Assembly (NCBI GenBank): GCA_965235115.1
Contig: OZ249436.1
Coordinates: 40,486,001-40,550,000, forward strand
Reading direction: 5' to 3'
Source of the DNA: Laetmonice hystrix
Taxonomy: Eukaryota
DNA: 64,000 nt
Position 1 is the first letter of the stretch, and the number at the start of each line of letters is the position of its first letter. A program made the translations under genes and the position numbers. Positions 1 through 64,000 of this stretch are shown one piece after another. The notes under the pieces were generated by a model, which saw nothing but the letters and a program-made list of their open reading frames with translations, was not told where the DNA came from and did not search any database.

Positions 1-3000
1 AATTGATTTGCAATTAAAGAGTGTTGGGTCTTGGCGCTGCGTATATATATTACGTCAAGTCAACAGGGGATTTGGTAAATTATGGAAGCGTTAGATATTG
101 ATGGAACAAACCAGGACCGTGTTCCCATGGGAGGGCGGTTGGTTCAGACCAGCGAGATTCCCTTCTCTGACACCATTCCTGACGCTGCAGTGCATTTGTA
201 GAATATTCTAAACAAAAATGGAGGATCTGATACATAGTTCCATCTGTCACTCTTGATTGTTTTAAATGAGCCACAAAGCGGTTTGCCTTCCCAATAGTAG
301 TAATTCAAACGTTTCAGCTAGAGAAACGACTTGAAAATGTTCCAGAATTTTTCTCAACACAATCATGATGCAAAGCCCACATGATATTTCAATTTCTGAA
401 ATCCACATTAGAAACGTGTCTGTTAAAAGAAGGGCATCTTCACAGAATTGAGTAATGAACCAAAACGCATACAACATTATGAGTCTTGATGCTACACTCC
501 ATGGGGTTGGAGTTTTATTTCACCAAAGAAAAGCTGTCATCGAACATATAAAACCGCCTACTGTTGTACCGTTGTTTACGTCGGTCTGTCTTATCACTGA
601 TAAAGGACGAAGAAAACCCCCTTAAGATTACATAAATGAGAACAGTTCATGATATATATGGGGGCCATCATTATATTGAAAGTAAATATCTTAAGCTACT
701 TATAGTAATGGACTCGCAATGGTCGGATATTGTCTAGACAAAGCTAAAATAGGAAATATCGACTGCACTGTTTGCAATACCTTCAAGCTTTCAAAGACAT
801 GACTGATAGAGGCCACTTTGACCAAAGCCATGTCAGGCATCTATAATATAATGGCTTATACAACAGGTTACCGCCACTTGGCATTGCATGCTTACCCCTA
901 CTTATACCAGAAAGGAACCTAAACAGTTTTAATCATTTGCACCTGCGGGGAGTGTTATATCTTAGTGCGTGATGACCTTTAGGTCACCTTCGTCAAGGAC
1001 CCCCCCCCCCCTCCCCACCCATTTCATGCTCACATCTCCGACCACGCCCAGACACCAGCGTTTGTTACGACTGACGGCCATTCATGCGATGTTCATTATC
1101 TGCCCTAAAGTCCGCCGTACATCGGTAATCTATAGACCTATTCATGTTCGCCTTGTGATTCTGTGAAAACCACTGGCTCGGATTATTGTGGTACTTACCG
1201 TATTTTTCTACACGCATAACAAGGTTCGGACTTGATTGTATGTACATGTATGTCCAGGAATGTTTGAATTCAGTACATTGATTCTGCCATTCGGTCTATA
1301 GCAGCATCTATTAAGCAAAGGCAGAAAGCTCCTCCGCCAATCTGTCATTTTCCAATAATGCTCCCAATCATGCTCAGTCGAATGTACATTTATGTATCCT
1401 TGACTCTACTTTAACCTGAAATCGAATACCACGTCGAAAGCAAACTCTCTCCCTAAGTTCCCTACAATATCCCGCAACAAACTAGAAACAAATGATTTCC
1501 GGCAGCTATAATCAGCCAGGCCTATGTTGTAATCCACGGTGAAACAAACGCGTTCCCGGCACGTTGCAAAGACGAACGCTTAAAACATTGCGTGGCAAAC
1601 AACGTATTGATTTAGTGTTTCTTATAATTATAAATGTCACTTAAGATATTACAACAACTGACAAGAAAGTGATTCCATTTAGGTGTAAGACTGGGTAAGT
1701 GGTGGAAACGTCCTTTACTGCCATAAGAAGTGACAAGCGTTTCGCGTGTACCGATATGCCATGCACATTTTGCGTGATCAGTAGTCCAAACACTCTCACT
1801 TGACGGGTACGAACGGAAGGAGAGGCCATGCCCATTATTAGGACGGACAAGGCTTTCATGACTGTCGGGACCTTGACCGGAATTAATTATTGTTACACGT
1901 CGCAATTTGAATTAATATCCCTACCTTCTCATCCCACCGTGCCAGTCATATAGCGCTGTCAAAAGCAAAATGGCGTTTTAAAGGCATAATATTTGAAACA
2001 ATCTTCAATGCTTCCATTTGGCCTTTTTCCTGTACAATATATAGCTAATATTGATCATGAAGGTCATCAAACAATATACGTCGATTCGGAATAGATTCCA
2101 GCCTGATGAGAAACCGTGTGAGATTTTCTGTACGACTTGAGTCGCCAGACATTTTACTGAGATCTTTTACAGGAAACGTATTCCACTGATTGGGAGGGCC
2201 CAGCTGCTGTAACTACATCGAGCTGTATTACTTGAACCTCGGAAACACAACGTAGGGACTCAATCTAGCAACCTTTAACATTTGCTTCACAGTAATTAAT
2301 CAGTTGCGTGACATTTGCCGTCTTCGCGGTTTCCCCTTTCGAATCAGGCCTAATATTATTTGCTTTCTCAAAGGCCTCATTGACATTATTGGAATTCGTC
2401 TAGATCTCGTACCAGACTTGACTGGCTTTTGTATCTTTGACAAATATCACCGACCTAATAATCAATGCCTCAACATGGGGACGTCAGAGTATTCATAGTA
2501 ACGGCTACTTAGAGTGTTAATGAACACGTGACTATAGTAGCATGATGGAGGGGTGCAGGCAAGGTGCTACTTGAAATAGCATAAAGTGAAGGTAAACTGG
2601 CAAACAATTCTGAAAGAGGTGTTCTTTAAAAAAAAACGTTTTTGTGATACTTGGAAGTCCTTAACTATTAGAATGCTGCAACTAATTACTTCATTTTGGC
2701 CCTTGAGAAATTGTCGGGAAAAATTGGTTATTTCCATTGAATTGATATGTCTGATATTCCACTGCTGAATTAACCTAAGAGGCCAGGATATCACTATGCT
2801 CTTTTCCATATAAAAATCTCCAAATTATTATATTATATCCAAAAGAAAAATAGCCGTTTTGGAGGGGGCTCTATAGCCTCAACCTTCCTTTGGCCTCGTG
2901 ATGGTTATTGATAGCGATCTGCCTGCTGTCAGAGCCAGATCTCTGGTACCCGTTAGCCGACACCCTCTCAGTAGCTAACCATCTGCCGGGGTGCAAGGTA

Positions 3001-3263
3001 ATAAAATTAAGGTCGCACCACCTGTTTGGTCTGGTGTACAGGTGGTCATCGACAACTCGGCCCATGTCGTATATTAACGGAAGCCCGCTGAATTCTGCAG
3101 CCGTTTCCAAGGAGACAATTGCCTTCTTAACCGTATACGTAAAGGTAAACATACTTTAGACAGAAACCATTCATACAATAATTCTATAGAAAACACTATT
3201 CGTCACTGTTTCTCGCATATCTCTTTAATACAACGCCCAAAATAAATATTGTGCGAGAAAGGC

Positions 3264-3267
3264 TTCT

Positions 3268-3313
<46 letters not shown>

Positions 3314-3344
3314 ATGTGTGTGTGTGTGGGTGGTGGTGGTGGTG
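3264..3344. repeat. Compound microsatellite (CT)n-(TG)n-(GGT)n
   Basis: Read directly: about 20 CT units, then TG and GGT runs. Confidence 0.9.
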
Positions 3345-3977
3345 TTAAGATTGTCTGTCTGCCTGTCTATGTATATACCAACAGAATCTCCATGTATCAT
3401 TGATTTAGCATATACATCTACCGTATACATTGTCTGCTGGCTAACGGTTACCTTGGATGTTAAATCTCACAGCACCCTCAACCAAACGACCTCGGATTAG
3501 TGTAGCGCGGCTATTGATTCAGCTAGATCCAATACGTCATATCAAAGGGAACTCATCCACAATTTATTCATCTTCGTCGACCCGCACTGCAAGGGTCCTC
3601 ATATACCACCTTGGCCACCTTCAACTCCCCAGACAAAAATGACGCAACTATCATTGCGGCTTTTGTGTAGAACCACCGTTAGCCGGCGTCGTATACAACG
3701 ATAAAATTCCCATCTAGTCCAGTCTGTCAACACGTATAGAGTGGTTAATAGGGCAAAAATGTGGATTGATACAAACCTTGTGACAGGGAGTGTACTTCCA
3801 CACATACGTGTCTGAGCACCTGCTTCTGTTTGCATCCATATCAATTAGGCCTTATTGCTGAGAAAATAACCGTAATAACCCTTCTATGGTCTACTAAATT
3901 ATATCATATAGTTGGTAGGAAAGTCTAATCCAGGGATAGGGCTCTTTAAAAAACATGTTTTATATACATATCAGGTG

Positions 3978-4045
3978 GACGAGGTGGCCGAGTGCTTAAG
4001 GCGATGGACTGCTAATCCATTGGGCTCTGCCCGCGTCGGTTCGAA
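3978..4045 (+). pseudogene. 3'-truncated tRNA-Ser(GCT) copy
   Basis: First 68 nt of the array tRNA with two substitutions (GTGCTT, GTCGGTT). Ends after TTCGAA and lacks the 3' T-stem and acceptor strand. Confidence 0.85.
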
Positions 4046-5870
4046 ATATATTATTTTTTACCTTTCCAATGATTTATGGTCCGGCTCCACTGGTGATCTG
4101 TCCGTATAGTGAATCAGTCAGGTATACATAATGACGATATAATAAATATATACCCTCCTCTATGTAATTTAGTGTGGGAATAAATATGACATGTAATATC
4201 AGCAGATTAATATTTAGAGACTCGCTACTGCCGAGTCTGTTTCCTATCACACCTGTAGGCCTACAACAGTAGGTTGTTCGGATCAGTGGAGCCTTTAGAT
4301 GTCTACAGAAAATAACCCGTTACCAAATAGGTCTATCAAGATCCCGTCAGAGTCCTAAGGCCAAGCCTATACGAATCTCCTTGGCTATAAGCCAGGAGAT
4401 GTTCCATATTACAATGTTGAGCATCGTACGCAATACAGTATGAGAGGGAGGATAGTCTTTTAATTGTAATTAAATACTTTAAAAACTACACATGTAATGT
4501 AAATTTCTATATAAATTTATGAGAAAATAGAAATTAGGATACATAATCTACAATGCAAAAAAAGAAGGCGTCCGAAATACCAGGGGCAGCACCCATTGAT
4601 AAACATTGCCATGGAGTTGTTACGTTGCCAGAACCATGTAGCATCTATTCGCAGAAGGCAATATTGGAATCTGGCTTTCATTCGATAAAAGAATTACACA
4701 GCTCTCCAAAGACTGGGCACTCGCACAAAGCCTGTCCTATATATAAACCCTGGTTCTAATGAAGCAATGAGCACTGCGCTGTGAAGGCCTTAACCTACAG
4801 CTGGGTCTGGCCAGCCGTGGCTTTCCTCACATCCTATTGAAGCACCAACTGGGCTTCGGTCGAGGGGAAAATAAACAAGATAAAGTTTCATTGGGTTCCG
4901 CTGGGGGCGTCCTGCTACACCCAGACAACCATCAGCCCTTGAATGGCTTCAAATATGGTTGTCTTTGAAGGATGCTGTTAGTATGAGATAAGGAACACTG
5001 CTTGATTCAATCAAACTTTCTTAGACCCAAGCGGCGACCCGAAATGCCGGGATGTCTCTCCCAAATCAGTACGATATAGAGTTATTATATAAGATTATCA
5101 GTGTGCAGGACCGCAGTGTTTCAATATTATATTTACATTGACGTCCCAAATAAAGACATGCAGGCATGGGTCTTTTTCTATCATTTTATAGTATTGTTTC
5201 TTCATAAAGGAGTGCAAGAGTCATGGGCAAACAGGGCTGATTTGACAGGTCCACGAGTCATACATTATATGGCTATGGCTATACAGGCTATTACTTGAAT
5301 CTTTGCTAACATCATAGATACCTTTTTGTTTACGCCAATCGGAGGACGGTATAAAATTACAGAATACATTGTGTATATCCTAATCGGCCCATAGATCTAG
5401 CATCAGGTGGATGTCACATTTAATGTAAATGCATTAAGCTAATATGTCATTGGTATAATGAGACCAGAGTACATTTGCACGTGTTGAGTTCAGGGTGAGC
5501 AGCGTGGAAGTGAACGATGCACGCTGGAGGCGGGAGCGGAAAGGGAGGAGCTACCGGAAGAAGATAGAGTTACCGGAAAGAGAGAGGGTAAAAACTCAGG
5601 TCTCAGATCACCATTACGCGCAATGTGCCATTACGTATAATGAAGAAAGAGTAGATTATATTATTAAATCGTACTATCATCTCAGCTCTACATTAAGTAT
5701 GGAAATCAGATGGTAGACCCGTATGTGGAAGTCGCAAGGGATACCACTTCCGGTATGTTAACTCGGTCGCCATAGATCTACTACCCTTTACGTCAAAGAT
5801 AGGCACTAAGGAGGTGATCGAGCCTTAGTGACTGGTGCCAGGTGGGGGGGGGGCATTACGGCACGCTTAC

Positions 5871-6976
5871 CTGTCCAAGACAAGCTCCTCCAGCTGACCC
5901 AAGTCACAGGCGATATACTCGAGAGCAGCGTCCGTAACGCGCGGGCACCACGACAGGTCCAGTGAGCGAAGTTTGCGCAGGTTTTCAGCGATGAGTTCAA
6001 CCCCATCGTCGGTGACCTTGCTGCACCCGGACAGGCTGAGGACGGTGAGGTTGGGTAGAGACTGTACGACGTTGACGATTCCGTGATTGGTAATCTCCCA
6101 ACAGGACTGGAGTCTTAGAACGCAGAGCGTGTAACTCTGCTTGGCACTGAAGAAACTCAGTGCGGCATCTGTGACGTGGTAAGCCTGAAGGTTGAGCTCG
6201 TAAAGCGACGGAAGGAGCTGGGCAATGGCACCAACCGAATCGTCCGCCACATTGATGCAGTCATTGATACTGAGGGACACGATCTTGGAGTTCAGACAAG
6301 ACCAAAGACCTGCCTCAGTGATTTCATTACAGCCAGACAACTCCAAGCGATACACACAGATCATCTTTTCCAGTAGAGTCTCTAGACCTGTATCGCTAAC
6401 GTTTGAGCAGCGAAGGCTCAGAGAACGTATATTTTTCTTCCCAGCAGGAAGATATGTTACAAAATCATTCACGTCCTTGTCAGTAGCACCGAATAGACAT
6501 ATTGAGTCAAAGCCCCTTTGTTGTAGGCTAAGGTAAAATTTTTTTCGCCCTTCCTCATCCTTTCCCCATTCCTTGCAATTTAGGATTGGGGTCACCCCTA
6601 GCCAGTACTGGGGCTGGTAGAGAATGTCCCGCCACTGGCGGCACACCTGAGCCAGCACACATCGCTCACACGGGGAGAAGTAAAAGAAAAACCTATTGAG
6701 GAACTTATCGTCATCCCATAAAGGTGGCATCGGCGGGATTTTCCCTTTCAGTGGCGTTGAAGGCAGGTGACCATTGGATCGATCAAAAGCCTTTACCCTT
6801 GATGTTGCTGATTTTAGGGCCCGTGAAATTGTTGACGTAACTGTGCTAGCAGTTCGTATGTTGTTCACGGCATCCTTGGCGCCCGGGCCAGGACCGTCTG
6901 GCTGAGGGGACCGCGACAATCGAAGGCCTTTGATGCTGTTGGACAGCTCGATGCAGGCCTTGCTGATGGAGGACAT
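5871..6976 (-). CDS. FBXL16: F-box/LRR-repeat protein 16, large coding exon (gene continues in exon(s) not found in the window)
   Basis: Translation ([19 protein letters not shown]; [36 protein letters not shown]; [21 protein letters not shown]; EELVLDR) matches FBXL16 as I recall it. Exon ends at donor AG|GTAAG (5871/5870), so the track's TAA is intronic. Start placed at the first in-frame ATG (MSSISK, 6976); the track start at 7282 is GTG. Confidence 0.88.
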
Positions 6977-7106
6977 GACTGGACTTTGTGAGGGTACGGT
7001 CGGGCTCACATAGGCTCGGCCCAAAGAGCCTTGCGCACCTCCCTGTGGGCTCCCCGTCGTGCCTGCAGCTGCTCCTGGGGCAGCCCCTCCTCCCGGTCCT
7101 GACGTG

Positions 7107-7175
7107 CCTCCTCCTCCCCCTCCTCCTCCTCCTCCTCCTCCTCCTCCTCCCCCTCCTCCTCCTCCACCTCCTCCT
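7107..7175. repeat. (CCT)n/(GGA)n triplet repeat, 23 units
   Basis: Read directly. In frame with FBXL16 (poly-Gly) but upstream of the first ATG. Confidence 0.9.
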
Positions 7176-7518
7176 TGGCGCGGCAAGGCAGCCAGTGCGG
7201 ACACGGGCGCTACCAGGTCATATCGGGCTCGCCTGCTGCTGTCCGCCGCATGGCAGTCTCCCTCAGTAGATGTCGCCCTCACTCTCTGTATACTACAGTA
7301 CTGATTGATGTAGGTGCTGGTGACCTGGCAGCCCTAGTGTGAAGGCCTAGATGCTTGCTGGCTTGTGCTGGCAGTGTCAGCGGACTCACTGCATGTCATA
7401 CCCTCGGGACCCAGTTCCAACCACAGATGCTGGGCGTCCATTGTTATCACAGCAATATTTTATATAAGACTTTCGTATTGATCAATTTATCCGCATATTA
7501 ATGTTGAACTGTCGCTGG

Positions 7519-7519
<1 letters not shown>

Positions 7520-7554
<35 letters not shown>
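7520..7554. repeat. (CT)n microsatellite
   Basis: Read directly. Confidence 0.9.
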
Positions 7555-7556
<2 letters not shown>

Positions 7557-9451
7557 AGAGGAGTGTTCCTGATTCAGTAAATATTGCCGTCTGTTTTGTT
7601 GAAGAATCCCTTAGTGCATTGCCAGATGCACAGAACACCTCGGAGCTGAACGATCATGTGCCATCACATTGAAACTCATACGAAGGATCCGGTCTTGAAT
7701 ATGACAAATTCGACTGTATGGCAGCAAGTCCGCCAGGCTTAGGCCTAATCCCATGCCATTGCCGTTGGATTCCCCAATCCAACCATTTGCTATAAACCGA
7801 ACAAGAGGAGAATCATTGGCACATGCCCACCATTAGCCTTTATATTCTTTGCATATAAATTATGGCTGCCACTGCATGTATTGACCATTTGCAGGTAGCT
7901 ACCACGGCTTAATGGCGCTGGCTCTTCCGTTGTTAGTAGGCCAAGAACACGGAGCACCCGCCGACAAATATTCCCTTCGGCTTGGTGCTTGGATACACGC
8001 GTCGATTTCCCTGATTCGGAATACATCCAATATGTGATCAAGTCTTATACTGACTTGCTCGACGACCAGGCAAACGCTATGCCGTCACCATCTTGCTGTA
8101 GGTCTGATGAACGGCGTCGCTGCAGCTGCTGCACAGTTCCCAATCCAGTCGTACTCCCGTGATCATGGGCACCATTCTAGGTCATGGCATGGCGAGGTAG
8201 TGTTGCTGATGGCCGAAACGAAAGAATGCAGCAGGGATGGCTTTGCCAACTCTCGCCTGCACTGTACTGCCGCGGCGGGCAATCGGCTGATGTTGTTGTG
8301 CTTCATTCAGCTCGACCCGCTGGTCGCTGATTCGCCAGCTGGTCGCCTGCGTAGTGCGCCTGTACTCGGAATCGATAATATTTTCATGAATATGCGTTTC
8401 CTAGTCGTACCGATCTGGCGACTGGTTCTATGGGCACGGAGAGTTTTAGTGTCGATGAGATGTACTCGCACTCAATGCACGTATCTGTAAGCATCGCCTG
8501 TGTAGAGGGGTTGAGCAGCTGCAGTTGTTTACACGAGGCGAAGTCATGCTTGCTTTAAATAGCGTAGATGCGCAGGATTTTGAATGGGCAGTTGATCCAT
8601 GAAGTCGCTGATAGATCTTCAGAAATTTTGCAATGCCCCTTTCGTCAATGTTCCCCTTCCTTGCATGGCGGATGAAACGGTGGTAGTTTTTACCGAATTT
8701 GATATACGGCCTTTTAAATGTCCTGTTTTGCAATAGAACGACTTGTAAGTAGACAATGTCTTTGTCTAGTTTCTAGTAATCCTTGACTGGGTGTGTTACT
8801 GTAAGGTAAACCGACCCTATCCGACAGACAACCCCAGTGTCTAGTCAATGTAACTGATGTGGTGCGTGAGCGTCCACAGTAAATAATTTAGGGGGGGCGA
8901 AACTTAACGAAAATTATAATGTGAACTTAAAAAGGCGACAGAATCGCGGGGTGGCATATATCCTTAGTATTCGCCAGGGGGAACTGCCCCCTTTGCACTC
9001 CCGTTACCCCCTGCCGACGCCCGTGGGTGCGTGGTCTGTCTGTTTACTTAACTAAAGCCTTACAAATCTCAACATGCGTTGAACTCCTGTTGTGTGTTTG
9101 AAAGTAATTTATGAGTGCCCGCTATGTTTGGTTAGCTGTAGGAAATGCTTTATTACGTTACTCCGGTATCTATTTTTACGTTATCGCGAGAACACGTTTG
9201 TAGCGCTACCGAACCCTCATTTCGGTATACTACTACCATAGGACCAAAAAGTTAATTTCAATGCTTGGCGACTTCGGGCTTCAGAAAAGGGCGCCAACAT
9301 AAGCATTTAGTACCTAGGGTGATGTGGGTAACTGTATCCCCCTTAGGCCTCTAGATTCACCACTGGCCCCTCCTCCTTTCAAAGAGTAACGGACCACATT
9401 TTCATACCGAAAGAGGACAGTGTTCAAAAATTTGGAGTCATCCATCGACTC

Positions 9452-9533
9452 GACGAGGTGGCCGAGTGGTTAAGGCGATGGACTGCTAATCCATTGGGCT
9501 CTGCCCGCGTGGGTTCGAATCCAATCCTCGTCG
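9452..9533 (+). tRNA. trnS: tRNA-Ser(GCT), edge copy with T-stem mismatch (C63A) and no oligo-T terminator
   Basis: 82-nt type II cloverleaf; anticodon arm ATGGA-CTGCTAA-TCCAT; CCAAT instead of CCCAT. Confidence 0.8.
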
Positions 9534-10083
9534 GACAATTCTGGGCCAGAATTGGTCTCCTTATAGCTAATTTCCTATTCAATTCAGACACAAAATTCCA
9601 GTGATGGAGCCTGCCCTCTATTGGCAGAATACTGAAACGCCAGTTTGAAGAGGTGTCGGCCTTGGTGTTTTATATTCAACGTGGCCTCCAGGTTTAAAAC
9701 TTAAGATATCCTAGTACAACACGAGGACTAATCCATAGATTCTTTACATTTCCCCTCCCCAACAGGAATGGTATATTTATGCACAAAAGGGTCTTTTAAA
9801 TCCGTTTTAATGGCGTTGGCAGGTGAGGAAATGCAATTTCCTGGTAGCCTCTGCGTTTAGCATCTCTAGACCAGGAAGATTGGGGAGATTTGAAACCAGG
9901 ATGAAAGAGCAACAAAGATATCGAAAATAGAATTAATCGGTTTATTTGCATGATATTTACACATTCTATGTAGTACAAGGGACGAAGATCATGTTTTCCT
10001 TGACCGTTCGTATAATCTCAGCAACATATAGCACCAAAGTGTTCACAGGAAATAATTGTGTTCGCTTCACAATTCAGTAACAA

Positions 10084-11013
10084 CTATTCTCTGCAGATCC
10101 CGTCACACTGCACCAGTCCTTCAACATTGCAACTATGCCGCGGTCGCGTCAAGTCGTGCAAAGTAGAGAAGTTGGGACGTCTCTTGGTTGTGGGTTTGCA
10201 ATCGTCTGTGGCCTCGTCAGAATGCACAGTTCGTTGACAAGTCTCTGGCCTGTCTGTTTTCCTTTTTCTCTTCTCTCTCATGGAGCGTTCCCTTGCCATC
10301 CAGTTACGCACCCACTAAGAAGTTCGGCCCAGCTCCTTTGCAAGTCGGTCTGCCTCGTCGGGCGTAGGGTACGGATAGTCGACGTTTTCCCGGAACCACT
10401 TGCGCAGCACTGAGGAAGTTGGCGTCTCCGCTGTGGTCTGGGTCCGTCGCACTGGACGGAGTCGCTTGGGCCTGGCTGGCTTCCTACAGCAGATCCTGGT
10501 AGGTGGCGCTACTGGACACGAAGGCGGCATGGGTACGGGATAAGTCAGAGATACGGCCGACTTGTAACGGACAAAACTGCCGATGGCATGATCAAGTAGC
10601 ACGTGTCTCTCGTTGTCATAGAAGTGGTGGATGGTCGGCTGGAATCTCAGGTTGTCAGCGTGTCCGTACTCGGCTTGAAGGCGCAGCGTCTCGAGGGTCC
10701 TTGTCTCTTGTAAGTAGCACTCAACCAGCGTCTTCAACCATCTGGAGTTGTCTGTCTTCTGGAAACTGTCGACTTGGTGGAGGAACCCAACGTGCCGATG
10801 ATGTAAACTTGTACATCCTTGGTACTGCCTCTGGCATCGGCCCGCCCACAGGGACGTAGAGGGCGTCTTACTGGAGGGCTTCCAGGTACCGGCCTCCAGG
10901 CTGCTCCACTCTGGGTCGTCTGGAGACATGGGAGCGATGACAATCGGGGTGACCTCGACCAGGCTGGTGTCGACCGCCGGCCGACTTGTTACATTCCCAG
11001 GTCGGTAATCCAT
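10084..11013 (-). pseudogene. TALE homeobox ORF with nonsense codon (CAG>TAG at 10315-10317) just before helix 3
   Basis: ORF 10315..11013 stops at ELGRTS*; the rest of the frame continues to 10084. Confidence 0.8.
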
Positions 11014-11924
11014 GGTGTGGCAGCTGTGGTAAGTTGAAGGTAGCTTTGATGTTGATGTGACTGCAGCGATACCTTGGGCGGATCTGTGCTTGAGTCACTG
11101 AAACAGGATGCCTATATAGGCGTCTTCATCTTAAGGTGCGATTCAAGGTGAGACCAAAACCATCAAGCCTTCCTCTCGCATTTCTTTGAAGGGCAGTTCG
11201 ATTGACAACTTCAAGTAACACAACTTCTGGGATGAAAGAAAAAGGTGTTAGTTAGATAAAGTGTTTGTAACACATTTGAACGTAGGTGACGAAAGGCCAG
11301 GATTCATCTTATGACTTCAAAGATTCACACCTTGATTTTGTATGACTCATAGTTGAGCTTCAAAGGTTCACACATGGGCCGGGATGGTCCATGGTGTAGC
11401 AGCTGTGGTAAGTTGATGGTAGCTTTGATGGTGATTTGACTGCAGCGATACATTGGGCGGATCTGTGCTTGAGTCACTGACTAGGGTGCTTTCATAGGCG
11501 TCTTCATCTTAAGGTGCGATTGAAGGTGAGACCAAAACCATCAAGCCTTCCTCTCGCATTTCTTTGAAGTGCAGTTCGATTTACAACATTTACATAACTT
11601 CTGGGATAAAAGAAAAAGGTGTTGGTTGGATAAAGTGTTTGTAACACATTTGGACCTAACTGACGAAGGGGCAGGACCCGTCTTATGACTTCAAAGATTC
11701 ACACCTTGATTTTGTATGACTCACAGTTGAGCTTCACAGGTTCAGACATGGGCCGGGATGACTTGAGTCTCTATCACCTCTATCATACATTAAAGCATAA
11801 ATTGAGTATTGCCCCTAAACACGTCGTCTTTTAATAATATTGGTCATTGCAGTGTTTCCCTTCTTCCGTCCAGTTTTTATTTTATTTTTTGAAACATGGG
11901 AAGGGGGAAACTGAAACGTGGACA

Positions 11925-12006
11925 GACGAGGTGGCCGAGTGGTTAAGGCGATGGACTGCTAATCCATTGGGCTCTGCCCGCGTGGGTTCGAATCCCATCC
12001 TCGTCG
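11925..12006 (+). tRNA. trnS: tRNA-Ser(GCT)
   Basis: Canonical 82-nt sequence with intact A and B boxes, followed by T6. Confidence 0.95.
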
Positions 12007-12437
12007 AACTTTTTTGGGGGAAGAATTTGTCTCCTTATATAGCTAATTCCCTATTGGATTCAGGCACAAGATAGCAGTGATGGAGCCTGCCCTCTAATGG
12101 CAGAATACTGAAACGCCAGTTTGAAGAGGTGTCGGCCTTGGTGTTTTATATTCAACGTGGCCTCCAGGCTTAAAACTTAAGACGTCGTAGTACGAAACGA
12201 CGAGTAATCAATAGATTCTTTACATTTCCCCTCCCCCAACAGGAATGGTATATTTATGCACAAAAGGGTCTTTTAAATCCGTTTTAATGGCGTTGCCGGA
12301 TGAGGTGAGAGACGATCGGTAGCAGAAATGTAATTTCCTGGTAGTCTCTGCGTTTAGCATCTCTAGACCAGGAAGATTGGGGAATTTTGAAACCATGATA
12401 AAAGAGCAACAAACATATCGAAAATAGAATTAATCAG

Positions 12438-12443
12438 TTTATT
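12438..12443 (-). terminator. AATAAA polyadenylation signal of the homeobox gene (representative; repeated per unit)
   Basis: Plus-strand TTTATT about 140 nt past the stop, with a GT/T-rich element (TATGTTTGTTGCTCTTT) about 20 nt further on the minus strand. Confidence 0.6.
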
Positions 12444-12580
12444 TGCATGATATTTACACATTCTATGTAGTACAAGGGACGAAGATCATGTTTTCCTTGA
12501 CCGTTCGTATAATCTCAGCAACATATAGCACCAAAGTGTTCACAAGAAATAATTGTGTTCGCTTCAAAATTCAGTAACAA

Positions 12581-13513
12581 CTATTCTCTGCAGATCCCGT
12601 CAAACTGCACCAGTCCTTCAACTTTGCAACTCGGCCGCGGGCGCGTGAAGTCGTGCAACGCAGAGATGTTGGGACGTCTCTTGGTTGGGGGTTCGCAATC
12701 GTCTGTGGCCTCGTCAGAATGCACTGTTCGTTGACAAGTCTCTGGCCTGTTTGTTTTCCCTTTTCTCTTCTCTCTCATGGAGCGTTCCCTTGACATCCAG
12801 TTACGCACCCACTGAGAAGTTCGGCCCAGCTCCTTTGCAAGTCGGTCTGCCTCGTCGGACGTAGGGTACGGATAGTCGACGTTTTCCCGGAACCACTTGC
12901 GCAGCACTGAGGAAGTTGGCGTCTCCGCTGTGGTCTGGGTCCGTCGCACTGGACGGAGTCGCTTGGGCCTGGCTGTCTTCCTACAGCAGATCCTGGTAGG
13001 TGGCGCTACTGGACAGGAAGGCGGCATGGGTACGGGATAAGTCAGAGATACGGCCGACTTGTAACGGACAAAACTGCCGATGGCATGATCAAGTAGCACG
13101 TGTCTCTCGTTGTCATAGAAGTGGTGGATGGTCGGCTGGAATCTCAGGTTGTCAGCGTGTCCGTACTCGGCTTGAAGGCGCAGCAGCGTCTCGAGGGTCC
13201 TTGTCTCTTGTAAGTAGCACTCAACCAGCGTCTTCAACCATCTGGAGTTGTCTGTCTTCTGGAAACTGTCGACTTGGTGGAGGAACCCAACGTGCCGATG
13301 ATGTAAACTTGTACATCCTTGGTACTGCCTCTGGCATCGGCCCGCCCACAGGGACGTAGAGGGCGTCTTACTGGAGGGCTTCCAGGTACCGGCCTCCAGG
13401 CTGCTCCACTCTGGGTCGTCTGGAGACATGGGAGCGATGACAATCGGGGCGACCTCGACCAGGCTGGTGTCGACCGCCGGCCGACTTGTTACATTCCCAG
13501 GTCGGTAATCCAT
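12581..13513 (-). CDS. Divergent TALE-class homeodomain protein, 310 aa
   Basis: LRKWFRENVDYPYPT...LAKELGRTSQWVRNWMSRER aligns without gaps to TALE helices 1-3 with the PYP loop; Kozak ACCATGG. Confidence 0.85.
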   Translation of the reverse strand: MDYRPGNVTSRPAVDTSLVEVAPIVIAPMSPDDPEWSSLEAGTWKPSSKTPSTSLWAGRCQRQYQGCTSLHHRHVGFLHQVDSFQKTDNSRWLKTLVECYLQETRTLETLLRLQAEYGHADNLRFQPTIHHFYDNERHVLLDHAIGSFVRYKSAVSLTYPVPMPPSCPVAPPTRICCRKTARPKRLRPVRRTQTTAETPTSSVLRKWFRENVDYPYPTSDEADRLAKELGRTSQWVRNWMSRERSMREKRKGKTNRPETCQRTVHSDEATDDCEPPTKRRPNISALHDFTRPRPSCKVEGLVQFDGICRE

Positions 13514-14266
13514 GGTGTGGCAGCTGTGGTAAGTTGAAGGTAGCTTTGATGTTGATGTGACTGCAGCGATACCTTGGGCGGATCTGTGCTTGAGTCACTG
13601 AAACAGGATGCCTATATAGGCGTCTTCATCTTAAGGTGCGATTCAAGGTGAGACCAAAACCATCAAGCCTTCGTCTCGCATTTCTTTGAAGGGCAGTTCG
13701 ATTGACAACTTCAAGTAACACAACCTCTGGGATGAAAGAAAAAGGTGTTAGTTATAGATAAAGTGTTTGTAACACATTTGAACGTAGGTGACGAAAGGCC
13801 AGGATTCATCTTATGACTTCAAAGATTCACACCTTGATTTTGTATGACTCATAGTTGAGCTTCAAAGGTTCACACATGAGCCGGGATGGTCCATGGTGTA
13901 GCAGCTGTGGTAAGTTGATGGTAGCTTTGATGGTAATGTGACTGCAGCGATACATTGGGCGGATCTGTGCTTGAGCCACTAACCAGGGTGCCTACATAGG
14001 CATCTTCATCTTAAGGTGCGATTGAAGGTGAGACCAAAACCATCAAGCCTTCGTCTCGCATTTCTTTGAAGGGCAGTCCGATTGACAACTTGAAGTAACA
14101 CAACTTCTGGGATAAAAGAAAAAGGTGTTGGTTGGATAAAGTGTTTGTAACACATTTGGACCTAACTGACGAAGGGGCAGGACCCGTCTTATGACTTCAA
14201 AGATTCACACCTTGATTTTGTATGACTCACAGTTGAGCTTCACAGGTTCAGACATGGGCCGGGATG
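13510..14266. repeat. Internal ~380-bp tandem duplication of the homeobox start/promoter region (representative; in all long units, absent from short units)
   Basis: Block A 13510-13888 and block B 13891-14266 both begin CCATGGTGT(G/A)GCAGCTGTGGTAAG and end GCCGGGATG. Confidence 0.92.
13613..13618 (-). promoter_or_regulatory. Candidate TATA box (CCTATATAGG) about 100 bp upstream of the homeobox ATG (representative)
   Basis: Motif and position only; altered to TACATA in duplicated block B. Confidence 0.4.
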
Positions 14267-14430
14267 ACTTGAGTCTCTATCACCTCTATCATACATTAAA
14301 GCATAAATTGAGTATTGCCCCTAAACACGTCGTCTTTTAATAATATTGGTCATTGCAGTGTTTCCCTTCTTCCGTCCAGTTTTTATTTTATTTTTTGAAA
14401 CATGGGAAGGGGGAAACTGAAACGTGGACA

Positions 14431-14512
14431 GACGAGGTGGCCGAGTGGTTAAGGCGATGGACTGCTAATCCATTGGGCTCTGCCCGCGTGGGTTCGAATG
14501 CCATCCTCGTCG
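14431..14512 (+). tRNA. trnS: tRNA-Ser(GCT), B-box variant C61G
   Basis: GGTTCGAATGCC instead of GGTTCGAATCCC. Confidence 0.8.
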
Positions 14513-15086
14513 AACTTTTTTGGGGGAAGAATTTGTCTCCTTATATAGCTATTTCCCTATTGGATTCAGGCACAAGATAGCAGTAATGGAGCCTGCCCTC
14601 TATTGGCAGAATACTGAAACGCCAGTTTGAAGAGGTGTCGGCCTTGGTGTTTTATATTCAACGTGGCCTCCAGGCTTAAAACTTAAGACGTCGTAGTACG
14701 AAACGACGAGTAATCAATAGATTCTTTACATTTCCCCTCCCCCAACAGGAATGGTATATTTATGCACAAAAGGGTCTTTTAAATCCGTTTTAATGGCGTT
14801 GCCGGATGAGGTGAGAGACGATCGGTAGCAGAAATGTAATTTCCTGGTAGTCTCTGCGTTTAGCATCTCTAGACCAGGAAGATTGGGGAATTTTGAAACC
14901 ATGATGAAAGAGCAACAAACATATCGAAAATAGAATTAATCAGTTTATTTGCATGATATTTACACATTCTATGTAGTACAAGGGACGAAGATCATGTTTT
15001 CCTTGACCGTTCGTATAATCTCAGCAACATATAGCACCAAAGTGTTCACAAGAAATAATTGTGTTCGCTTCAAAATTCAGTAACAA

Positions 15087-16019
15087 CTATTCTCTGCAGA
15101 TCCCGTCAAACTGCACCAGTCCTTCAACTTTGCAACTCGGCCGCGGGCGCGTGAAGTCGTGCAACGCAGAGATGTTGGGACGTCTCTTGGTTGGGGGTTC
15201 GCAATCGTCTGTGGCCTCGTCAGAATGCACTGTTCGTTGACAAGTCTCTGGCCTGTTTGTTTTCCCTTTTCTCTTCTCTCTCATGGAGCGTTCCCTTGAC
15301 ATCCAGTTACGCACCCACTGAGAAGTTCGGCCCAGCTCCTTTGCAAGTCGGTCTGCCTCGTCGGACGTAGGGTACGGATAGTCGACGTTTTCCCGGAACC
15401 ACTTGCGCAGCACTGAGGAAGTTGGCGTCTCCGCTGTGGTCTGGGTCCGTCGCACTGGACGGAGTCGCTTGGGCCTGGCTGTCTTCCTACAGCAGATCCT
15501 GGTAGGTGGCGCTACTGGACAGGAAGGCGGCATGGGTACGGGATAAGTCAGAGATACGGCCGACTTGTAACGGACAAAACTGCCGATGGCATGATCAAGT
15601 AGCACGTGTCTCTCGTTGTCATAGAAGTGGTGGATGGTCGGCTGGAATCTCAGGTTGTCAGCGTGTCCGTACTCGGCTTGAAGGCGCAGCAGCGTCTCGA
15701 GGGTCCTTGTCTCTTGTAAGTAGCACTCAACCAGCGTCTTCAACCATCTGGAGTTGTCTGTCTTCTGGAAACTGTCGACTTGGTGGAGGAACCCAACGTG
15801 CCGATGATGTAAACTTGTACATCCTTGGTACTGCCTCTGGCATCGGCCCGCCCACAGGGACGTAGAGGGCGTCTTACTGGAGGGCTTCCAGGTACCGGCC
15901 TCCAGGCTGCTCCACTCTGGGTCGTCTGGAGACATGGGAGCGATGACAATCGGGGCGACCTCGACCAGGCTGGTGTCGACCGCCGGCCGACTTGTTACAT
16001 TCCCAGGTCGGTAATCCAT
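15087..16019 (-). CDS. Divergent TALE homeodomain protein, 310 aa
   Basis: Intact ORF, same protein as 12581..13513. Confidence 0.85.
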   Translation of the reverse strand: MDYRPGNVTSRPAVDTSLVEVAPIVIAPMSPDDPEWSSLEAGTWKPSSKTPSTSLWAGRCQRQYQGCTSLHHRHVGFLHQVDSFQKTDNSRWLKTLVECYLQETRTLETLLRLQAEYGHADNLRFQPTIHHFYDNERHVLLDHAIGSFVRYKSAVSLTYPVPMPPSCPVAPPTRICCRKTARPKRLRPVRRTQTTAETPTSSVLRKWFRENVDYPYPTSDEADRLAKELGRTSQWVRNWMSRERSMREKRKGKTNRPETCQRTVHSDEATDDCEPPTKRRPNISALHDFTRPRPSCKVEGLVQFDGICRE

Positions 16020-16936
16020 GGTGTGGCAGCTGTGGTAAGTTGATGGTAGCTTTGATGTTGATGTGACTGCAGCGATACCTTGGGCGGATCTGTGCTTGAG
16101 TCACTGAAACAGGATGCCTATATAGGCGTCTTCATCTTAAGGTGCGATTCAAGGTGAGACCAAAACCATCAAGCCTTCGTCTCGCATTTCTTTGAAGGGC
16201 AGTTCGATTGACAACTTCAAGTAACACAACCTCTGGGATGAAAGAAAAAGGTGTTAGTTATAGATAAAGTGTTTGTAACACATTTGAACGTAGGTGACGA
16301 AAGGCCAGGATTCATCTTATGACTTCAAAGATTCACACCTTGATTTTGTATGACTCATAGTTGAGCTTCAAAGGTTCACACATGAGCCGGGATGGTCCAT
16401 GGTGTAGCAGCTGTGGTAAGTTGATGGTAGCTTTGATGGTAATGTGACTGCAGCGATACATTGGGCGGATCTGTGCTTGAGCCACTAACCAGGGTGCCTA
16501 CATAGGCGTCTTCATCTTAAGGTGCGATTGAAGGTGAGACCAAAACCATCAAGCCTTCGTCTCGCATTTCTTTGAAGGGCAGTCCGATTGACAACTTGAA
16601 GTAACACAACTTCTGGGATAAAAGAAAAAGGTGTTGGTTGGATAAAGTGTTTGTAACACATTTGGACCTAACTGACGAAGGGGCAGGACCCGTCTTATGA
16701 CTTCAAAGATTCACACCTTGATTTTGTATGACTCACAGTTGAGCTTCACAGGTTCAGACATGGGCCGGGATGACTTGAGTCTCTATCACCTCTATCATAC
16801 ATTAAAGCATAAATTGAGTATTGCCCCTAAACACGTCGTCTTTTAATAATATTGGTCATTGCAGTGTTTCCCTTCTTCCGTCCAGTTTTTATTTTATTTT
16901 TTGAAAGATGGGAAGGGGGAAACTGAAACGTGGACA

Positions 16937-17018
16937 GACGAGGTGGCCGAGTGGTTAAGGCGATGGACTGCTAATCCATTGGGCTCTGCCCGCGTGGGTT
17001 CGAATCCCATCCTCGTCG
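16937..17018 (+). tRNA. trnS: tRNA-Ser(GCT)
   Basis: Canonical sequence followed by T6. Confidence 0.95.
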
Positions 17019-17592
17019 AACTTTTTTGGGGGAAGAATTTGTCTCCTTATATAGCTAATTCCCTATTGGATTCAGGCACAAGATAGCAGTGATGGAGCCT
17101 GCCCTCTATTGGCAGAATACTGAAACGCCAGTTTGAAGAGGTGTCGGCCTTGGTGTTTTATATTCAACGTGGCCTCCAGGCTTAAAACTTAAGACGTCGT
17201 AGTAGGAAACGACGAGTAATCAATAGATTCTTTACATTTCCCCTCCCCCAACAGGAATGGTATATTTATGCACAAAAGGGTCTTTTAAATCCGTTTTAAT
17301 GGCGTTGCCGGATGAGGTGAGAGACGATCGGTAGCAGAAATGTAATTTCCTGGTAGTCTCTGCGTTTAGCATCTCTAGACCAGGAAGATTGGGGAATTTT
17401 GAAACCATGATGAAAGAGCAACAAACATATCGAAAATAGAATTAATCAGTTTATTTGCATGATATTTACACATTCTATGTAGTACAAGGGACGAAGATCA
17501 TGTTTTCCTTGACCGTTCGTATAATCTCAGCAACATATAGCACCAAAGTGTTCACAAGAAATAATTGTGTTCGCTTCACAATTCAGTAACAA

Positions 17593-18525
17593 CTATTCTC
17601 TGCAGATCCCGTCAAACTGCACCAGTCCTTCAACTTTGCAACTCGGCCGCGGGCGCGTGAAGTCGTGCAACGCAGAGATGTTGGGACGTCTCTTGGTTGG
17701 GGGTTCGCAATCGTCTGTGGCCTCGTCAGAATGCACTGTTCGTTGACAAGTCTCTGGCCTGTTTGTTTTCCCTTTTCTCTTCTCTCTCATGGAGCGTTCC
17801 CTTGACATCCAGTTACGCACCCACTGAGAAGTTCGGCCCAGCTCCTTTGCAAGTCGGTCTGCCTCGTCGGACGTAGGGTACGGATAGTCGACGTTTTCCC
17901 GGAACCACTTGCGCAGCACTGAGGAAGTTGGCGTCTCCGCTGTGGTCTGGGTCCGTCGCACTGGACGGAGTCGCTTGGGCCTGGCTGTCTTCCTACAGCA
18001 GATCCTGGTAGGTGGCGCTACTGGACAGGAAGGCGGCATGGGTACGGGATAAGTCAGAGATACGGCCGACTTGTAACGGACAAAACTGCCGATGGCATGA
18101 TCAAGTAGCACGTGTCTCTCGTTGTCATAGAAGTGGTGGATGGTCGGCTGGAATCTCAGGTTGTCAGCGTGTCCGTACTCGGCTTGAAGGCGCAGCAGCG
18201 TCTCGAGGGTCCTTGTCTCTTGTAAGTAGCACTCAACCAGCGTCTTCAACCATCTGGAGTTGTCTGTCTTCTGGAAACTGTCGACTTGGTGGAGGAACCC
18301 AACGTGCCGATGATGTAAACTTGTACATCCTTGGTACTGCCTCTGGCATCGGCCCGCCCACAGGGACGTAGAGGGCGTCTTACTGGAGGGCTTCCAGGTA
18401 CCGGCCTCCAGGCTGCTCCACTCTGGGTCGTCTGGAGACATGGGAGCGATGACAATCGGGGCGACCTCGACCAGGCTGGTGTCGACCGCCGGCCGACTTG
18501 TTACATTCCCAGGTCGGTAATCCAT
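17593..18525 (-). CDS. Divergent TALE homeodomain protein, 310 aa
   Basis: Intact ORF. Confidence 0.85.
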   Translation of the reverse strand: MDYRPGNVTSRPAVDTSLVEVAPIVIAPMSPDDPEWSSLEAGTWKPSSKTPSTSLWAGRCQRQYQGCTSLHHRHVGFLHQVDSFQKTDNSRWLKTLVECYLQETRTLETLLRLQAEYGHADNLRFQPTIHHFYDNERHVLLDHAIGSFVRYKSAVSLTYPVPMPPSCPVAPPTRICCRKTARPKRLRPVRRTQTTAETPTSSVLRKWFRENVDYPYPTSDEADRLAKELGRTSQWVRNWMSRERSMREKRKGKTNRPETCQRTVHSDEATDDCEPPTKRRPNISALHDFTRPRPSCKVEGLVQFDGICRE

Positions 18526-19442
18526 GGTGTGGCAGCTGTGGTAAGTTGAAGGTAGCTTTGATGTTGATGTGACTGCAGCGATACCTTGGGCGGATCTGTG
18601 CTTGAGTCACTGAAACAGGATGCCTATATAGGCGTCTTCATCTTAAGGTGCGATTCAAGGTGAGACCAAAACCATCAAGCCTTCGTCTCGCATTTCTTTG
18701 AAGGGCAGTTCGATTGACAACTTCAAGTAACACAACCTCTGGGATGAAAGAAAAAGGTGTTAGTTATAGATAAAGTGTTTGTAACACATTTGAACGTAGG
18801 TGACGAAAGGCCAGGATTCATCTTATGACTTCAAAGATTCACACCTTGATTTTGTATGACTCATAGTTGAGCTTCAAAGGTTCACACATGAGCCGGGATG
18901 GTCCATGGTGTAGCAGCTGTGGTAAGTTGATGGTAGCTTTGATGGTAATGTGACTGCAGCGATACATTGGGCGGATCTGTGCTTGAGCCACTAACCAGGG
19001 TGCCTACATAGGCGTCTTCATCTTAAGGTGCGATTGAAGGTGAGACCAAAACCATCAAGCCTTCGTCTCGCATTTCTTTGAAGGGCAGTCCGATTGACAA
19101 CTTGAAGTAACACAACTTCTGGGATAAAAGAAAAAGGTGTTGGTTGGATAAAGTGTTTGTAACACATTTGGACCTAACTGACGAAGGGGCAGGACCCGTC
19201 TTATGACTTCAAAGATTCACACCTTGATTTTGTATGACTCACAGTTGAGCTTCACAGGTTCAGACATGGGCCGGGATGACTTGAGTCTCTATCACCTCTA
19301 TCATACATTAAAGCATAAATTGAGTATTGCCCCTAAACACGTCGTCTTTTAATAATATTGGTCATTGCAGTGTTTCCCTTCTTCCGTCCAGTTTTTATTT
19401 TATTTTTTGAAACATGGGAAGGGGGAAACTGAAACGTGGACA

Positions 19443-19524
19443 GACGAGGTGGCCGAGTGGTTAAGGCGATGGACTGCTAATCCATTGGGCTCTGCCCGCG
19501 TGGGTTCGAATCCCATCCTCGTCG
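19443..19524 (+). tRNA. trnS: tRNA-Ser(GCT)
   Basis: Canonical sequence followed by T6. Confidence 0.95.
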
Positions 19525-20099
19525 AACTTTTTTGGGGGAAGAATTTGTCTCCTTATATAGCTATTTCCCTATTGGATTCAGGCACAAGATAGCAGTGATG
19601 GAGCCTGCCCTCTATTGGCAGAATACTGAAACGCCAGTTTGAAGAGGTGTCGGCCTTGGTGTTTTATACTCAACGTGGCCTCCAGGCTTAAAACTTAAGA
19701 CGTCGTAGTACGAAACGACGAGTAATCAATAGATTCTTTACATTTCCCCTCCCCCAACAGGAATGGTATATTTATGCACAAAAGGGTCTTTTAAATCCGT
19801 TTTAATGGCGTTGCCGGATGAGGTGAGAGACGATCGGTAGCAGAAATGTAATTTCCTGGTAGTCTCTGCGTTTAGCATCTACTAGACCAGGAAGATTGGG
19901 GAATTTTGAAACCATGATGAAAGAGCAACAAACATATCGAAAATAGAATTAATCAGTTTATTTGCATGATATTTACACATTCTATGTAGTACAAGGGACG
20001 AAGATCATGTTTTCCTTGACCGTTCGTATAATCTCAGCAACATATAGCACCAAAGTGTTCACAAGAAATAATTGTGTTCGCTTCAAAATTCAGTAACAA

Positions 20100-21029
20100 C
20101 TATTCTCTGCAGATCCCGTCAAACTGCACCAGTCCTTCAACTTTGCAACTCGGCCGCGGGCGCGTGAAGTCGTGCAACGCAGAGATGTTGGGACGTCTCT
20201 TGGTTGGGGGTTCGCAATCGTCTGTGGCCTCGTCAGAATGCACTGTTCGTTGACAAGTCTCTGGCCTGTCTGTTTTCCCTTTTCTCTTCTCTCTCATGGA
20301 GCGTTCCCTTGACATCCAGTTACGCACCCACTGAGAAGTTCGGCCCAGCTCCTTTGCAAGTCGGTCTGCCTCGTCGGACGTAGGGTACGGATAGTCGACG
20401 TTTTCCCGGAACCACTTGCGCAGCACTGAGGAAGTTGGCGTCTCCGCTGTGGTCTGGGTCCGTCGCACTGGACGGAGTCGCTTGGGCCTGGCTGTCTTCC
20501 TACAGCAGATCCTGGTAGGTGGCGCTACTGGACAGGAAGGCGGCATGGGTACGGGATAAGTCAGAGATACGGCCGACTTGTAACGGACAAAACTGCCGAT
20601 GGCATGATCAAGTAGCACGTGTTTCTCGTTGTCATAGAAGTGGTGGATGGTCGGCTGGAATCTCAGGTTGTCAGCGTGTCCGTACTCGGCTTGAAGGCGC
20701 AGCGTCTCGAGGGTCCTTGTCTCTTGTAAGTAGCACTCAACCAGCGTCTTCAACCATCTGGAGTTGTCTGTCTTCTGGAAACTGTCGACTTGGTGGAGGA
20801 ACCCAACGTGCCGATGATGTAAACTTGTACATCCTTGGTACTGCCTCTGGCATCGGCCCGCCCACAGGGACGTAGAGGGCGTCTTACTGGAGGGCTTCCA
20901 GGTACCGGCCTCCAGGCTGCTCCACTCTGGGTCGTCTGGAGACATGGGAGCGATGACAATCGGGGCGACCTCGACCAGGCTGGTGTCGACCGCCGGCCGA
21001 CTTGTTACATTCCCAGGTCGGTAATCCAT
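20100..21029 (-). CDS. Divergent TALE homeodomain protein, 309 aa
   Basis: Intact ORF (NEK variant). Confidence 0.85.
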   Translation of the reverse strand: MDYRPGNVTSRPAVDTSLVEVAPIVIAPMSPDDPEWSSLEAGTWKPSSKTPSTSLWAGRCQRQYQGCTSLHHRHVGFLHQVDSFQKTDNSRWLKTLVECYLQETRTLETLRLQAEYGHADNLRFQPTIHHFYDNEKHVLLDHAIGSFVRYKSAVSLTYPVPMPPSCPVAPPTRICCRKTARPKRLRPVRRTQTTAETPTSSVLRKWFRENVDYPYPTSDEADRLAKELGRTSQWVRNWMSRERSMREKRKGKTDRPETCQRTVHSDEATDDCEPPTKRRPNISALHDFTRPRPSCKVEGLVQFDGICRE

Positions 21030-21946
21030 GGTGTGGCAGCTGTGGTAAGTTGAAGGTAGCTTTGATGTTGATGTGACTGCAGCGATACCTTGGGCGGATC
21101 TGTGCTTGAGTCACTGAAACAGGATGCCTATATAGGCGTCTTCATCTTAAGGTGCGATTCAAGGTGAGACCAAAACCATCAAGCCTTCGTCTCGCATTTC
21201 TTTGAAGGGCAGTTCGATTGACAACTTCAAGTAACACAACCTCTGGGATGAAAGAAAAAGGTGTTAGTTATAGATAAAGTGTTTGTAACACATTTGAACG
21301 TAGGTGACGAAAGGCCAGGATTCATCTTATGACTTCAAAGATTCACACCTTGATTTTGTATGACTCATAGTTGAGCTTCAAAGGTTCACACATGAGCCGG
21401 GATGGTCCATGGTGTAGCAGCTGTGGTAAGTTGATGGTAGCTTTGATGGTAATGTGACTGCAGCGATACATTGGGCGGATCTGTGCTTGAGCCACTAACC
21501 AGGGTGCCTACATAGGCATCTTCATCTTAAGGTGCGATTGAAGGTGAGACCAAAACCATCAAGCCTTCGTCTCGCATTTCTTTGAAGGGCAGTCCGATTG
21601 ACAACTTGAAGTAACACAACTTCTGGGATAAAAGAAAAAGGTGTTGGTTGGATAAAGTGTTTGTAACACATTTGGACCTAACTGACGAAGGGGCAGGACC
21701 CGTCTTATGACTTCAAAGATTCACACCTTGATTTTGTATGACTCACAGTTGAGCTTCACAGGTTCAGACATGGGCCGGGATGACTTGAGTCTCTATCACC
21801 TCTATCATACATTAAAGCATAAATTGAGTATTGCCCCTAAACACGTCGTCTTTTAATAATATTGGTCATTGCAGTGTTTCCCTTCTTCCGTCCAGTTTTT
21901 ATTTTATTTTTTGAAACATGGGAAGGGGGAAACTGAAACGTGGACA

Positions 21947-22028
21947 GACGAGGTGGCCGAGTGGTTAAGGCGATGGACTGCTAATCCATTGGGCTCTGCC
22001 CGCGTGGGTTCGAATGCCATCCTCGTCG
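21947..22028 (+). tRNA. trnS: tRNA-Ser(GCT), B-box variant C61G
   Basis: GGTTCGAATGCC. Confidence 0.8.
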
Positions 22029-22602
22029 AACTTTTTTGGGGGAAGAATTTGTCTCCTTATATAGCTATTTCCCTATTGGATTCAGGCACAAGATAGCAGT
22101 AATGGAGCCTGCCCTCTATTGGCAGAATACTGAAACGCCAGTTTGAAGAGGTGTCGGCCTTGGTGTTTTATATTCAACGTGGCCTCCAGGCTTAAAACTT
22201 AAGACGTCGTAGTACGAAACGACGAGTAATCAATAGATTCTTTACATTTCCCCTCCCCCAACAGGAATGGTATATTTATGCACAAAAGGGTCTTTTAAAT
22301 CCGTTTTAATGGCGTTGCCGGATGAGGTGAGAGACGATCGGTAGCAGAAATGTAATTTCCTGGTAGTCTCTGCGTTTAGCATCTCTAGACCAGGAAGATT
22401 GGGGAATTTTGAAACCATGATGAAAGAGCAACAAACATATCGAAAATAGAATTAATCAGTTTATTTGCATGATATTTACACATTCTATGTAGTACAAGGG
22501 ACGAAGATCATGTTTTCCTTGACCGTTCGTATAATATCAGCAACATATAGCACCAAAGTGTTCACAAGAAATAATTGTGTTCGCTTCAAAATTCAGTAAC
22601 AA

Positions 22603-23535
22603 CTATTCTCTGCAGATCCCGTCAAACTGCACCAGTCCTTCAACTTTGCAACTCGGCCGCGGGCGCGTGAAGTCGTGCAACGCAGAGATGTTGGGACGTC
22701 TCTTGGTTGGGGGTTCGCAATCGTCTGTGGCCTCGTCAGAATGCACTGTTCGTTGACAAGTCTCTGGCCTGTTTGTTTTCCCTTTTCTCTTCTCTCTCAT
22801 GGAGCGTTCCCTTGACATCCAGTTACGCACCCACTGAGAAGTTCGGCCCAGCTCCTTTGCAAGTCGGTCTGCCTCGTCGGACGTAGGGTACGGATAGTCG
22901 ACGTTTTCCCGGAACCACTTGCGCAGCACTGAGGAAGTTGGCGTCTCCGCTGTGGTCTGGGTCCGTCGCACTGGACGGAGTCGCTTGGGCCTGGCTGTCT
23001 TCCTACAGCAGATCCTGGTAGGTGGCGCTACTGGACAGGAAGGCGGCATGGGTACGGGATAAGTCAGAGATACGGCCGACTTGTAACGGACAAAACTGCC
23101 GATGGCATGATCAAGTAGCACGTGTCTCTCGTTGTCATAGAAGTGGTGGATGGTCGGCTGGAATCTCAGGTTGTCAGCGTGTCCGTACTCGGCTTGAAGG
23201 CGCAGCAGCGTCTCGAGGGTCCTTGTCTCTTGTAAGTAGCACTCAACCAGCGTCTTCAACCATCTGGAGTTGTCTGTCTTCTGGAAACTGTCGACTTGGT
23301 GGAGGAACCCAACGTGCCGATGATGTAAACTTGTACATCCTTGGTACTGCCTCTGGCATCGGCCCGCCCACAGGGACGTAGAGGGCGTCTTACTGGAGGG
23401 CTTCCAGGTACCGGCCTCCAGGCTGCTCCACTCTGGGTCGTCTGGAGACATGGGAGCGATGACAATCGGGGCGACCTCGACCAGGCTGGTGTCGACCGCC
23501 GGCCGACTTGTTACATTCCCAGGTCGGTAATCCAT
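22603..23535 (-). CDS. Divergent TALE homeodomain protein, 310 aa
   Basis: Intact ORF. Confidence 0.85.
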   Translation of the reverse strand: MDYRPGNVTSRPAVDTSLVEVAPIVIAPMSPDDPEWSSLEAGTWKPSSKTPSTSLWAGRCQRQYQGCTSLHHRHVGFLHQVDSFQKTDNSRWLKTLVECYLQETRTLETLLRLQAEYGHADNLRFQPTIHHFYDNERHVLLDHAIGSFVRYKSAVSLTYPVPMPPSCPVAPPTRICCRKTARPKRLRPVRRTQTTAETPTSSVLRKWFRENVDYPYPTSDEADRLAKELGRTSQWVRNWMSRERSMREKRKGKTNRPETCQRTVHSDEATDDCEPPTKRRPNISALHDFTRPRPSCKVEGLVQFDGICRE

Positions 23536-24452
23536 GGTGTGGCAGCTGTGGTAAGTTGAAGGTAGCTTTGATGTTGATGTGACTGCAGCGATACCTTGGG
23601 CGGATCTGTGCTTGAGTCACTGAAACAGGATGCCTATATAGGCGTCTTCATCTTAAGGTGCGATTCAAGGTGAGACCAAAACCATCAAGCCTTCGTCTCG
23701 CATTTCTTTGAAGGGCAGTTCGATTGACAACTTCAAGTAACACAACCTCTGGGATGAAAGAAAAAGGTGTTAGTTATAGATAAAGTGTTTGTAACACATT
23801 TGAACGTAGGTGACGAAAGGCCAGGATTCATCTTATGACTTCAAAGATTCACACCTTGATTTTGTATGACTCATAGTTGAGCTTCAAAGGTTCACACATG
23901 AGCCGGGATGGTCCATGGTGTAGCAGCTGTGGTAAGTTGATGGTAGCTTTGATGGTAATGTGACTGCAGCGATACATTGGGCGGATCTGTGCTTGAGCCA
24001 CTAACCAGGGTGCCTACATAGGCGTCTTCATCTTAAGGTGCGATTGAAGGTGAGACCAAAACCATCAAGCCTTCGTCTCGCATTTCTTTGAAGGGCAGTC
24101 CGATTGACAACTTGAAGTAACACAACTTCTGGGATAAAAGAAAAAGGTGTTGGTTGGATAAAGTGTTTGTAACACATTTGGACCTAACTGACGAAGGGGC
24201 AGGACCCGTCTTATGACTTCAAAGATTCACACCTTGATTTTGTATGACTCACAGTTGAGCTTCACAGGTTCAGACATGGGCCGGGATGACTTGAGTCTCT
24301 ATCACCTCTATCATACATTAAAGCATAAATTGAGTATTGCCCCTAAACACGTCGTCTTTTAATAATATTGGTCATTGCAGTGTTTCCCTTCTTCCGTCCA
24401 GTTTTTATTTTATTTTTTGAAACATGGGAAGGGGGAAACTGAAACGTGGACA

Positions 24453-24534
24453 GACGAGGTGGCCGAGTGGTTAAGGCGATGGACTGCTAATCCATTGGGC
24501 TCTGCCCGCGTGGGTTCGAATCCCATCCTCGTCG
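24453..24534 (+). tRNA. trnS: tRNA-Ser(GCT)
   Basis: Canonical sequence followed by T6. Confidence 0.95.
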
Positions 24535-25109
24535 AACTTTTTTGGGGGAAGAATTTGTCTCCTTATATAGCTATTTCCCTATTGGATTCAGGCACAAGAT
24601 AGCAGTGATGGAGCCTGCCCTCTATTGGCAGAATACTGAAACGCCAGTTTGAAGAGGTGTCGGCCTTGGTGTTTTATACTCAACGTGGCCTCCAGGCTTA
24701 AAACTTAAGACGTCGTAGTACGAAACGACGAGTAATCAATAGATTCTTTACATTTCCCCTCCCCCAACAGGAATGGTATATTTATGCACAAAAGGGTCTT
24801 TTAAATCCGTTTTAATGGCGTTGCCGGATGAGGTGAGAGACGATCGGTAGCAGAAATGTAATTTCCTGGTAGTCTCTGCGTTTAGCATCTACTAGACCAG
24901 GAAGATTGGGGAATTTTGAAACCATGATGAAAGAGCAACAAACATATCGAAAATAGAATTAATCAGTTTATTTGCATGATATTTACACATTCTATGTAGT
25001 ACAAGGGACGAAGATCATGTTTTCCTTGACCGTTCGTATAATCTCAGCAACATATAGCACCAAAGTGTTCACAAGAAATAATTGTGTTCGCTTCAAAATT
25101 CAGTAACAA

Positions 25110-26039
25110 CTATTCTCTGCAGATCCCGTCAAACTGCACCAGTCCTTCAACTTTGCAACTCGGCCGCGGGCGCGTGAAGTCGTGCAACGCAGAGATGTTG
25201 GGACGTCTCTTGGTTGGGGGTTCGCAATCGTCTGTGGCCTCGTCAGAATGCACTGTTCGTTGACAAGTCTCTGGCCTGTCTGTTTTCCCTTTTCTCTTCT
25301 CTCTCATGGAGCGTTCCCTTGACATCCAGTTACGCACCCACTGAGAAGTTCGGCCCAGCTCCTTTGCAAGTCGGTCTGCCTCGTCGGACGTAGGGTACGG
25401 ATAGTCGACGTTTTCCCGGAACCACTTGCGCAGCACTGAGGAAGTTGGCGTCTCCGCTGTGGTCTGGGTCCGTCGCACTGGACGGAGTCGCTTGGGCCTG
25501 GCTGTCTTCCTACAGCAGATCCTGGTAGGTGGCGCTACTGGACAGGAAGGCGGCATGGGTACGGGATAAGTCAGAGATACGGCCGACTTGTAACGGACAA
25601 AACTGCCGATGGCATGATCAAGTAGCACGTGTTTCTCGTTGTCATAGAAGTGGTGGATGGTCGGCTGGAATCTCAGGTTGTCAGCGTGTCCGTACTCGGC
25701 TTGAAGGCGCAGCGTCTCGAGGGTCCTTGTCTCTTGTAAGTAGCACTCAACCAGCGTCTTCAACCATCTGGAGTTGTCTGTCTTCTGGAAACTGTCGACT
25801 TGGTGGAGGAACCCAACGTGCCGATGATGTAAACTTGTACATCCTTGGTACTGCCTCTGGCATCGGCCCGCCCACAGGGACGTAGAGGGCGTCTTACTGG
25901 AGGGCTTCCAGGTACCGGCCTCCAGGCTGCTCCACTCTGGGTCGTCTGGAGACATGGGAGCGATGACAATCGGGGCGACCTCGACCAGGCTGGTGTCGAC
26001 CGCCGGCCGACTTGTTACATTCCCAGGTCGGTAATCCAT
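25110..26039 (-). CDS. Divergent TALE homeodomain protein, 309 aa
   Basis: Intact ORF (NEK variant). Confidence 0.85.
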   Translation of the reverse strand: MDYRPGNVTSRPAVDTSLVEVAPIVIAPMSPDDPEWSSLEAGTWKPSSKTPSTSLWAGRCQRQYQGCTSLHHRHVGFLHQVDSFQKTDNSRWLKTLVECYLQETRTLETLRLQAEYGHADNLRFQPTIHHFYDNEKHVLLDHAIGSFVRYKSAVSLTYPVPMPPSCPVAPPTRICCRKTARPKRLRPVRRTQTTAETPTSSVLRKWFRENVDYPYPTSDEADRLAKELGRTSQWVRNWMSRERSMREKRKGKTDRPETCQRTVHSDEATDDCEPPTKRRPNISALHDFTRPRPSCKVEGLVQFDGICRE

Positions 26040-26956
26040 GGTGTGGCAGCTGTGGTTAGTTGAAGGTAGCTTTGATGGTGATGTGACTGCAGCGATACCT
26101 TGGGCGGATCTGTGCTTGAGTCACTGAAACAGGATGCCTATATAGGCGTCTTCATCTTAAGGTGCGATTCAAGGTGAGACCAAAACCATCAAGCCTTCGT
26201 CTCGCATTTCTTTGAAGGGCAGTTCGATTGACAACTTCAAGTAACACAACCTCTGGGATGAAAGAAAAAGGTGTTAGTTATAGATAAAGTGTTTGTAACA
26301 CATTTGAACGTAGGTGACGAAAGGCCAGGATTCATCTTATGACTTCAAAGATTCACACCTTGATTTTGTATGACTCATAGTTGAGCTTCAAAGGTTCACA
26401 CATGGGCCGGGATGGTCCATGGTGTAGCAGCTGTGGTAAGTTGATGGTAGCTTTGATGGTGATGTGACTGCAGCGATACATTGGGCGGATCTGTGCTTGA
26501 GCCACTAACCAGGGTGCCTACATAGGCGTCTTCATCTTAAGGTGCGATTGAAGGTGAGACCAAAACCATCAAGCCTTCGTCTCGCATTTCTTTGAAGGGC
26601 AGTCCGATTGACAACTTGAAGTAACACAACTTCTGGGATAAAAGAAAAAGGTGTTGGTTGGATAAAGTGTTTGTAACACATTTGGACCTAACTGACGAAG
26701 GGGCAGGACCCGTCTTATGACTTCAAAGATTCACACCTTGATTTTGTATGACTCACAGTTGAGCTTCACAGGTTCAGACATGGGCCGGGATGACTTGAGT
26801 CTCTATCACCTCTATCATACATTAAAGCATAAATTGAGTATTGCCCCTAAACACGTCGTCTTTTAATAATATTGGTCATTGCAGTGTTTCCCTTCTTCCG
26901 TCCAGTTTTTATTTTATTTTTTGAAACATGGGAAGGGGGAAACTGAAACGTGGACA

Positions 26957-27038
26957 GACGAGGTGGCCGAGTGGTTAAGGCGATGGACTGCTAATCCATT
27001 GGGCTCTGCCCGCGTGGGTTCGAATCCCATCCTCGTCG
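26957..27038 (+). tRNA. trnS: tRNA-Ser(GCT)
   Basis: Canonical sequence followed by T6. Confidence 0.95.
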
Positions 27039-27612
27039 AACTTTTTTGGGGGAAGAATTTGTCTCCTTATATAGCTAATTCCCTATTGGATTCAGGCACA
27101 AGATAGCAGTGATGGAGCCTGCCCTCTATTGGCAGAATACTGAAACGCCAGTTTGAAGAGGTGTCGGCCTTGGTGTTTTATATTCAACGTGGCCTCCAGG
27201 CTTAAAACTTAAGACGTCGTAGTAGGAAACGACGAGTAATCAATAGATTCTTTACATTTCCCCTCCCCCAACAGGAATGGTATATTTATGCACAAAAGGG
27301 TCTTTTAAATCCGTTTTAATGGCGTTGCCGGATGAGGTGAGAGACGATCGGTAGCAGAAATGTAATTTCCTGGTAGTCTCTGCGTTTAGCATCTCTAGAC
27401 CAGGAAGATTGAGGAATTTTGAAACCATGATGAAAGAGCAACAAACATATCGAAAATAGAATTAATCAGTTTATTTGCATGATATTTACACATTCTATGT
27501 AGTACAAGGGACGAAGATCATGTTTTCCTTGACCGTTCGTATAATCTCAGCAACATATAGCACCAAAGTGTTCACAAGAAATAATTGTGTTCGCTTCACA
27601 ATTCAGTAACAA

Positions 27613-28542
27613 CTATTCTCTGCAGATCCCGTCAAACTGCACCAGTCCTTCAACTTTGCAACTCGGCCGCGGGCGCGTGAAGTCGTGCAACGCAGAGATG
27701 TTGGGACGTCTCTTGGTTGGGGGTTCGCAATCGTCTGTGGCCTCGTCAGAATGCACTGTTCGTTGACAAGTCTCTGGCCTGTCTGTTTTCCCTTTTCTCT
27801 TCTCTCTCATGGAGCGTTCCCTTGACATCCAGTTACGCACCCACTGAGAAGTTCGGCCCAGCTCCTTTGCAAGTCGGTCTGCCTCGTCGGACGTAGGGTA
27901 CGGATAGTCGACGTTTTCCCGGAACCACTTGCGCAGCACTGAGGAAGTTGGCGTCTCCGCTGTGGTCTGGGTCCGTCGCACTGGACGGAGTCGCTTGGGC
28001 CTGGCTGTCTTCCTACAGCAGATCCTGGTAGGTGGCGCTACTGGACAGGAAGGCGGCATGGGTACGGGATAAGTCAGAGATACGGCCGACTTGTAACGGA
28101 CAAAACTGCCGATGGCATGATCAAGTAGCACGTGTCTCTCGTTGTCATAGAAGTGGTGGATGGTCGGCTGGAATCTCAGGTTGTCAGCGTGTCCGTACTC
28201 GGCTTGAAGGCGCAGCGTCTCGAGGGTCCTTGTCTCTTGTAAGTAGCACTCAACCAGCGTCTTCAACCATCTGGAGTTGTCTGTCTTCTGGAAACTGTCG
28301 ACTTGGTGGAGGAACCCAACGTGCCGATGATGTAAACTTGTACATCCTTGGTACTGCCTCTGGCATCGGCCCGCCCACAGGGACGTAGAGGGCGTCTTAC
28401 TGGAGGGCTTCCAGGTACCGGCCTCCAGGCTGCTCCACTCTGGGTCGTCTGGAGACATGGGAGCGATGACAATCGGGGCGACCTCGACCAGGCTGGTGTC
28501 GACCGCCGGCCGACTTGTTACATTCCCAGGTCGGTAATCCAT
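27613..28542 (-). CDS. Divergent TALE homeodomain protein, 309 aa
   Basis: Intact ORF. Confidence 0.85.
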   Translation of the reverse strand: MDYRPGNVTSRPAVDTSLVEVAPIVIAPMSPDDPEWSSLEAGTWKPSSKTPSTSLWAGRCQRQYQGCTSLHHRHVGFLHQVDSFQKTDNSRWLKTLVECYLQETRTLETLRLQAEYGHADNLRFQPTIHHFYDNERHVLLDHAIGSFVRYKSAVSLTYPVPMPPSCPVAPPTRICCRKTARPKRLRPVRRTQTTAETPTSSVLRKWFRENVDYPYPTSDEADRLAKELGRTSQWVRNWMSRERSMREKRKGKTDRPETCQRTVHSDEATDDCEPPTKRRPNISALHDFTRPRPSCKVEGLVQFDGICRE

Positions 28543-29459
28543 GGTGTGGCAGCTGTGGTAAGTTGAAGGTAGCTTTGATGGTGATGTGACTGCAGCGATA
28601 CCTTGGGCGGATCTGTGCTTGAGTCACTGAAACAGGATGCCTATATAGGCGTCTTCATCTTAAGGTGCGATTCAAGGTGAGACCAAAACCATCAAGCCTT
28701 CGTCTCGCATTTCTTTGAAGGGCAGTTCGATTGACAACTTCAAGTAACACAACCTCTGGGATGAAAGAAAAAGGTGTTAGTTATAGATAAAGTGTTTGTA
28801 ACACATTTGAACGTAGGTGACGAAAGGCCAGGATTCATCTTATGACTTCAAAGATTCACACCTTGATTTTGTATGACTCATAGTTGAGCTTCAAAGGTTC
28901 ACACATGGGCCGGGATGGTCCATGGTGTAGCAGCTGTGGTAAGTTGATGGTAGCTTTGATGGTGATGTGACTGCAGCGATACATTGGGCGGATCTGTGCT
29001 TGAGCCACTAACCAGGGTGCCTACATAGGCGTCTTCATCTTAAGGTGCGATTGAAGGTGAGACCAAAACCATCAAGCCTTCGTCTCGCATTTCTTTGAAG
29101 GGCAGTCCGATTGACAACTTGAAGTAACACAACTTCTGGGATAAAAGAAAAAGGTGTTGGTTGGATAAAGTGTTTGTAACACATTTGGACCTAACTGACG
29201 AAGGGGCAGGACCCGTCTTATGACTTCAAAGATTCACACCTTGATTTTGTATGACTCACAGTTGAGCTTCACAGGTTCAGACATGGGCCGGGATGACTTG
29301 AGTCTCTATCACCTCTATCATACATTAAAGCATAAATTGAGTATTGCCCCTAAACACGTCGTCTTTTAATAATATTGGTCATTGCAGTGTTTCCCTTCTT
29401 CCGTCCAGTTTTTATTTTATTTTTTGAAACATGGGAAGGGGGAAACTGAAACGTGGACA

Positions 29460-29541
29460 GACGAGGTGGCCGAGTGGTTAAGGCGATGGACTGCTAATCC
29501 ATTGGGCTCTGCCCGCGTGGGTTCGAATCCCATCCTCGTCG
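29460..29541 (+). tRNA. trnS: tRNA-Ser(GCT)
   Basis: Canonical sequence followed by T6. Confidence 0.95.
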
Positions 29542-30115
29542 AACTTTTTTGGGGGAAGAATTTGTCTCCTTATATAGCTAATTCCCTATTGGATTCAGGC
29601 ACAAGATAGCAGTGATGGAGCCTGCCCTCTATTGGCAGAATACTGAAACGCCAGTTTGAAGAGGTGTCGGCCTTGGTGTTTTATATTCAACGTGGCCTCC
29701 AGGCTTAAAACTTAAGACGTCGTAGTACGAAACGACGAGTAATCAATAGATTCTTTACATTTCCCCTCCCCCAACAGGAATGGTATATTTATGCACAAAA
29801 GGGTCTTTTAAATCCGTTTTAATGGCGTTGCCGGATGAGGTGAGAGACGATCGGTAGCAGAAATGTAATTTCCTGGTAGTCTCTGCGTTTAGCATCTCTA
29901 GACCAGGAAGATTGAGGAATTTTGAAACCATGATGAAAGAGCAACAAACATATCGAAAATAGAATTAATCAGTTTATTTGCATGATATTTACACATTCTA
30001 TGTAGTACAAGGGACGAAGATCATGTTTTCCTTGACCGTTCGTATAATCTCAGCAACATATAGCACCAAAGTGTTCACAAGAAATAATTGTGTTCGCTTC
30101 ACAATTCAGTAACAA

Positions 30116-31045
30116 CTATTCTCTGCAGATCCCGTCAAACTGCACCAGTCCTTCAACTTTGCAACTCGGCCGCGGGCGCGTGAAGTCGTGCAACGCAGAG
30201 ATGTTGGGACGTCTCTTGGTTGGTGGTTCGCAATCGTCTGTGGCCTCGTCAGAATGCACTGTTCGTTGACAAGTCTCTGGCCTGTCTGTTTTCCCTTTTC
30301 TCTTCTCTCTCATGGAGCGTTCCCTTGACATCCAGTTACGCACCCACTGAGAAGTTCGGCCCAGCTCCTTTGCAAGTCGGTCTGCCTCGTCGGACGTAGG
30401 GTACGGATAGTCGACGTTTTCCCGGAACCACTTGCGCAGCACTGAGGAAGTTGGCGTCTCCGCTGTGGTCTGGGTCCGTCGCACTGGACGGAGTCGCTTG
30501 GGCCTGGCTGGCTTCCTACAGCAGATCCTGGTAGGTGGCGCTACTGGACAGGAAGGCGGCATGGGTACGGGATAAGTCAGAGATACGGCCGACTTGTAAC
30601 GGACAAAACTGCCGATGGCATGATCAAGTAGCACGTGTCTCTCGTTGTCATAGAAGTGGTGGATGGTCGGCTGGAATCTCAGGTTGTCAGCGTGTCCGTA
30701 CTCGGCTTGAAGGCGCAGCGTCTCGAGGGTCCTTGTCTCTTGTAAGTAGCACTCAACCAGCGTCTTCAACCATCTGGAGTTGTCTGTCTTCTGGAAACTG
30801 TCGACTTGGTGGAGGAACCCAACGTGCCGATGATGTAAACTTGTACATACTTGGTACTGCCTCTGGCATCGGCCCGCCCACAGGGACGTAGAGGGCGTCT
30901 TACTGGAGGGCTTCCAGGTACCGGCCTCCAGGCTGCTCCACTCTGGGTCGTCTGGAGACATGGGAGCGATGACAATCGGGGCGACCTCGACCAGGCTGGT
31001 GTCGACCGCCGGCCGACTTGTTACATTCCCAGGTCGGTAATCCAT
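30116..31045 (-). CDS. Divergent TALE homeodomain protein, 309 aa
   Basis: Intact ORF. Confidence 0.85.
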   Translation of the reverse strand: MDYRPGNVTSRPAVDTSLVEVAPIVIAPMSPDDPEWSSLEAGTWKPSSKTPSTSLWAGRCQRQYQVCTSLHHRHVGFLHQVDSFQKTDNSRWLKTLVECYLQETRTLETLRLQAEYGHADNLRFQPTIHHFYDNERHVLLDHAIGSFVRYKSAVSLTYPVPMPPSCPVAPPTRICCRKPARPKRLRPVRRTQTTAETPTSSVLRKWFRENVDYPYPTSDEADRLAKELGRTSQWVRNWMSRERSMREKRKGKTDRPETCQRTVHSDEATDDCEPPTKRRPNISALHDFTRPRPSCKVEGLVQFDGICRE

Positions 31046-31961
31046 GGTGTGGCAGCTGTGGTAAGTTGAAGGTAGCTTTGATGTTGATGTGACTGCAGCG
31101 ATACCTTGGGCGGATCTGTGCTTGAGTCACTGAAACAGGATGCCTATATAGGCGTCTTCATCTTAAGGTGCGATTCAAGGTGAGACCAAAACCATCAAGC
31201 CTTCGTCTCGCATTTCTTTGAAGGGCAGTTCGATTGACAACTTCAAGTAACACAACCTCTGGGATGAAAGAAAAAGGTGTTAGTTATAGATAAAGTGTTT
31301 GTAACACATTTGAACGTAGGTGACGAAAGGCCAGGATTCATCTTATGACTTCAAAGATTCACACCTTGATTTTGTATGACTCATAGTTGAGCTTCAAAGG
31401 TTCACACATGGGCCGGGATGGTCCATGGTGTAGCAGCTGTGGTAAGTTGATGGTAGCTTTGATGGTGATGTGACTGCAGCGATACATTGGGCGGATCTGT
31501 GCTTGAGCCACTAACCAGGGTGCCTACATAGGCGTCTTCATCTTAAGGTGCGATTGAAGGTGAGACCAAAACCATCAAGCCTTCGTCTCGCATTTCTTTG
31601 AAGGGCAGTCCGATTGACAACTTGAAGTAACACAACTTCTGGGATAAAAGAAAAAGGTGTTGGTTGGATAAAGTGTTTGTAACACATTTGGACCTAACTG
31701 ACGAAGGGGCAGGACCCTTCTTATGACTTCAAAGATTCACACCTTGATTTTGTATGACTCACAGTTGAGCTTCACAGGTTCAGACATGGGCCGGGATGAC
31801 TTGAGTCTCTATCACCTCTATCATACATTAAAGCATAAATTGAGTATTGCCCCTAAACACGTCGTCTTTTAATAATATTGGTCATTGCAGTGTTTCCCTT
31901 CTTCCGTCCAGTTTTTATTTATTTTTTGAAACATGGGAAGGGGGAAACTGAAACGTGGACA

Positions 31962-32042
31962 GACGAGGTGGCCGAGTGGTTAAGGCGATGGATGCTAATC
32001 CATTGGGCTCTGCCCGCGTGGGTTCGAATCCCATCCTCGTCG
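31962..32042 (+). tRNA. trnS: tRNA-Ser(GCT) with C32 deleted (6-nt anticodon loop); probable pseudo-tRNA or sequence error
   Basis: GGATGCTAATCC instead of GGACTGCTAATCC; 81 nt. Confidence 0.65.
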
Positions 32043-32616
32043 AACTTTTTTGGGGGAAGAATTTGTCTCCTTATATAGCTAATTCCCTATTGGATTCAGG
32101 CACAAGATAGCAGTGATGGAGCCTGCCCTCTATTGGCAGAATACTGAAACGCCAGTTTGAAGAGGTGTCGGCCTTGGTGTTTTATATTCAACGTGGCCTC
32201 CAGGCTTAAAACTTAAGACGTCGTAGTACGAAACGACGAGTAATCAATAGATTCTTTACATTTCCCCTCCCCCAACAGGAATGGTATATTTATGCACAAA
32301 AGGGTCTTTTAAATCCGTTTTAATGGCGTTGCCGGATGAGGTGAGAGACGATCGGTAGCAGAAATGTAATTTCCTGGTAGTCTCTGCGTTTAGCATCTCT
32401 AGACCAGGAAGATTGGGGAATTTTGAAACCATGATGAAAGAGCAACAAACATATCGAAAATAGAATTAATCAGTTTATTTGCATGATATTTACACATTCT
32501 ATGTAGTACAAGGGACGAGGATCATGTTTTCCTTGACCGTTCGTATAATCTCAGCAACATATAGCACCAAAGTGTTCACAAGAAATAATTGTGTTCGCTT
32601 CACAATTCAGTAACAA

Positions 32617-33546
32617 CTATTCTCTGCAGATCCCGTCAAACTGCACCAGTCCTTCAACTTTGCAACTCGGCCGCGGGCGCGTGAAGTCGTGCAACGCAGA
32701 GATGTTGGGACGTCTCTTGGTTGGGGGTTCGCAATCGTCTGTGGCCTCGTCAGAATGCACTGTTCGTTGACAAGTCTCTGGCCTGTCTGTTTTCCCTTTT
32801 CTCTTCTCTCTCATGGAGCGTTCCCTTGACATCCAGTTGCGCACCCACTGAGAAGTTCGGCCCAGCTCCTTTGCAAGTCGGTCTGCCTCGTCGGACGTAG
32901 GGTACGGATAGTCGACGTTTTCCCGGAACCACTTGCGCAGCACTGAGGAAGTTGGCGTCTCCGCTGTGGTCTGGGTCCGTCGCACTGGACGGAGTCGCTT
33001 GGGCCTGGCTGGCTTCCTACAGCAGATCCTGGTAGGTGGCGCTACTGGACAGGAAGGCGGCATGGGTACGGGATAAGTCAGAGATACGGCCGACTTGTAA
33101 CGGACAAAACTGCCGATGGCATGATCAAGTAGCACGTGTCTCTCGTTGTCATAGAAGTGGTGGATGGTCGGCTGGAATCTCAGGTTGTCAGCGTGTCCGT
33201 ACTCGGCTTGAAGGCGCAGCGTCTCGAGGGTCCTTGTCTCTTGTAAGTAGCACTCAACCAGCGTCTTCAACCATCTGGAGTTGTCTGTCTTCTGGAAACT
33301 GTCGACTTGGTGGAGGAACCCAACGTGCCGATGATGTAAACTTGTACATCCTTGGTACTGCCTCTGGCATCGGCCCGCCCACAGGGACGTAGAGGGCGTC
33401 TTACTGGAGGGCTTCCAGGTACCGGCCTCCAGGCTGCTCCACTCTGGGTCGTCTGGAGACATGGGAGCGATGACAATCGGGGCGACCTCGACCAGGCTGG
33501 TGTCGACCGCCGGCCGACTTGTTACATTCCCAGGTCGGTAATCCAT
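32617..33546 (-). CDS. Divergent TALE homeodomain protein, 309 aa
   Basis: Intact ORF. Confidence 0.85.
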   Translation of the reverse strand: MDYRPGNVTSRPAVDTSLVEVAPIVIAPMSPDDPEWSSLEAGTWKPSSKTPSTSLWAGRCQRQYQGCTSLHHRHVGFLHQVDSFQKTDNSRWLKTLVECYLQETRTLETLRLQAEYGHADNLRFQPTIHHFYDNERHVLLDHAIGSFVRYKSAVSLTYPVPMPPSCPVAPPTRICCRKPARPKRLRPVRRTQTTAETPTSSVLRKWFRENVDYPYPTSDEADRLAKELGRTSQWVRNWMSRERSMREKRKGKTDRPETCQRTVHSDEATDDCEPPTKRRPNISALHDFTRPRPSCKVEGLVQFDGICRE

Positions 33547-34443
33547 GGTGTGGCAGCTGTGGTAAGTTGAAGGTAGCTTTGATGTTGATGTGACTGCAGC
33601 GATACCTTGGGCGGATCTGTGCTTGAGTCACTGAAACAGGATGCCTATATAGGCGTCTTCATCTTAAGGTGCGATTCAAGGTGAGACCAAAACCATCAAG
33701 CCTTCGTCTCGCATTTCTTTGAAGGGCAGTTCGATTGACAACTTCAAGTAACACAACCTCTGGGATGAAAGAAAAAGGTGTTAGTTATAGATAAAGTGTT
33801 TGTAACACATTTGAACGTAGGTGACGAAAGGCCAGGATTCATCTTATGACTTCAAAGATTCACACCTTGATTTTGTATGACTCATAGTTGAGCTTCAAAG
33901 GTTCACACATGGGCCGGGATGGTCCATGGTGTAGCAGCTGTGGTAAGTTGATGGTAGCTTTGATGGTGATGTGACTGCAGCGATACATTGGGCGGATCTG
34001 TGCTTGAGCCACTAACCAGGGTGCCTACATAGGCGTCTTCATCTTAAGGTGCGATTGAAGGTGAGACCAAAACCATCAAGCCTTCGTCTCGCATTTCTTT
34101 GAAGGGCAGTCCGATTGACTGGGATAAAAGAAAAAGGTGTTGGTTGGATAAAGTGTTTGTAACACATTTGGACCTAACTGACGAAGGGGCAGGACCCGTC
34201 TTATGACTTCAAAGATTCACACCTTGATTTTGTATGACTCACAGTTGAGCTTCACAGGTTCAGACATGGGCCGGGATGACTTGAGTCTCTATCACCTCTA
34301 TCATACATTAAAGCATAAATTGAGTATTGCCCCTAAACACGTCGTCTTTTAATAATATTGGTGATTGCAGTGGTTTCCCTTCTTCCGTCCAGTTTTTATT
34401 TTATTTTTTGAAACATGGGAAGGGGGAAACTGAAACGTGGACA

Positions 34444-34525
34444 GACGAGTCGGCCGAGTGGTTAAGGCGATGGACTGCTAATCCATTGGGCTCTGCCCGC
34501 GTGGGTTCGAATCCCATCCTCGTCG
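34444..34525 (+). tRNA. trnS: tRNA-Ser(GCT), variant G7T/T8C
   Basis: GACGAGTCGGCC instead of GACGAGGTGGCC. Confidence 0.7.
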
Positions 34526-34802
34526 AACTTTTTTGGGGGAAGAATTTGTCTCCTTATATAGCTAATTCCCTATTGGATTCAGGCACAAGATAGCAGTGAT
34601 GGAGCCTGCCCTCTATTGGCAGAATACTGAAACGCCAGTTTGAAGAGGTGTCGGCCTTGGTGTTTTATATTCAACGTGGCCTCCAGGCTTAAAACTTAAG
34701 ACGTCGTAGTACGAAACGACGAGTAATCAATAGATTCTTTACATTTCCCCTCCCCCAACAGGAATGGTATATTTATGCACAAAAGGGTCTTTTAAATCCG
34801 TT

Positions 34803-35522
34803 TTAATGGCGTTGCCGGATGAGGTGAGAGACGATCGGTAGCAGAAATGTAATTTCCTGGTAGTCTCTGCGTTTAGCATCTCTAGACCAGGAAGATTCCC
34901 GGAACCACTTGCGCAGCACTGAGGAAGTTGGCGTCTCCGCTGTGGTCTGGGTCCGTCGCACTGGACGGAGTCGCTTGGGCCTGGCTGGCTTCCTACAGCA
35001 GATCCTGGTAGGTGGCGCTACTGGACACGAAGGCGGCATGGGTACGGGATAAGTCAGAGATACGGCCGACTTGTAACGGACAAAACTGCCGATGGCATGA
35101 TCAAGTAGCACGTGTCTCTCGTTGTCATAGAAGTGGTGGATGGTCGGCTGGAATCTCAGGTTGTCAGCGTGTCCGTACTCGGCTTGAAGGCGCAGCGTCT
35201 CGAGGGTCCTTGTCTCTTGTAAGTAGCACTCAACCAGCGTCTTCAACCATCTGGAGTTGTCTGTCTTCTGGAAACTGTCGACTTGGTGGAGGAACCCAAC
35301 GTGCCGATGATGTAAACTTGTACATCCTTGGTACTGCCTCTGGCATCGGCCCGCCCACAGGGACGTAGAGGGCGTCTTACTGGAGGGCTTCCAGGTACCG
35401 GCCTCCAGGCTGCTCCACTCTGGGTCGTCTGGAGACATGGGAGCGATGACAATCGGGGCGACCTCGACCAGGCTGGTGTCGACCGCCGGCCGACTTGTTA
35501 CATTCCCAGGTCGGTAATCCAT
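34803..35522 (-). pseudogene. TALE homeobox ORF truncated by a 507-bp deletion (239 aa, ends in helix 1 plus an unrelated tail)
   Basis: Junction GGAAGATT|CCCGGAACC at 34897/34898; unit length 1996 = 2503 - 507. Confidence 0.8.
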
Positions 35523-36439
35523 GGTGTGGCAGCTGTGGTAAGTTGAAGGTAGCTTTGATGGTGATGTGACTGCAGCGATACCTTGGGCGGATCTGTGCTT
35601 GAGTCACTGAAACAGGATGCCTATATAGGCGTCTTCATCTTAAGGTGCGATTCAAGGTGAGACCAAAACCATCAAGCCTTCGTCTCGCATTTCTTTGAAG
35701 GGCAGTTCGATTGACAACTTCAAGTAACACAACCTCTGGGATGAAAGAAAAAGGTGTTAGTTATAGATAAAGTGTTTGTAACACATTTGAACGTAGGTGA
35801 CGAAAGGCCAGGATTCATCTTATGACTTCAAAGATTCACACCTTGATTTTGTATGACTTATAGTTGAGCTTCAAAGGTTCACACATGGGCCGGGATGGTC
35901 CATGGTGTAGCAGCTGTGGTAAGTTGATGGTAGCTTTGATGGTGATGTGACTGCAGCGATACATTGGGCGGATCTGTGCTTGAGCCACTAACCAGGGTGC
36001 CTACATAGGCGTCTTCATCTTAAGGTGCGATTGAAGGTGAGACCAAAACCATCAAGCCTTCGTCTCGCATTTCTTTGAAGGGCAGTCCGATTGACAACTT
36101 GAAGTAACACAACTTCTGGGATAAAAGAAAAAGGTGTTGGTTGGATAAAGTGTTTGTAACACATTTGGACCTAACTGACGAAGGGGCAGGACCCGTCTTA
36201 TGACTTCAAAGATTCACACCTTGATTTTGTATGACTCACAGTTGAGCTTCACAGGTTCAGACATGGGCCGGGATGACTTGAGTCTCTATCACCTCTATCA
36301 TACATTAAAGCATAAATTGAGTATTGCCCCTAAACACGTCGTCTTTTAATAATATTGGTCATTGCAGTGTTTCCCTTCTTCCGTCCAGTTTTTATTTTAT
36401 TTTTTGAAACATGGGAAGGGGGAAACTGAAACGTGGACA

Positions 36440-36521
36440 GACGAGGTGGCCGAGTGGTTAAGGCGATGGACTGCTAATCCATTGGGCTCTGCCCGCGTGG
36501 GTTCGAATCCCATCCTCGTCG
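36440..36521 (+). tRNA. trnS: tRNA-Ser(GCT)
   Basis: Canonical sequence followed by an oligo-T run. Confidence 0.95.
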
Positions 36522-37095
36522 AACTTTTTTTGGGGAAGAATTTGTCTCCTTATATAGCTAATTCCCTATTGGATTCAGGCACAAGATAGCAGTGATGGAA
36601 CCTGCCCGCTATTGGCAGAATACTTAAACGCCAGTTTGAAGAGGTGTCGGCCTTGGTGTTTTATATTCAACGTGGCCTCCAGGCTTAAAACTTAAGACGT
36701 CGTAGTACGAAACGACGAGTAATCAATAGATTCTTTACATTTCCCCTCCCCCAACAGGAATGGTATATTTATGCACAAAAGGGTCTTTTAAATCCGTTTT
36801 AATGGCGTTGCCGGATGAGGTGAGAGACGATCGGTAGCAGAAATGTAATTTCCTGGTAGTCTCTGCGTTTAGCATCTCTAGACCAGGAAGATTGGGGAAT
36901 TTTGAAACCATGATGAAAGAGCAACAAACATATCGAAAATAGAATTAATCAGTTTATTTGCATGATATTTACACATTCTATGTAGTACAAGGGACGAAGA
37001 TCATGTTTTCCTTGACCGTTCGTATAATCTCAGCAACATATAGCACCAAAGTGTTCACAAGAAATAATTGTGTTCGCTTCACAATTCAGTAACAA

Positions 37096-38025
37096 CTATT
37101 CTCTGCAGATCCCGTCAAACTGCACCAGTCCTTCAACTTTGCAACTCGGCCGCGGGCGCGTGAAGTCGTGCAACGCAGAGATGTTGGGACGTCTCTTGGT
37201 TGGGGGTTCGCAATCGTCTGTGGCCTCGTCAGAATGCACTGTTCGTTGACAAGTCTCTGGCCTGTCTGTTTTCCCTTTTCTCTTCTCTCTCATGGAGCGT
37301 TCCCTTGACATCCAGTTACGCACCCACTGAGAAGTTCGGTCCAGCTCCTTTGCAAGTCGGTCTGCCTCGTCGGACGTAGGGTACGGATAGTCGACGTTTT
37401 CCCGGAACCACTTGCGCAGCACTGAGGAAGTTGGCGTCTCCGCTGTGGTCTGGGTCCGTCGCACTGGACGGAGTCGCTTGGGCCTGGCTGGCTTCCTACA
37501 GCAGATCCTGGTAGGTGGCGCTACTGGACAGGAAGGCGGCATGGGTACGGGATAAGTCAGAGATACGGCCGACTTGTAACGGACAAAACTGCCGATGGCA
37601 TGATCAAGTAGCACGTGTCTCTCGTTGTCATAGAAGTGGTGGATGGTCGGCTGGAATCTCAGGTTGTCAGCGTGTCCGTACTCGGCTTGAAGGCGCAGCG
37701 TCTCGAGGGTCCTTGTCTCTTGTAAGTAGCACTCAACCAGCGTCTTCAACCATCTGGAGTTGTCTGTCTTCTGGAAACTGTCGACTTGGTGGAGGAACCC
37801 AACGTGCCGATGATGTAAACTTGTACATCCTTGGTACTGCCTCTGGCATCGGCCCGCCCACAGGGACGTAGAGGGCGTCTTACTGGAGGGCTTCCAGGTA
37901 CCGGCCTCCAGGCTGCTCCACTCTGGGTCGTCTGGAGACATGGGAGCGATGACAATCGGGGCGACCTCGACCAGGCTGGTGTCGACCGCCGGCCGACTTG
38001 TTACATTCCCAGGTCGGTAATCCAT
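37096..38025 (-). CDS. Divergent TALE homeodomain protein, 309 aa
   Basis: Intact ORF. Confidence 0.85.
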   Translation of the reverse strand: MDYRPGNVTSRPAVDTSLVEVAPIVIAPMSPDDPEWSSLEAGTWKPSSKTPSTSLWAGRCQRQYQGCTSLHHRHVGFLHQVDSFQKTDNSRWLKTLVECYLQETRTLETLRLQAEYGHADNLRFQPTIHHFYDNERHVLLDHAIGSFVRYKSAVSLTYPVPMPPSCPVAPPTRICCRKPARPKRLRPVRRTQTTAETPTSSVLRKWFRENVDYPYPTSDEADRLAKELDRTSQWVRNWMSRERSMREKRKGKTDRPETCQRTVHSDEATDDCEPPTKRRPNISALHDFTRPRPSCKVEGLVQFDGICRE

Positions 38026-38942
38026 GGTGTGGCAGCTGTGGTAAGTTGAAGGTAGCTTTGATGGTGATGTGACTGCAGCGATACCTTGGGCGGATCTGTG
38101 CTTGAGTCACTGAAACAGGATGCCTATATAGGCGTCTTCATCTTAAGGTGCGATTCAAGGTGAGACCAAAACCATCAAGCCTTCGTCTCGCATTTCTTTG
38201 AAGGGCAGTTCGATTGACAACTTCAAGTAACACAACCTCTGGGATGAAAGAAAAAGGTGTTAGTTATAGATAAAGTGTTTGTAACACATTTGAACGTAGG
38301 TGACGAAAGGCCAGGATTCATCTTATGACTTCAAAGATTCACACCTTGATTTTGTATGACTCATAGTTGAGCTTCAAAGGTTCACACATGGGCCGGGATG
38401 GTCCATGGTGTAGCAGCTGTGGTAAGTTGATGGTAGCTTTGATGGTGATGTGACTGCAGCGATACATTGGGCGGATCTGTGCTTGAGCCACTAACCAGGG
38501 TGCCTACATAGGCGTCTTCATCTTAAGGTGCGATTGAAGGTGAGACCAAAACCATCAAGCCTTCGTCTCGCATTTCTTTGAAGGGCAGTCCGATTGACAA
38601 CTTGAAGTAACACAACTTCTGGGATAAAAGAAAAAGGTGTTGGTTGGATAAAGTGTTTGTAACACATTTGGACCTAACTGACGAAGGGGCAGGACCCGTC
38701 TTATGACTTCAAAGATTCACACCTTGATTTTGTATGACTCACAGTTGAGCTTCACAGGTTCAGACATGGGCCGGGATGACTTGAGTCTCTATCACCTCTA
38801 TCATACATTAAAGCATAAATTGAGTATTGCCCCTAAACACGTCGTCTTTTAATAATATTGGTCATTGCAGTGTTTCCCTTCTTCCGTCCAGTTTTTATTT
38901 TATTTTTTGAAACATGGGAAGGGGGAAACTGAAACGTGGACA

Positions 38943-39024
38943 GAAGAGGTGGCCGAGTGGTTAAGGCGATGGACTGCTAATCCATTGGGCTCTGCCCGCG
39001 TGGGTTCGAATCCCATCCTCGTCG
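38943..39024 (+). tRNA. trnS: tRNA-Ser(GCT), acceptor-stem variant C3A
   Basis: GAAGAGG instead of GACGAGG. Confidence 0.8.
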
Positions 39025-39598
39025 AACTTTTTTGGGGGAAGAATTTGTCTCCTTATATAGCTAATTCCCTATTGGATTCAGGCACAAGATAGCAGTGATG
39101 GAGCCTGCCCTCTATTGGCAGAATACTGAAACGCCAGTTTGAAGAGGTGTCGGCCTTGGTGTTTTATATTCAACGTGGCCTCCAGGCTTAAAACTTAAGA
39201 CGTCGTAGTACGAAACGACGAGTAATCAATAGATTCTTTACATTTCCCCTCCCCCAACAGGAATGGTATATTTATGCACAAAAGGGTCTTTTAAATCCGT
39301 TTTAATGGCGTTGCCGGATGAGGTGAGAGACGATCGGTAGCAGAAATGTAATTTCCTGGTAGTCTCTGCGTTTAGCATCTCTAGACCAGGAAGATTGGGG
39401 AATTTTGAAACCATGATGGAAGAGCAACAAACATATCGAAAATAGAATTAATCAGTTTATTTGCATGATATTTACACATTCTATGTAGTACAAGGGACGA
39501 AGATCATGTTTTCCTTGACCGTTCGTATAATCTCAGCAACATATAGCACCAAAGTGTTCACAAGAAATAATTGTGTTCGCTTCACAATTCAGTAACAA

Positions 39599-40528
39599 CT
39601 ATTCTCTGCAGATCCCGTCAAACTGCACCAGTCCTTCAACTTTGCAACTCGGCCGCGGGCGCGTGAAGTCGTGCAACGCAGAGATGTTGGGACGTCTCTT
39701 GGTTGGGGGTTCGCAATCGTCTGTGGCCTCGTCAGAATGCACTGTTCGTTGACAAGTCTCTGGCCTGTCTGTTTTCCCTTTTCTCTTCTCTCTCATGGAG
39801 CGTTCCCTTGACATCCAGTTGCGCACCCACTGAGAAGTTCGGCCCAGCTCCTTTGCAAGTCGGTCTGCCTCGTCGGACGTAGGGTACGGATAGTCGACGT
39901 TTTCCCGGAACCACTTGCGCAGCACTGAGGAAGTTGGCGTCTCCGCTGTGGTCTGGGTCCGTCGCACTGGACGGAGTCGCTTGGGCCTGGCTGGCTTCCT
40001 ACAGCAGATCCTGGTAGGTGGCGCTACTGGACAGGAAGGCGGCATGGGTACGGGATAAGTCAGAGATACGGCCGACTTGTAACGGACAAAACTGCCGATG
40101 GCATGATCAAGTAGCACGTGTCTCTCGTTGTCATAGAAGTGGTGGATGGTCGGCTGGAATCTCAGGTTGTCAGCGTGTCCGTACTCGGCTTGAAGGCGCA
40201 GCGTCTCGAGGGTCCTTGTCTCTTGTAAGTAGCACTCAACCAGCGTCTTCAACCATCTGGAGTTGTCTGTCTTCTGGAAACTGTCGACTTGGTGGAGGAA
40301 CCCAACGTGCCGATGATGTAAACTTGTACATCCTTGGTACTGCCTCTGGCATCGGCCCGCCCACAGGGACGTAGAGGGCGTCTTACTGGAGGGCTTCCAG
40401 GTACCGGCCTCCAGGCTGCTCCACTCTGGGTCGTCTGGAGACATGGGAGCGATGACAATCGGGGCGACCTCGACCAGGCTGGTGTCGACCGCCGGCCGAC
40501 TTGTTACATTCCCAGGTCGGTAATCCAT
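39599..40528 (-). CDS. Divergent TALE homeodomain protein, 309 aa
   Basis: Intact ORF. Confidence 0.85.
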   Translation of the reverse strand: MDYRPGNVTSRPAVDTSLVEVAPIVIAPMSPDDPEWSSLEAGTWKPSSKTPSTSLWAGRCQRQYQGCTSLHHRHVGFLHQVDSFQKTDNSRWLKTLVECYLQETRTLETLRLQAEYGHADNLRFQPTIHHFYDNERHVLLDHAIGSFVRYKSAVSLTYPVPMPPSCPVAPPTRICCRKPARPKRLRPVRRTQTTAETPTSSVLRKWFRENVDYPYPTSDEADRLAKELGRTSQWVRNWMSRERSMREKRKGKTDRPETCQRTVHSDEATDDCEPPTKRRPNISALHDFTRPRPSCKVEGLVQFDGICRE

Positions 40529-41445
40529 GGTGTGGCAGCTGTGGTAAGTTGAAGGTAGCTTTGATGGTGATGTGACTGCAGCGATACCTTGGGCGGATCT
40601 GTGCTTGAGTCACTGAAACAGGATGCCTATATAGGCGTCTTCATCTTAAGGTGCGATTGAAGGTGAGACCAAAACCATCAAGCCTTCGTCTCGCATTTCT
40701 TTGAAGGGCAGTTCGATTGACAACTTCAAGTAACACAACCTCTGGGATGAAAGAAAAAGGTGTTAGTTATAGATAAAGTGTTTGTAACACATTTGAACGT
40801 AGGTGACGAAAGGCCAGGATTCATCTTATGACTTCAAAGATTCACACCTTGATTTTGTATGACTCATAGTTGAGCTTCAAAGGTTCACACATGGGCCGGG
40901 ATGGTCCATGGTGTAGCAGCTGTGGTAAGTTGATGGTAGCTTTGATGGTGATGTGACTGCAGCGATACATTGGGCGGATCTGTGCTTGAGCCACTAACCA
41001 GGATGCCTACATAGGCGTCTTCATCTTAAGGTGCGATTGAAGGTGAGACCAAAACCATCAAGCCTTCGTCTCGCATTTCTTTGAAGGGCAGTCCGATTGA
41101 CAACTTGAAGTAACACAACTTCTGGGATAAAAGAAAAAGGTGTTGGTTGGATAAAGTGTTTGTAACACATTTGGACCTAACTGACGAAGGGGCAGGACCC
41201 GTCTTATGACTTCAAAGATTCACACCTTGATTTTGTATGACTCACAGTTGAGCTTCACAGGTTCAGACATGGGCCGGGATGACTTGAGTCTCTATCACCT
41301 CTATCATACATTAAAGCATAAATTGAGTATTGCCCCTAAACACGTCGTCTTTTAATAATATTGGTCATTGCAGTGTTTCCCTTCTTCCGTCCAGTTTTTA
41401 TTTTATTTTTTGAAACATGGGAAGGGGGAAACTGAAACGTGGACA

Positions 41446-41527
41446 GACGAGGTGGCCGAGTGGTTAAGGCGATGGACTGCTAATCCATTGGGCTCTGCCC
41501 GCGTGGGTTCGAATCCCATCCTCGTCG
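41446..41527 (+). tRNA. trnS: tRNA-Ser(GCT)
   Basis: Canonical sequence followed by T6. Confidence 0.95.
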
Positions 41528-42101
41528 AACTTTTTTGGGGGAAGAATTTGTCTCCTTATATAGCTAATTCCCTATTGGATTCAGGCACAAGATAGCAGTG
41601 ATGGAGCCTGCCCTCTATTGGCAGAATACTGAAACGCCAGTTTGAAGAGGTGTCGGCCTTGGTGTTTTATATTCAACGTGGCCTCCAGGCTTAAAACTTA
41701 AGACGTCGTAGTACGAAACGACGAGTAATCAATAGATTCTTTACATTTCCCCTCCCCCAACAGGAATGGTATATTTATGCACAAAAGGGTCTTTTAAATC
41801 CGTTTTAATGGCGTTGCCGGATGAGGTGAGAGACGATCGGTAGCAGAAATGTAATTTCCTGGTAGTCTCTGCGTTTAGCATCTCTAGACCAGGAAGATTG
41901 GGGAATTTTGAAACCATGATGAAAGAGCAACAAACATATCGAAAATAGAATTAATCAGTTTATTTGCATGATATTTACACATTCTATGTAGTACAAGGGA
42001 CGAAGATCATGTTTTCCTTGACCGTTCGTATAATCTCAGCAACATATAGCACCAAAGTGTTCACAAGAAATAATTGTGTTCGCTTCACAATTCAGTAACA
42101 A

Positions 42102-43031
42102 CTATTCTCTGCAGATCCCGTCAAACTGCACCAGTCCTTCAACTTTGCAACTCGGCCGCGGGCGCGTGAAGTCGTGCAACGCAGAGATGTTGGGACGTCT
42201 CTTGGTTGGGGGTTCGCAATCGTCTGTGGCCTCGTCAGAATGCACTGTTCGTTGACAAGTCTCTGGCCTGTCTGTTTTCCCTTTTCTCTTCTCTCTCATG
42301 GAGCGTTCCCTTGACATCCAGTTGCGCACCCACTGAGAAGTTCGGCCCAGCTCCTTTGCAAGTCGGTCTGCCTCGTCGGACGTAGGGTACGGATAGTCGA
42401 CGTTTTCCCGGAACCACTTGCGCAGCACTGAGGAAGTTGGCGTCTCCGCTGTGGTCTGGGTCCGTCGCACTGGACGGAGTCGCTTGGGCCTGGCTGGCTT
42501 CCTACAGCAGATCCTGGTAGGTGGCGCTACTGGACAGGAAGGCGGCATGGGTACGGGATAAGTCAGAGATACGGCCGACTTGTAACGGACAAAACTGCCG
42601 ATGGCATGATCAAGTAGCACGTGTCTCTCGTTGTCATAGAAGTGGTGGATGGTCGGCTGGAATCTCAGGTTGTCAGCGTGTCCGTACTCGGCTTGAAGGC
42701 GCAGCGTCTCGAGGGTCCTTGTCTCTTGTAAGTAGCACTCAACCAGCGTCTTCAACCATCTGGAGTTGTCTGTCTTCTGGAAACTGTCGACTTGGTGGAG
42801 GAACCCAACGTGCCGATGATGTAAACTTGTACATCCTTGGTACTGCCTCTGGCATCGGCCCGCCCACAGGGACGTAGAGGGCGTCTTACTGGAGGGCTTC
42901 CAGGTACCGGCCTCCAGGCTGCTCCACTCTGGGTCGTCTGGAGACATGGGAGCGATGACAATCGGGGCGACCTCGACCAGGCTGGTGTCGACCGCCGGCC
43001 GACTTGTTACATTCCCAGGTCGGTAATCCAT
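42102..43031 (-). CDS. Divergent TALE homeodomain protein, 309 aa
   Basis: Intact ORF. Confidence 0.85.
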   Translation of the reverse strand: MDYRPGNVTSRPAVDTSLVEVAPIVIAPMSPDDPEWSSLEAGTWKPSSKTPSTSLWAGRCQRQYQGCTSLHHRHVGFLHQVDSFQKTDNSRWLKTLVECYLQETRTLETLRLQAEYGHADNLRFQPTIHHFYDNERHVLLDHAIGSFVRYKSAVSLTYPVPMPPSCPVAPPTRICCRKPARPKRLRPVRRTQTTAETPTSSVLRKWFRENVDYPYPTSDEADRLAKELGRTSQWVRNWMSRERSMREKRKGKTDRPETCQRTVHSDEATDDCEPPTKRRPNISALHDFTRPRPSCKVEGLVQFDGICRE

Positions 43032-43948
43032 GGTGTGGCAGCTGTGGTAAGTTGAAGGTAGCTTTGATGGTGATGTGACTGCAGCGATACCTTGGGCGGA
43101 TCTGTGCTTGAGTCACTGAAACAGGATGCCTATATAGGCGTCTTCATCTTAAGGTGCGATTGAAGGTGAGACCAAAACCATCAAGCCTTCGTCTCGCATT
43201 TCTTTGAAGGGCAGTTCGATTGACAACTTCAAGTAACACAACCTCTGGGATGAAAGAAAAAGGTGTTAGTTATAGATAAAGTGTTTGTAACACATTTGAA
43301 CGTAGGTGACGAAAGGCCAGGATTCATCTTATGACTTCAAAGATTCACACCTTGATTTTGTATGACTCATAGTTGAGCTTCAAAGGTTCACACATGGGCC
43401 GGGATGGTCCATGGTGTAGCAGCTGTGGTAAGTTGATGGTAGCTTTGATGGTGATGTGACTGCAGCGATACATTGGGCGGATCTGTGCTTGAGCCACTAA
43501 CCAGGGTGCCTACATAGGCGTCTTCATCTTAAGGTGCGATTGAAGGTCAGACCAAAACCATCAAGCCTTCGTCTCGCATTTCTTTGAAGGGCAGTCCGAT
43601 TGACAACTTGAAGTAACACAACTTCTGGGATAAAAGAAAAAGGTGTTGGTTGGATAAAGTGTTTGTAACACATTTGGACCTAACTGACGAAGGGGCAGGA
43701 CCCGTCTTATGACTTCAAAGATTCACACCTTGATTTTGTATGACTCACAGTTGAGCTTCACAGGTTCAGACATGGGCCGGGATGACTTGAGTCTCTATCA
43801 CCTCTATCATACATTAAAGCATAAATTGAGTATTGCCCCCAAACACGTCGTCTTTTAATAATATTGGTCATTGCAGTGTTTCCCTTCTTCCGTCCAGTTT
43901 TTATTTTATTTTTTGAAACATGGGAAGGGGGAAACTGAAACGTGGACA

Positions 43949-44030
43949 GACGAGGTGGCCGAGTGGTTAAGGCGATGGACTGCTAATCCATTGGGCTCTG
44001 CCCGCGTGGGTTCGAATCCCATCCTCGTCG
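43949..44030 (+). tRNA. trnS: tRNA-Ser(GCT)
   Basis: Canonical sequence followed by T6. Confidence 0.95.
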
Positions 44031-44604
44031 AACTTTTTTGGGGGAAGAATTTGTCTCCTTATATAGCTAATTCCCTATTGGATTCAGGCACAAGATAGCA
44101 GTGATGGAGCCTGCCCTCTATTGGCAGAATACTGAAACGCCAGTTTGAAGAGGTGTCGGCCTTGGTGTTTTATATTCAACGTGGCCTCCAGGCTTAAAAC
44201 TTAAGACGTCGTAGTACGAAACGACGAGTAATCAATAGATTCTTTACATTTCCCCTCCCCCAACAGGAATGGTATATTTATGCACAAAAGGGTCTTTTAA
44301 ATCCGTTTTAATGGCGTTGCCGGATGAGGTGAGAGACGATCGGTAGCAGAAATGTAATTTCCTGGTAGTCTCTGCGTTTAGCATCTCTAGACCAGGAAGA
44401 TTGGGGAATTTTGAAACCATGATGAAAGAGCAACAAACATATCGAAAATAGAATTAATCAGTGTATTTGCATGATATTTACACATTCTATGTAGTACAAG
44501 GGACGAAGATCATGTTTTCCTTGACCGTTCGTATAATCTCAGCAACATATAGCACCAAAGTGTTCACAAGAAATAATTGTGTTCGCTTCACAATTCAGTA
44601 ACAA

Positions 44605-45534
44605 CTATTCTCTGCAGATCCCGTCAAACTGCACCAGTCCTTCAACTTTGCAACTCGGCCGCGGGCGCGTGAAGTCGTGCAACGCAGAGATGTTGGGACG
44701 TCTCTTGGTTGGGGGTTCGCAATCGTCTGTGGCCTCGTCAGAATGCACTGTTCGTTGACAAGTCTCTGGCCTGTCTGTTTTCCCTTTTCTCTTCTCTCTC
44801 ATGGAGCGTTCCCTTGACATCCAGTTGCGCACCCACTGAGAAGTTCGGCCCAGCTCCTTTGCAAGTCGGTCTGCCTCGTCGGACGTAGGGTACGGATAGT
44901 CGACGTTTTCCCGGAACCACTTGCGCAGCACTGAGGAAGTTGGCGTCTCCGCTGTGGTCTGGGTCCGTCGCACTGGACGGAGTCGCTTGGGCCTGGCTGG
45001 CTTCCTACAGCAGATCCTGGTAGGTGGCGCTACTGGACAGGAAGGCGGCATGGGTACGGGATAAGTCAGAGATACGGCCGACTTGTAACGGACAAAACTG
45101 CCGATGGCATGATCAAGTAGCACGTGTCTCTCGTTGTCATAGAAGTGGTGGATGGTCGGCTGGAATCTCAGGTTGTCAGCGTGTCCGTACTCGGCTTGAA
45201 GGCGCAGCGTCTCGAGGGTCCTTGTCTCTTGTAAGTAGCACTCAACCAGCGTCTTCAACCATCTGGAGTTGTCTGTCTTCTGGAAACTGTCGACTTGGTG
45301 GAGGAACCCAACGTGCCGATGATGTAAACTTGTACATCCTTGGTACTGCCTCTGGCATCGGCCCGCCCACAGGGACGTAGAGGGCGTCTTACTGGAGGGC
45401 TTCCAGGTACCGGCCTCCAGGCTGCTCCACTCTGGGTCGTCTGGAGACATGGGAGCGATGACAATCGGGGCGACCTCGACCAGGCTGGTGTCGACCGCCG
45501 GCCGACTTGTTACATTCCCAGGTCGGTAATCCAT
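44605..45534 (-). CDS. Divergent TALE homeodomain protein, 309 aa
   Basis: Intact ORF; its AATAAA is changed to AATACA. Confidence 0.83.
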   Translation of the reverse strand: MDYRPGNVTSRPAVDTSLVEVAPIVIAPMSPDDPEWSSLEAGTWKPSSKTPSTSLWAGRCQRQYQGCTSLHHRHVGFLHQVDSFQKTDNSRWLKTLVECYLQETRTLETLRLQAEYGHADNLRFQPTIHHFYDNERHVLLDHAIGSFVRYKSAVSLTYPVPMPPSCPVAPPTRICCRKPARPKRLRPVRRTQTTAETPTSSVLRKWFRENVDYPYPTSDEADRLAKELGRTSQWVRNWMSRERSMREKRKGKTDRPETCQRTVHSDEATDDCEPPTKRRPNISALHDFTRPRPSCKVEGLVQFDGICRE

Positions 45535-46451
45535 GGTGTGGCAGCTGTGGTAAGTTGAAGGTAGCTTTGATGGTGATGTGACTGCAGCGATACCTTGGGC
45601 GGATCTGTGCTTGAGTCACTGAAACAGGATGCCTATATAGGCGTCTTCATCTTAAGGTGCGATTCAAGGTGAGACCAAAACCATCAAGCCTTCGTCTCGC
45701 ATTTCTTTGAAGGGCAGTTCGATTGACAACTTCAAGTAACACAACCTCTGGGATGAAAGAAAAAGGTGTTAGTTATAGATAAAGTGTTTGTAACACATTT
45801 GAACGTAGGTGACGAAAGGCCAGGATTCATCTTATGACTTCAAAGATTCACACCTTGATTTTGTATGACTCATAGTTGAGCTTCAAAGGTTCACACATGG
45901 GCCGGGATGGTCCATGGTGTAGCAGCTGTGGTAAGTTGATGGTAGCTTTGATGGTGATGTGACTGCAGCGATACATTGGGCGGATCTGTGCTTGAGCCAC
46001 TAACCAGGGTGCCTACATAGGCGTCTTCATCTTAAGGTGCGATTGAAGGTGAGACCAAAACCATCAAGCCTTCGTCTCGCATTTCTTTGAAGGGCAGTCC
46101 GATTGACAACTTGAAGTAACACAACTTCTGGGATAAAAGAAAAAGGTGTTGGTTGGATAAAGTGTTTGTAACACATTTGGACCTAACTGACGAAGGGGCA
46201 GGACCCGTCTTATGACTTCAAAGATTCACACCTTGATTTTGTATGACTCACAGTTGAGCTTCACAGGTTCAGACATGGGCCGGGATGACTTGAGTCTCTA
46301 TCACCTCTATCATACATTAAAGCATAAATTGAGTATTGCCCCTAAACACGTCGTCTTTTAATAATATTGGTCATTGCAGTGTTTCCCTTCTTCCGTCCAG
46401 TTTTTATTTTATTTTTTGAAACATGGGAAGGGGGAAACTGAAACGTGGACA

Positions 46452-46533
46452 GACGAGGTGGCCGAGTGGTTAAGGCGATGGACTGCTAATCCATTGGGCT
46501 CTGCCCGCGTGGGTTCGAATGCCATCCTCGTCG
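46452..46533 (+). tRNA. trnS: tRNA-Ser(GCT), B-box variant C61G
   Basis: GGTTCGAATGCC. Confidence 0.8.
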
Positions 46534-47107
46534 AACTTTTTTGGGGGAAGAATTTGTCTCCTTATATAGCTAATTCCCTATTGGATTCAGGCACAAGATA
46601 GCAGTGATGGAGCCTGCCCTCTATTGGCAGAATACTGAAACGCCAGTTTGAAGAGGTGTCGGCCTTGGTGTTTTATATTCAACGTGGCCTCCAGGCTTAA
46701 AACTTAAGACGTCGTAGTACGAAACGACGAGTAATCAATAGATTCTTTACATTTCCCCTCCCCCAACAGGAATGGTATATTTATGCACAAAAGGGTCTTT
46801 TAAATCCGTTTTAATGGCGTTGCCGGATGAGGTGAGAGACGATCGGTAGCAGAAATGTAATTTCCTGGTAGTCTCTGCGTTTAGCATCTCTAGACCAGGA
46901 AGATTGGGGAATTTTGAAACCATGATGAAAGAGCAACAAACATATCGGAAATAGAATTAATCAGTTTATTTGCATGATATTTACACATTCTATGTAGTAC
47001 AAGGGACGAAGATCATGTTTTCCTTGACCGTTCGTATAATCTCAGCAACATATAGCACCAAAGTGTTCACAAGAAATAATTGTGTTCGCTTCACAATTCA
47101 GTAACAA

Positions 47108-48037
47108 CTATTCTCTGCAGATCCCGTCAAACTGCACCAGTCCTTCAACTTTGCAACTCGGCCGCGGGCGCGTGAAGTCGTGCAACGCAGAGATGTTGGG
47201 ACGTCTCTTGGTTGGGGGTTCGCAATCGTCTGTGGCCTCGTCAGAATGCACTGTTCGTTGACAAGTCTCTGGCCTGTCTGTTTTCCCTTTTCTCTTCTCT
47301 CTCATGGAGCGTTCCCTTGACATCCAGTTGCGCACCCACTGAGAAGTTCGGCCCAGCTCCTTTGCAAGTCGGTCTGCCTCGTCGGACGTAGGGTACGGAT
47401 AGTCGACGTTTTCCCGGAACCACTTGCGCAGCACTGAGGAAGTTGGCGTCTCCGCTGTGGTCTGGGTCCGTCGCACTGGACGGAGTCGCTTGGGCCTGGC
47501 TGGCTTCCTACAGCAGATCCTGGTAGGTGGCGCTACTGGACAGGAAGGCGGCATGGGTACGGGATAAGTCAGAGATACGGCCGACTTGTAACGGACAAAA
47601 CTGCCGATGGCATGATCAAGTAGCACGTGTCTCTCGTTGTCATAGAAGTGGTGGATGGTCGGCTGGAATCTCAGGTTGTCAGCGTGTCCGTACTCGGCTT
47701 GAAGGCGCAGCGTCTCGAGGGTCCTTGTCTCTTGTAAGTAGCACTCAACCAGCGTCTTCAACCATCTGGAGTTGTCTGTCTTCTGGAAACTGTCGACTTG
47801 GTGGAGGAACCCAACGTGCCGATGATGTAAACTTGTACATCCTTGGTACTGCCTCTGGCATCGGCCCGCCCACAGGGACGTAGAGGGCGTCTTACTGGAG
47901 GGCTTCCAGGTACCGGCCTCCAGGCTGCTCCACTCTGGGTCGTCTGGAGACATGGGAGCGATGACAATCGGGGCGACCTCGACCAGGCTGGTGTCGACCG
48001 CCGGCCGACTTGTTACATTCCCAGGTCGGTAATCCAT
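47108..48037 (-). CDS. Divergent TALE homeodomain protein, 309 aa
   Basis: Intact ORF. Confidence 0.85.
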   Translation of the reverse strand: MDYRPGNVTSRPAVDTSLVEVAPIVIAPMSPDDPEWSSLEAGTWKPSSKTPSTSLWAGRCQRQYQGCTSLHHRHVGFLHQVDSFQKTDNSRWLKTLVECYLQETRTLETLRLQAEYGHADNLRFQPTIHHFYDNERHVLLDHAIGSFVRYKSAVSLTYPVPMPPSCPVAPPTRICCRKPARPKRLRPVRRTQTTAETPTSSVLRKWFRENVDYPYPTSDEADRLAKELGRTSQWVRNWMSRERSMREKRKGKTDRPETCQRTVHSDEATDDCEPPTKRRPNISALHDFTRPRPSCKVEGLVQFDGICRE

Positions 48038-48954
48038 GGTGTGGCAGCTGTGGTAAGTTGAAGGTAGCTTTGATGTTGATGTGACTGCAGCGATACCTTG
48101 GGCGGATCTGTGCTTGAGTCACTGAAACAGGATGCCTATATAGGCGTCTTCATCTTAAGGTGCGATTCAAGGTGAGACCAAAACCATCAAGCCTTCGTCT
48201 CGCATTTCTTTGAAGGGCAGTTCGATTGACAACTTCAAGTAACACAACCTCTGGGATGAAAGAAAAAGGTGTTAGTTATAGATAAAGTGTTTGTAACACA
48301 TTTGAACGTAGGTGACGAAAGGCCAGGATTCATCTTATGACTTCAAAGATTCACACCTTGATTTTGTATGACTCATAGTTGAGCTTCAAAGGTTCACACA
48401 TGGGCCGGGATGGTCCATGGTGTAGCAGCTGTGGTAAGTTGATGGTAGCTTTGATGGTGATGTGACTGCAGCGATACATTGGGCGGATCTGTGCTTGAGC
48501 CACTAACCAGGATGCCTACATAGGCGTCTTCATCTTAAGGTGCGATTGAAGGTGAGACCAAAACCATCAAGCCTTCGTCTCGCATTTCTTTGAAGGGCAG
48601 TCCGATTGACAACTTGAAGTAACACAACTTCTGGGATAAAAGAAAAAGGTGTTGGTTGGATAAAGTGTTTGTAACACATTTGGACCTAACTGACGAAGGG
48701 GCAGGACCCGTCTTATGACTTCAAAGATTCACACCTTGATTTTGTATGACTCACAGTTGAGCTTCACAGGTTCAGACATGGGCCGGGATGACTTGAGTCT
48801 CTATCACCTCTATCATATATTAAAGCATAAATTGAGTATTGCCCCTAAACACGTCGTCTTTTAATAATATTGGTCATTGCAGTGTTTCCCTTCTTCCGTC
48901 CAGTTTTTATTTTATTTTTTGAAACATGGGAAGGGGGAAACTGAAACGTGGACA

Positions 48955-49036
48955 GACGAGGTGGCCGAGTGGTTAAGGCGATGGACTGCTAATCCATTGG
49001 GCTCTGCCCGCGTGGGTTCGAATCCCATCCTCGTCG
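48955..49036 (+). tRNA. trnS: tRNA-Ser(GCT)
   Basis: Canonical sequence followed by T6. Confidence 0.95.
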
Positions 49037-49610
49037 AACTTTTTTGGGGGAAGAATTTGTCTCCTTATATAGCTAATTCCCTATTGGATTCAGGCACAAG
49101 ATAGCAGTGATGGAGCCTGCCCTCTATTGGCAGAATACTGAAACGCCAGTTTGAAGAGGTGTCGGCCTTGGTGTTTTATATTCAACGTGGCCTCCAGGCT
49201 TAAAACTTAAGACGTCGTAGTACGAAACGACGAGTAATCAATAGATTCTTTACATTTCCCCTCCCCCAACAGGAATGGTATATTTATGCACAAAAGGGTC
49301 TTTTAAATCCGTTTTAATGGCGTTGCCGGATGAGGTGAGAGACGATCGGTAGCAGAAATGTAATTTCCTGGTAGTCTCTGCGTTTAGCATCTCTAGACCA
49401 GGAAGATTGGGGAATTTTGAAACCATGATGAAAGAGCAACAAACATATCGAAAATAGAATTAATCAGTTTATTTGCATGATATTTACACATTCTATGTAG
49501 TACAAGGGACGAAGATCATGTTTTCCTTGACCGTTCGTATAATCTCAGCAACATATAGCACCAAAGTGTTCACAAGAAATAATTGTGTTCGCTTCACAAT
49601 TCAGTAACAA

Positions 49611-50540
49611 CTATTCTCTGCAGATCCCGTCAAACTGCACCAGTCCTTCAACTTTGCAACTCGGCCGCGGGCGCGTGAAGTCGTGCAACGCAGAGATGTT
49701 GGGACGTCTCTTGGTTGGGGGTTCGCAATCGTCTGTGGCCTCGTCAGAATGCACTGTTCGTTGACAAGTCTCTGGCCTGTCTGTTTTCCCTTTTCTCTTC
49801 TCTCTCATGGAGCGTTCCCTTGACATCCAGTGGCGCACCCACTGAGAAGTTCGGCCCAGCTCCTTTGCAAGTCGGTCTGCCTCGTCGGACGTAGGGTACG
49901 GATAGTCGACGTTTTCCCGGAACCACTTGCGCAGCACTGAGGAAGTTGGCGTCTCCGCTGTGGTCTGGGTCCGTCGCACTGGACGGAGTCGCTTGGGCCT
50001 GGCTGGCTTCCTACAGCAGATCCTGGTAGGTGGCGCTACTGGACAGGAAGGCGGCATGGGTACGGGATAAGTCAGAGATACGGCCGACTTGTAACGGACA
50101 AAACTGCCGATGGCATGATCAAGTAGCACGTGTCTCTCGTTGTCATAGAAGTGGTGGATGGTCGGCTGGAATCTCAGGTTGTCAGCGTGTCCGTACTCGG
50201 CTTGAAGGCGCAGCATCTCGAGGGTCCTTGTCTCTTGTAAGTAGCACTCAACCAGCGTCTTCAACCATCTGGAGTTGTCTGTCTTCTGGAAACTGTCGAC
50301 TTGGTGGAGGAACCCAACGTGCCGATGATGTAAACTTGTACATCCTTGGTACTGCCTCTGGCATCGGCCCGCCCACAGGGACGTAGAGGGCGTCTTACTG
50401 GAGGGCTTCCAGGTACCGGCCTCCAGGCTGCTCCACTCTGGGTCGTCTGGAGACATGGGAGCGATGACAATCGGGGAGACCTCGACCAGGCTGGTGTCGA
50501 CCGCCGGCGGACTTGTTACATTCCCAGGTCGGTAATCCAT
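49611..50540 (-). CDS. Divergent TALE homeodomain protein, 309 aa
   Basis: Intact ORF with several private substitutions (VRHW). Confidence 0.83.
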   Translation of the reverse strand: MDYRPGNVTSPPAVDTSLVEVSPIVIAPMSPDDPEWSSLEAGTWKPSSKTPSTSLWAGRCQRQYQGCTSLHHRHVGFLHQVDSFQKTDNSRWLKTLVECYLQETRTLEMLRLQAEYGHADNLRFQPTIHHFYDNERHVLLDHAIGSFVRYKSAVSLTYPVPMPPSCPVAPPTRICCRKPARPKRLRPVRRTQTTAETPTSSVLRKWFRENVDYPYPTSDEADRLAKELGRTSQWVRHWMSRERSMREKRKGKTDRPETCQRTVHSDEATDDCEPPTKRRPNISALHDFTRPRPSCKVEGLVQFDGICRE

Positions 50541-51457
50541 GGTGTGGCAGCTGTGGTAAGTTGAAGGTAGCTTTGATGTTGATGTGACTGCAGCGATACC
50601 TTGGGCGGATCTGTGCTTGAGTCACTGAAACAGGATGCCTATATAGGCGTCTTCATCTTAACGTGCGATTCAAGGTGAGACCAAAACCATCAAGCCTTCG
50701 TCTCGCATTTCTTTGAAGGGCAGTTCGATTGACAACTTCAAGTAACACAACCTCTGGGATGAAAGAAAAAGGTGTTAGTTATAGATAAAGTGTTTGTAAC
50801 ACATTTGAACGTAGGTGACGAAAGGCCAGGATTCATCTTATGACTTCAAAGATTCACACCTTGATTTTGTATGACTCATAGTTGAGCTTCAAAGGTTCAC
50901 ACATGGGCCGGGATGGTCCATGGTGTAGCAGCTGTGGTAAGTTGATGGTAGCTTTGATGGTGATGTGACTGCAGCGATACATTGGGCGGATCTGTGCTTG
51001 AGCCACTAACCAGGGTGCCTACATAGGCGTCTTCATCTTAAGGTGCGATTGAAGGTCAGACCAAAACCATCAAGCCTTCGTCTCGCATTTCTTTGAAGGG
51101 CAGTCCGATTGACAACTTGAAGTAACACAACTTCTGGGATAAAAGAAAAAGGTGTTGGTTGGATAAAGTGTTTGTAACACATTTGGACCTAACTGACGAA
51201 GGGGCAGGACCCGTCTTATGACTTCAAAGATTCACACCTTGATTTTGTATGACTCACAGTTGAGCTTCACAGGTTCAGACATGGGCCGGGATGACTTGAG
51301 TCTCTATCACCTCTATCATACATTAAAGCATAAATTGAGTATTGCCCCTAAACACGTCGTCTTTTAATAATATTGGTCATTGCAGTGTTTCCCTTTTTCC
51401 GTCCAGTTTTTATTTTATTTTTTGAAACATGGGAAGGGGGAAACTGAAACGTGGACA

Positions 51458-51539
51458 GACGAGGTGGCCGAGTGGTTAAGGCGATGGACTGCTAATCCAT
51501 TGGGCTCTGCCCGCGTGGGTTCGAATGCCATCCTCGTCG
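51458..51539 (+). tRNA. trnS: tRNA-Ser(GCT), B-box variant C61G
   Basis: GGTTCGAATGCC. Confidence 0.8.
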
Positions 51540-52113
51540 AACTTTTTTGGGGGAAGAATTTGTCTCCTTATATAGCTATTTCCCTATTGGATTCAGGCAC
51601 AAGATAGCAGTGATGGAGCCTGCCCTCTATTGGCAGAATACTGAAACGCCAGTTTGAAGAGGTGTCGGCCTTGGTGTTTTATATTCAACGTGGCCTCCAG
51701 GCTTAAAACTTAAGACGTCGTAGTACGAAACGACGAGTAATCAATAGATTCTTTACATTTCCCCTCCCCCAACAAGAATGGTATATTTATGCACAAAAGG
51801 GTCTTTTAAATCCGTTTTAATGGCGTTGCCGGATGAGGTGAGAGACGATCGGTAGCAGAAATGTAATTTCCTGGTAGTCTCTGCGTTTAGCATCTCTAGA
51901 CCAGGAAGATTGGGGAATTTTGAAACCATGATGAAAGAGCAACAAACATATCGAAAATAGAATTAATCAGTTTATTTGCATGATATTTACACATTCTATG
52001 TAGTACAAGGGACGAAGATCATGTTTTCCTTGACCGTTCGTATAATCTCAGCAACATATAGCACCAAAGTGTTCACAAGAAATAATTGTGTTCGCTTCAC
52101 AATTCAGTAACAA

Positions 52114-53043
52114 CTATTCTCTGCAGATCCCGTCAAACTGCACCAGTCCTTCAACTTTGCAACTCGGCCGCGGGCGCGTGAAGTCGTGCAACGCAGAGAT
52201 GTTGGGACGTCTCTTGGTTGGGGGTTCGCAATCGTCTGTGGCCTCGTCAGAATGCACTGTTCGTTGACAAGTCTCTGGCCTGTCTGTTTTCCCTTTTCTC
52301 TTCTCTCTCATGGAGCGTTCCCTTGACATCCAGTTGCGCACCCACTGAGAAGTTCGGCCCAGCTCCTTTGCAAGTCGGTCTGCCTCGTCGGACGTAGGGT
52401 ACGGATAGTCGACGTTTTCCCGGAACCACTTGCGCAGCACTGAGGAAGTTGGCGTCTCCGCTGTGGTCTGGGTCCGTCGCACTGGACGGAGTCGCTTGGG
52501 CCTGGCTGGCTTCCTACAGCAGATCCTGGTAGGTGGCGCTACTGGACAGGAAGGCGGCATGGGTACGGGATAAGTCAGAGATACGGCCGACTTGTAACGG
52601 ACAAAACTGCCGATGGCATGATCAAGTAGCACGTGTCTCTCGTTGTCATAGAAGTGGTGGATGGTCGGCTGGAATCTCAGGTTGTCAGCGTGTCCGTACT
52701 CGGCTTGAAGGCGCAGCGTCTCGAGGGTCCTTGTCTCTTGTAAGTAGCACTCAACCAGCGTCTTCAACCATCTGGAGTTGTCTGTCTTCTGGAAACTGTC
52801 GACTTGGTGGAGGAACCCAACGTGCCGATGATGTAAACTTGTACATCCTTGGTACTGCCTCTGGCATCGGCCCGCCCACAGGGACGTAGAGGGCGTCTTA
52901 CTGGAGGGCTTCCAGGTACCGGTCTCCAGGCTGCTCCACTCTGGGTCGTCTGGAGACATGGGAGCGATGACAATCGGGGAGACCTCGACCAGGCTGGTGT
53001 CGACCGCCGGCCGACTTGTTACATTCCCAGGTCGGTAATCCAT
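52114..53043 (-). CDS. Divergent TALE homeodomain protein, 309 aa
   Basis: Intact ORF. Confidence 0.85.
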   Translation of the reverse strand: MDYRPGNVTSRPAVDTSLVEVSPIVIAPMSPDDPEWSSLETGTWKPSSKTPSTSLWAGRCQRQYQGCTSLHHRHVGFLHQVDSFQKTDNSRWLKTLVECYLQETRTLETLRLQAEYGHADNLRFQPTIHHFYDNERHVLLDHAIGSFVRYKSAVSLTYPVPMPPSCPVAPPTRICCRKPARPKRLRPVRRTQTTAETPTSSVLRKWFRENVDYPYPTSDEADRLAKELGRTSQWVRNWMSRERSMREKRKGKTDRPETCQRTVHSDEATDDCEPPTKRRPNISALHDFTRPRPSCKVEGLVQFDGICRE

Positions 53044-53960
53044 GGTGTGGCAGCTGTGGTAAGTTGAAGGTAGCTTTGATGTTGATGTGACTGCAGCGAT
53101 ACCTTGGGCGGATCTGTGCTTGAGTCACTGAAACAGGATGCCTATATAGGCGTCTTCATCTTAAGGTGCGATTCAAGGTGAGACCAAAACCATCAAGCCT
53201 TCGTCTCGCATTTCTTTGAAGGGCAGTTCGATTGACAACTTCAAGTAACACAACCTCTGGGATGAAAGAAAAAGGTGTTAGTTATAGATAAAGTGTTTGT
53301 AACACATTTGAACGTAGGTGACGAAAGGCCAGGATTCATCTTATGACTTCAAAGATTCACACCTTGATTTTGTATGACTCATAGTTGAGCTTCAAAGGTT
53401 CACACATGGGCCGGGATGGTCCATGGTGTAGCAGCTGTGGTAAGTTGATGGTAGCTTTGATGGTGATGTGACTGCAGCGATACATTGGGCGGATCTGTGC
53501 TTGAGCCACTAACCAGGGTGCCTACATAGGCGTCTTCATCTTAAGGTGCGATTGAAGGTCAGACCAAAACCATCAAGCCTTCGTCTCGCATTTCTTTGAA
53601 GGGCAGTCCGATTGACAACTTGAAGTAACACAACTTCTGGGATAAAAGAAAAAGGTGTTGGTTGGATAAAGTGTTTGTAACACATTTGGACCTAACTGAC
53701 GAAGGGGCAGGACCCGTCTTATGACTTCAAAGATTCACACCTTGATTTTGTATGACTCACAGTTGAGCTTCACAGGTTCAGACATGGGCCGGGATGACTT
53801 GAGTCTCTATCACCTCTATCATACATTAAAGCATAAATTGAGTATTGCCCCTAAACACGTCGTCTTTTAATAATATTGGTCATTGCAGTGTTTCCCTTCT
53901 TCCGTCCAGTTTTTATTTTATTTTTTGAAACATGGGAAGGGGGAAACTGAAACGTGGACA

Positions 53961-54042
53961 GACGAGGTGGCCGAGTGGTTAAGGCGATGGACTGCTAATC
54001 CATTGGGCTCTGCCCGCGTGGGTTCGAATCCCATCCTCGTCG
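53961..54042 (+). tRNA. trnS: tRNA-Ser(GCT)
   Basis: Canonical sequence followed by T6. Confidence 0.95.
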
Positions 54043-54616
54043 AACTTTTTTGGGGGAAGAATTTGTCTCCTTATATAGCTAATTCCCTATTGGATTCAGG
54101 CACAAGATAGCAGTGATGGAGCCTGCCCTCTATTGGCAGAATACTGAAACGCCAGTTTGAAGAGGTGTCGGCCTTGGTGTTTTATATTCAACGTGGCCTC
54201 CAGGCTTAAAACTTAAGACGTCGTAGTACGAAACGACGAGTAATCAATAGATTCTTTACATTTCCCCTCCCCCAACAGGAATGGTATATTTATGCACAAA
54301 AGGGTCTTTTAAATCCGTTTTAATGGCGTTGCCGGATGAGGTGAGAGACGATCGGTAGCAGAAATGTAATTTCCTGGTAGTCTCTGCGTTTAGCATCTCT
54401 AGACCAGGAACATTGGGGAATTTTGAAACCATGATGAAAAAGCAACAAACATATCGAAAATAGAATTAATCAGTTTATTTGCATGATATTTACACATTCT
54501 ATGTAGTACAAGGGACGAAGCTCATGTTTTCCTTGACCGTTCGTATAATCTCAGCAACATATAGCACCAAAGTGTTCACAAGAAATAATTGTGTTCGCTT
54601 CACAATTCAGTAACAA

Positions 54617-55546
54617 CTATTCTCTGCAGATCCCGTCAAACTGCACCAGTCCTTCAACTTTGCAACTCGGCCGCGGGCGCGTGAAGTCGTGCAACGCAGA
54701 GATGTTGGGACGTCTCTTGGTTGGGGGTTCGCAATCGTCTGTGGCCTCGTCAGAATGCACTGTTCGTTGACAAGTCTCTGGCCTGTCTGTTTTCCTTTTT
54801 CTCTTCTCTCTCATGGAGCGTTCCCTTGACATCCAGTTGTGCACCCACTGAGAAGTTCGGCCCAGCTCCTTTGCAAGTCGGTCTGCCTCGTCGGACGTAG
54901 GGTACGGATAGTCGACGTTTTCCCGGAACCACTTGCGCAGCACTGAGGAAGTTGGCGTCTCCGCTCTGGTCTGGGTCCGTCGCACTGGACGGAGTCGCTT
55001 GGGCCTGGCTGGCTTCCTATAGCAGATCCTGGTAGGTGGCGCTACTGGACACGAAGGTGGCATGGGTACGGGATAAGTCAGAGATACGGCCGACTTGTAA
55101 CGGACAAAACTGTCGATGGCATGATCAAGTAGCACGTGTCTCTCGTTGTCATAGAAGTGGTGGATGGTCGGCTGGAATCTGAGGTTGTCAGCGTGTCCGT
55201 ACTCGGCTTGAAGGCGCAGCGTCTCGAGGGTCCTTGTCTCTTGTAAGTAGCACTCAACCAGCGTCTCCAACCATCTGGAGTTGTTTGTCTTCTGGAAACT
55301 GTCGACCTGGTGGAGGAACCCAACGTGCCGATGATGTAAACTTGTACATCCTTGGAACTGCCTCTGGCATCGGCCCGCCCACAGGGACGTAGAGGGTGTG
55401 TTACGGGAGGGCTTCCAGGTACCGGCCTCCAGGCTGCTCCACTCTGGGTCGTCTGGAGACATGGGAGCGATGACAATCGGGGTGACCTCGACCAGGCTGG
55501 TGTCGACCGCCGGCCGACTTGTTACATTCCCAGGTCGGTAATCCAT
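54617..55546 (-). CDS. Divergent TALE homeodomain protein, 309 aa, long/short-type mosaic
   Basis: Intact ORF; C-terminus like the central units, N-terminus like the right-hand units. Confidence 0.83.
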   Translation of the reverse strand: MDYRPGNVTSRPAVDTSLVEVTPIVIAPMSPDDPEWSSLEAGTWKPSRNTPSTSLWAGRCQRQFQGCTSLHHRHVGFLHQVDSFQKTNNSRWLETLVECYLQETRTLETLRLQAEYGHADNLRFQPTIHHFYDNERHVLLDHAIDSFVRYKSAVSLTYPVPMPPSCPVAPPTRICYRKPARPKRLRPVRRTQTRAETPTSSVLRKWFRENVDYPYPTSDEADRLAKELGRTSQWVHNWMSRERSMREKRKRKTDRPETCQRTVHSDEATDDCEPPTKRRPNISALHDFTRPRPSCKVEGLVQFDGICRE

Positions 55547-56079
55547 GGTGTGGCAGCTGTGGTAAGTTGAAGGTAGCTTTGATGGTGATGTGACTGCAGC
55601 GATACCTTGGGCGGATCTGTGCTTGAGTCACTGAAACAGGATGCCTATATAGGCGTCTTCATCTTAAGGTGCGATTGAAGGTGAGACCAAAACCATCAAG
55701 CCTTCGTCTCGCATTTTTTTGAAAGGCAGTTCTATTTACAACTTCAAATAACACAGCTTCTGGGATGAAAGAAAAAGGTGTTAGTTAGATAAAGTGTTTG
55801 TAACACATTTGAACGTAGGTGACGAAAGGCCAGGATTCGTCTTATGACTTCAAAGAGTCACACCTTGATTTTGTATGACTCAAAGTTGAGCTTCAAAGGT
55901 TAACACATGGGCCGGGATTACTTGAGTCTCTATCACCTCTATCATACATTAAAGCATAAATTGTGTATTGCCCCTAAACACGTCGTCTTTTAATTGGTCA
56001 TTGCAGTGTTTCCCTTCTTCTATCTAGTTCTTATTTTATTTTTTTGAAACATAGGAAGGGGGAAACTGAAATGTGGACA

Positions 56080-56161
56080 GACGAGGTGGCCGAGTGGTTA
56101 AGGCGATGGACTGCTAATCCATTGGGCTCTGCCCGCGTGGGTTCGAATCCCATCCTCGTCG
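56080..56161 (+). tRNA. trnS: tRNA-Ser(GCT)
   Basis: Canonical sequence followed by T6. Confidence 0.95.
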
Positions 56162-56714
56162 AAGTTTTTTGGGAAGAATTTGTCTCCTTATAGCTAATTT
56201 CCTATTCAATTGAGACACAAGATAGCAGTGATGGAGCCAGCCCTCTAGTGGCAGAATACTGAAACGCCAGTTTGAAGAGGTGTCGGCCTTGGTGTTTTAT
56301 ATTCAACGTGGCCTCCATGCTTAAAACTTAAGACGTCGTAGTACAAAACGAGGAGTAATCCATAGATTCTTTACATTTCCCCTCGCCCAACAGGAATGGG
56401 ATATTTATGCAGAAAAGGGTCTTCAATCCGTTTTAATCGCGTTGCCGGGTGAGGTGAGAGACGATCGGTAGCAGAAATGTAATTTCCTGGTAGTCTCTAG
56501 ACCAGGAAGATTGGGGAGTTTTGAAACCATGATGAAAGAGCAACAAAGATATCGAAAATAGAATTAATCGGTTTATTTGCATGATATTTACACATTCTAA
56601 GTAGTACAAGGGACGAAGATCATGTTTTCCTTGACCGTTCGTATAATCTCAGCAACATATAGCACCAAAGTGTTCACAAGAAATAATTGTGTTCGCTTCA
56701 CAATTCAGTAACAA

Positions 56715-57644
56715 CTATTCTCTGCAGATCCCGTCAAACTGCACCAGTCCTTCAACATTGCAACTCGGCCGCGGTCGCGTCAAGTCGTGCAAAGTAGAGA
56801 AGTTGGGACGTCTCTTGGTTGTGGGTTTGCAATCGTCTGTGGCCTCGTCAGAATGCACAGTTCGTTGACAAGTCTCTGGCCTGTCTGTTTTCCTTTTTCT
56901 CTTCTCTCTCATGGAGCGTTCCCTTGCCATCCAGTTACGCACCCACTGAGAAGTTCGGCCCAGCTCCTTTGCAAGTCGGTCTGCCTCGTCGGACGTAGGG
57001 TACGGATAGTCGACGTTTTCCCGGAACCACTTGCGCAGCACTGAGGAAGTTGGCGTCTCCGCTCTGGTCTGGGTCCGTCGCACTGGACGGAGTCGCTTGG
57101 GCCTGGCTGGCTTCCTATAGCAGATCCTGGTAGGTGGCGCTACTGGACACGAAGGCGGCATGGGTACGGGATAAGTCAGAGATACGGCCGACTTGTAACG
57201 GACAAAACTGTCGATGGCATGATCAAGTAGCACGTGTCTCTCGTTGTCATAGAACTGGTGGATGGTCGGCTGGAATCTCAGGTTGTCAGCGTGTCCGTAC
57301 ATGGCTTGAAGGCGCAGCGTCTCGAGGGTCCTTGTCTCTTGTAAGTAGCACTCAACCAGCGTCTCCAACCATCTGGAGTTGTTTGTCTTCTGGAAACTGT
57401 CGACCTGGTGGAGGAACCCAACGTGCCGATGATGTAAACTTGTACATCCTTGGAACTGCCTCTGGCATCGGCCCGCCCACAGGGACGTAGAGGGTGTGTT
57501 ACGGGAGGGCTTCCAGGTACCGGCCTCCAGGCTGCTCCACTCTGGGTCGTCTGGAGACATGGGAGCGATGACAATCGGGGCGACCTCGACCAGGCTGGTG
57601 TCGACCGCCGGCCGACTTGTTACATTCCTAGGTCGGTAATCCAT
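56715..57644 (-). CDS. Divergent TALE homeodomain protein, 309 aa, short-unit type (WMAR)
   Basis: Intact ORF. Confidence 0.85.
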   Translation of the reverse strand: MDYRPRNVTSRPAVDTSLVEVAPIVIAPMSPDDPEWSSLEAGTWKPSRNTPSTSLWAGRCQRQFQGCTSLHHRHVGFLHQVDSFQKTNNSRWLETLVECYLQETRTLETLRLQAMYGHADNLRFQPTIHQFYDNERHVLLDHAIDSFVRYKSAVSLTYPVPMPPSCPVAPPTRICYRKPARPKRLRPVRRTQTRAETPTSSVLRKWFRENVDYPYPTSDEADRLAKELGRTSQWVRNWMARERSMREKRKRKTDRPETCQRTVHSDEATDDCKPTTKRRPNFSTLHDLTRPRPSCNVEGLVQFDGICRE

Positions 57645-58177
57645 GGTGTGGCAGCTGTGGTAAGTTGAAGGTAGCTTTGATGGTGATGTGACTGCAGCGA
57701 TACCTTGGGCGGATCTGTGCTTGAGTCACTGAAACAGGATGCCTATATAGGCGTCTTCATCTTAAGGTGCGATTGAAGGTGAGACCAAAACCATCAAGCC
57801 TTCGTCTCGCATTTTTTTGAAGGGCAGTTCTATTTACAACTTCAAATAACACAGCTTCTGGGATGAAAGAAAAAGGTGTTAGTTAGATAAAGTGTTTGTA
57901 ACACATTTGAGCGTAGGTGACGAAAGGCCAGGATTCGTCTTATGACTTCAAAGAGTCACACCTTGATTTTGTATGACTCATAGTTGAGCTTTGAAGGTTC
58001 ACACATGGGCCGGGATCACTTGAGTCTCTATCACCTCTATCATACATTAAAGCATAAATTGTGTATTGCCCCTAAACACGTCGTCTTTTAATTGGTCATT
58101 GCAGTGTTTCCCTTCTTCCATCTAGTTCTTATTTTATTTTTTTGAAACATAGGAAGGGGGAAAGTGAAATGTGGATA

Positions 58178-58259
58178 GACGAGGTGGCCGAGTGGTTAAG
58201 GCGATGGACTGCTAATCCATTGGTCTCTGCCCGCGTGGGTTCGAATCCCATCCTCGTCG
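58178..58259 (+). tRNA. trnS: tRNA-Ser(GCT), variable-arm variant
   Basis: TGGTCTCTGCCC instead of TGGGCTCTGCCC. Confidence 0.85.
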
Positions 58260-58812
58260 AAGTTTTTTGGGAAGAATTTGTCTCCTTATAGCTAATTTCC
58301 TATTCAATTGAGACACAAGATAGCAGTGATGGAGCCAGCCCTCTAGTGGCAGAATACTGAAACGCCAGTTTGAAGAGGTGTCGGCCTTGGTGTTTTATAT
58401 TCAACGTGGCCTCCATGCTTAAAACTTAAGACGTCGTAGTACAAAACGAGGAGTAATCCATAGATTCTTTACATTTCCCCTCGCCCAACAGGAATGGGAT
58501 ATTTATGCAGAAAAGGGTCTTCAATCCGTTTTAATCGCGTTGCCGGGTGAGGTGAGAGACGATCGGTAGCAGAAATGTAATTTCCTGGTAGTCTCTAGAC
58601 CAGGAAGATTGGGGAGTTTTGAAACCATGATGAAAGAGCAACAAAGATATCGAAAATAGAATTAATCGGTTTATTTGCATGATATTTACACATTCTAAGT
58701 AGTACAAGGGACGAAGATAATGTTTTCCTTGACCGTTCGTATAATCTCAGCAACATATAGCACCAAAGTGTTCACAAGAAATAATTGTGTTCGCTTCACA
58801 ATTCAGTAACAA

Positions 58813-59741
58813 CTATTCTCTGCAGATCCCGTCAAACTGCACCAGTCCTTCAACATTGCAACTCGGCCGCGGTCGCGTCAAGTCGTGCAAAGTAGAGAAG
58901 TTGGGACGTCTCTTGGTTGTGGGTTTGCAATCGTCTGTGGCCTCGTCAGAATGCACAGTTCGTTGACAAGTCTCTGGCCTGTCTGTTTTCCTTTTTCTCT
59001 TCTCTCTCATGGAGCGTTCCCTTGCCATCCAGTTACGCACCCACTGAGAAGTTCGGCCCAGCTCCTTTGCAAGTCGGTCTGCCTCGTCGGACGTAGGGTA
59101 CGGATAGTCGACGTTTTCCCGGAACCACTTGCGCAGCACTGAGGAAGTTGGCGTCTCCGCTCTGGTCTGGGTCCGTCGCACTGGACGGAGTCGCTTGGGC
59201 CTGGCTAGCTTCCTATAGCAGATCCTGGTAGGTGGCGCTACTGGACACGAAGGCGGCATGGGTACGGGATAAGTCAGAGATACGGCCGACTTGTAACGGA
59301 CAAAACTGTCGATGGCATGATCAAGTAGCACGTGTCTCTCGTTGTCATAGAACTGGTGGATGGTCGGCTGGAATCTCAGGTTGTCAGCGTGTCCGTACTC
59401 GGCTTGAAGGCGCAGCGTCTCGAGGGTCCTTGTCTCTTGTAAGTAGCACTCAACCACGTCTCCAACCATCTGGAGTTGTTTGTCTTCTGGAAACTGTCGA
59501 CCTGGTGGAGGAACCCAACGTGCCGATGATGTAAACTTGTACATCCTTGGAACTGCCTCTGGCATCAGCCGGCCCGCAGGGACGTAGAGGGTGTGTTACG
59601 GGAGGGCTTCCAGGTACCGGCCTCCAGGCTGCTCCACTCTGGGTCGTCTGGAGACATGGGAGCGATGACAATCGGGGCGACCTCGACCAGGCTGGTGTCG
59701 ACCGCCGGCCGACTTGTTACATTCCTAGGTCGGTAATCCAT
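58813..59741 (-). pseudogene. TALE homeobox gene with nonsense at codon 59 and a 1-bp deletion; a 250-aa ORF (58813..59565) retains the homeodomain
   Basis: CGA>TGA at 59565-59567; 1-bp deletion at 59456/59457. Confidence 0.7.
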
Positions 59742-60274
59742 GGTGTGGCAGCTGTGGTAAGTTGAAGGTAGCTTTGATGGTGATGTGACTGCAGCGATAC
59801 CTTGGGCGGATCTGTGCTTGAGTCACTGAAACAGGATGCCTATATAGGCGTCTTCATCTTAAGGTGCGATTGAAGGTGAGACCAAAACCATCAAGCCTTC
59901 GTCTCGCATTTTTTTGAAGGGCAGTTCTATTTACAACTTCAAATAACACAGCTTCTGGGATGAAAGAAAAAGGTGTTAGTTAAATAAAGTGTTTGTAACA
60001 CATTTGAACGTAGGTGACGAAAGGCCAGGATTCGTCTTATGACTTCAAAGAGTCACACCTTGATTTGGTATGACTCATAGTTGAGCTTCAAAGGTTCACA
60101 CATGGGCCGGGATGACTTGAGTCTCTATCACCTCTATCATACATTAAAGCATAAATTGTGTATTGCCCCTAAACACGTCGTCTTTTAATTGGTCATTGCA
60201 GTGTTTCCCTTCTTCCATCTAGTTCTTATTTTATTTTTTTGAAACATAGAAAGGGAGAAAGTGAAATGTGGACA

Positions 60275-60356
60275 GACGAGGTGGCCGAGTGGTTAAGGCG
60301 ATGGACTGCTAATCCATTGGGCTCTGCCCGCGTGGGTTCGAATCCCATCCTCGTCG
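60275..60356 (+). tRNA. trnS: tRNA-Ser(GCT)
   Basis: Canonical sequence followed by T6. Confidence 0.95.
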
Positions 60357-60909
60357 AAGTTTTTTGGGAAGAATTTGTCTCCTTATAGCTAATTTCCTAT
60401 TCAATTGAGACACAAGATAGCAGTGATGGAGCCAGCCCTCTAGTAGCAGAATACTGAAACGCCAGTTTGAAGAGGTGTCGGCCTTGGTGTTTTATATTCA
60501 ACGTGGCCTCCATGCTTAAAACTTAAGACGTCGTAGTACAAAACGAGGATTAATCCATAGATTCTTTACATTTCCCCTCCCCCAACAGGAATGGGATATT
60601 TATGCAGAAAAGGGTCTTCAATCCGTTTTAATCGCGTTGCCGGGTGAGGTGAGAGACGATCGGTAGCAGAAATGTAATTTCCTGGTAGTCTCTAGACCAG
60701 GAAGATTGGGGAGTTTTGAAACCATGATGAAAGAGCAACAAAGATATCGAAAATAGAATTAATCGGTTTATTTGCATGATATTTACACATTCTAAGTAGT
60801 ACAAGGGACGAAGATCATGTTTTCCTTGACCGTTCGTATAATCTCAGCAACATATAGCACCAAAGTGTTCACAAGAAATAATTGTGTTCGCTTCACAATT
60901 CAGTAACAA

Positions 60910-61838
60910 CTATTCTCTGCAGATCCCGTCAAACTGCACCAGTCCTTCAACATTGCAACTCGGCCGCGGTCGCGTCAAGTCGTGCAAAGTAGAGAAGTTG
61001 GGACGTCTCTTGGTTGTGGGTTTGCAATCGTCTGTGGCCTCGTCAGAATGCACAGTTCGTTGACAAGTCTCTGGCCTGTCTGTTTTCCTTTTTCTCTTCT
61101 CTCTCATGGAGCGTTCCCTTGCCATCCAGTTACGCACCCACTGAGAAGTTCGGCCCAGCTCCTTTGCAAGTCGGTCTGCCTCGTCGGACGTAGGGTACGG
61201 ATAGTCGACGTTTTCCCGGAACCACTTGCGCAGCACTGAGGAAGTTGGCGTCTCCGCTCTGGTCTGGGTCCGTCGCACTGGACGGAGTCGCTTGGGCCTG
61301 GCTGGCTTCCTATAGCAGATCCTGGTAGGTGGCGCTACTGGACACGAAGGCGGCATGGGTACGGGATAAGTCAGAGATACGGCCGACTTGTAACGGACAA
61401 AACTGTCGATGGAATGATCAAGTAGCACGTGTCTCTCGTTGTCATAGAACTGGTGGATGGTCGGCTGGAATCTCAGGTTGTCAGCGTGTCCGTACTCGGC
61501 TTGAAGGCGCAGCGTCTCGAGGGTCCTTGTCTCTTGTAAGTAGCACTCAACCACGTCTCCAACCATCTGGAGTTGTTTGTCTTCTGGAAACTGTCGACCT
61601 GGTGGAGGAACCCAACGTGCCGATGATGTAAACTTGTACATCCTTGGAACTGCCTCTGGCATCAGCCGGCCCGCAGGGACGTAGAGGGTGTGTTACGGGA
61701 GGGCTTCCAGGTACCGGCCTCCAGGCTGCTCCACTCTGGGTCGTCTGGAGACATGGGAGCTATGACAATCGGGGCGACCTCGACCAGGCTGGTGTCGACC
61801 GCCGGCCGACTTGTTACATTCCTAGGTCGGTAATCCAT
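60910..61838 (-). pseudogene. TALE homeobox gene with the same two lesions; 250-aa ORF 60910..61662
   Basis: TGA at 61662-61664; deletion at 61553/61554; also a 9-bp deletion beside the TATA-like motif. Confidence 0.7.
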
Positions 61839-62362
61839 GGTGTGGCAGCTGTGGTAAGTTGAAGGTAGCTTTGATGGTGATGTGACTGCAGCGATACCTT
61901 GGGCGGATCTGTGCTTGAGTCACTGAAACAGGATGCCTATATAGGCTTAAGGTGCGATTGAAGGTGAGACCAAAACCATCAAGCCTTCGTCTCGCATTTT
62001 TTTGAAGGGCAGTTCTATTTACAACTTCAAATAACACAGCTTCTGGGATGAAAGAAAAAGGTGTTAGTTAAATAAAGTGTTTGTAACACATTTGAACGTA
62101 GGTGACGAAAGGCCAGGATTCGTCTTATGACTTCAAAGAGTCACACCTTGATTTTGTATGACTCATAGTTGAGCTTCAAAGGTTCACACATGGGCCGGGA
62201 TGACTTGAGTCTCTATCACCTCTATCATACATTAAAGCATAAATTGTGTATTGCCCCTAAACACGTCGTCTTTTAATTGGTCATTGCAGTGTTTCCCTTC
62301 TTCCATCTAGTTCTTATTTTATTTTTTTGAAACATAGAAAGGGGGAAAGTGAAATGTGGACA

Positions 62363-62444
62363 GACAAGGTGGCCGAGTGGTTAAGGCGATGGACTGCTAA
62401 TCCATTGGGCTCTGCCCGCGTGGGTTCGAATCCCATCCTCGTCG
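62363..62444 (+). tRNA. trnS: tRNA-Ser(GCT), acceptor-stem variant G4A
   Basis: GACAAGG instead of GACGAGG. Confidence 0.8.
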
Positions 62445-62997
62445 AAGTTTTTTGGGAAGAATTTGTCTCCTTATAGCTAATTTCCTATTCAATTGAGACA
62501 CAAGATAGCAGTGATGGAGCCAGCCCTCTAGTGGCAGAATACTGAAACGCCAGTTTGAAGAGGTGTCGGCCTTGGTGTTTTATATTCAACGTGGCCTCCA
62601 TGCTTAAAACTTAAGACGTCGTAGTACAAAACGAGGATTAATCCATAGATTCTTTACATTTCCCCTCCCCCAACAGGAATGGGATATTTATGCAGAAAAG
62701 GGTCTTCAATCCGTTTTAATCGCGTTGCCGGGTGAGGTGAGAGACGATCGGTAGCAGAAATGTAATTTCCTGGTAGTCTCTAGACCAGGAAGATTGGGGA
62801 GTTTTGAAACCATGATAAAAGAGCAACAAAGATATCGAAAATAGAATTAATCGGTTTATTTGCATGATATTTACACATTCTAAGTAGTACAAGGGACGAA
62901 GATCATGTTTTCCTTGACCGTTCGTATAATCTCAGCAACATATAGCACCAAAGTGTTCACAAGAAATAATTGTGTTCGCTTCACAATTCAGTAACAA

Positions 62998-63926
62998 CTA
63001 TTCTCTGCAGATCCCGTCAAACTGCACCAGTCCTTCAACATTGCAACTCGGCCGCGGTCGCGTCAAGTCGTGCAAAGTAGAGAAGTTGGGACGTCTCTTG
63101 GTTGTGGGTTTGCAATCGTCTGTGGCCTCGTCAGAATGCACAGTTCGTTGACAAGTCTCTGGCCTGTCTGTTTTCCTTTTTCTCTTCTCTCTCATGGAGC
63201 GTTCCCTTGCCATCCAGTTACGCACCCACTGAGAAGTTCGGCCCAGCTCCTTTGCAAGTCGGTCTGCCTCGTCGGACGTAGGGTACGGATAGTCGACGTT
63301 TTCCCGGAACCACTTGCGCAGCACTGAGGAAGTTGGCGTCTCCGCTCTGGTCTGGGTCCGTCGCACTGGACGGAGTCGCTTGGGCCTGGCTGGCTTCCTA
63401 TAGCAGATCCTGGTAGGTGGCGCTACTGGACACGAAGGCGGCATGGGTACGGGATAAGTCAGAGATACGGCCGACTTGTAACGGACAAAACTGTCGATGG
63501 AATGATCAAGTAGCACGTGTCTCTCGTTGTCATAGAACTGGTGGATGGTCGGCTGGAATCTCAGGTTGTCAGCGTGTCCGTACTCGGCTTGAAGGCGCAG
63601 CGTCTCGAGGGTCCTTGTCTCTTGTAAGTAGCACTCAACCACGTCTCCAACCATCTGGAGTTGTTTGTCTTCTGGAAACTGTCGACCTGGTGGAGGAACC
63701 CAACGTGCCGATGATGTAAACTTGTACATCCTTGGAACTGCCTCTGGCATCAGCCGGCCCGCAGGGACGTAGAGGGTGTGTTACGGGAGGGCTTCCAGGT
63801 ACCGGCCTCCAGGCTGCTCCACTCTGGGTCGTCTGGAGACATGGGAGCTATGACAATCGGGGCGACCTCGACCAGGCTGGTGTCGACCGCCGGCCGACTT
63901 GTTACATTCCTAGGTCGGTAATCCAT
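62998..63926 (-). pseudogene. TALE homeobox gene with the same two lesions; 250-aa ORF 62998..63750
   Basis: TGA at 63750-63752; deletion at 63641/63642. Confidence 0.7.
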
Positions 63927-64000
63927 GGTGTGGCAGCTGTGGTAAGTTGAAGGTAGCTTTGATGGTGATGTGACTGCAGCGATACCTTGGGCGGATCTGT

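Follow-up and report, generated by a model that had tools for sequence, protein, structure and literature searches.

At least 23 units (U1-U23), repeated head to tail, form a tandem array that occupies positions 9452..64000 of the window, the 64,000-nucleotide stretch of DNA analyzed here, and runs past its right end. Each unit spans 2.1-2.5 kb and carries one tRNA-Ser(GCT) gene on the + strand and one TALE homeobox open reading frame (ORF) on the - strand. This arrangement, claimed in a preliminary description, is upheld by ARAGORN, Rfam, the reading of the ORFs, and Pfam, all of which agree. The TALE ORF shows no constraint at the protein level over the lifetime of the array, and its substitution pattern is neutral. 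There is about an even chance that the locus represents a young amplification seeded by the tRNA, in which the TALE gene would be a passenger and the array would be either neutral or retained for its supply of tRNA.

Layout, edge, and probable origin of the array

Besides a diverged edge unit, U1 (9452..11924), the array comprises two types of unit. Type A includes U2-U18 (11925..53960), which measure about 2503-2506 bp, and type B includes U19-U23 (53961..64000), which measure about 2090-2120 bp. Identity is 99.3-99.9% within one type, as among the type A units, with U2-U18 about 99.5% alike, and ~96.3% between the two. U2-U9 and U12-U18 are spaced at 2502-2506 bp, and U19-U22 at 2088-2119 bp. 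The remaining values are 2474 for U1, 2482 for U10, which carries a 21-bp deletion and has lost 1 nt from its tRNA gene, and 1996 for U11, in which a 507-bp deletion takes the 3' part of the ORF, including the homeobox. U23 is truncated where the window ends, so the array continues further. Type B units lack a tandem duplication of ~380 bp (378 bp) that covers the promoter, 5' UTR, and ATG (38021..38778, - strand) and is found only in U1 and the type A units. Its two copies (38021-38400 and 38402-38778) are 91-96% alike. U19 is a mosaic of the two types, being B-like upstream of its ORF and A-like downstream.

The copy number of at least 23 is a count in the assembly sequence, and the very high identity between units might be taken to indicate that long-read mis-assembly has inflated a few real copies to 23. 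Such an artifact is highly improbable given the two length classes, the mosaic unit, the 21-bp and 507-bp deletions that are each specific to one unit, and the presence of copy-specific substitutions together with position-clustered diagnostic variants common to several units. More than 180 sites vary, with shared patterns that track position in the array, and the variants are mainly substitutions rather than homopolymer noise. These shared variants cluster by position yet interleave, as in the pairs U3/U6, U5/U7, and U4/U8. The window contains no N.

At the left boundary, homology between U1 and the rest of the array sets in precisely with base 1 of the tRNA. The array starts 2.2 kb beyond the 5' end of the single-copy gene FBXL16, whose large exon (5867..7282, - strand) encodes an F-box, LRRs, and a poly-Gly tract, and whose transcription is directed away from the array. 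This exon marks the host as a spiralian. A solo 68-nt 5' fragment of tRNA-Ser(GCT), 97% identical and without unit flanks, is located 5.4 kb left of the array (3978..4045, + strand). The exact start at the first tRNA base, beside FBXL16, points to tRNA copies as the sites at which unequal exchange was seeded. In the preferred reading, the array would be a young tandem amplification adjoining FBXL16 in the chromosome of this spiralian, which is probably an annelid. Its most likely seed would have been tRNA-Ser(GCT) copies on either side of one TALE gene, through unequal exchange or template switching there. Later rounds of unequal exchange, together with gene conversion, could then have expanded and partially homogenized the array, in line with the interleaved variants and the U19 mosaic, and the co-amplified TALE gene is possibly still transcribed. 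The closest relatives of FBXL16 share 86-88% of amino acids and about 75-77% of nucleotides in the exon, with no non-coding similarity. One of them (L002) has neither a tRNA nor a TALE gene in the 3.8 kb upstream, and this locus is too distant to be decisive.

A transposon or other mobile unit was considered and rejected. There are no terminal repeats, the 380-bp duplication of the promoter is the sole repeat inside the unit, and a Pfam scan of the TALE ORF, which was the only unit ORF scanned, returned homeobox families alone.

The two genes of each unit

ARAGORN reports 23 tRNA genes on the + strand from 9451/9452 to 62444, and 22 of these are called Ser(GCT). The U10 gene (31962) has its 1-nt deletion in the anticodon arm. 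All 23 copies match the Rfam tRNA model at 51-66 bits (gathering score 29), and 14 of them reach the 66.3 bits of the unmutated form. In the representative gene of U12 (36440..36521, + strand), an A box (TGGCCGAGTGG) and a B box (GGTTCGAATCC) can be read from the sequence, and a T7 run that would act as the Pol III terminator begins 3 nt past the tRNA 3' end (36525..36531, + strand). A T6-T7 run is present downstream of the tRNA in 22 of the 23 units, and U1 both lacks this terminator and carries a T-stem change. The array thus displays the canonical anticodon, internal A and B boxes, T-run, and head-to-tail repetition.

Over the tRNA, a target of just 82 bp, types A and B have no differences (0/82), whereas their flanks differ by 3.5-5% and their ORFs by 2.9%. 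Changes in a stem, loop, or box are carried by 9 of the 23 tRNA copies. The case for the tRNA as the selected element of the array is thin. Co-amplification of the tRNA to decode the serine codons of the ORF itself was also rejected, as the AGY share is 0.36 in the ORF versus 0.35 in FBXL16.

On the - strand, 18 ORFs are intact (U2-U10 and U12-U20) and near-identical, exactly as previously claimed, with lengths of 930 or 933 nt including the stop codon (309 or 310 amino acids). Five of the 23 are disrupted. In addition to the deletion in U11, U1 has a premature stop, and U21-U23 are broken by a common stop codon and a common 1-bp frameshift. The representative ORF of U12 (37096..38025, - strand; 309 amino acids) has a TATATA box (38125..38130, - strand) within GACGCCTATATAGGCA, 105 nt upstream of its ATG. 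The exact 16-mer TATA motif recurs in 21 of the 23 units, being absent from U22, and U23 ends before this region. In most type A units, the distal copy of the promoter duplication has TATGTA instead. A Kozak ATG within CACACCATGG is found in all 23 units. An AATAAA polyadenylation signal lies 138 nt past the stop codon of U12 (36953..36958, - strand), and every unit has at least one such hexamer. With a GC content of 48% and a CpG o/e of 0.82, the unit has no CpG island.

Judged by these signals, each unit is predicted to be a complete gene pair, consisting of a Pol III tRNA gene and a short Pol II gene that is intronless and TATA-driven. A retrogene origin of the ORF is not supported, since no polyA remnant follows the AATAAA and its relatives likewise encode an N-terminal domain and a homeodomain in a single uninterrupted frame.

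Change in the coding sequence and possible roles of the protein

The ORF matches Pfam Homeobox_KN (PF05920) at 32-37 bits (cut-off 24), with the homeodomain at residues about 190-252 of the U12 protein. The homeodomain aligns without gaps to PKNOX1, Exd, and PBX1 across the PYP loop, and its predicted fold superposes on those of Exd and Meis at 0.6-0.7 A. The three-residue loop extension between helices 1 and 2, together with the profile match, places it in the TALE class. Helix 3 reads W-M-S-R-E-R-S-M, in which W48 and R53 are kept, N51 is replaced by R, and R55 is replaced by M, leaving the canonical helix 3 DNA-contact set (W48, N51, R53, and R55) incomplete. N51 is near-invariant among homeodomains, and it is kept in all 11 aligned relatives as well as in PKNOX1 and Exd. 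In the array, R51 and M55 are invariant across the 18 intact copies.

Upstream of the homeodomain, a helical N-terminal domain of ~85 residues (about 73-155) is predicted, and this domain is common to the relatives P0002, P0004, P0058, and others. Its size and position fit published descriptions of the PADRE region, which has ~87-90 residues and is N-terminal to the homeodomain (PMC5322547, PMC8524836), so that the domain may be called PADRE-like. Foldseek searches with the N-terminal domain gave no match; homeodomains alone were matched.

The 18 intact ORFs have 9 synonymous and 31 non-synonymous changes (omega about 1.06), and values of omega of 0.5 or below are rejected (P < 0.03). Non-synonymous changes are evenly distributed across all regions of the ORF, including the homeodomain (6 non-synonymous, 1 synonymous) and the N-terminal domain (7 and 2). 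A comparison between unit types gives the same picture, with 6 synonymous and 21 non-synonymous changes between U12 and U20 (omega 1.07). Stop-gain changes make up 2 of 53, versus 2.1 expected under neutrality. Small indels are depleted in the ORF (2/19, P = 0.011), and this depletion must be down-weighted as proof of selection because homopolymer runs are 4.5-7 times rarer there. Per-site variation is 5.7% in the ORF versus about 8.7% in the non-coding parts.

In a redundant array, selection on each copy is weak, so that an omega near 1 between the copies is no proof that the protein is useless. Young embryonic homeobox families also evolve fast. Even so, the neutral change of the ORF and the loss of N51 and R55 imply that a canonical DNA-binding transcription factor is probably not the reason why the copy number is maintained. 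Some observations run counter to the passenger reading. The promoter, Kozak ATG, and polyadenylation signal are well formed in every unit, 18 of the 23 ORFs are open, and the ORF is less variable per site and depleted of indels, the last of these being weakened as noted.

The same observations are relevant to the proposal, made in the preliminary description, that a transcription factor has been amplified in dosage, possibly for a brief embryonic or germline burst. Dux and Obox are multicopy early genes, and many TALE copies might likewise allow a burst of protein within the short cell cycles of early cleavage, with the tRNA genes either co-amplified by accident or acting as boundary elements. 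The completeness of promoter, Kozak ATG, ORF, and polyadenylation signal in nearly every unit is in line with such a dosage array, as are the 18 intact ORFs, the two predicted folded modules (with a modeled homeodomain that fits Exd and Meis), and the scarcity of indels in the ORF. Relevant precedents include SPILE A/C and B, whose zygotic expression begins at the 4-16-cell stage and which are often found as tandem sets of near-identical copies (PMC8524836), and the novel oyster TALE genes expressed from egg to blastula (PMC5322547). However, omega is about 1 with the homeodomain included, nonsense changes accrue at the neutral rate, and intact ORFs are expected anyway at 0.5% divergence. Furthermore, three of four type B ORFs are dead, and every intact copy has lost R55 along with the N51 that all aligned relatives keep. 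These data lend the proposal no support, and we regard it as a rather unlikely explanation for the array. An omega near 1, which holds among the array copies, is one of two observations that the preliminary description had said would together refute its own proposal.

Alternatively, the protein could have acquired a new function that does not involve DNA binding, such as binding RNA or partner proteins, perhaps as a decoy for other TALE or PADRE proteins. The PADRE-like helical domain and the homeodomain fold would then be kept while selection was diversifying rather than purifying. Conservation of the N-terminal domain with relatives is consistent with this possibility, as are the retention of that domain by P0058 and P0278 without a recognizable homeodomain, the invariance of N51R and R55M among the 18 intact copies, and an omega that is not below 1. 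Yet omega is not above 1 either, and non-synonymous changes are even over all regions, the N-terminal domain included. A new function of this kind is quite improbable.

Relatives and comparable systems

The protein belongs to an intronless, lineage-specific family of spiralian TALE genes. The closest protein matches are ~30% identical, and the named one is CAD5118137.1 of Dimorphilus gyrociliatus. A word-index protein search with the ORF gave no matches, and the profile form of this search recovered P0058 and P0278 only. An exact look-up of four ORF variants and the FBXL16 exon in the protein collection found none of them. Neither a neighboring tRNA nor a regular array occurs at any of 43 relatives' loci (190 kb) or at three loci in ERZ26222911. 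Linkage to a tRNA is accordingly rejected as a trait of the family, and the search for the same tRNA-homeobox unit in related genomes, recommended at the outset, yielded none at these loci.

Near-identical TALE copies in tandem are established for spiralians, with 8 in Lottia and 7 in a chiton (PMC8524836), and there are genus-specific TALE clades such as that of 16 copies in Helobdella (PMC6118893). The array resembles the SPILE/PADRE TALE genes in its spiralian host, single TALE homeodomain, length of ~300 amino acids, fast evolution, and conserved region of ~85-90 residues upstream of the homeodomain, the latter being PADRE-like in size and position. Unlike SPILE duplicates, it is a strictly periodic macrosatellite of 2.1-2.5 kb units in at least 23 copies, with a tRNA in each, and its homeodomain lacks N51 and R55.

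A homeobox macrosatellite is defined by kilobase-sized units that are repeated head to tail 10 times or more, with an intronless homeobox ORF in every unit, and this is what the window contains. D4Z4/DUX4 and the mouse Dux array share with it the unit size, tens of copies, and a single intronless homeobox ORF per unit. The D4Z4/DUX4-like architecture proposed earlier holds for the macrosatellite units and the intronless homeobox ORF, and the interleaved Pol III gene is present in each unit, although D4Z4 has none. It fails for three other features: DUX4 has two PRD-class homeodomains in place of a single TALE one, the D4Z4 unit is a GC-rich CpG island, and D4Z4 has one polyA site beyond the last unit instead of a TATA box and AATAAA in each. 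In addition, the array shows no retrogene signature, unlike D4Z4 and Dux arrays, and the relatives of its ORF are also intronless. The comparison is therefore an analogy only. Extending that analogy, one could imagine a spiralian counterpart of Dux, D4Z4, and Obox, in which a PADRE-TALE burst would accompany zygotic activation at the 4-16-cell stage, TFIIIC-bound tRNA genes would serve as boundaries that keep every unit accessible, and N51R/R55M would confer a new specificity or partner. Such a counterpart seems improbable.

If the TALE copies are expressed, the locus would provide an invertebrate example of a homeobox macrosatellite and a natural setting for testing whether copy number, a lack of introns, and the proximity of Pol III genes aid the early zygotic bursts of spiral cleavage. 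If the copies are silent, the locus would be a clean, dated case of a tRNA gene seeding an amplification that swept a developmental gene along, and it would show how a homeobox gene decays while its array evolves in concert. In both cases, arrays of this kind can inflate the numbers of "expanded TALE genes" tallied for spiralian genomes.

Tandem tRNA arrays, such as the Tyr-Tyr-Ser array on Arabidopsis chromosome 1 (PMC2886086), likewise have canonical tRNA genes arranged head to tail, unequal crossing-over, and a mixture of intact and mutated copies, but here a complete protein-coding gene makes up 37% of unit length. The pairing of a protein-coding gene with a small Pol III gene in one tandem unit has a parallel in Artemia and Mytilus, where 5S rRNA genes lie among the histone gene units (PMC13525598). 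Those units pair high-demand housekeeping genes under strong purifying selection, whereas the protein partner in the array is a fast-drifting gene of developmental type. The earlier suggestion that no unit combining the two kinds of gene was known must be moderated, because near-identical tandem TALE copies (PMC8524836) and units of Pol III and protein-coding genes (PMC13525598), with gene identities other than tRNA and TALE, have both been published. Overall, the array is a combination of known kinds, namely tRNA arrays, tandem spiralian TALE duplicates, and mixed Pol II/Pol III repeats.

Anatomy of the array and its units

An ARAGORN scan of the whole window places 23 tRNA genes on the plus strand between 9451 and 62444, of which all except that of U10, whose anticodon arm has a 1-nt deletion, are called as tRNA-Ser(GCT) (22/23). 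Each of the 23 copies matches the Rfam tRNA model at 51-66 bits (gathering score 29). When the array is cut at every tRNA start, U2-U9 and U12-U18 measure 2502-2506 bp, U10 2482 bp, U11 1996 bp, U1 2474 bp and U19-U22 2088-2119 bp. U23 is cut by the window end, and thus the array runs on beyond the window. Identity is 99.3-99.9% within type A (U2-U18) and 99.2-99.8% among the type B units U20-U23, versus approximately 96.3% between types, with U1 and U19 intermediate. The window contains no N bases. All countable details of the preliminary description (23 units, tRNA-Ser(GCT) on the plus strand, and 18 intact homeobox ORFs on the minus strand) proved correct.

In the representative unit U12 (36440-38942), the tRNA-Ser(GCT) gene (36440-36521, plus strand) has recognizable A and B boxes, and 3 nt past its 3' end comes a T7 run; T6-T7 runs follow the tRNA in 22 of the 23 units, and only the edge unit U1 is without one. 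The TALE ORF (38025 to 37096, minus strand) converges with the tRNA, 3' end facing 3' end. The ATG, whose context is CACACCATGG, is preceded at 105 nt by a TATATA box (38130-38125, minus strand, inside GACGCCTATATAGGCA), and AATAAA (36958-36953, minus strand) occurs 138 nt past the stop. The exact TATA 16-mer recurs in 21 of 23 units, and a Kozak ATG in all 23. Because the tRNA has its boxes and T-run and the ORF its TATA box, ATG and AATAAA, every unit, as judged from sequence features, combines a complete Pol III gene with an equally complete Pol II gene that is short and intronless. The remaining ORFs in the unit are short, a Pfam scan of the TALE ORF returned homeobox families only (Homeobox_KN above threshold), and a repeat scan found no terminal repeats in the units. 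In U1 and type A units, a stretch of about 380 bp spanning promoter, 5'UTR and ATG is also duplicated in tandem (38021-38400 and 38402-38778 in U12), with TATGTA in the distal copy of most type A units; type B has a single copy of this region.

Boundary and probable exchange among units

Homology of U1 to other units starts exactly at tRNA base 1 (9452), with unique sequence left of that point. A solo tRNA-Ser(GCT) 5' fragment (3978-4045, plus strand; 68 of 82 nt, 97% identical), lacking array flanks and matched more weakly by the Rfam model (3978-4038), lies 5.4 kb left of the array; it may be what remains of an older tRNA copy or may stem from a rearrangement. The left flank also includes an FBXL16 exon (ORF at 5867-7282, minus strand), whose best named relative is from Capitella teleta (79%), followed by further annelids, molluscs and one brachiopod; its highest matches among assemblies reach 86-88%. 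On this evidence the host belongs to the spiralians and is probably an annelid. A (CCT)23 microsatellite at 7107-7175 gives the N-terminal part of this exon a run of about 24 glycines, and the conserved F-box/LRR portion begins near residue 185. Dinucleotide microsatellites, (TC)n and (CT)n, occur in the single-copy flank at 3265-3310 and 7520-7554.

Shared variants split U2-U8 from U10-U18 and interleave inside those groups (U3/U6, U5/U7, U4/U8). U19 (53961-56079) is a mosaic: between tRNA and ORF stop it is A-like (divergence 1.2% versus 4.5%), upstream of the ORF it is B-like without the 378-bp duplication, and its ORF carries roughly half the amino-acid changes that mark type B. The tRNAs of four non-adjacent type A units, U3 (14431-14512), U6 (21947-22028), U16 (46452-46533) and U18 (51458-51539), all on the plus strand, share a C-to-G substitution in the B box/T arm. 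These tRNAs, scoring 57.6 versus 66.3 bits with Rfam, are probably impaired, and the sharing implies spread via block duplication or gene conversion. An assembly artefact could in principle yield near-identical copies, but the positional pattern of shared variants and the U19 mosaic make this very improbable, and fit a genuine array with recurrent unequal exchange and conversion.

The best-supported account, to which we give roughly even chances, has three steps. A single PADRE-like TALE gene would first have been flanked on one or both sides by tRNA-Ser(GCT) copies; at the tRNA, either unequal exchange or template switching would then have produced a tRNA-plus-TALE unit; and more unequal exchange would have amplified this unit and partly homogenized it, leaving two subfamilies.

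Coding drift and the recognition helix

Intact ORFs of 309 or 310 aa are present in 18 units (U2-U10, U12-U20). The other ORFs are disrupted, by a premature stop in U1, a 507-bp deletion in U11, and a common stop and 1-bp frameshift in U21-U23. Neutrality predicts 18 open ORFs at 0.5% divergence, and therefore intactness is no evidence of selection. Variant alleles in these 18 ORFs number 9 synonymous and 31 non-synonymous (omega about 1.06). An omega of 0.5 can be rejected (P = 0.028), as can one of 0.3 (P = 0.0003). Non-synonymous changes reach every domain, with 6 (and 1 synonymous) in the homeodomain and 7 (and 2 synonymous) in the N-terminal domain. For U12 (type A) versus U20 (type B) omega is 1.07, from 6 synonymous and 21 non-synonymous differences. 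Stops arose in 2 of 53 substitutions versus 2.1 expected, and variation per site is 5.7% in the ORF versus 4.8-12% in non-coding parts. The ORF holds fewer small indels than expected (2/19, P = 0.011), which is weak evidence of selection because homopolymer runs are 4.5-7 times rarer there. By these counts, the TALE coding sequence appears to have drifted neutrally since array formation. The tRNA shows 0/82 fixed differences between types (flanks 3.5-5%, ORF 2.9%), a target too small to support a firm statement, and 9 of 23 copies have changes, mostly copy-specific. Unusual dependence of the ORF on AGY serine codons was ruled out, since their share (0.36) is like that of FBXL16 (0.35).

Asparagine 51 is the near-universal adenine contact of homeodomains, and its loss normally cripples DNA binding. 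The recognition helix of the ORF reads W-M-S-R-E-R-S-M (WFINAR in PKNOX1, WFGNKR in Exd), with R replacing N at position 51 and M replacing R at position 55. Both residues are invariant across the 18 intact copies, and N51 is kept in 11 of 11 aligned relatives. Given established homeodomain biochemistry, DNA binding by the array homeodomain is likely crippled. A derived TALE protein with a non-DNA-binding function is one reading of this helix, albeit an improbable one. Given neutral drift and the altered helix, a canonical transcription factor is probably not what keeps the copy number up; the array as a whole may be neutral, or its tRNA dosage may be of use. The same evidence bears on the dosage-amplified embryonic factor initially proposed, which we consider doubtful, although its promoters are intact, per-copy selection is weak in redundant arrays, and published SPILE genes, expressed at the 4-16-cell stage, often occur as near-identical tandem copies (PMC8524836).

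Relatives and known systems

An exhaustive HMMER search found a closest relative of about 30% identity, and the majority of matches span the homeodomain alone. A subset, including P0002, P0004 and P0058, also aligns over residues ~20-170, and a profile search added P0278; Dimorphilus gyrociliatus CAD5118137.1 is a named annelid member of the family. The AlphaFold2 model (mean pLDDT 53, shallow alignment) contains two ordered modules, most of their block means falling between the high 70s and the high 80s, namely a predicted three-helix domain (residues 73-155) and a homeodomain (198-253) whose superposition on Exd and Meis gives 0.6-0.7 A. In size and position the former is consistent with the published description of PADRE, a conserved stretch of ~87-90 residues that precedes the homeodomain in several TALE clades of spiralians (PMC5322547, PMC6118893, PMC8524836). 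P0058 and P0278 (ENA ERZ26222911) keep the N-terminal helical domain without a homeodomain recognizable in Pfam, which suggests that this domain can exist, and perhaps function, without the homeobox. The best-scoring library matches, P0001 (locus L001) and P0003, are TALE proteins with several homeodomains each, Homeobox_KN occurring 7 times in the first and 4 times in the second. EukProt labels P0003 and P0010 Cyclotella meneghiniana, unexpected for relatives of an animal-type TALE, and this may reflect contamination.

P0002, P0004 and P0058 are single uninterrupted ORFs at dispersed loci of one ENA assembly, one with a second TALE ORF 4 kb away, and neither a tRNA nor a regular array is apparent at these loci. 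More broadly, the search for the tRNA-homeobox unit in related genomes, suggested in the preliminary description, found neither a tRNA gene nor a regular multi-copy array at 43 relatives' loci (190 kb of metagenome-derived eukaryotic contigs), and the tRNA link is thus rejected as a trait of the TALE family. A few loci have a pair of homeoboxes on one strand, spaced about 3 kb apart and with no tRNA nearby (L020/L021, 5974-9166; L026, 5965-9439); such pairs may represent tandem duplicates or else genes with two homeodomains. Because many of the 43 loci encode N-terminal domain and homeodomain in a single continuous frame, intronlessness is a family trait, and was rejected as a mark of retroposition at the array locus.

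The ingredients of the array (tRNA arrays, TALE tandem duplicates, homeobox macrosatellites, and mixed Pol II/Pol III units) are singly known, and no description of a tRNA-plus-homeobox unit was found in the literature searched. D4Z4 is a known homeobox macrosatellite and resembles the array in that respect. Tandem tRNA arrays, described for example in Arabidopsis (PMC2886086), match one ingredient of the tRNA-plus-TALE unit. Published spiralian TALE duplicates share the near-identical tandem copies (PMC8524836), and genus-specific TALE expansions have also been reported (PMC6118893). Units of 5S rRNA with histones likewise combine a Pol III gene with protein-coding genes in each tandem unit (PMC13525598).
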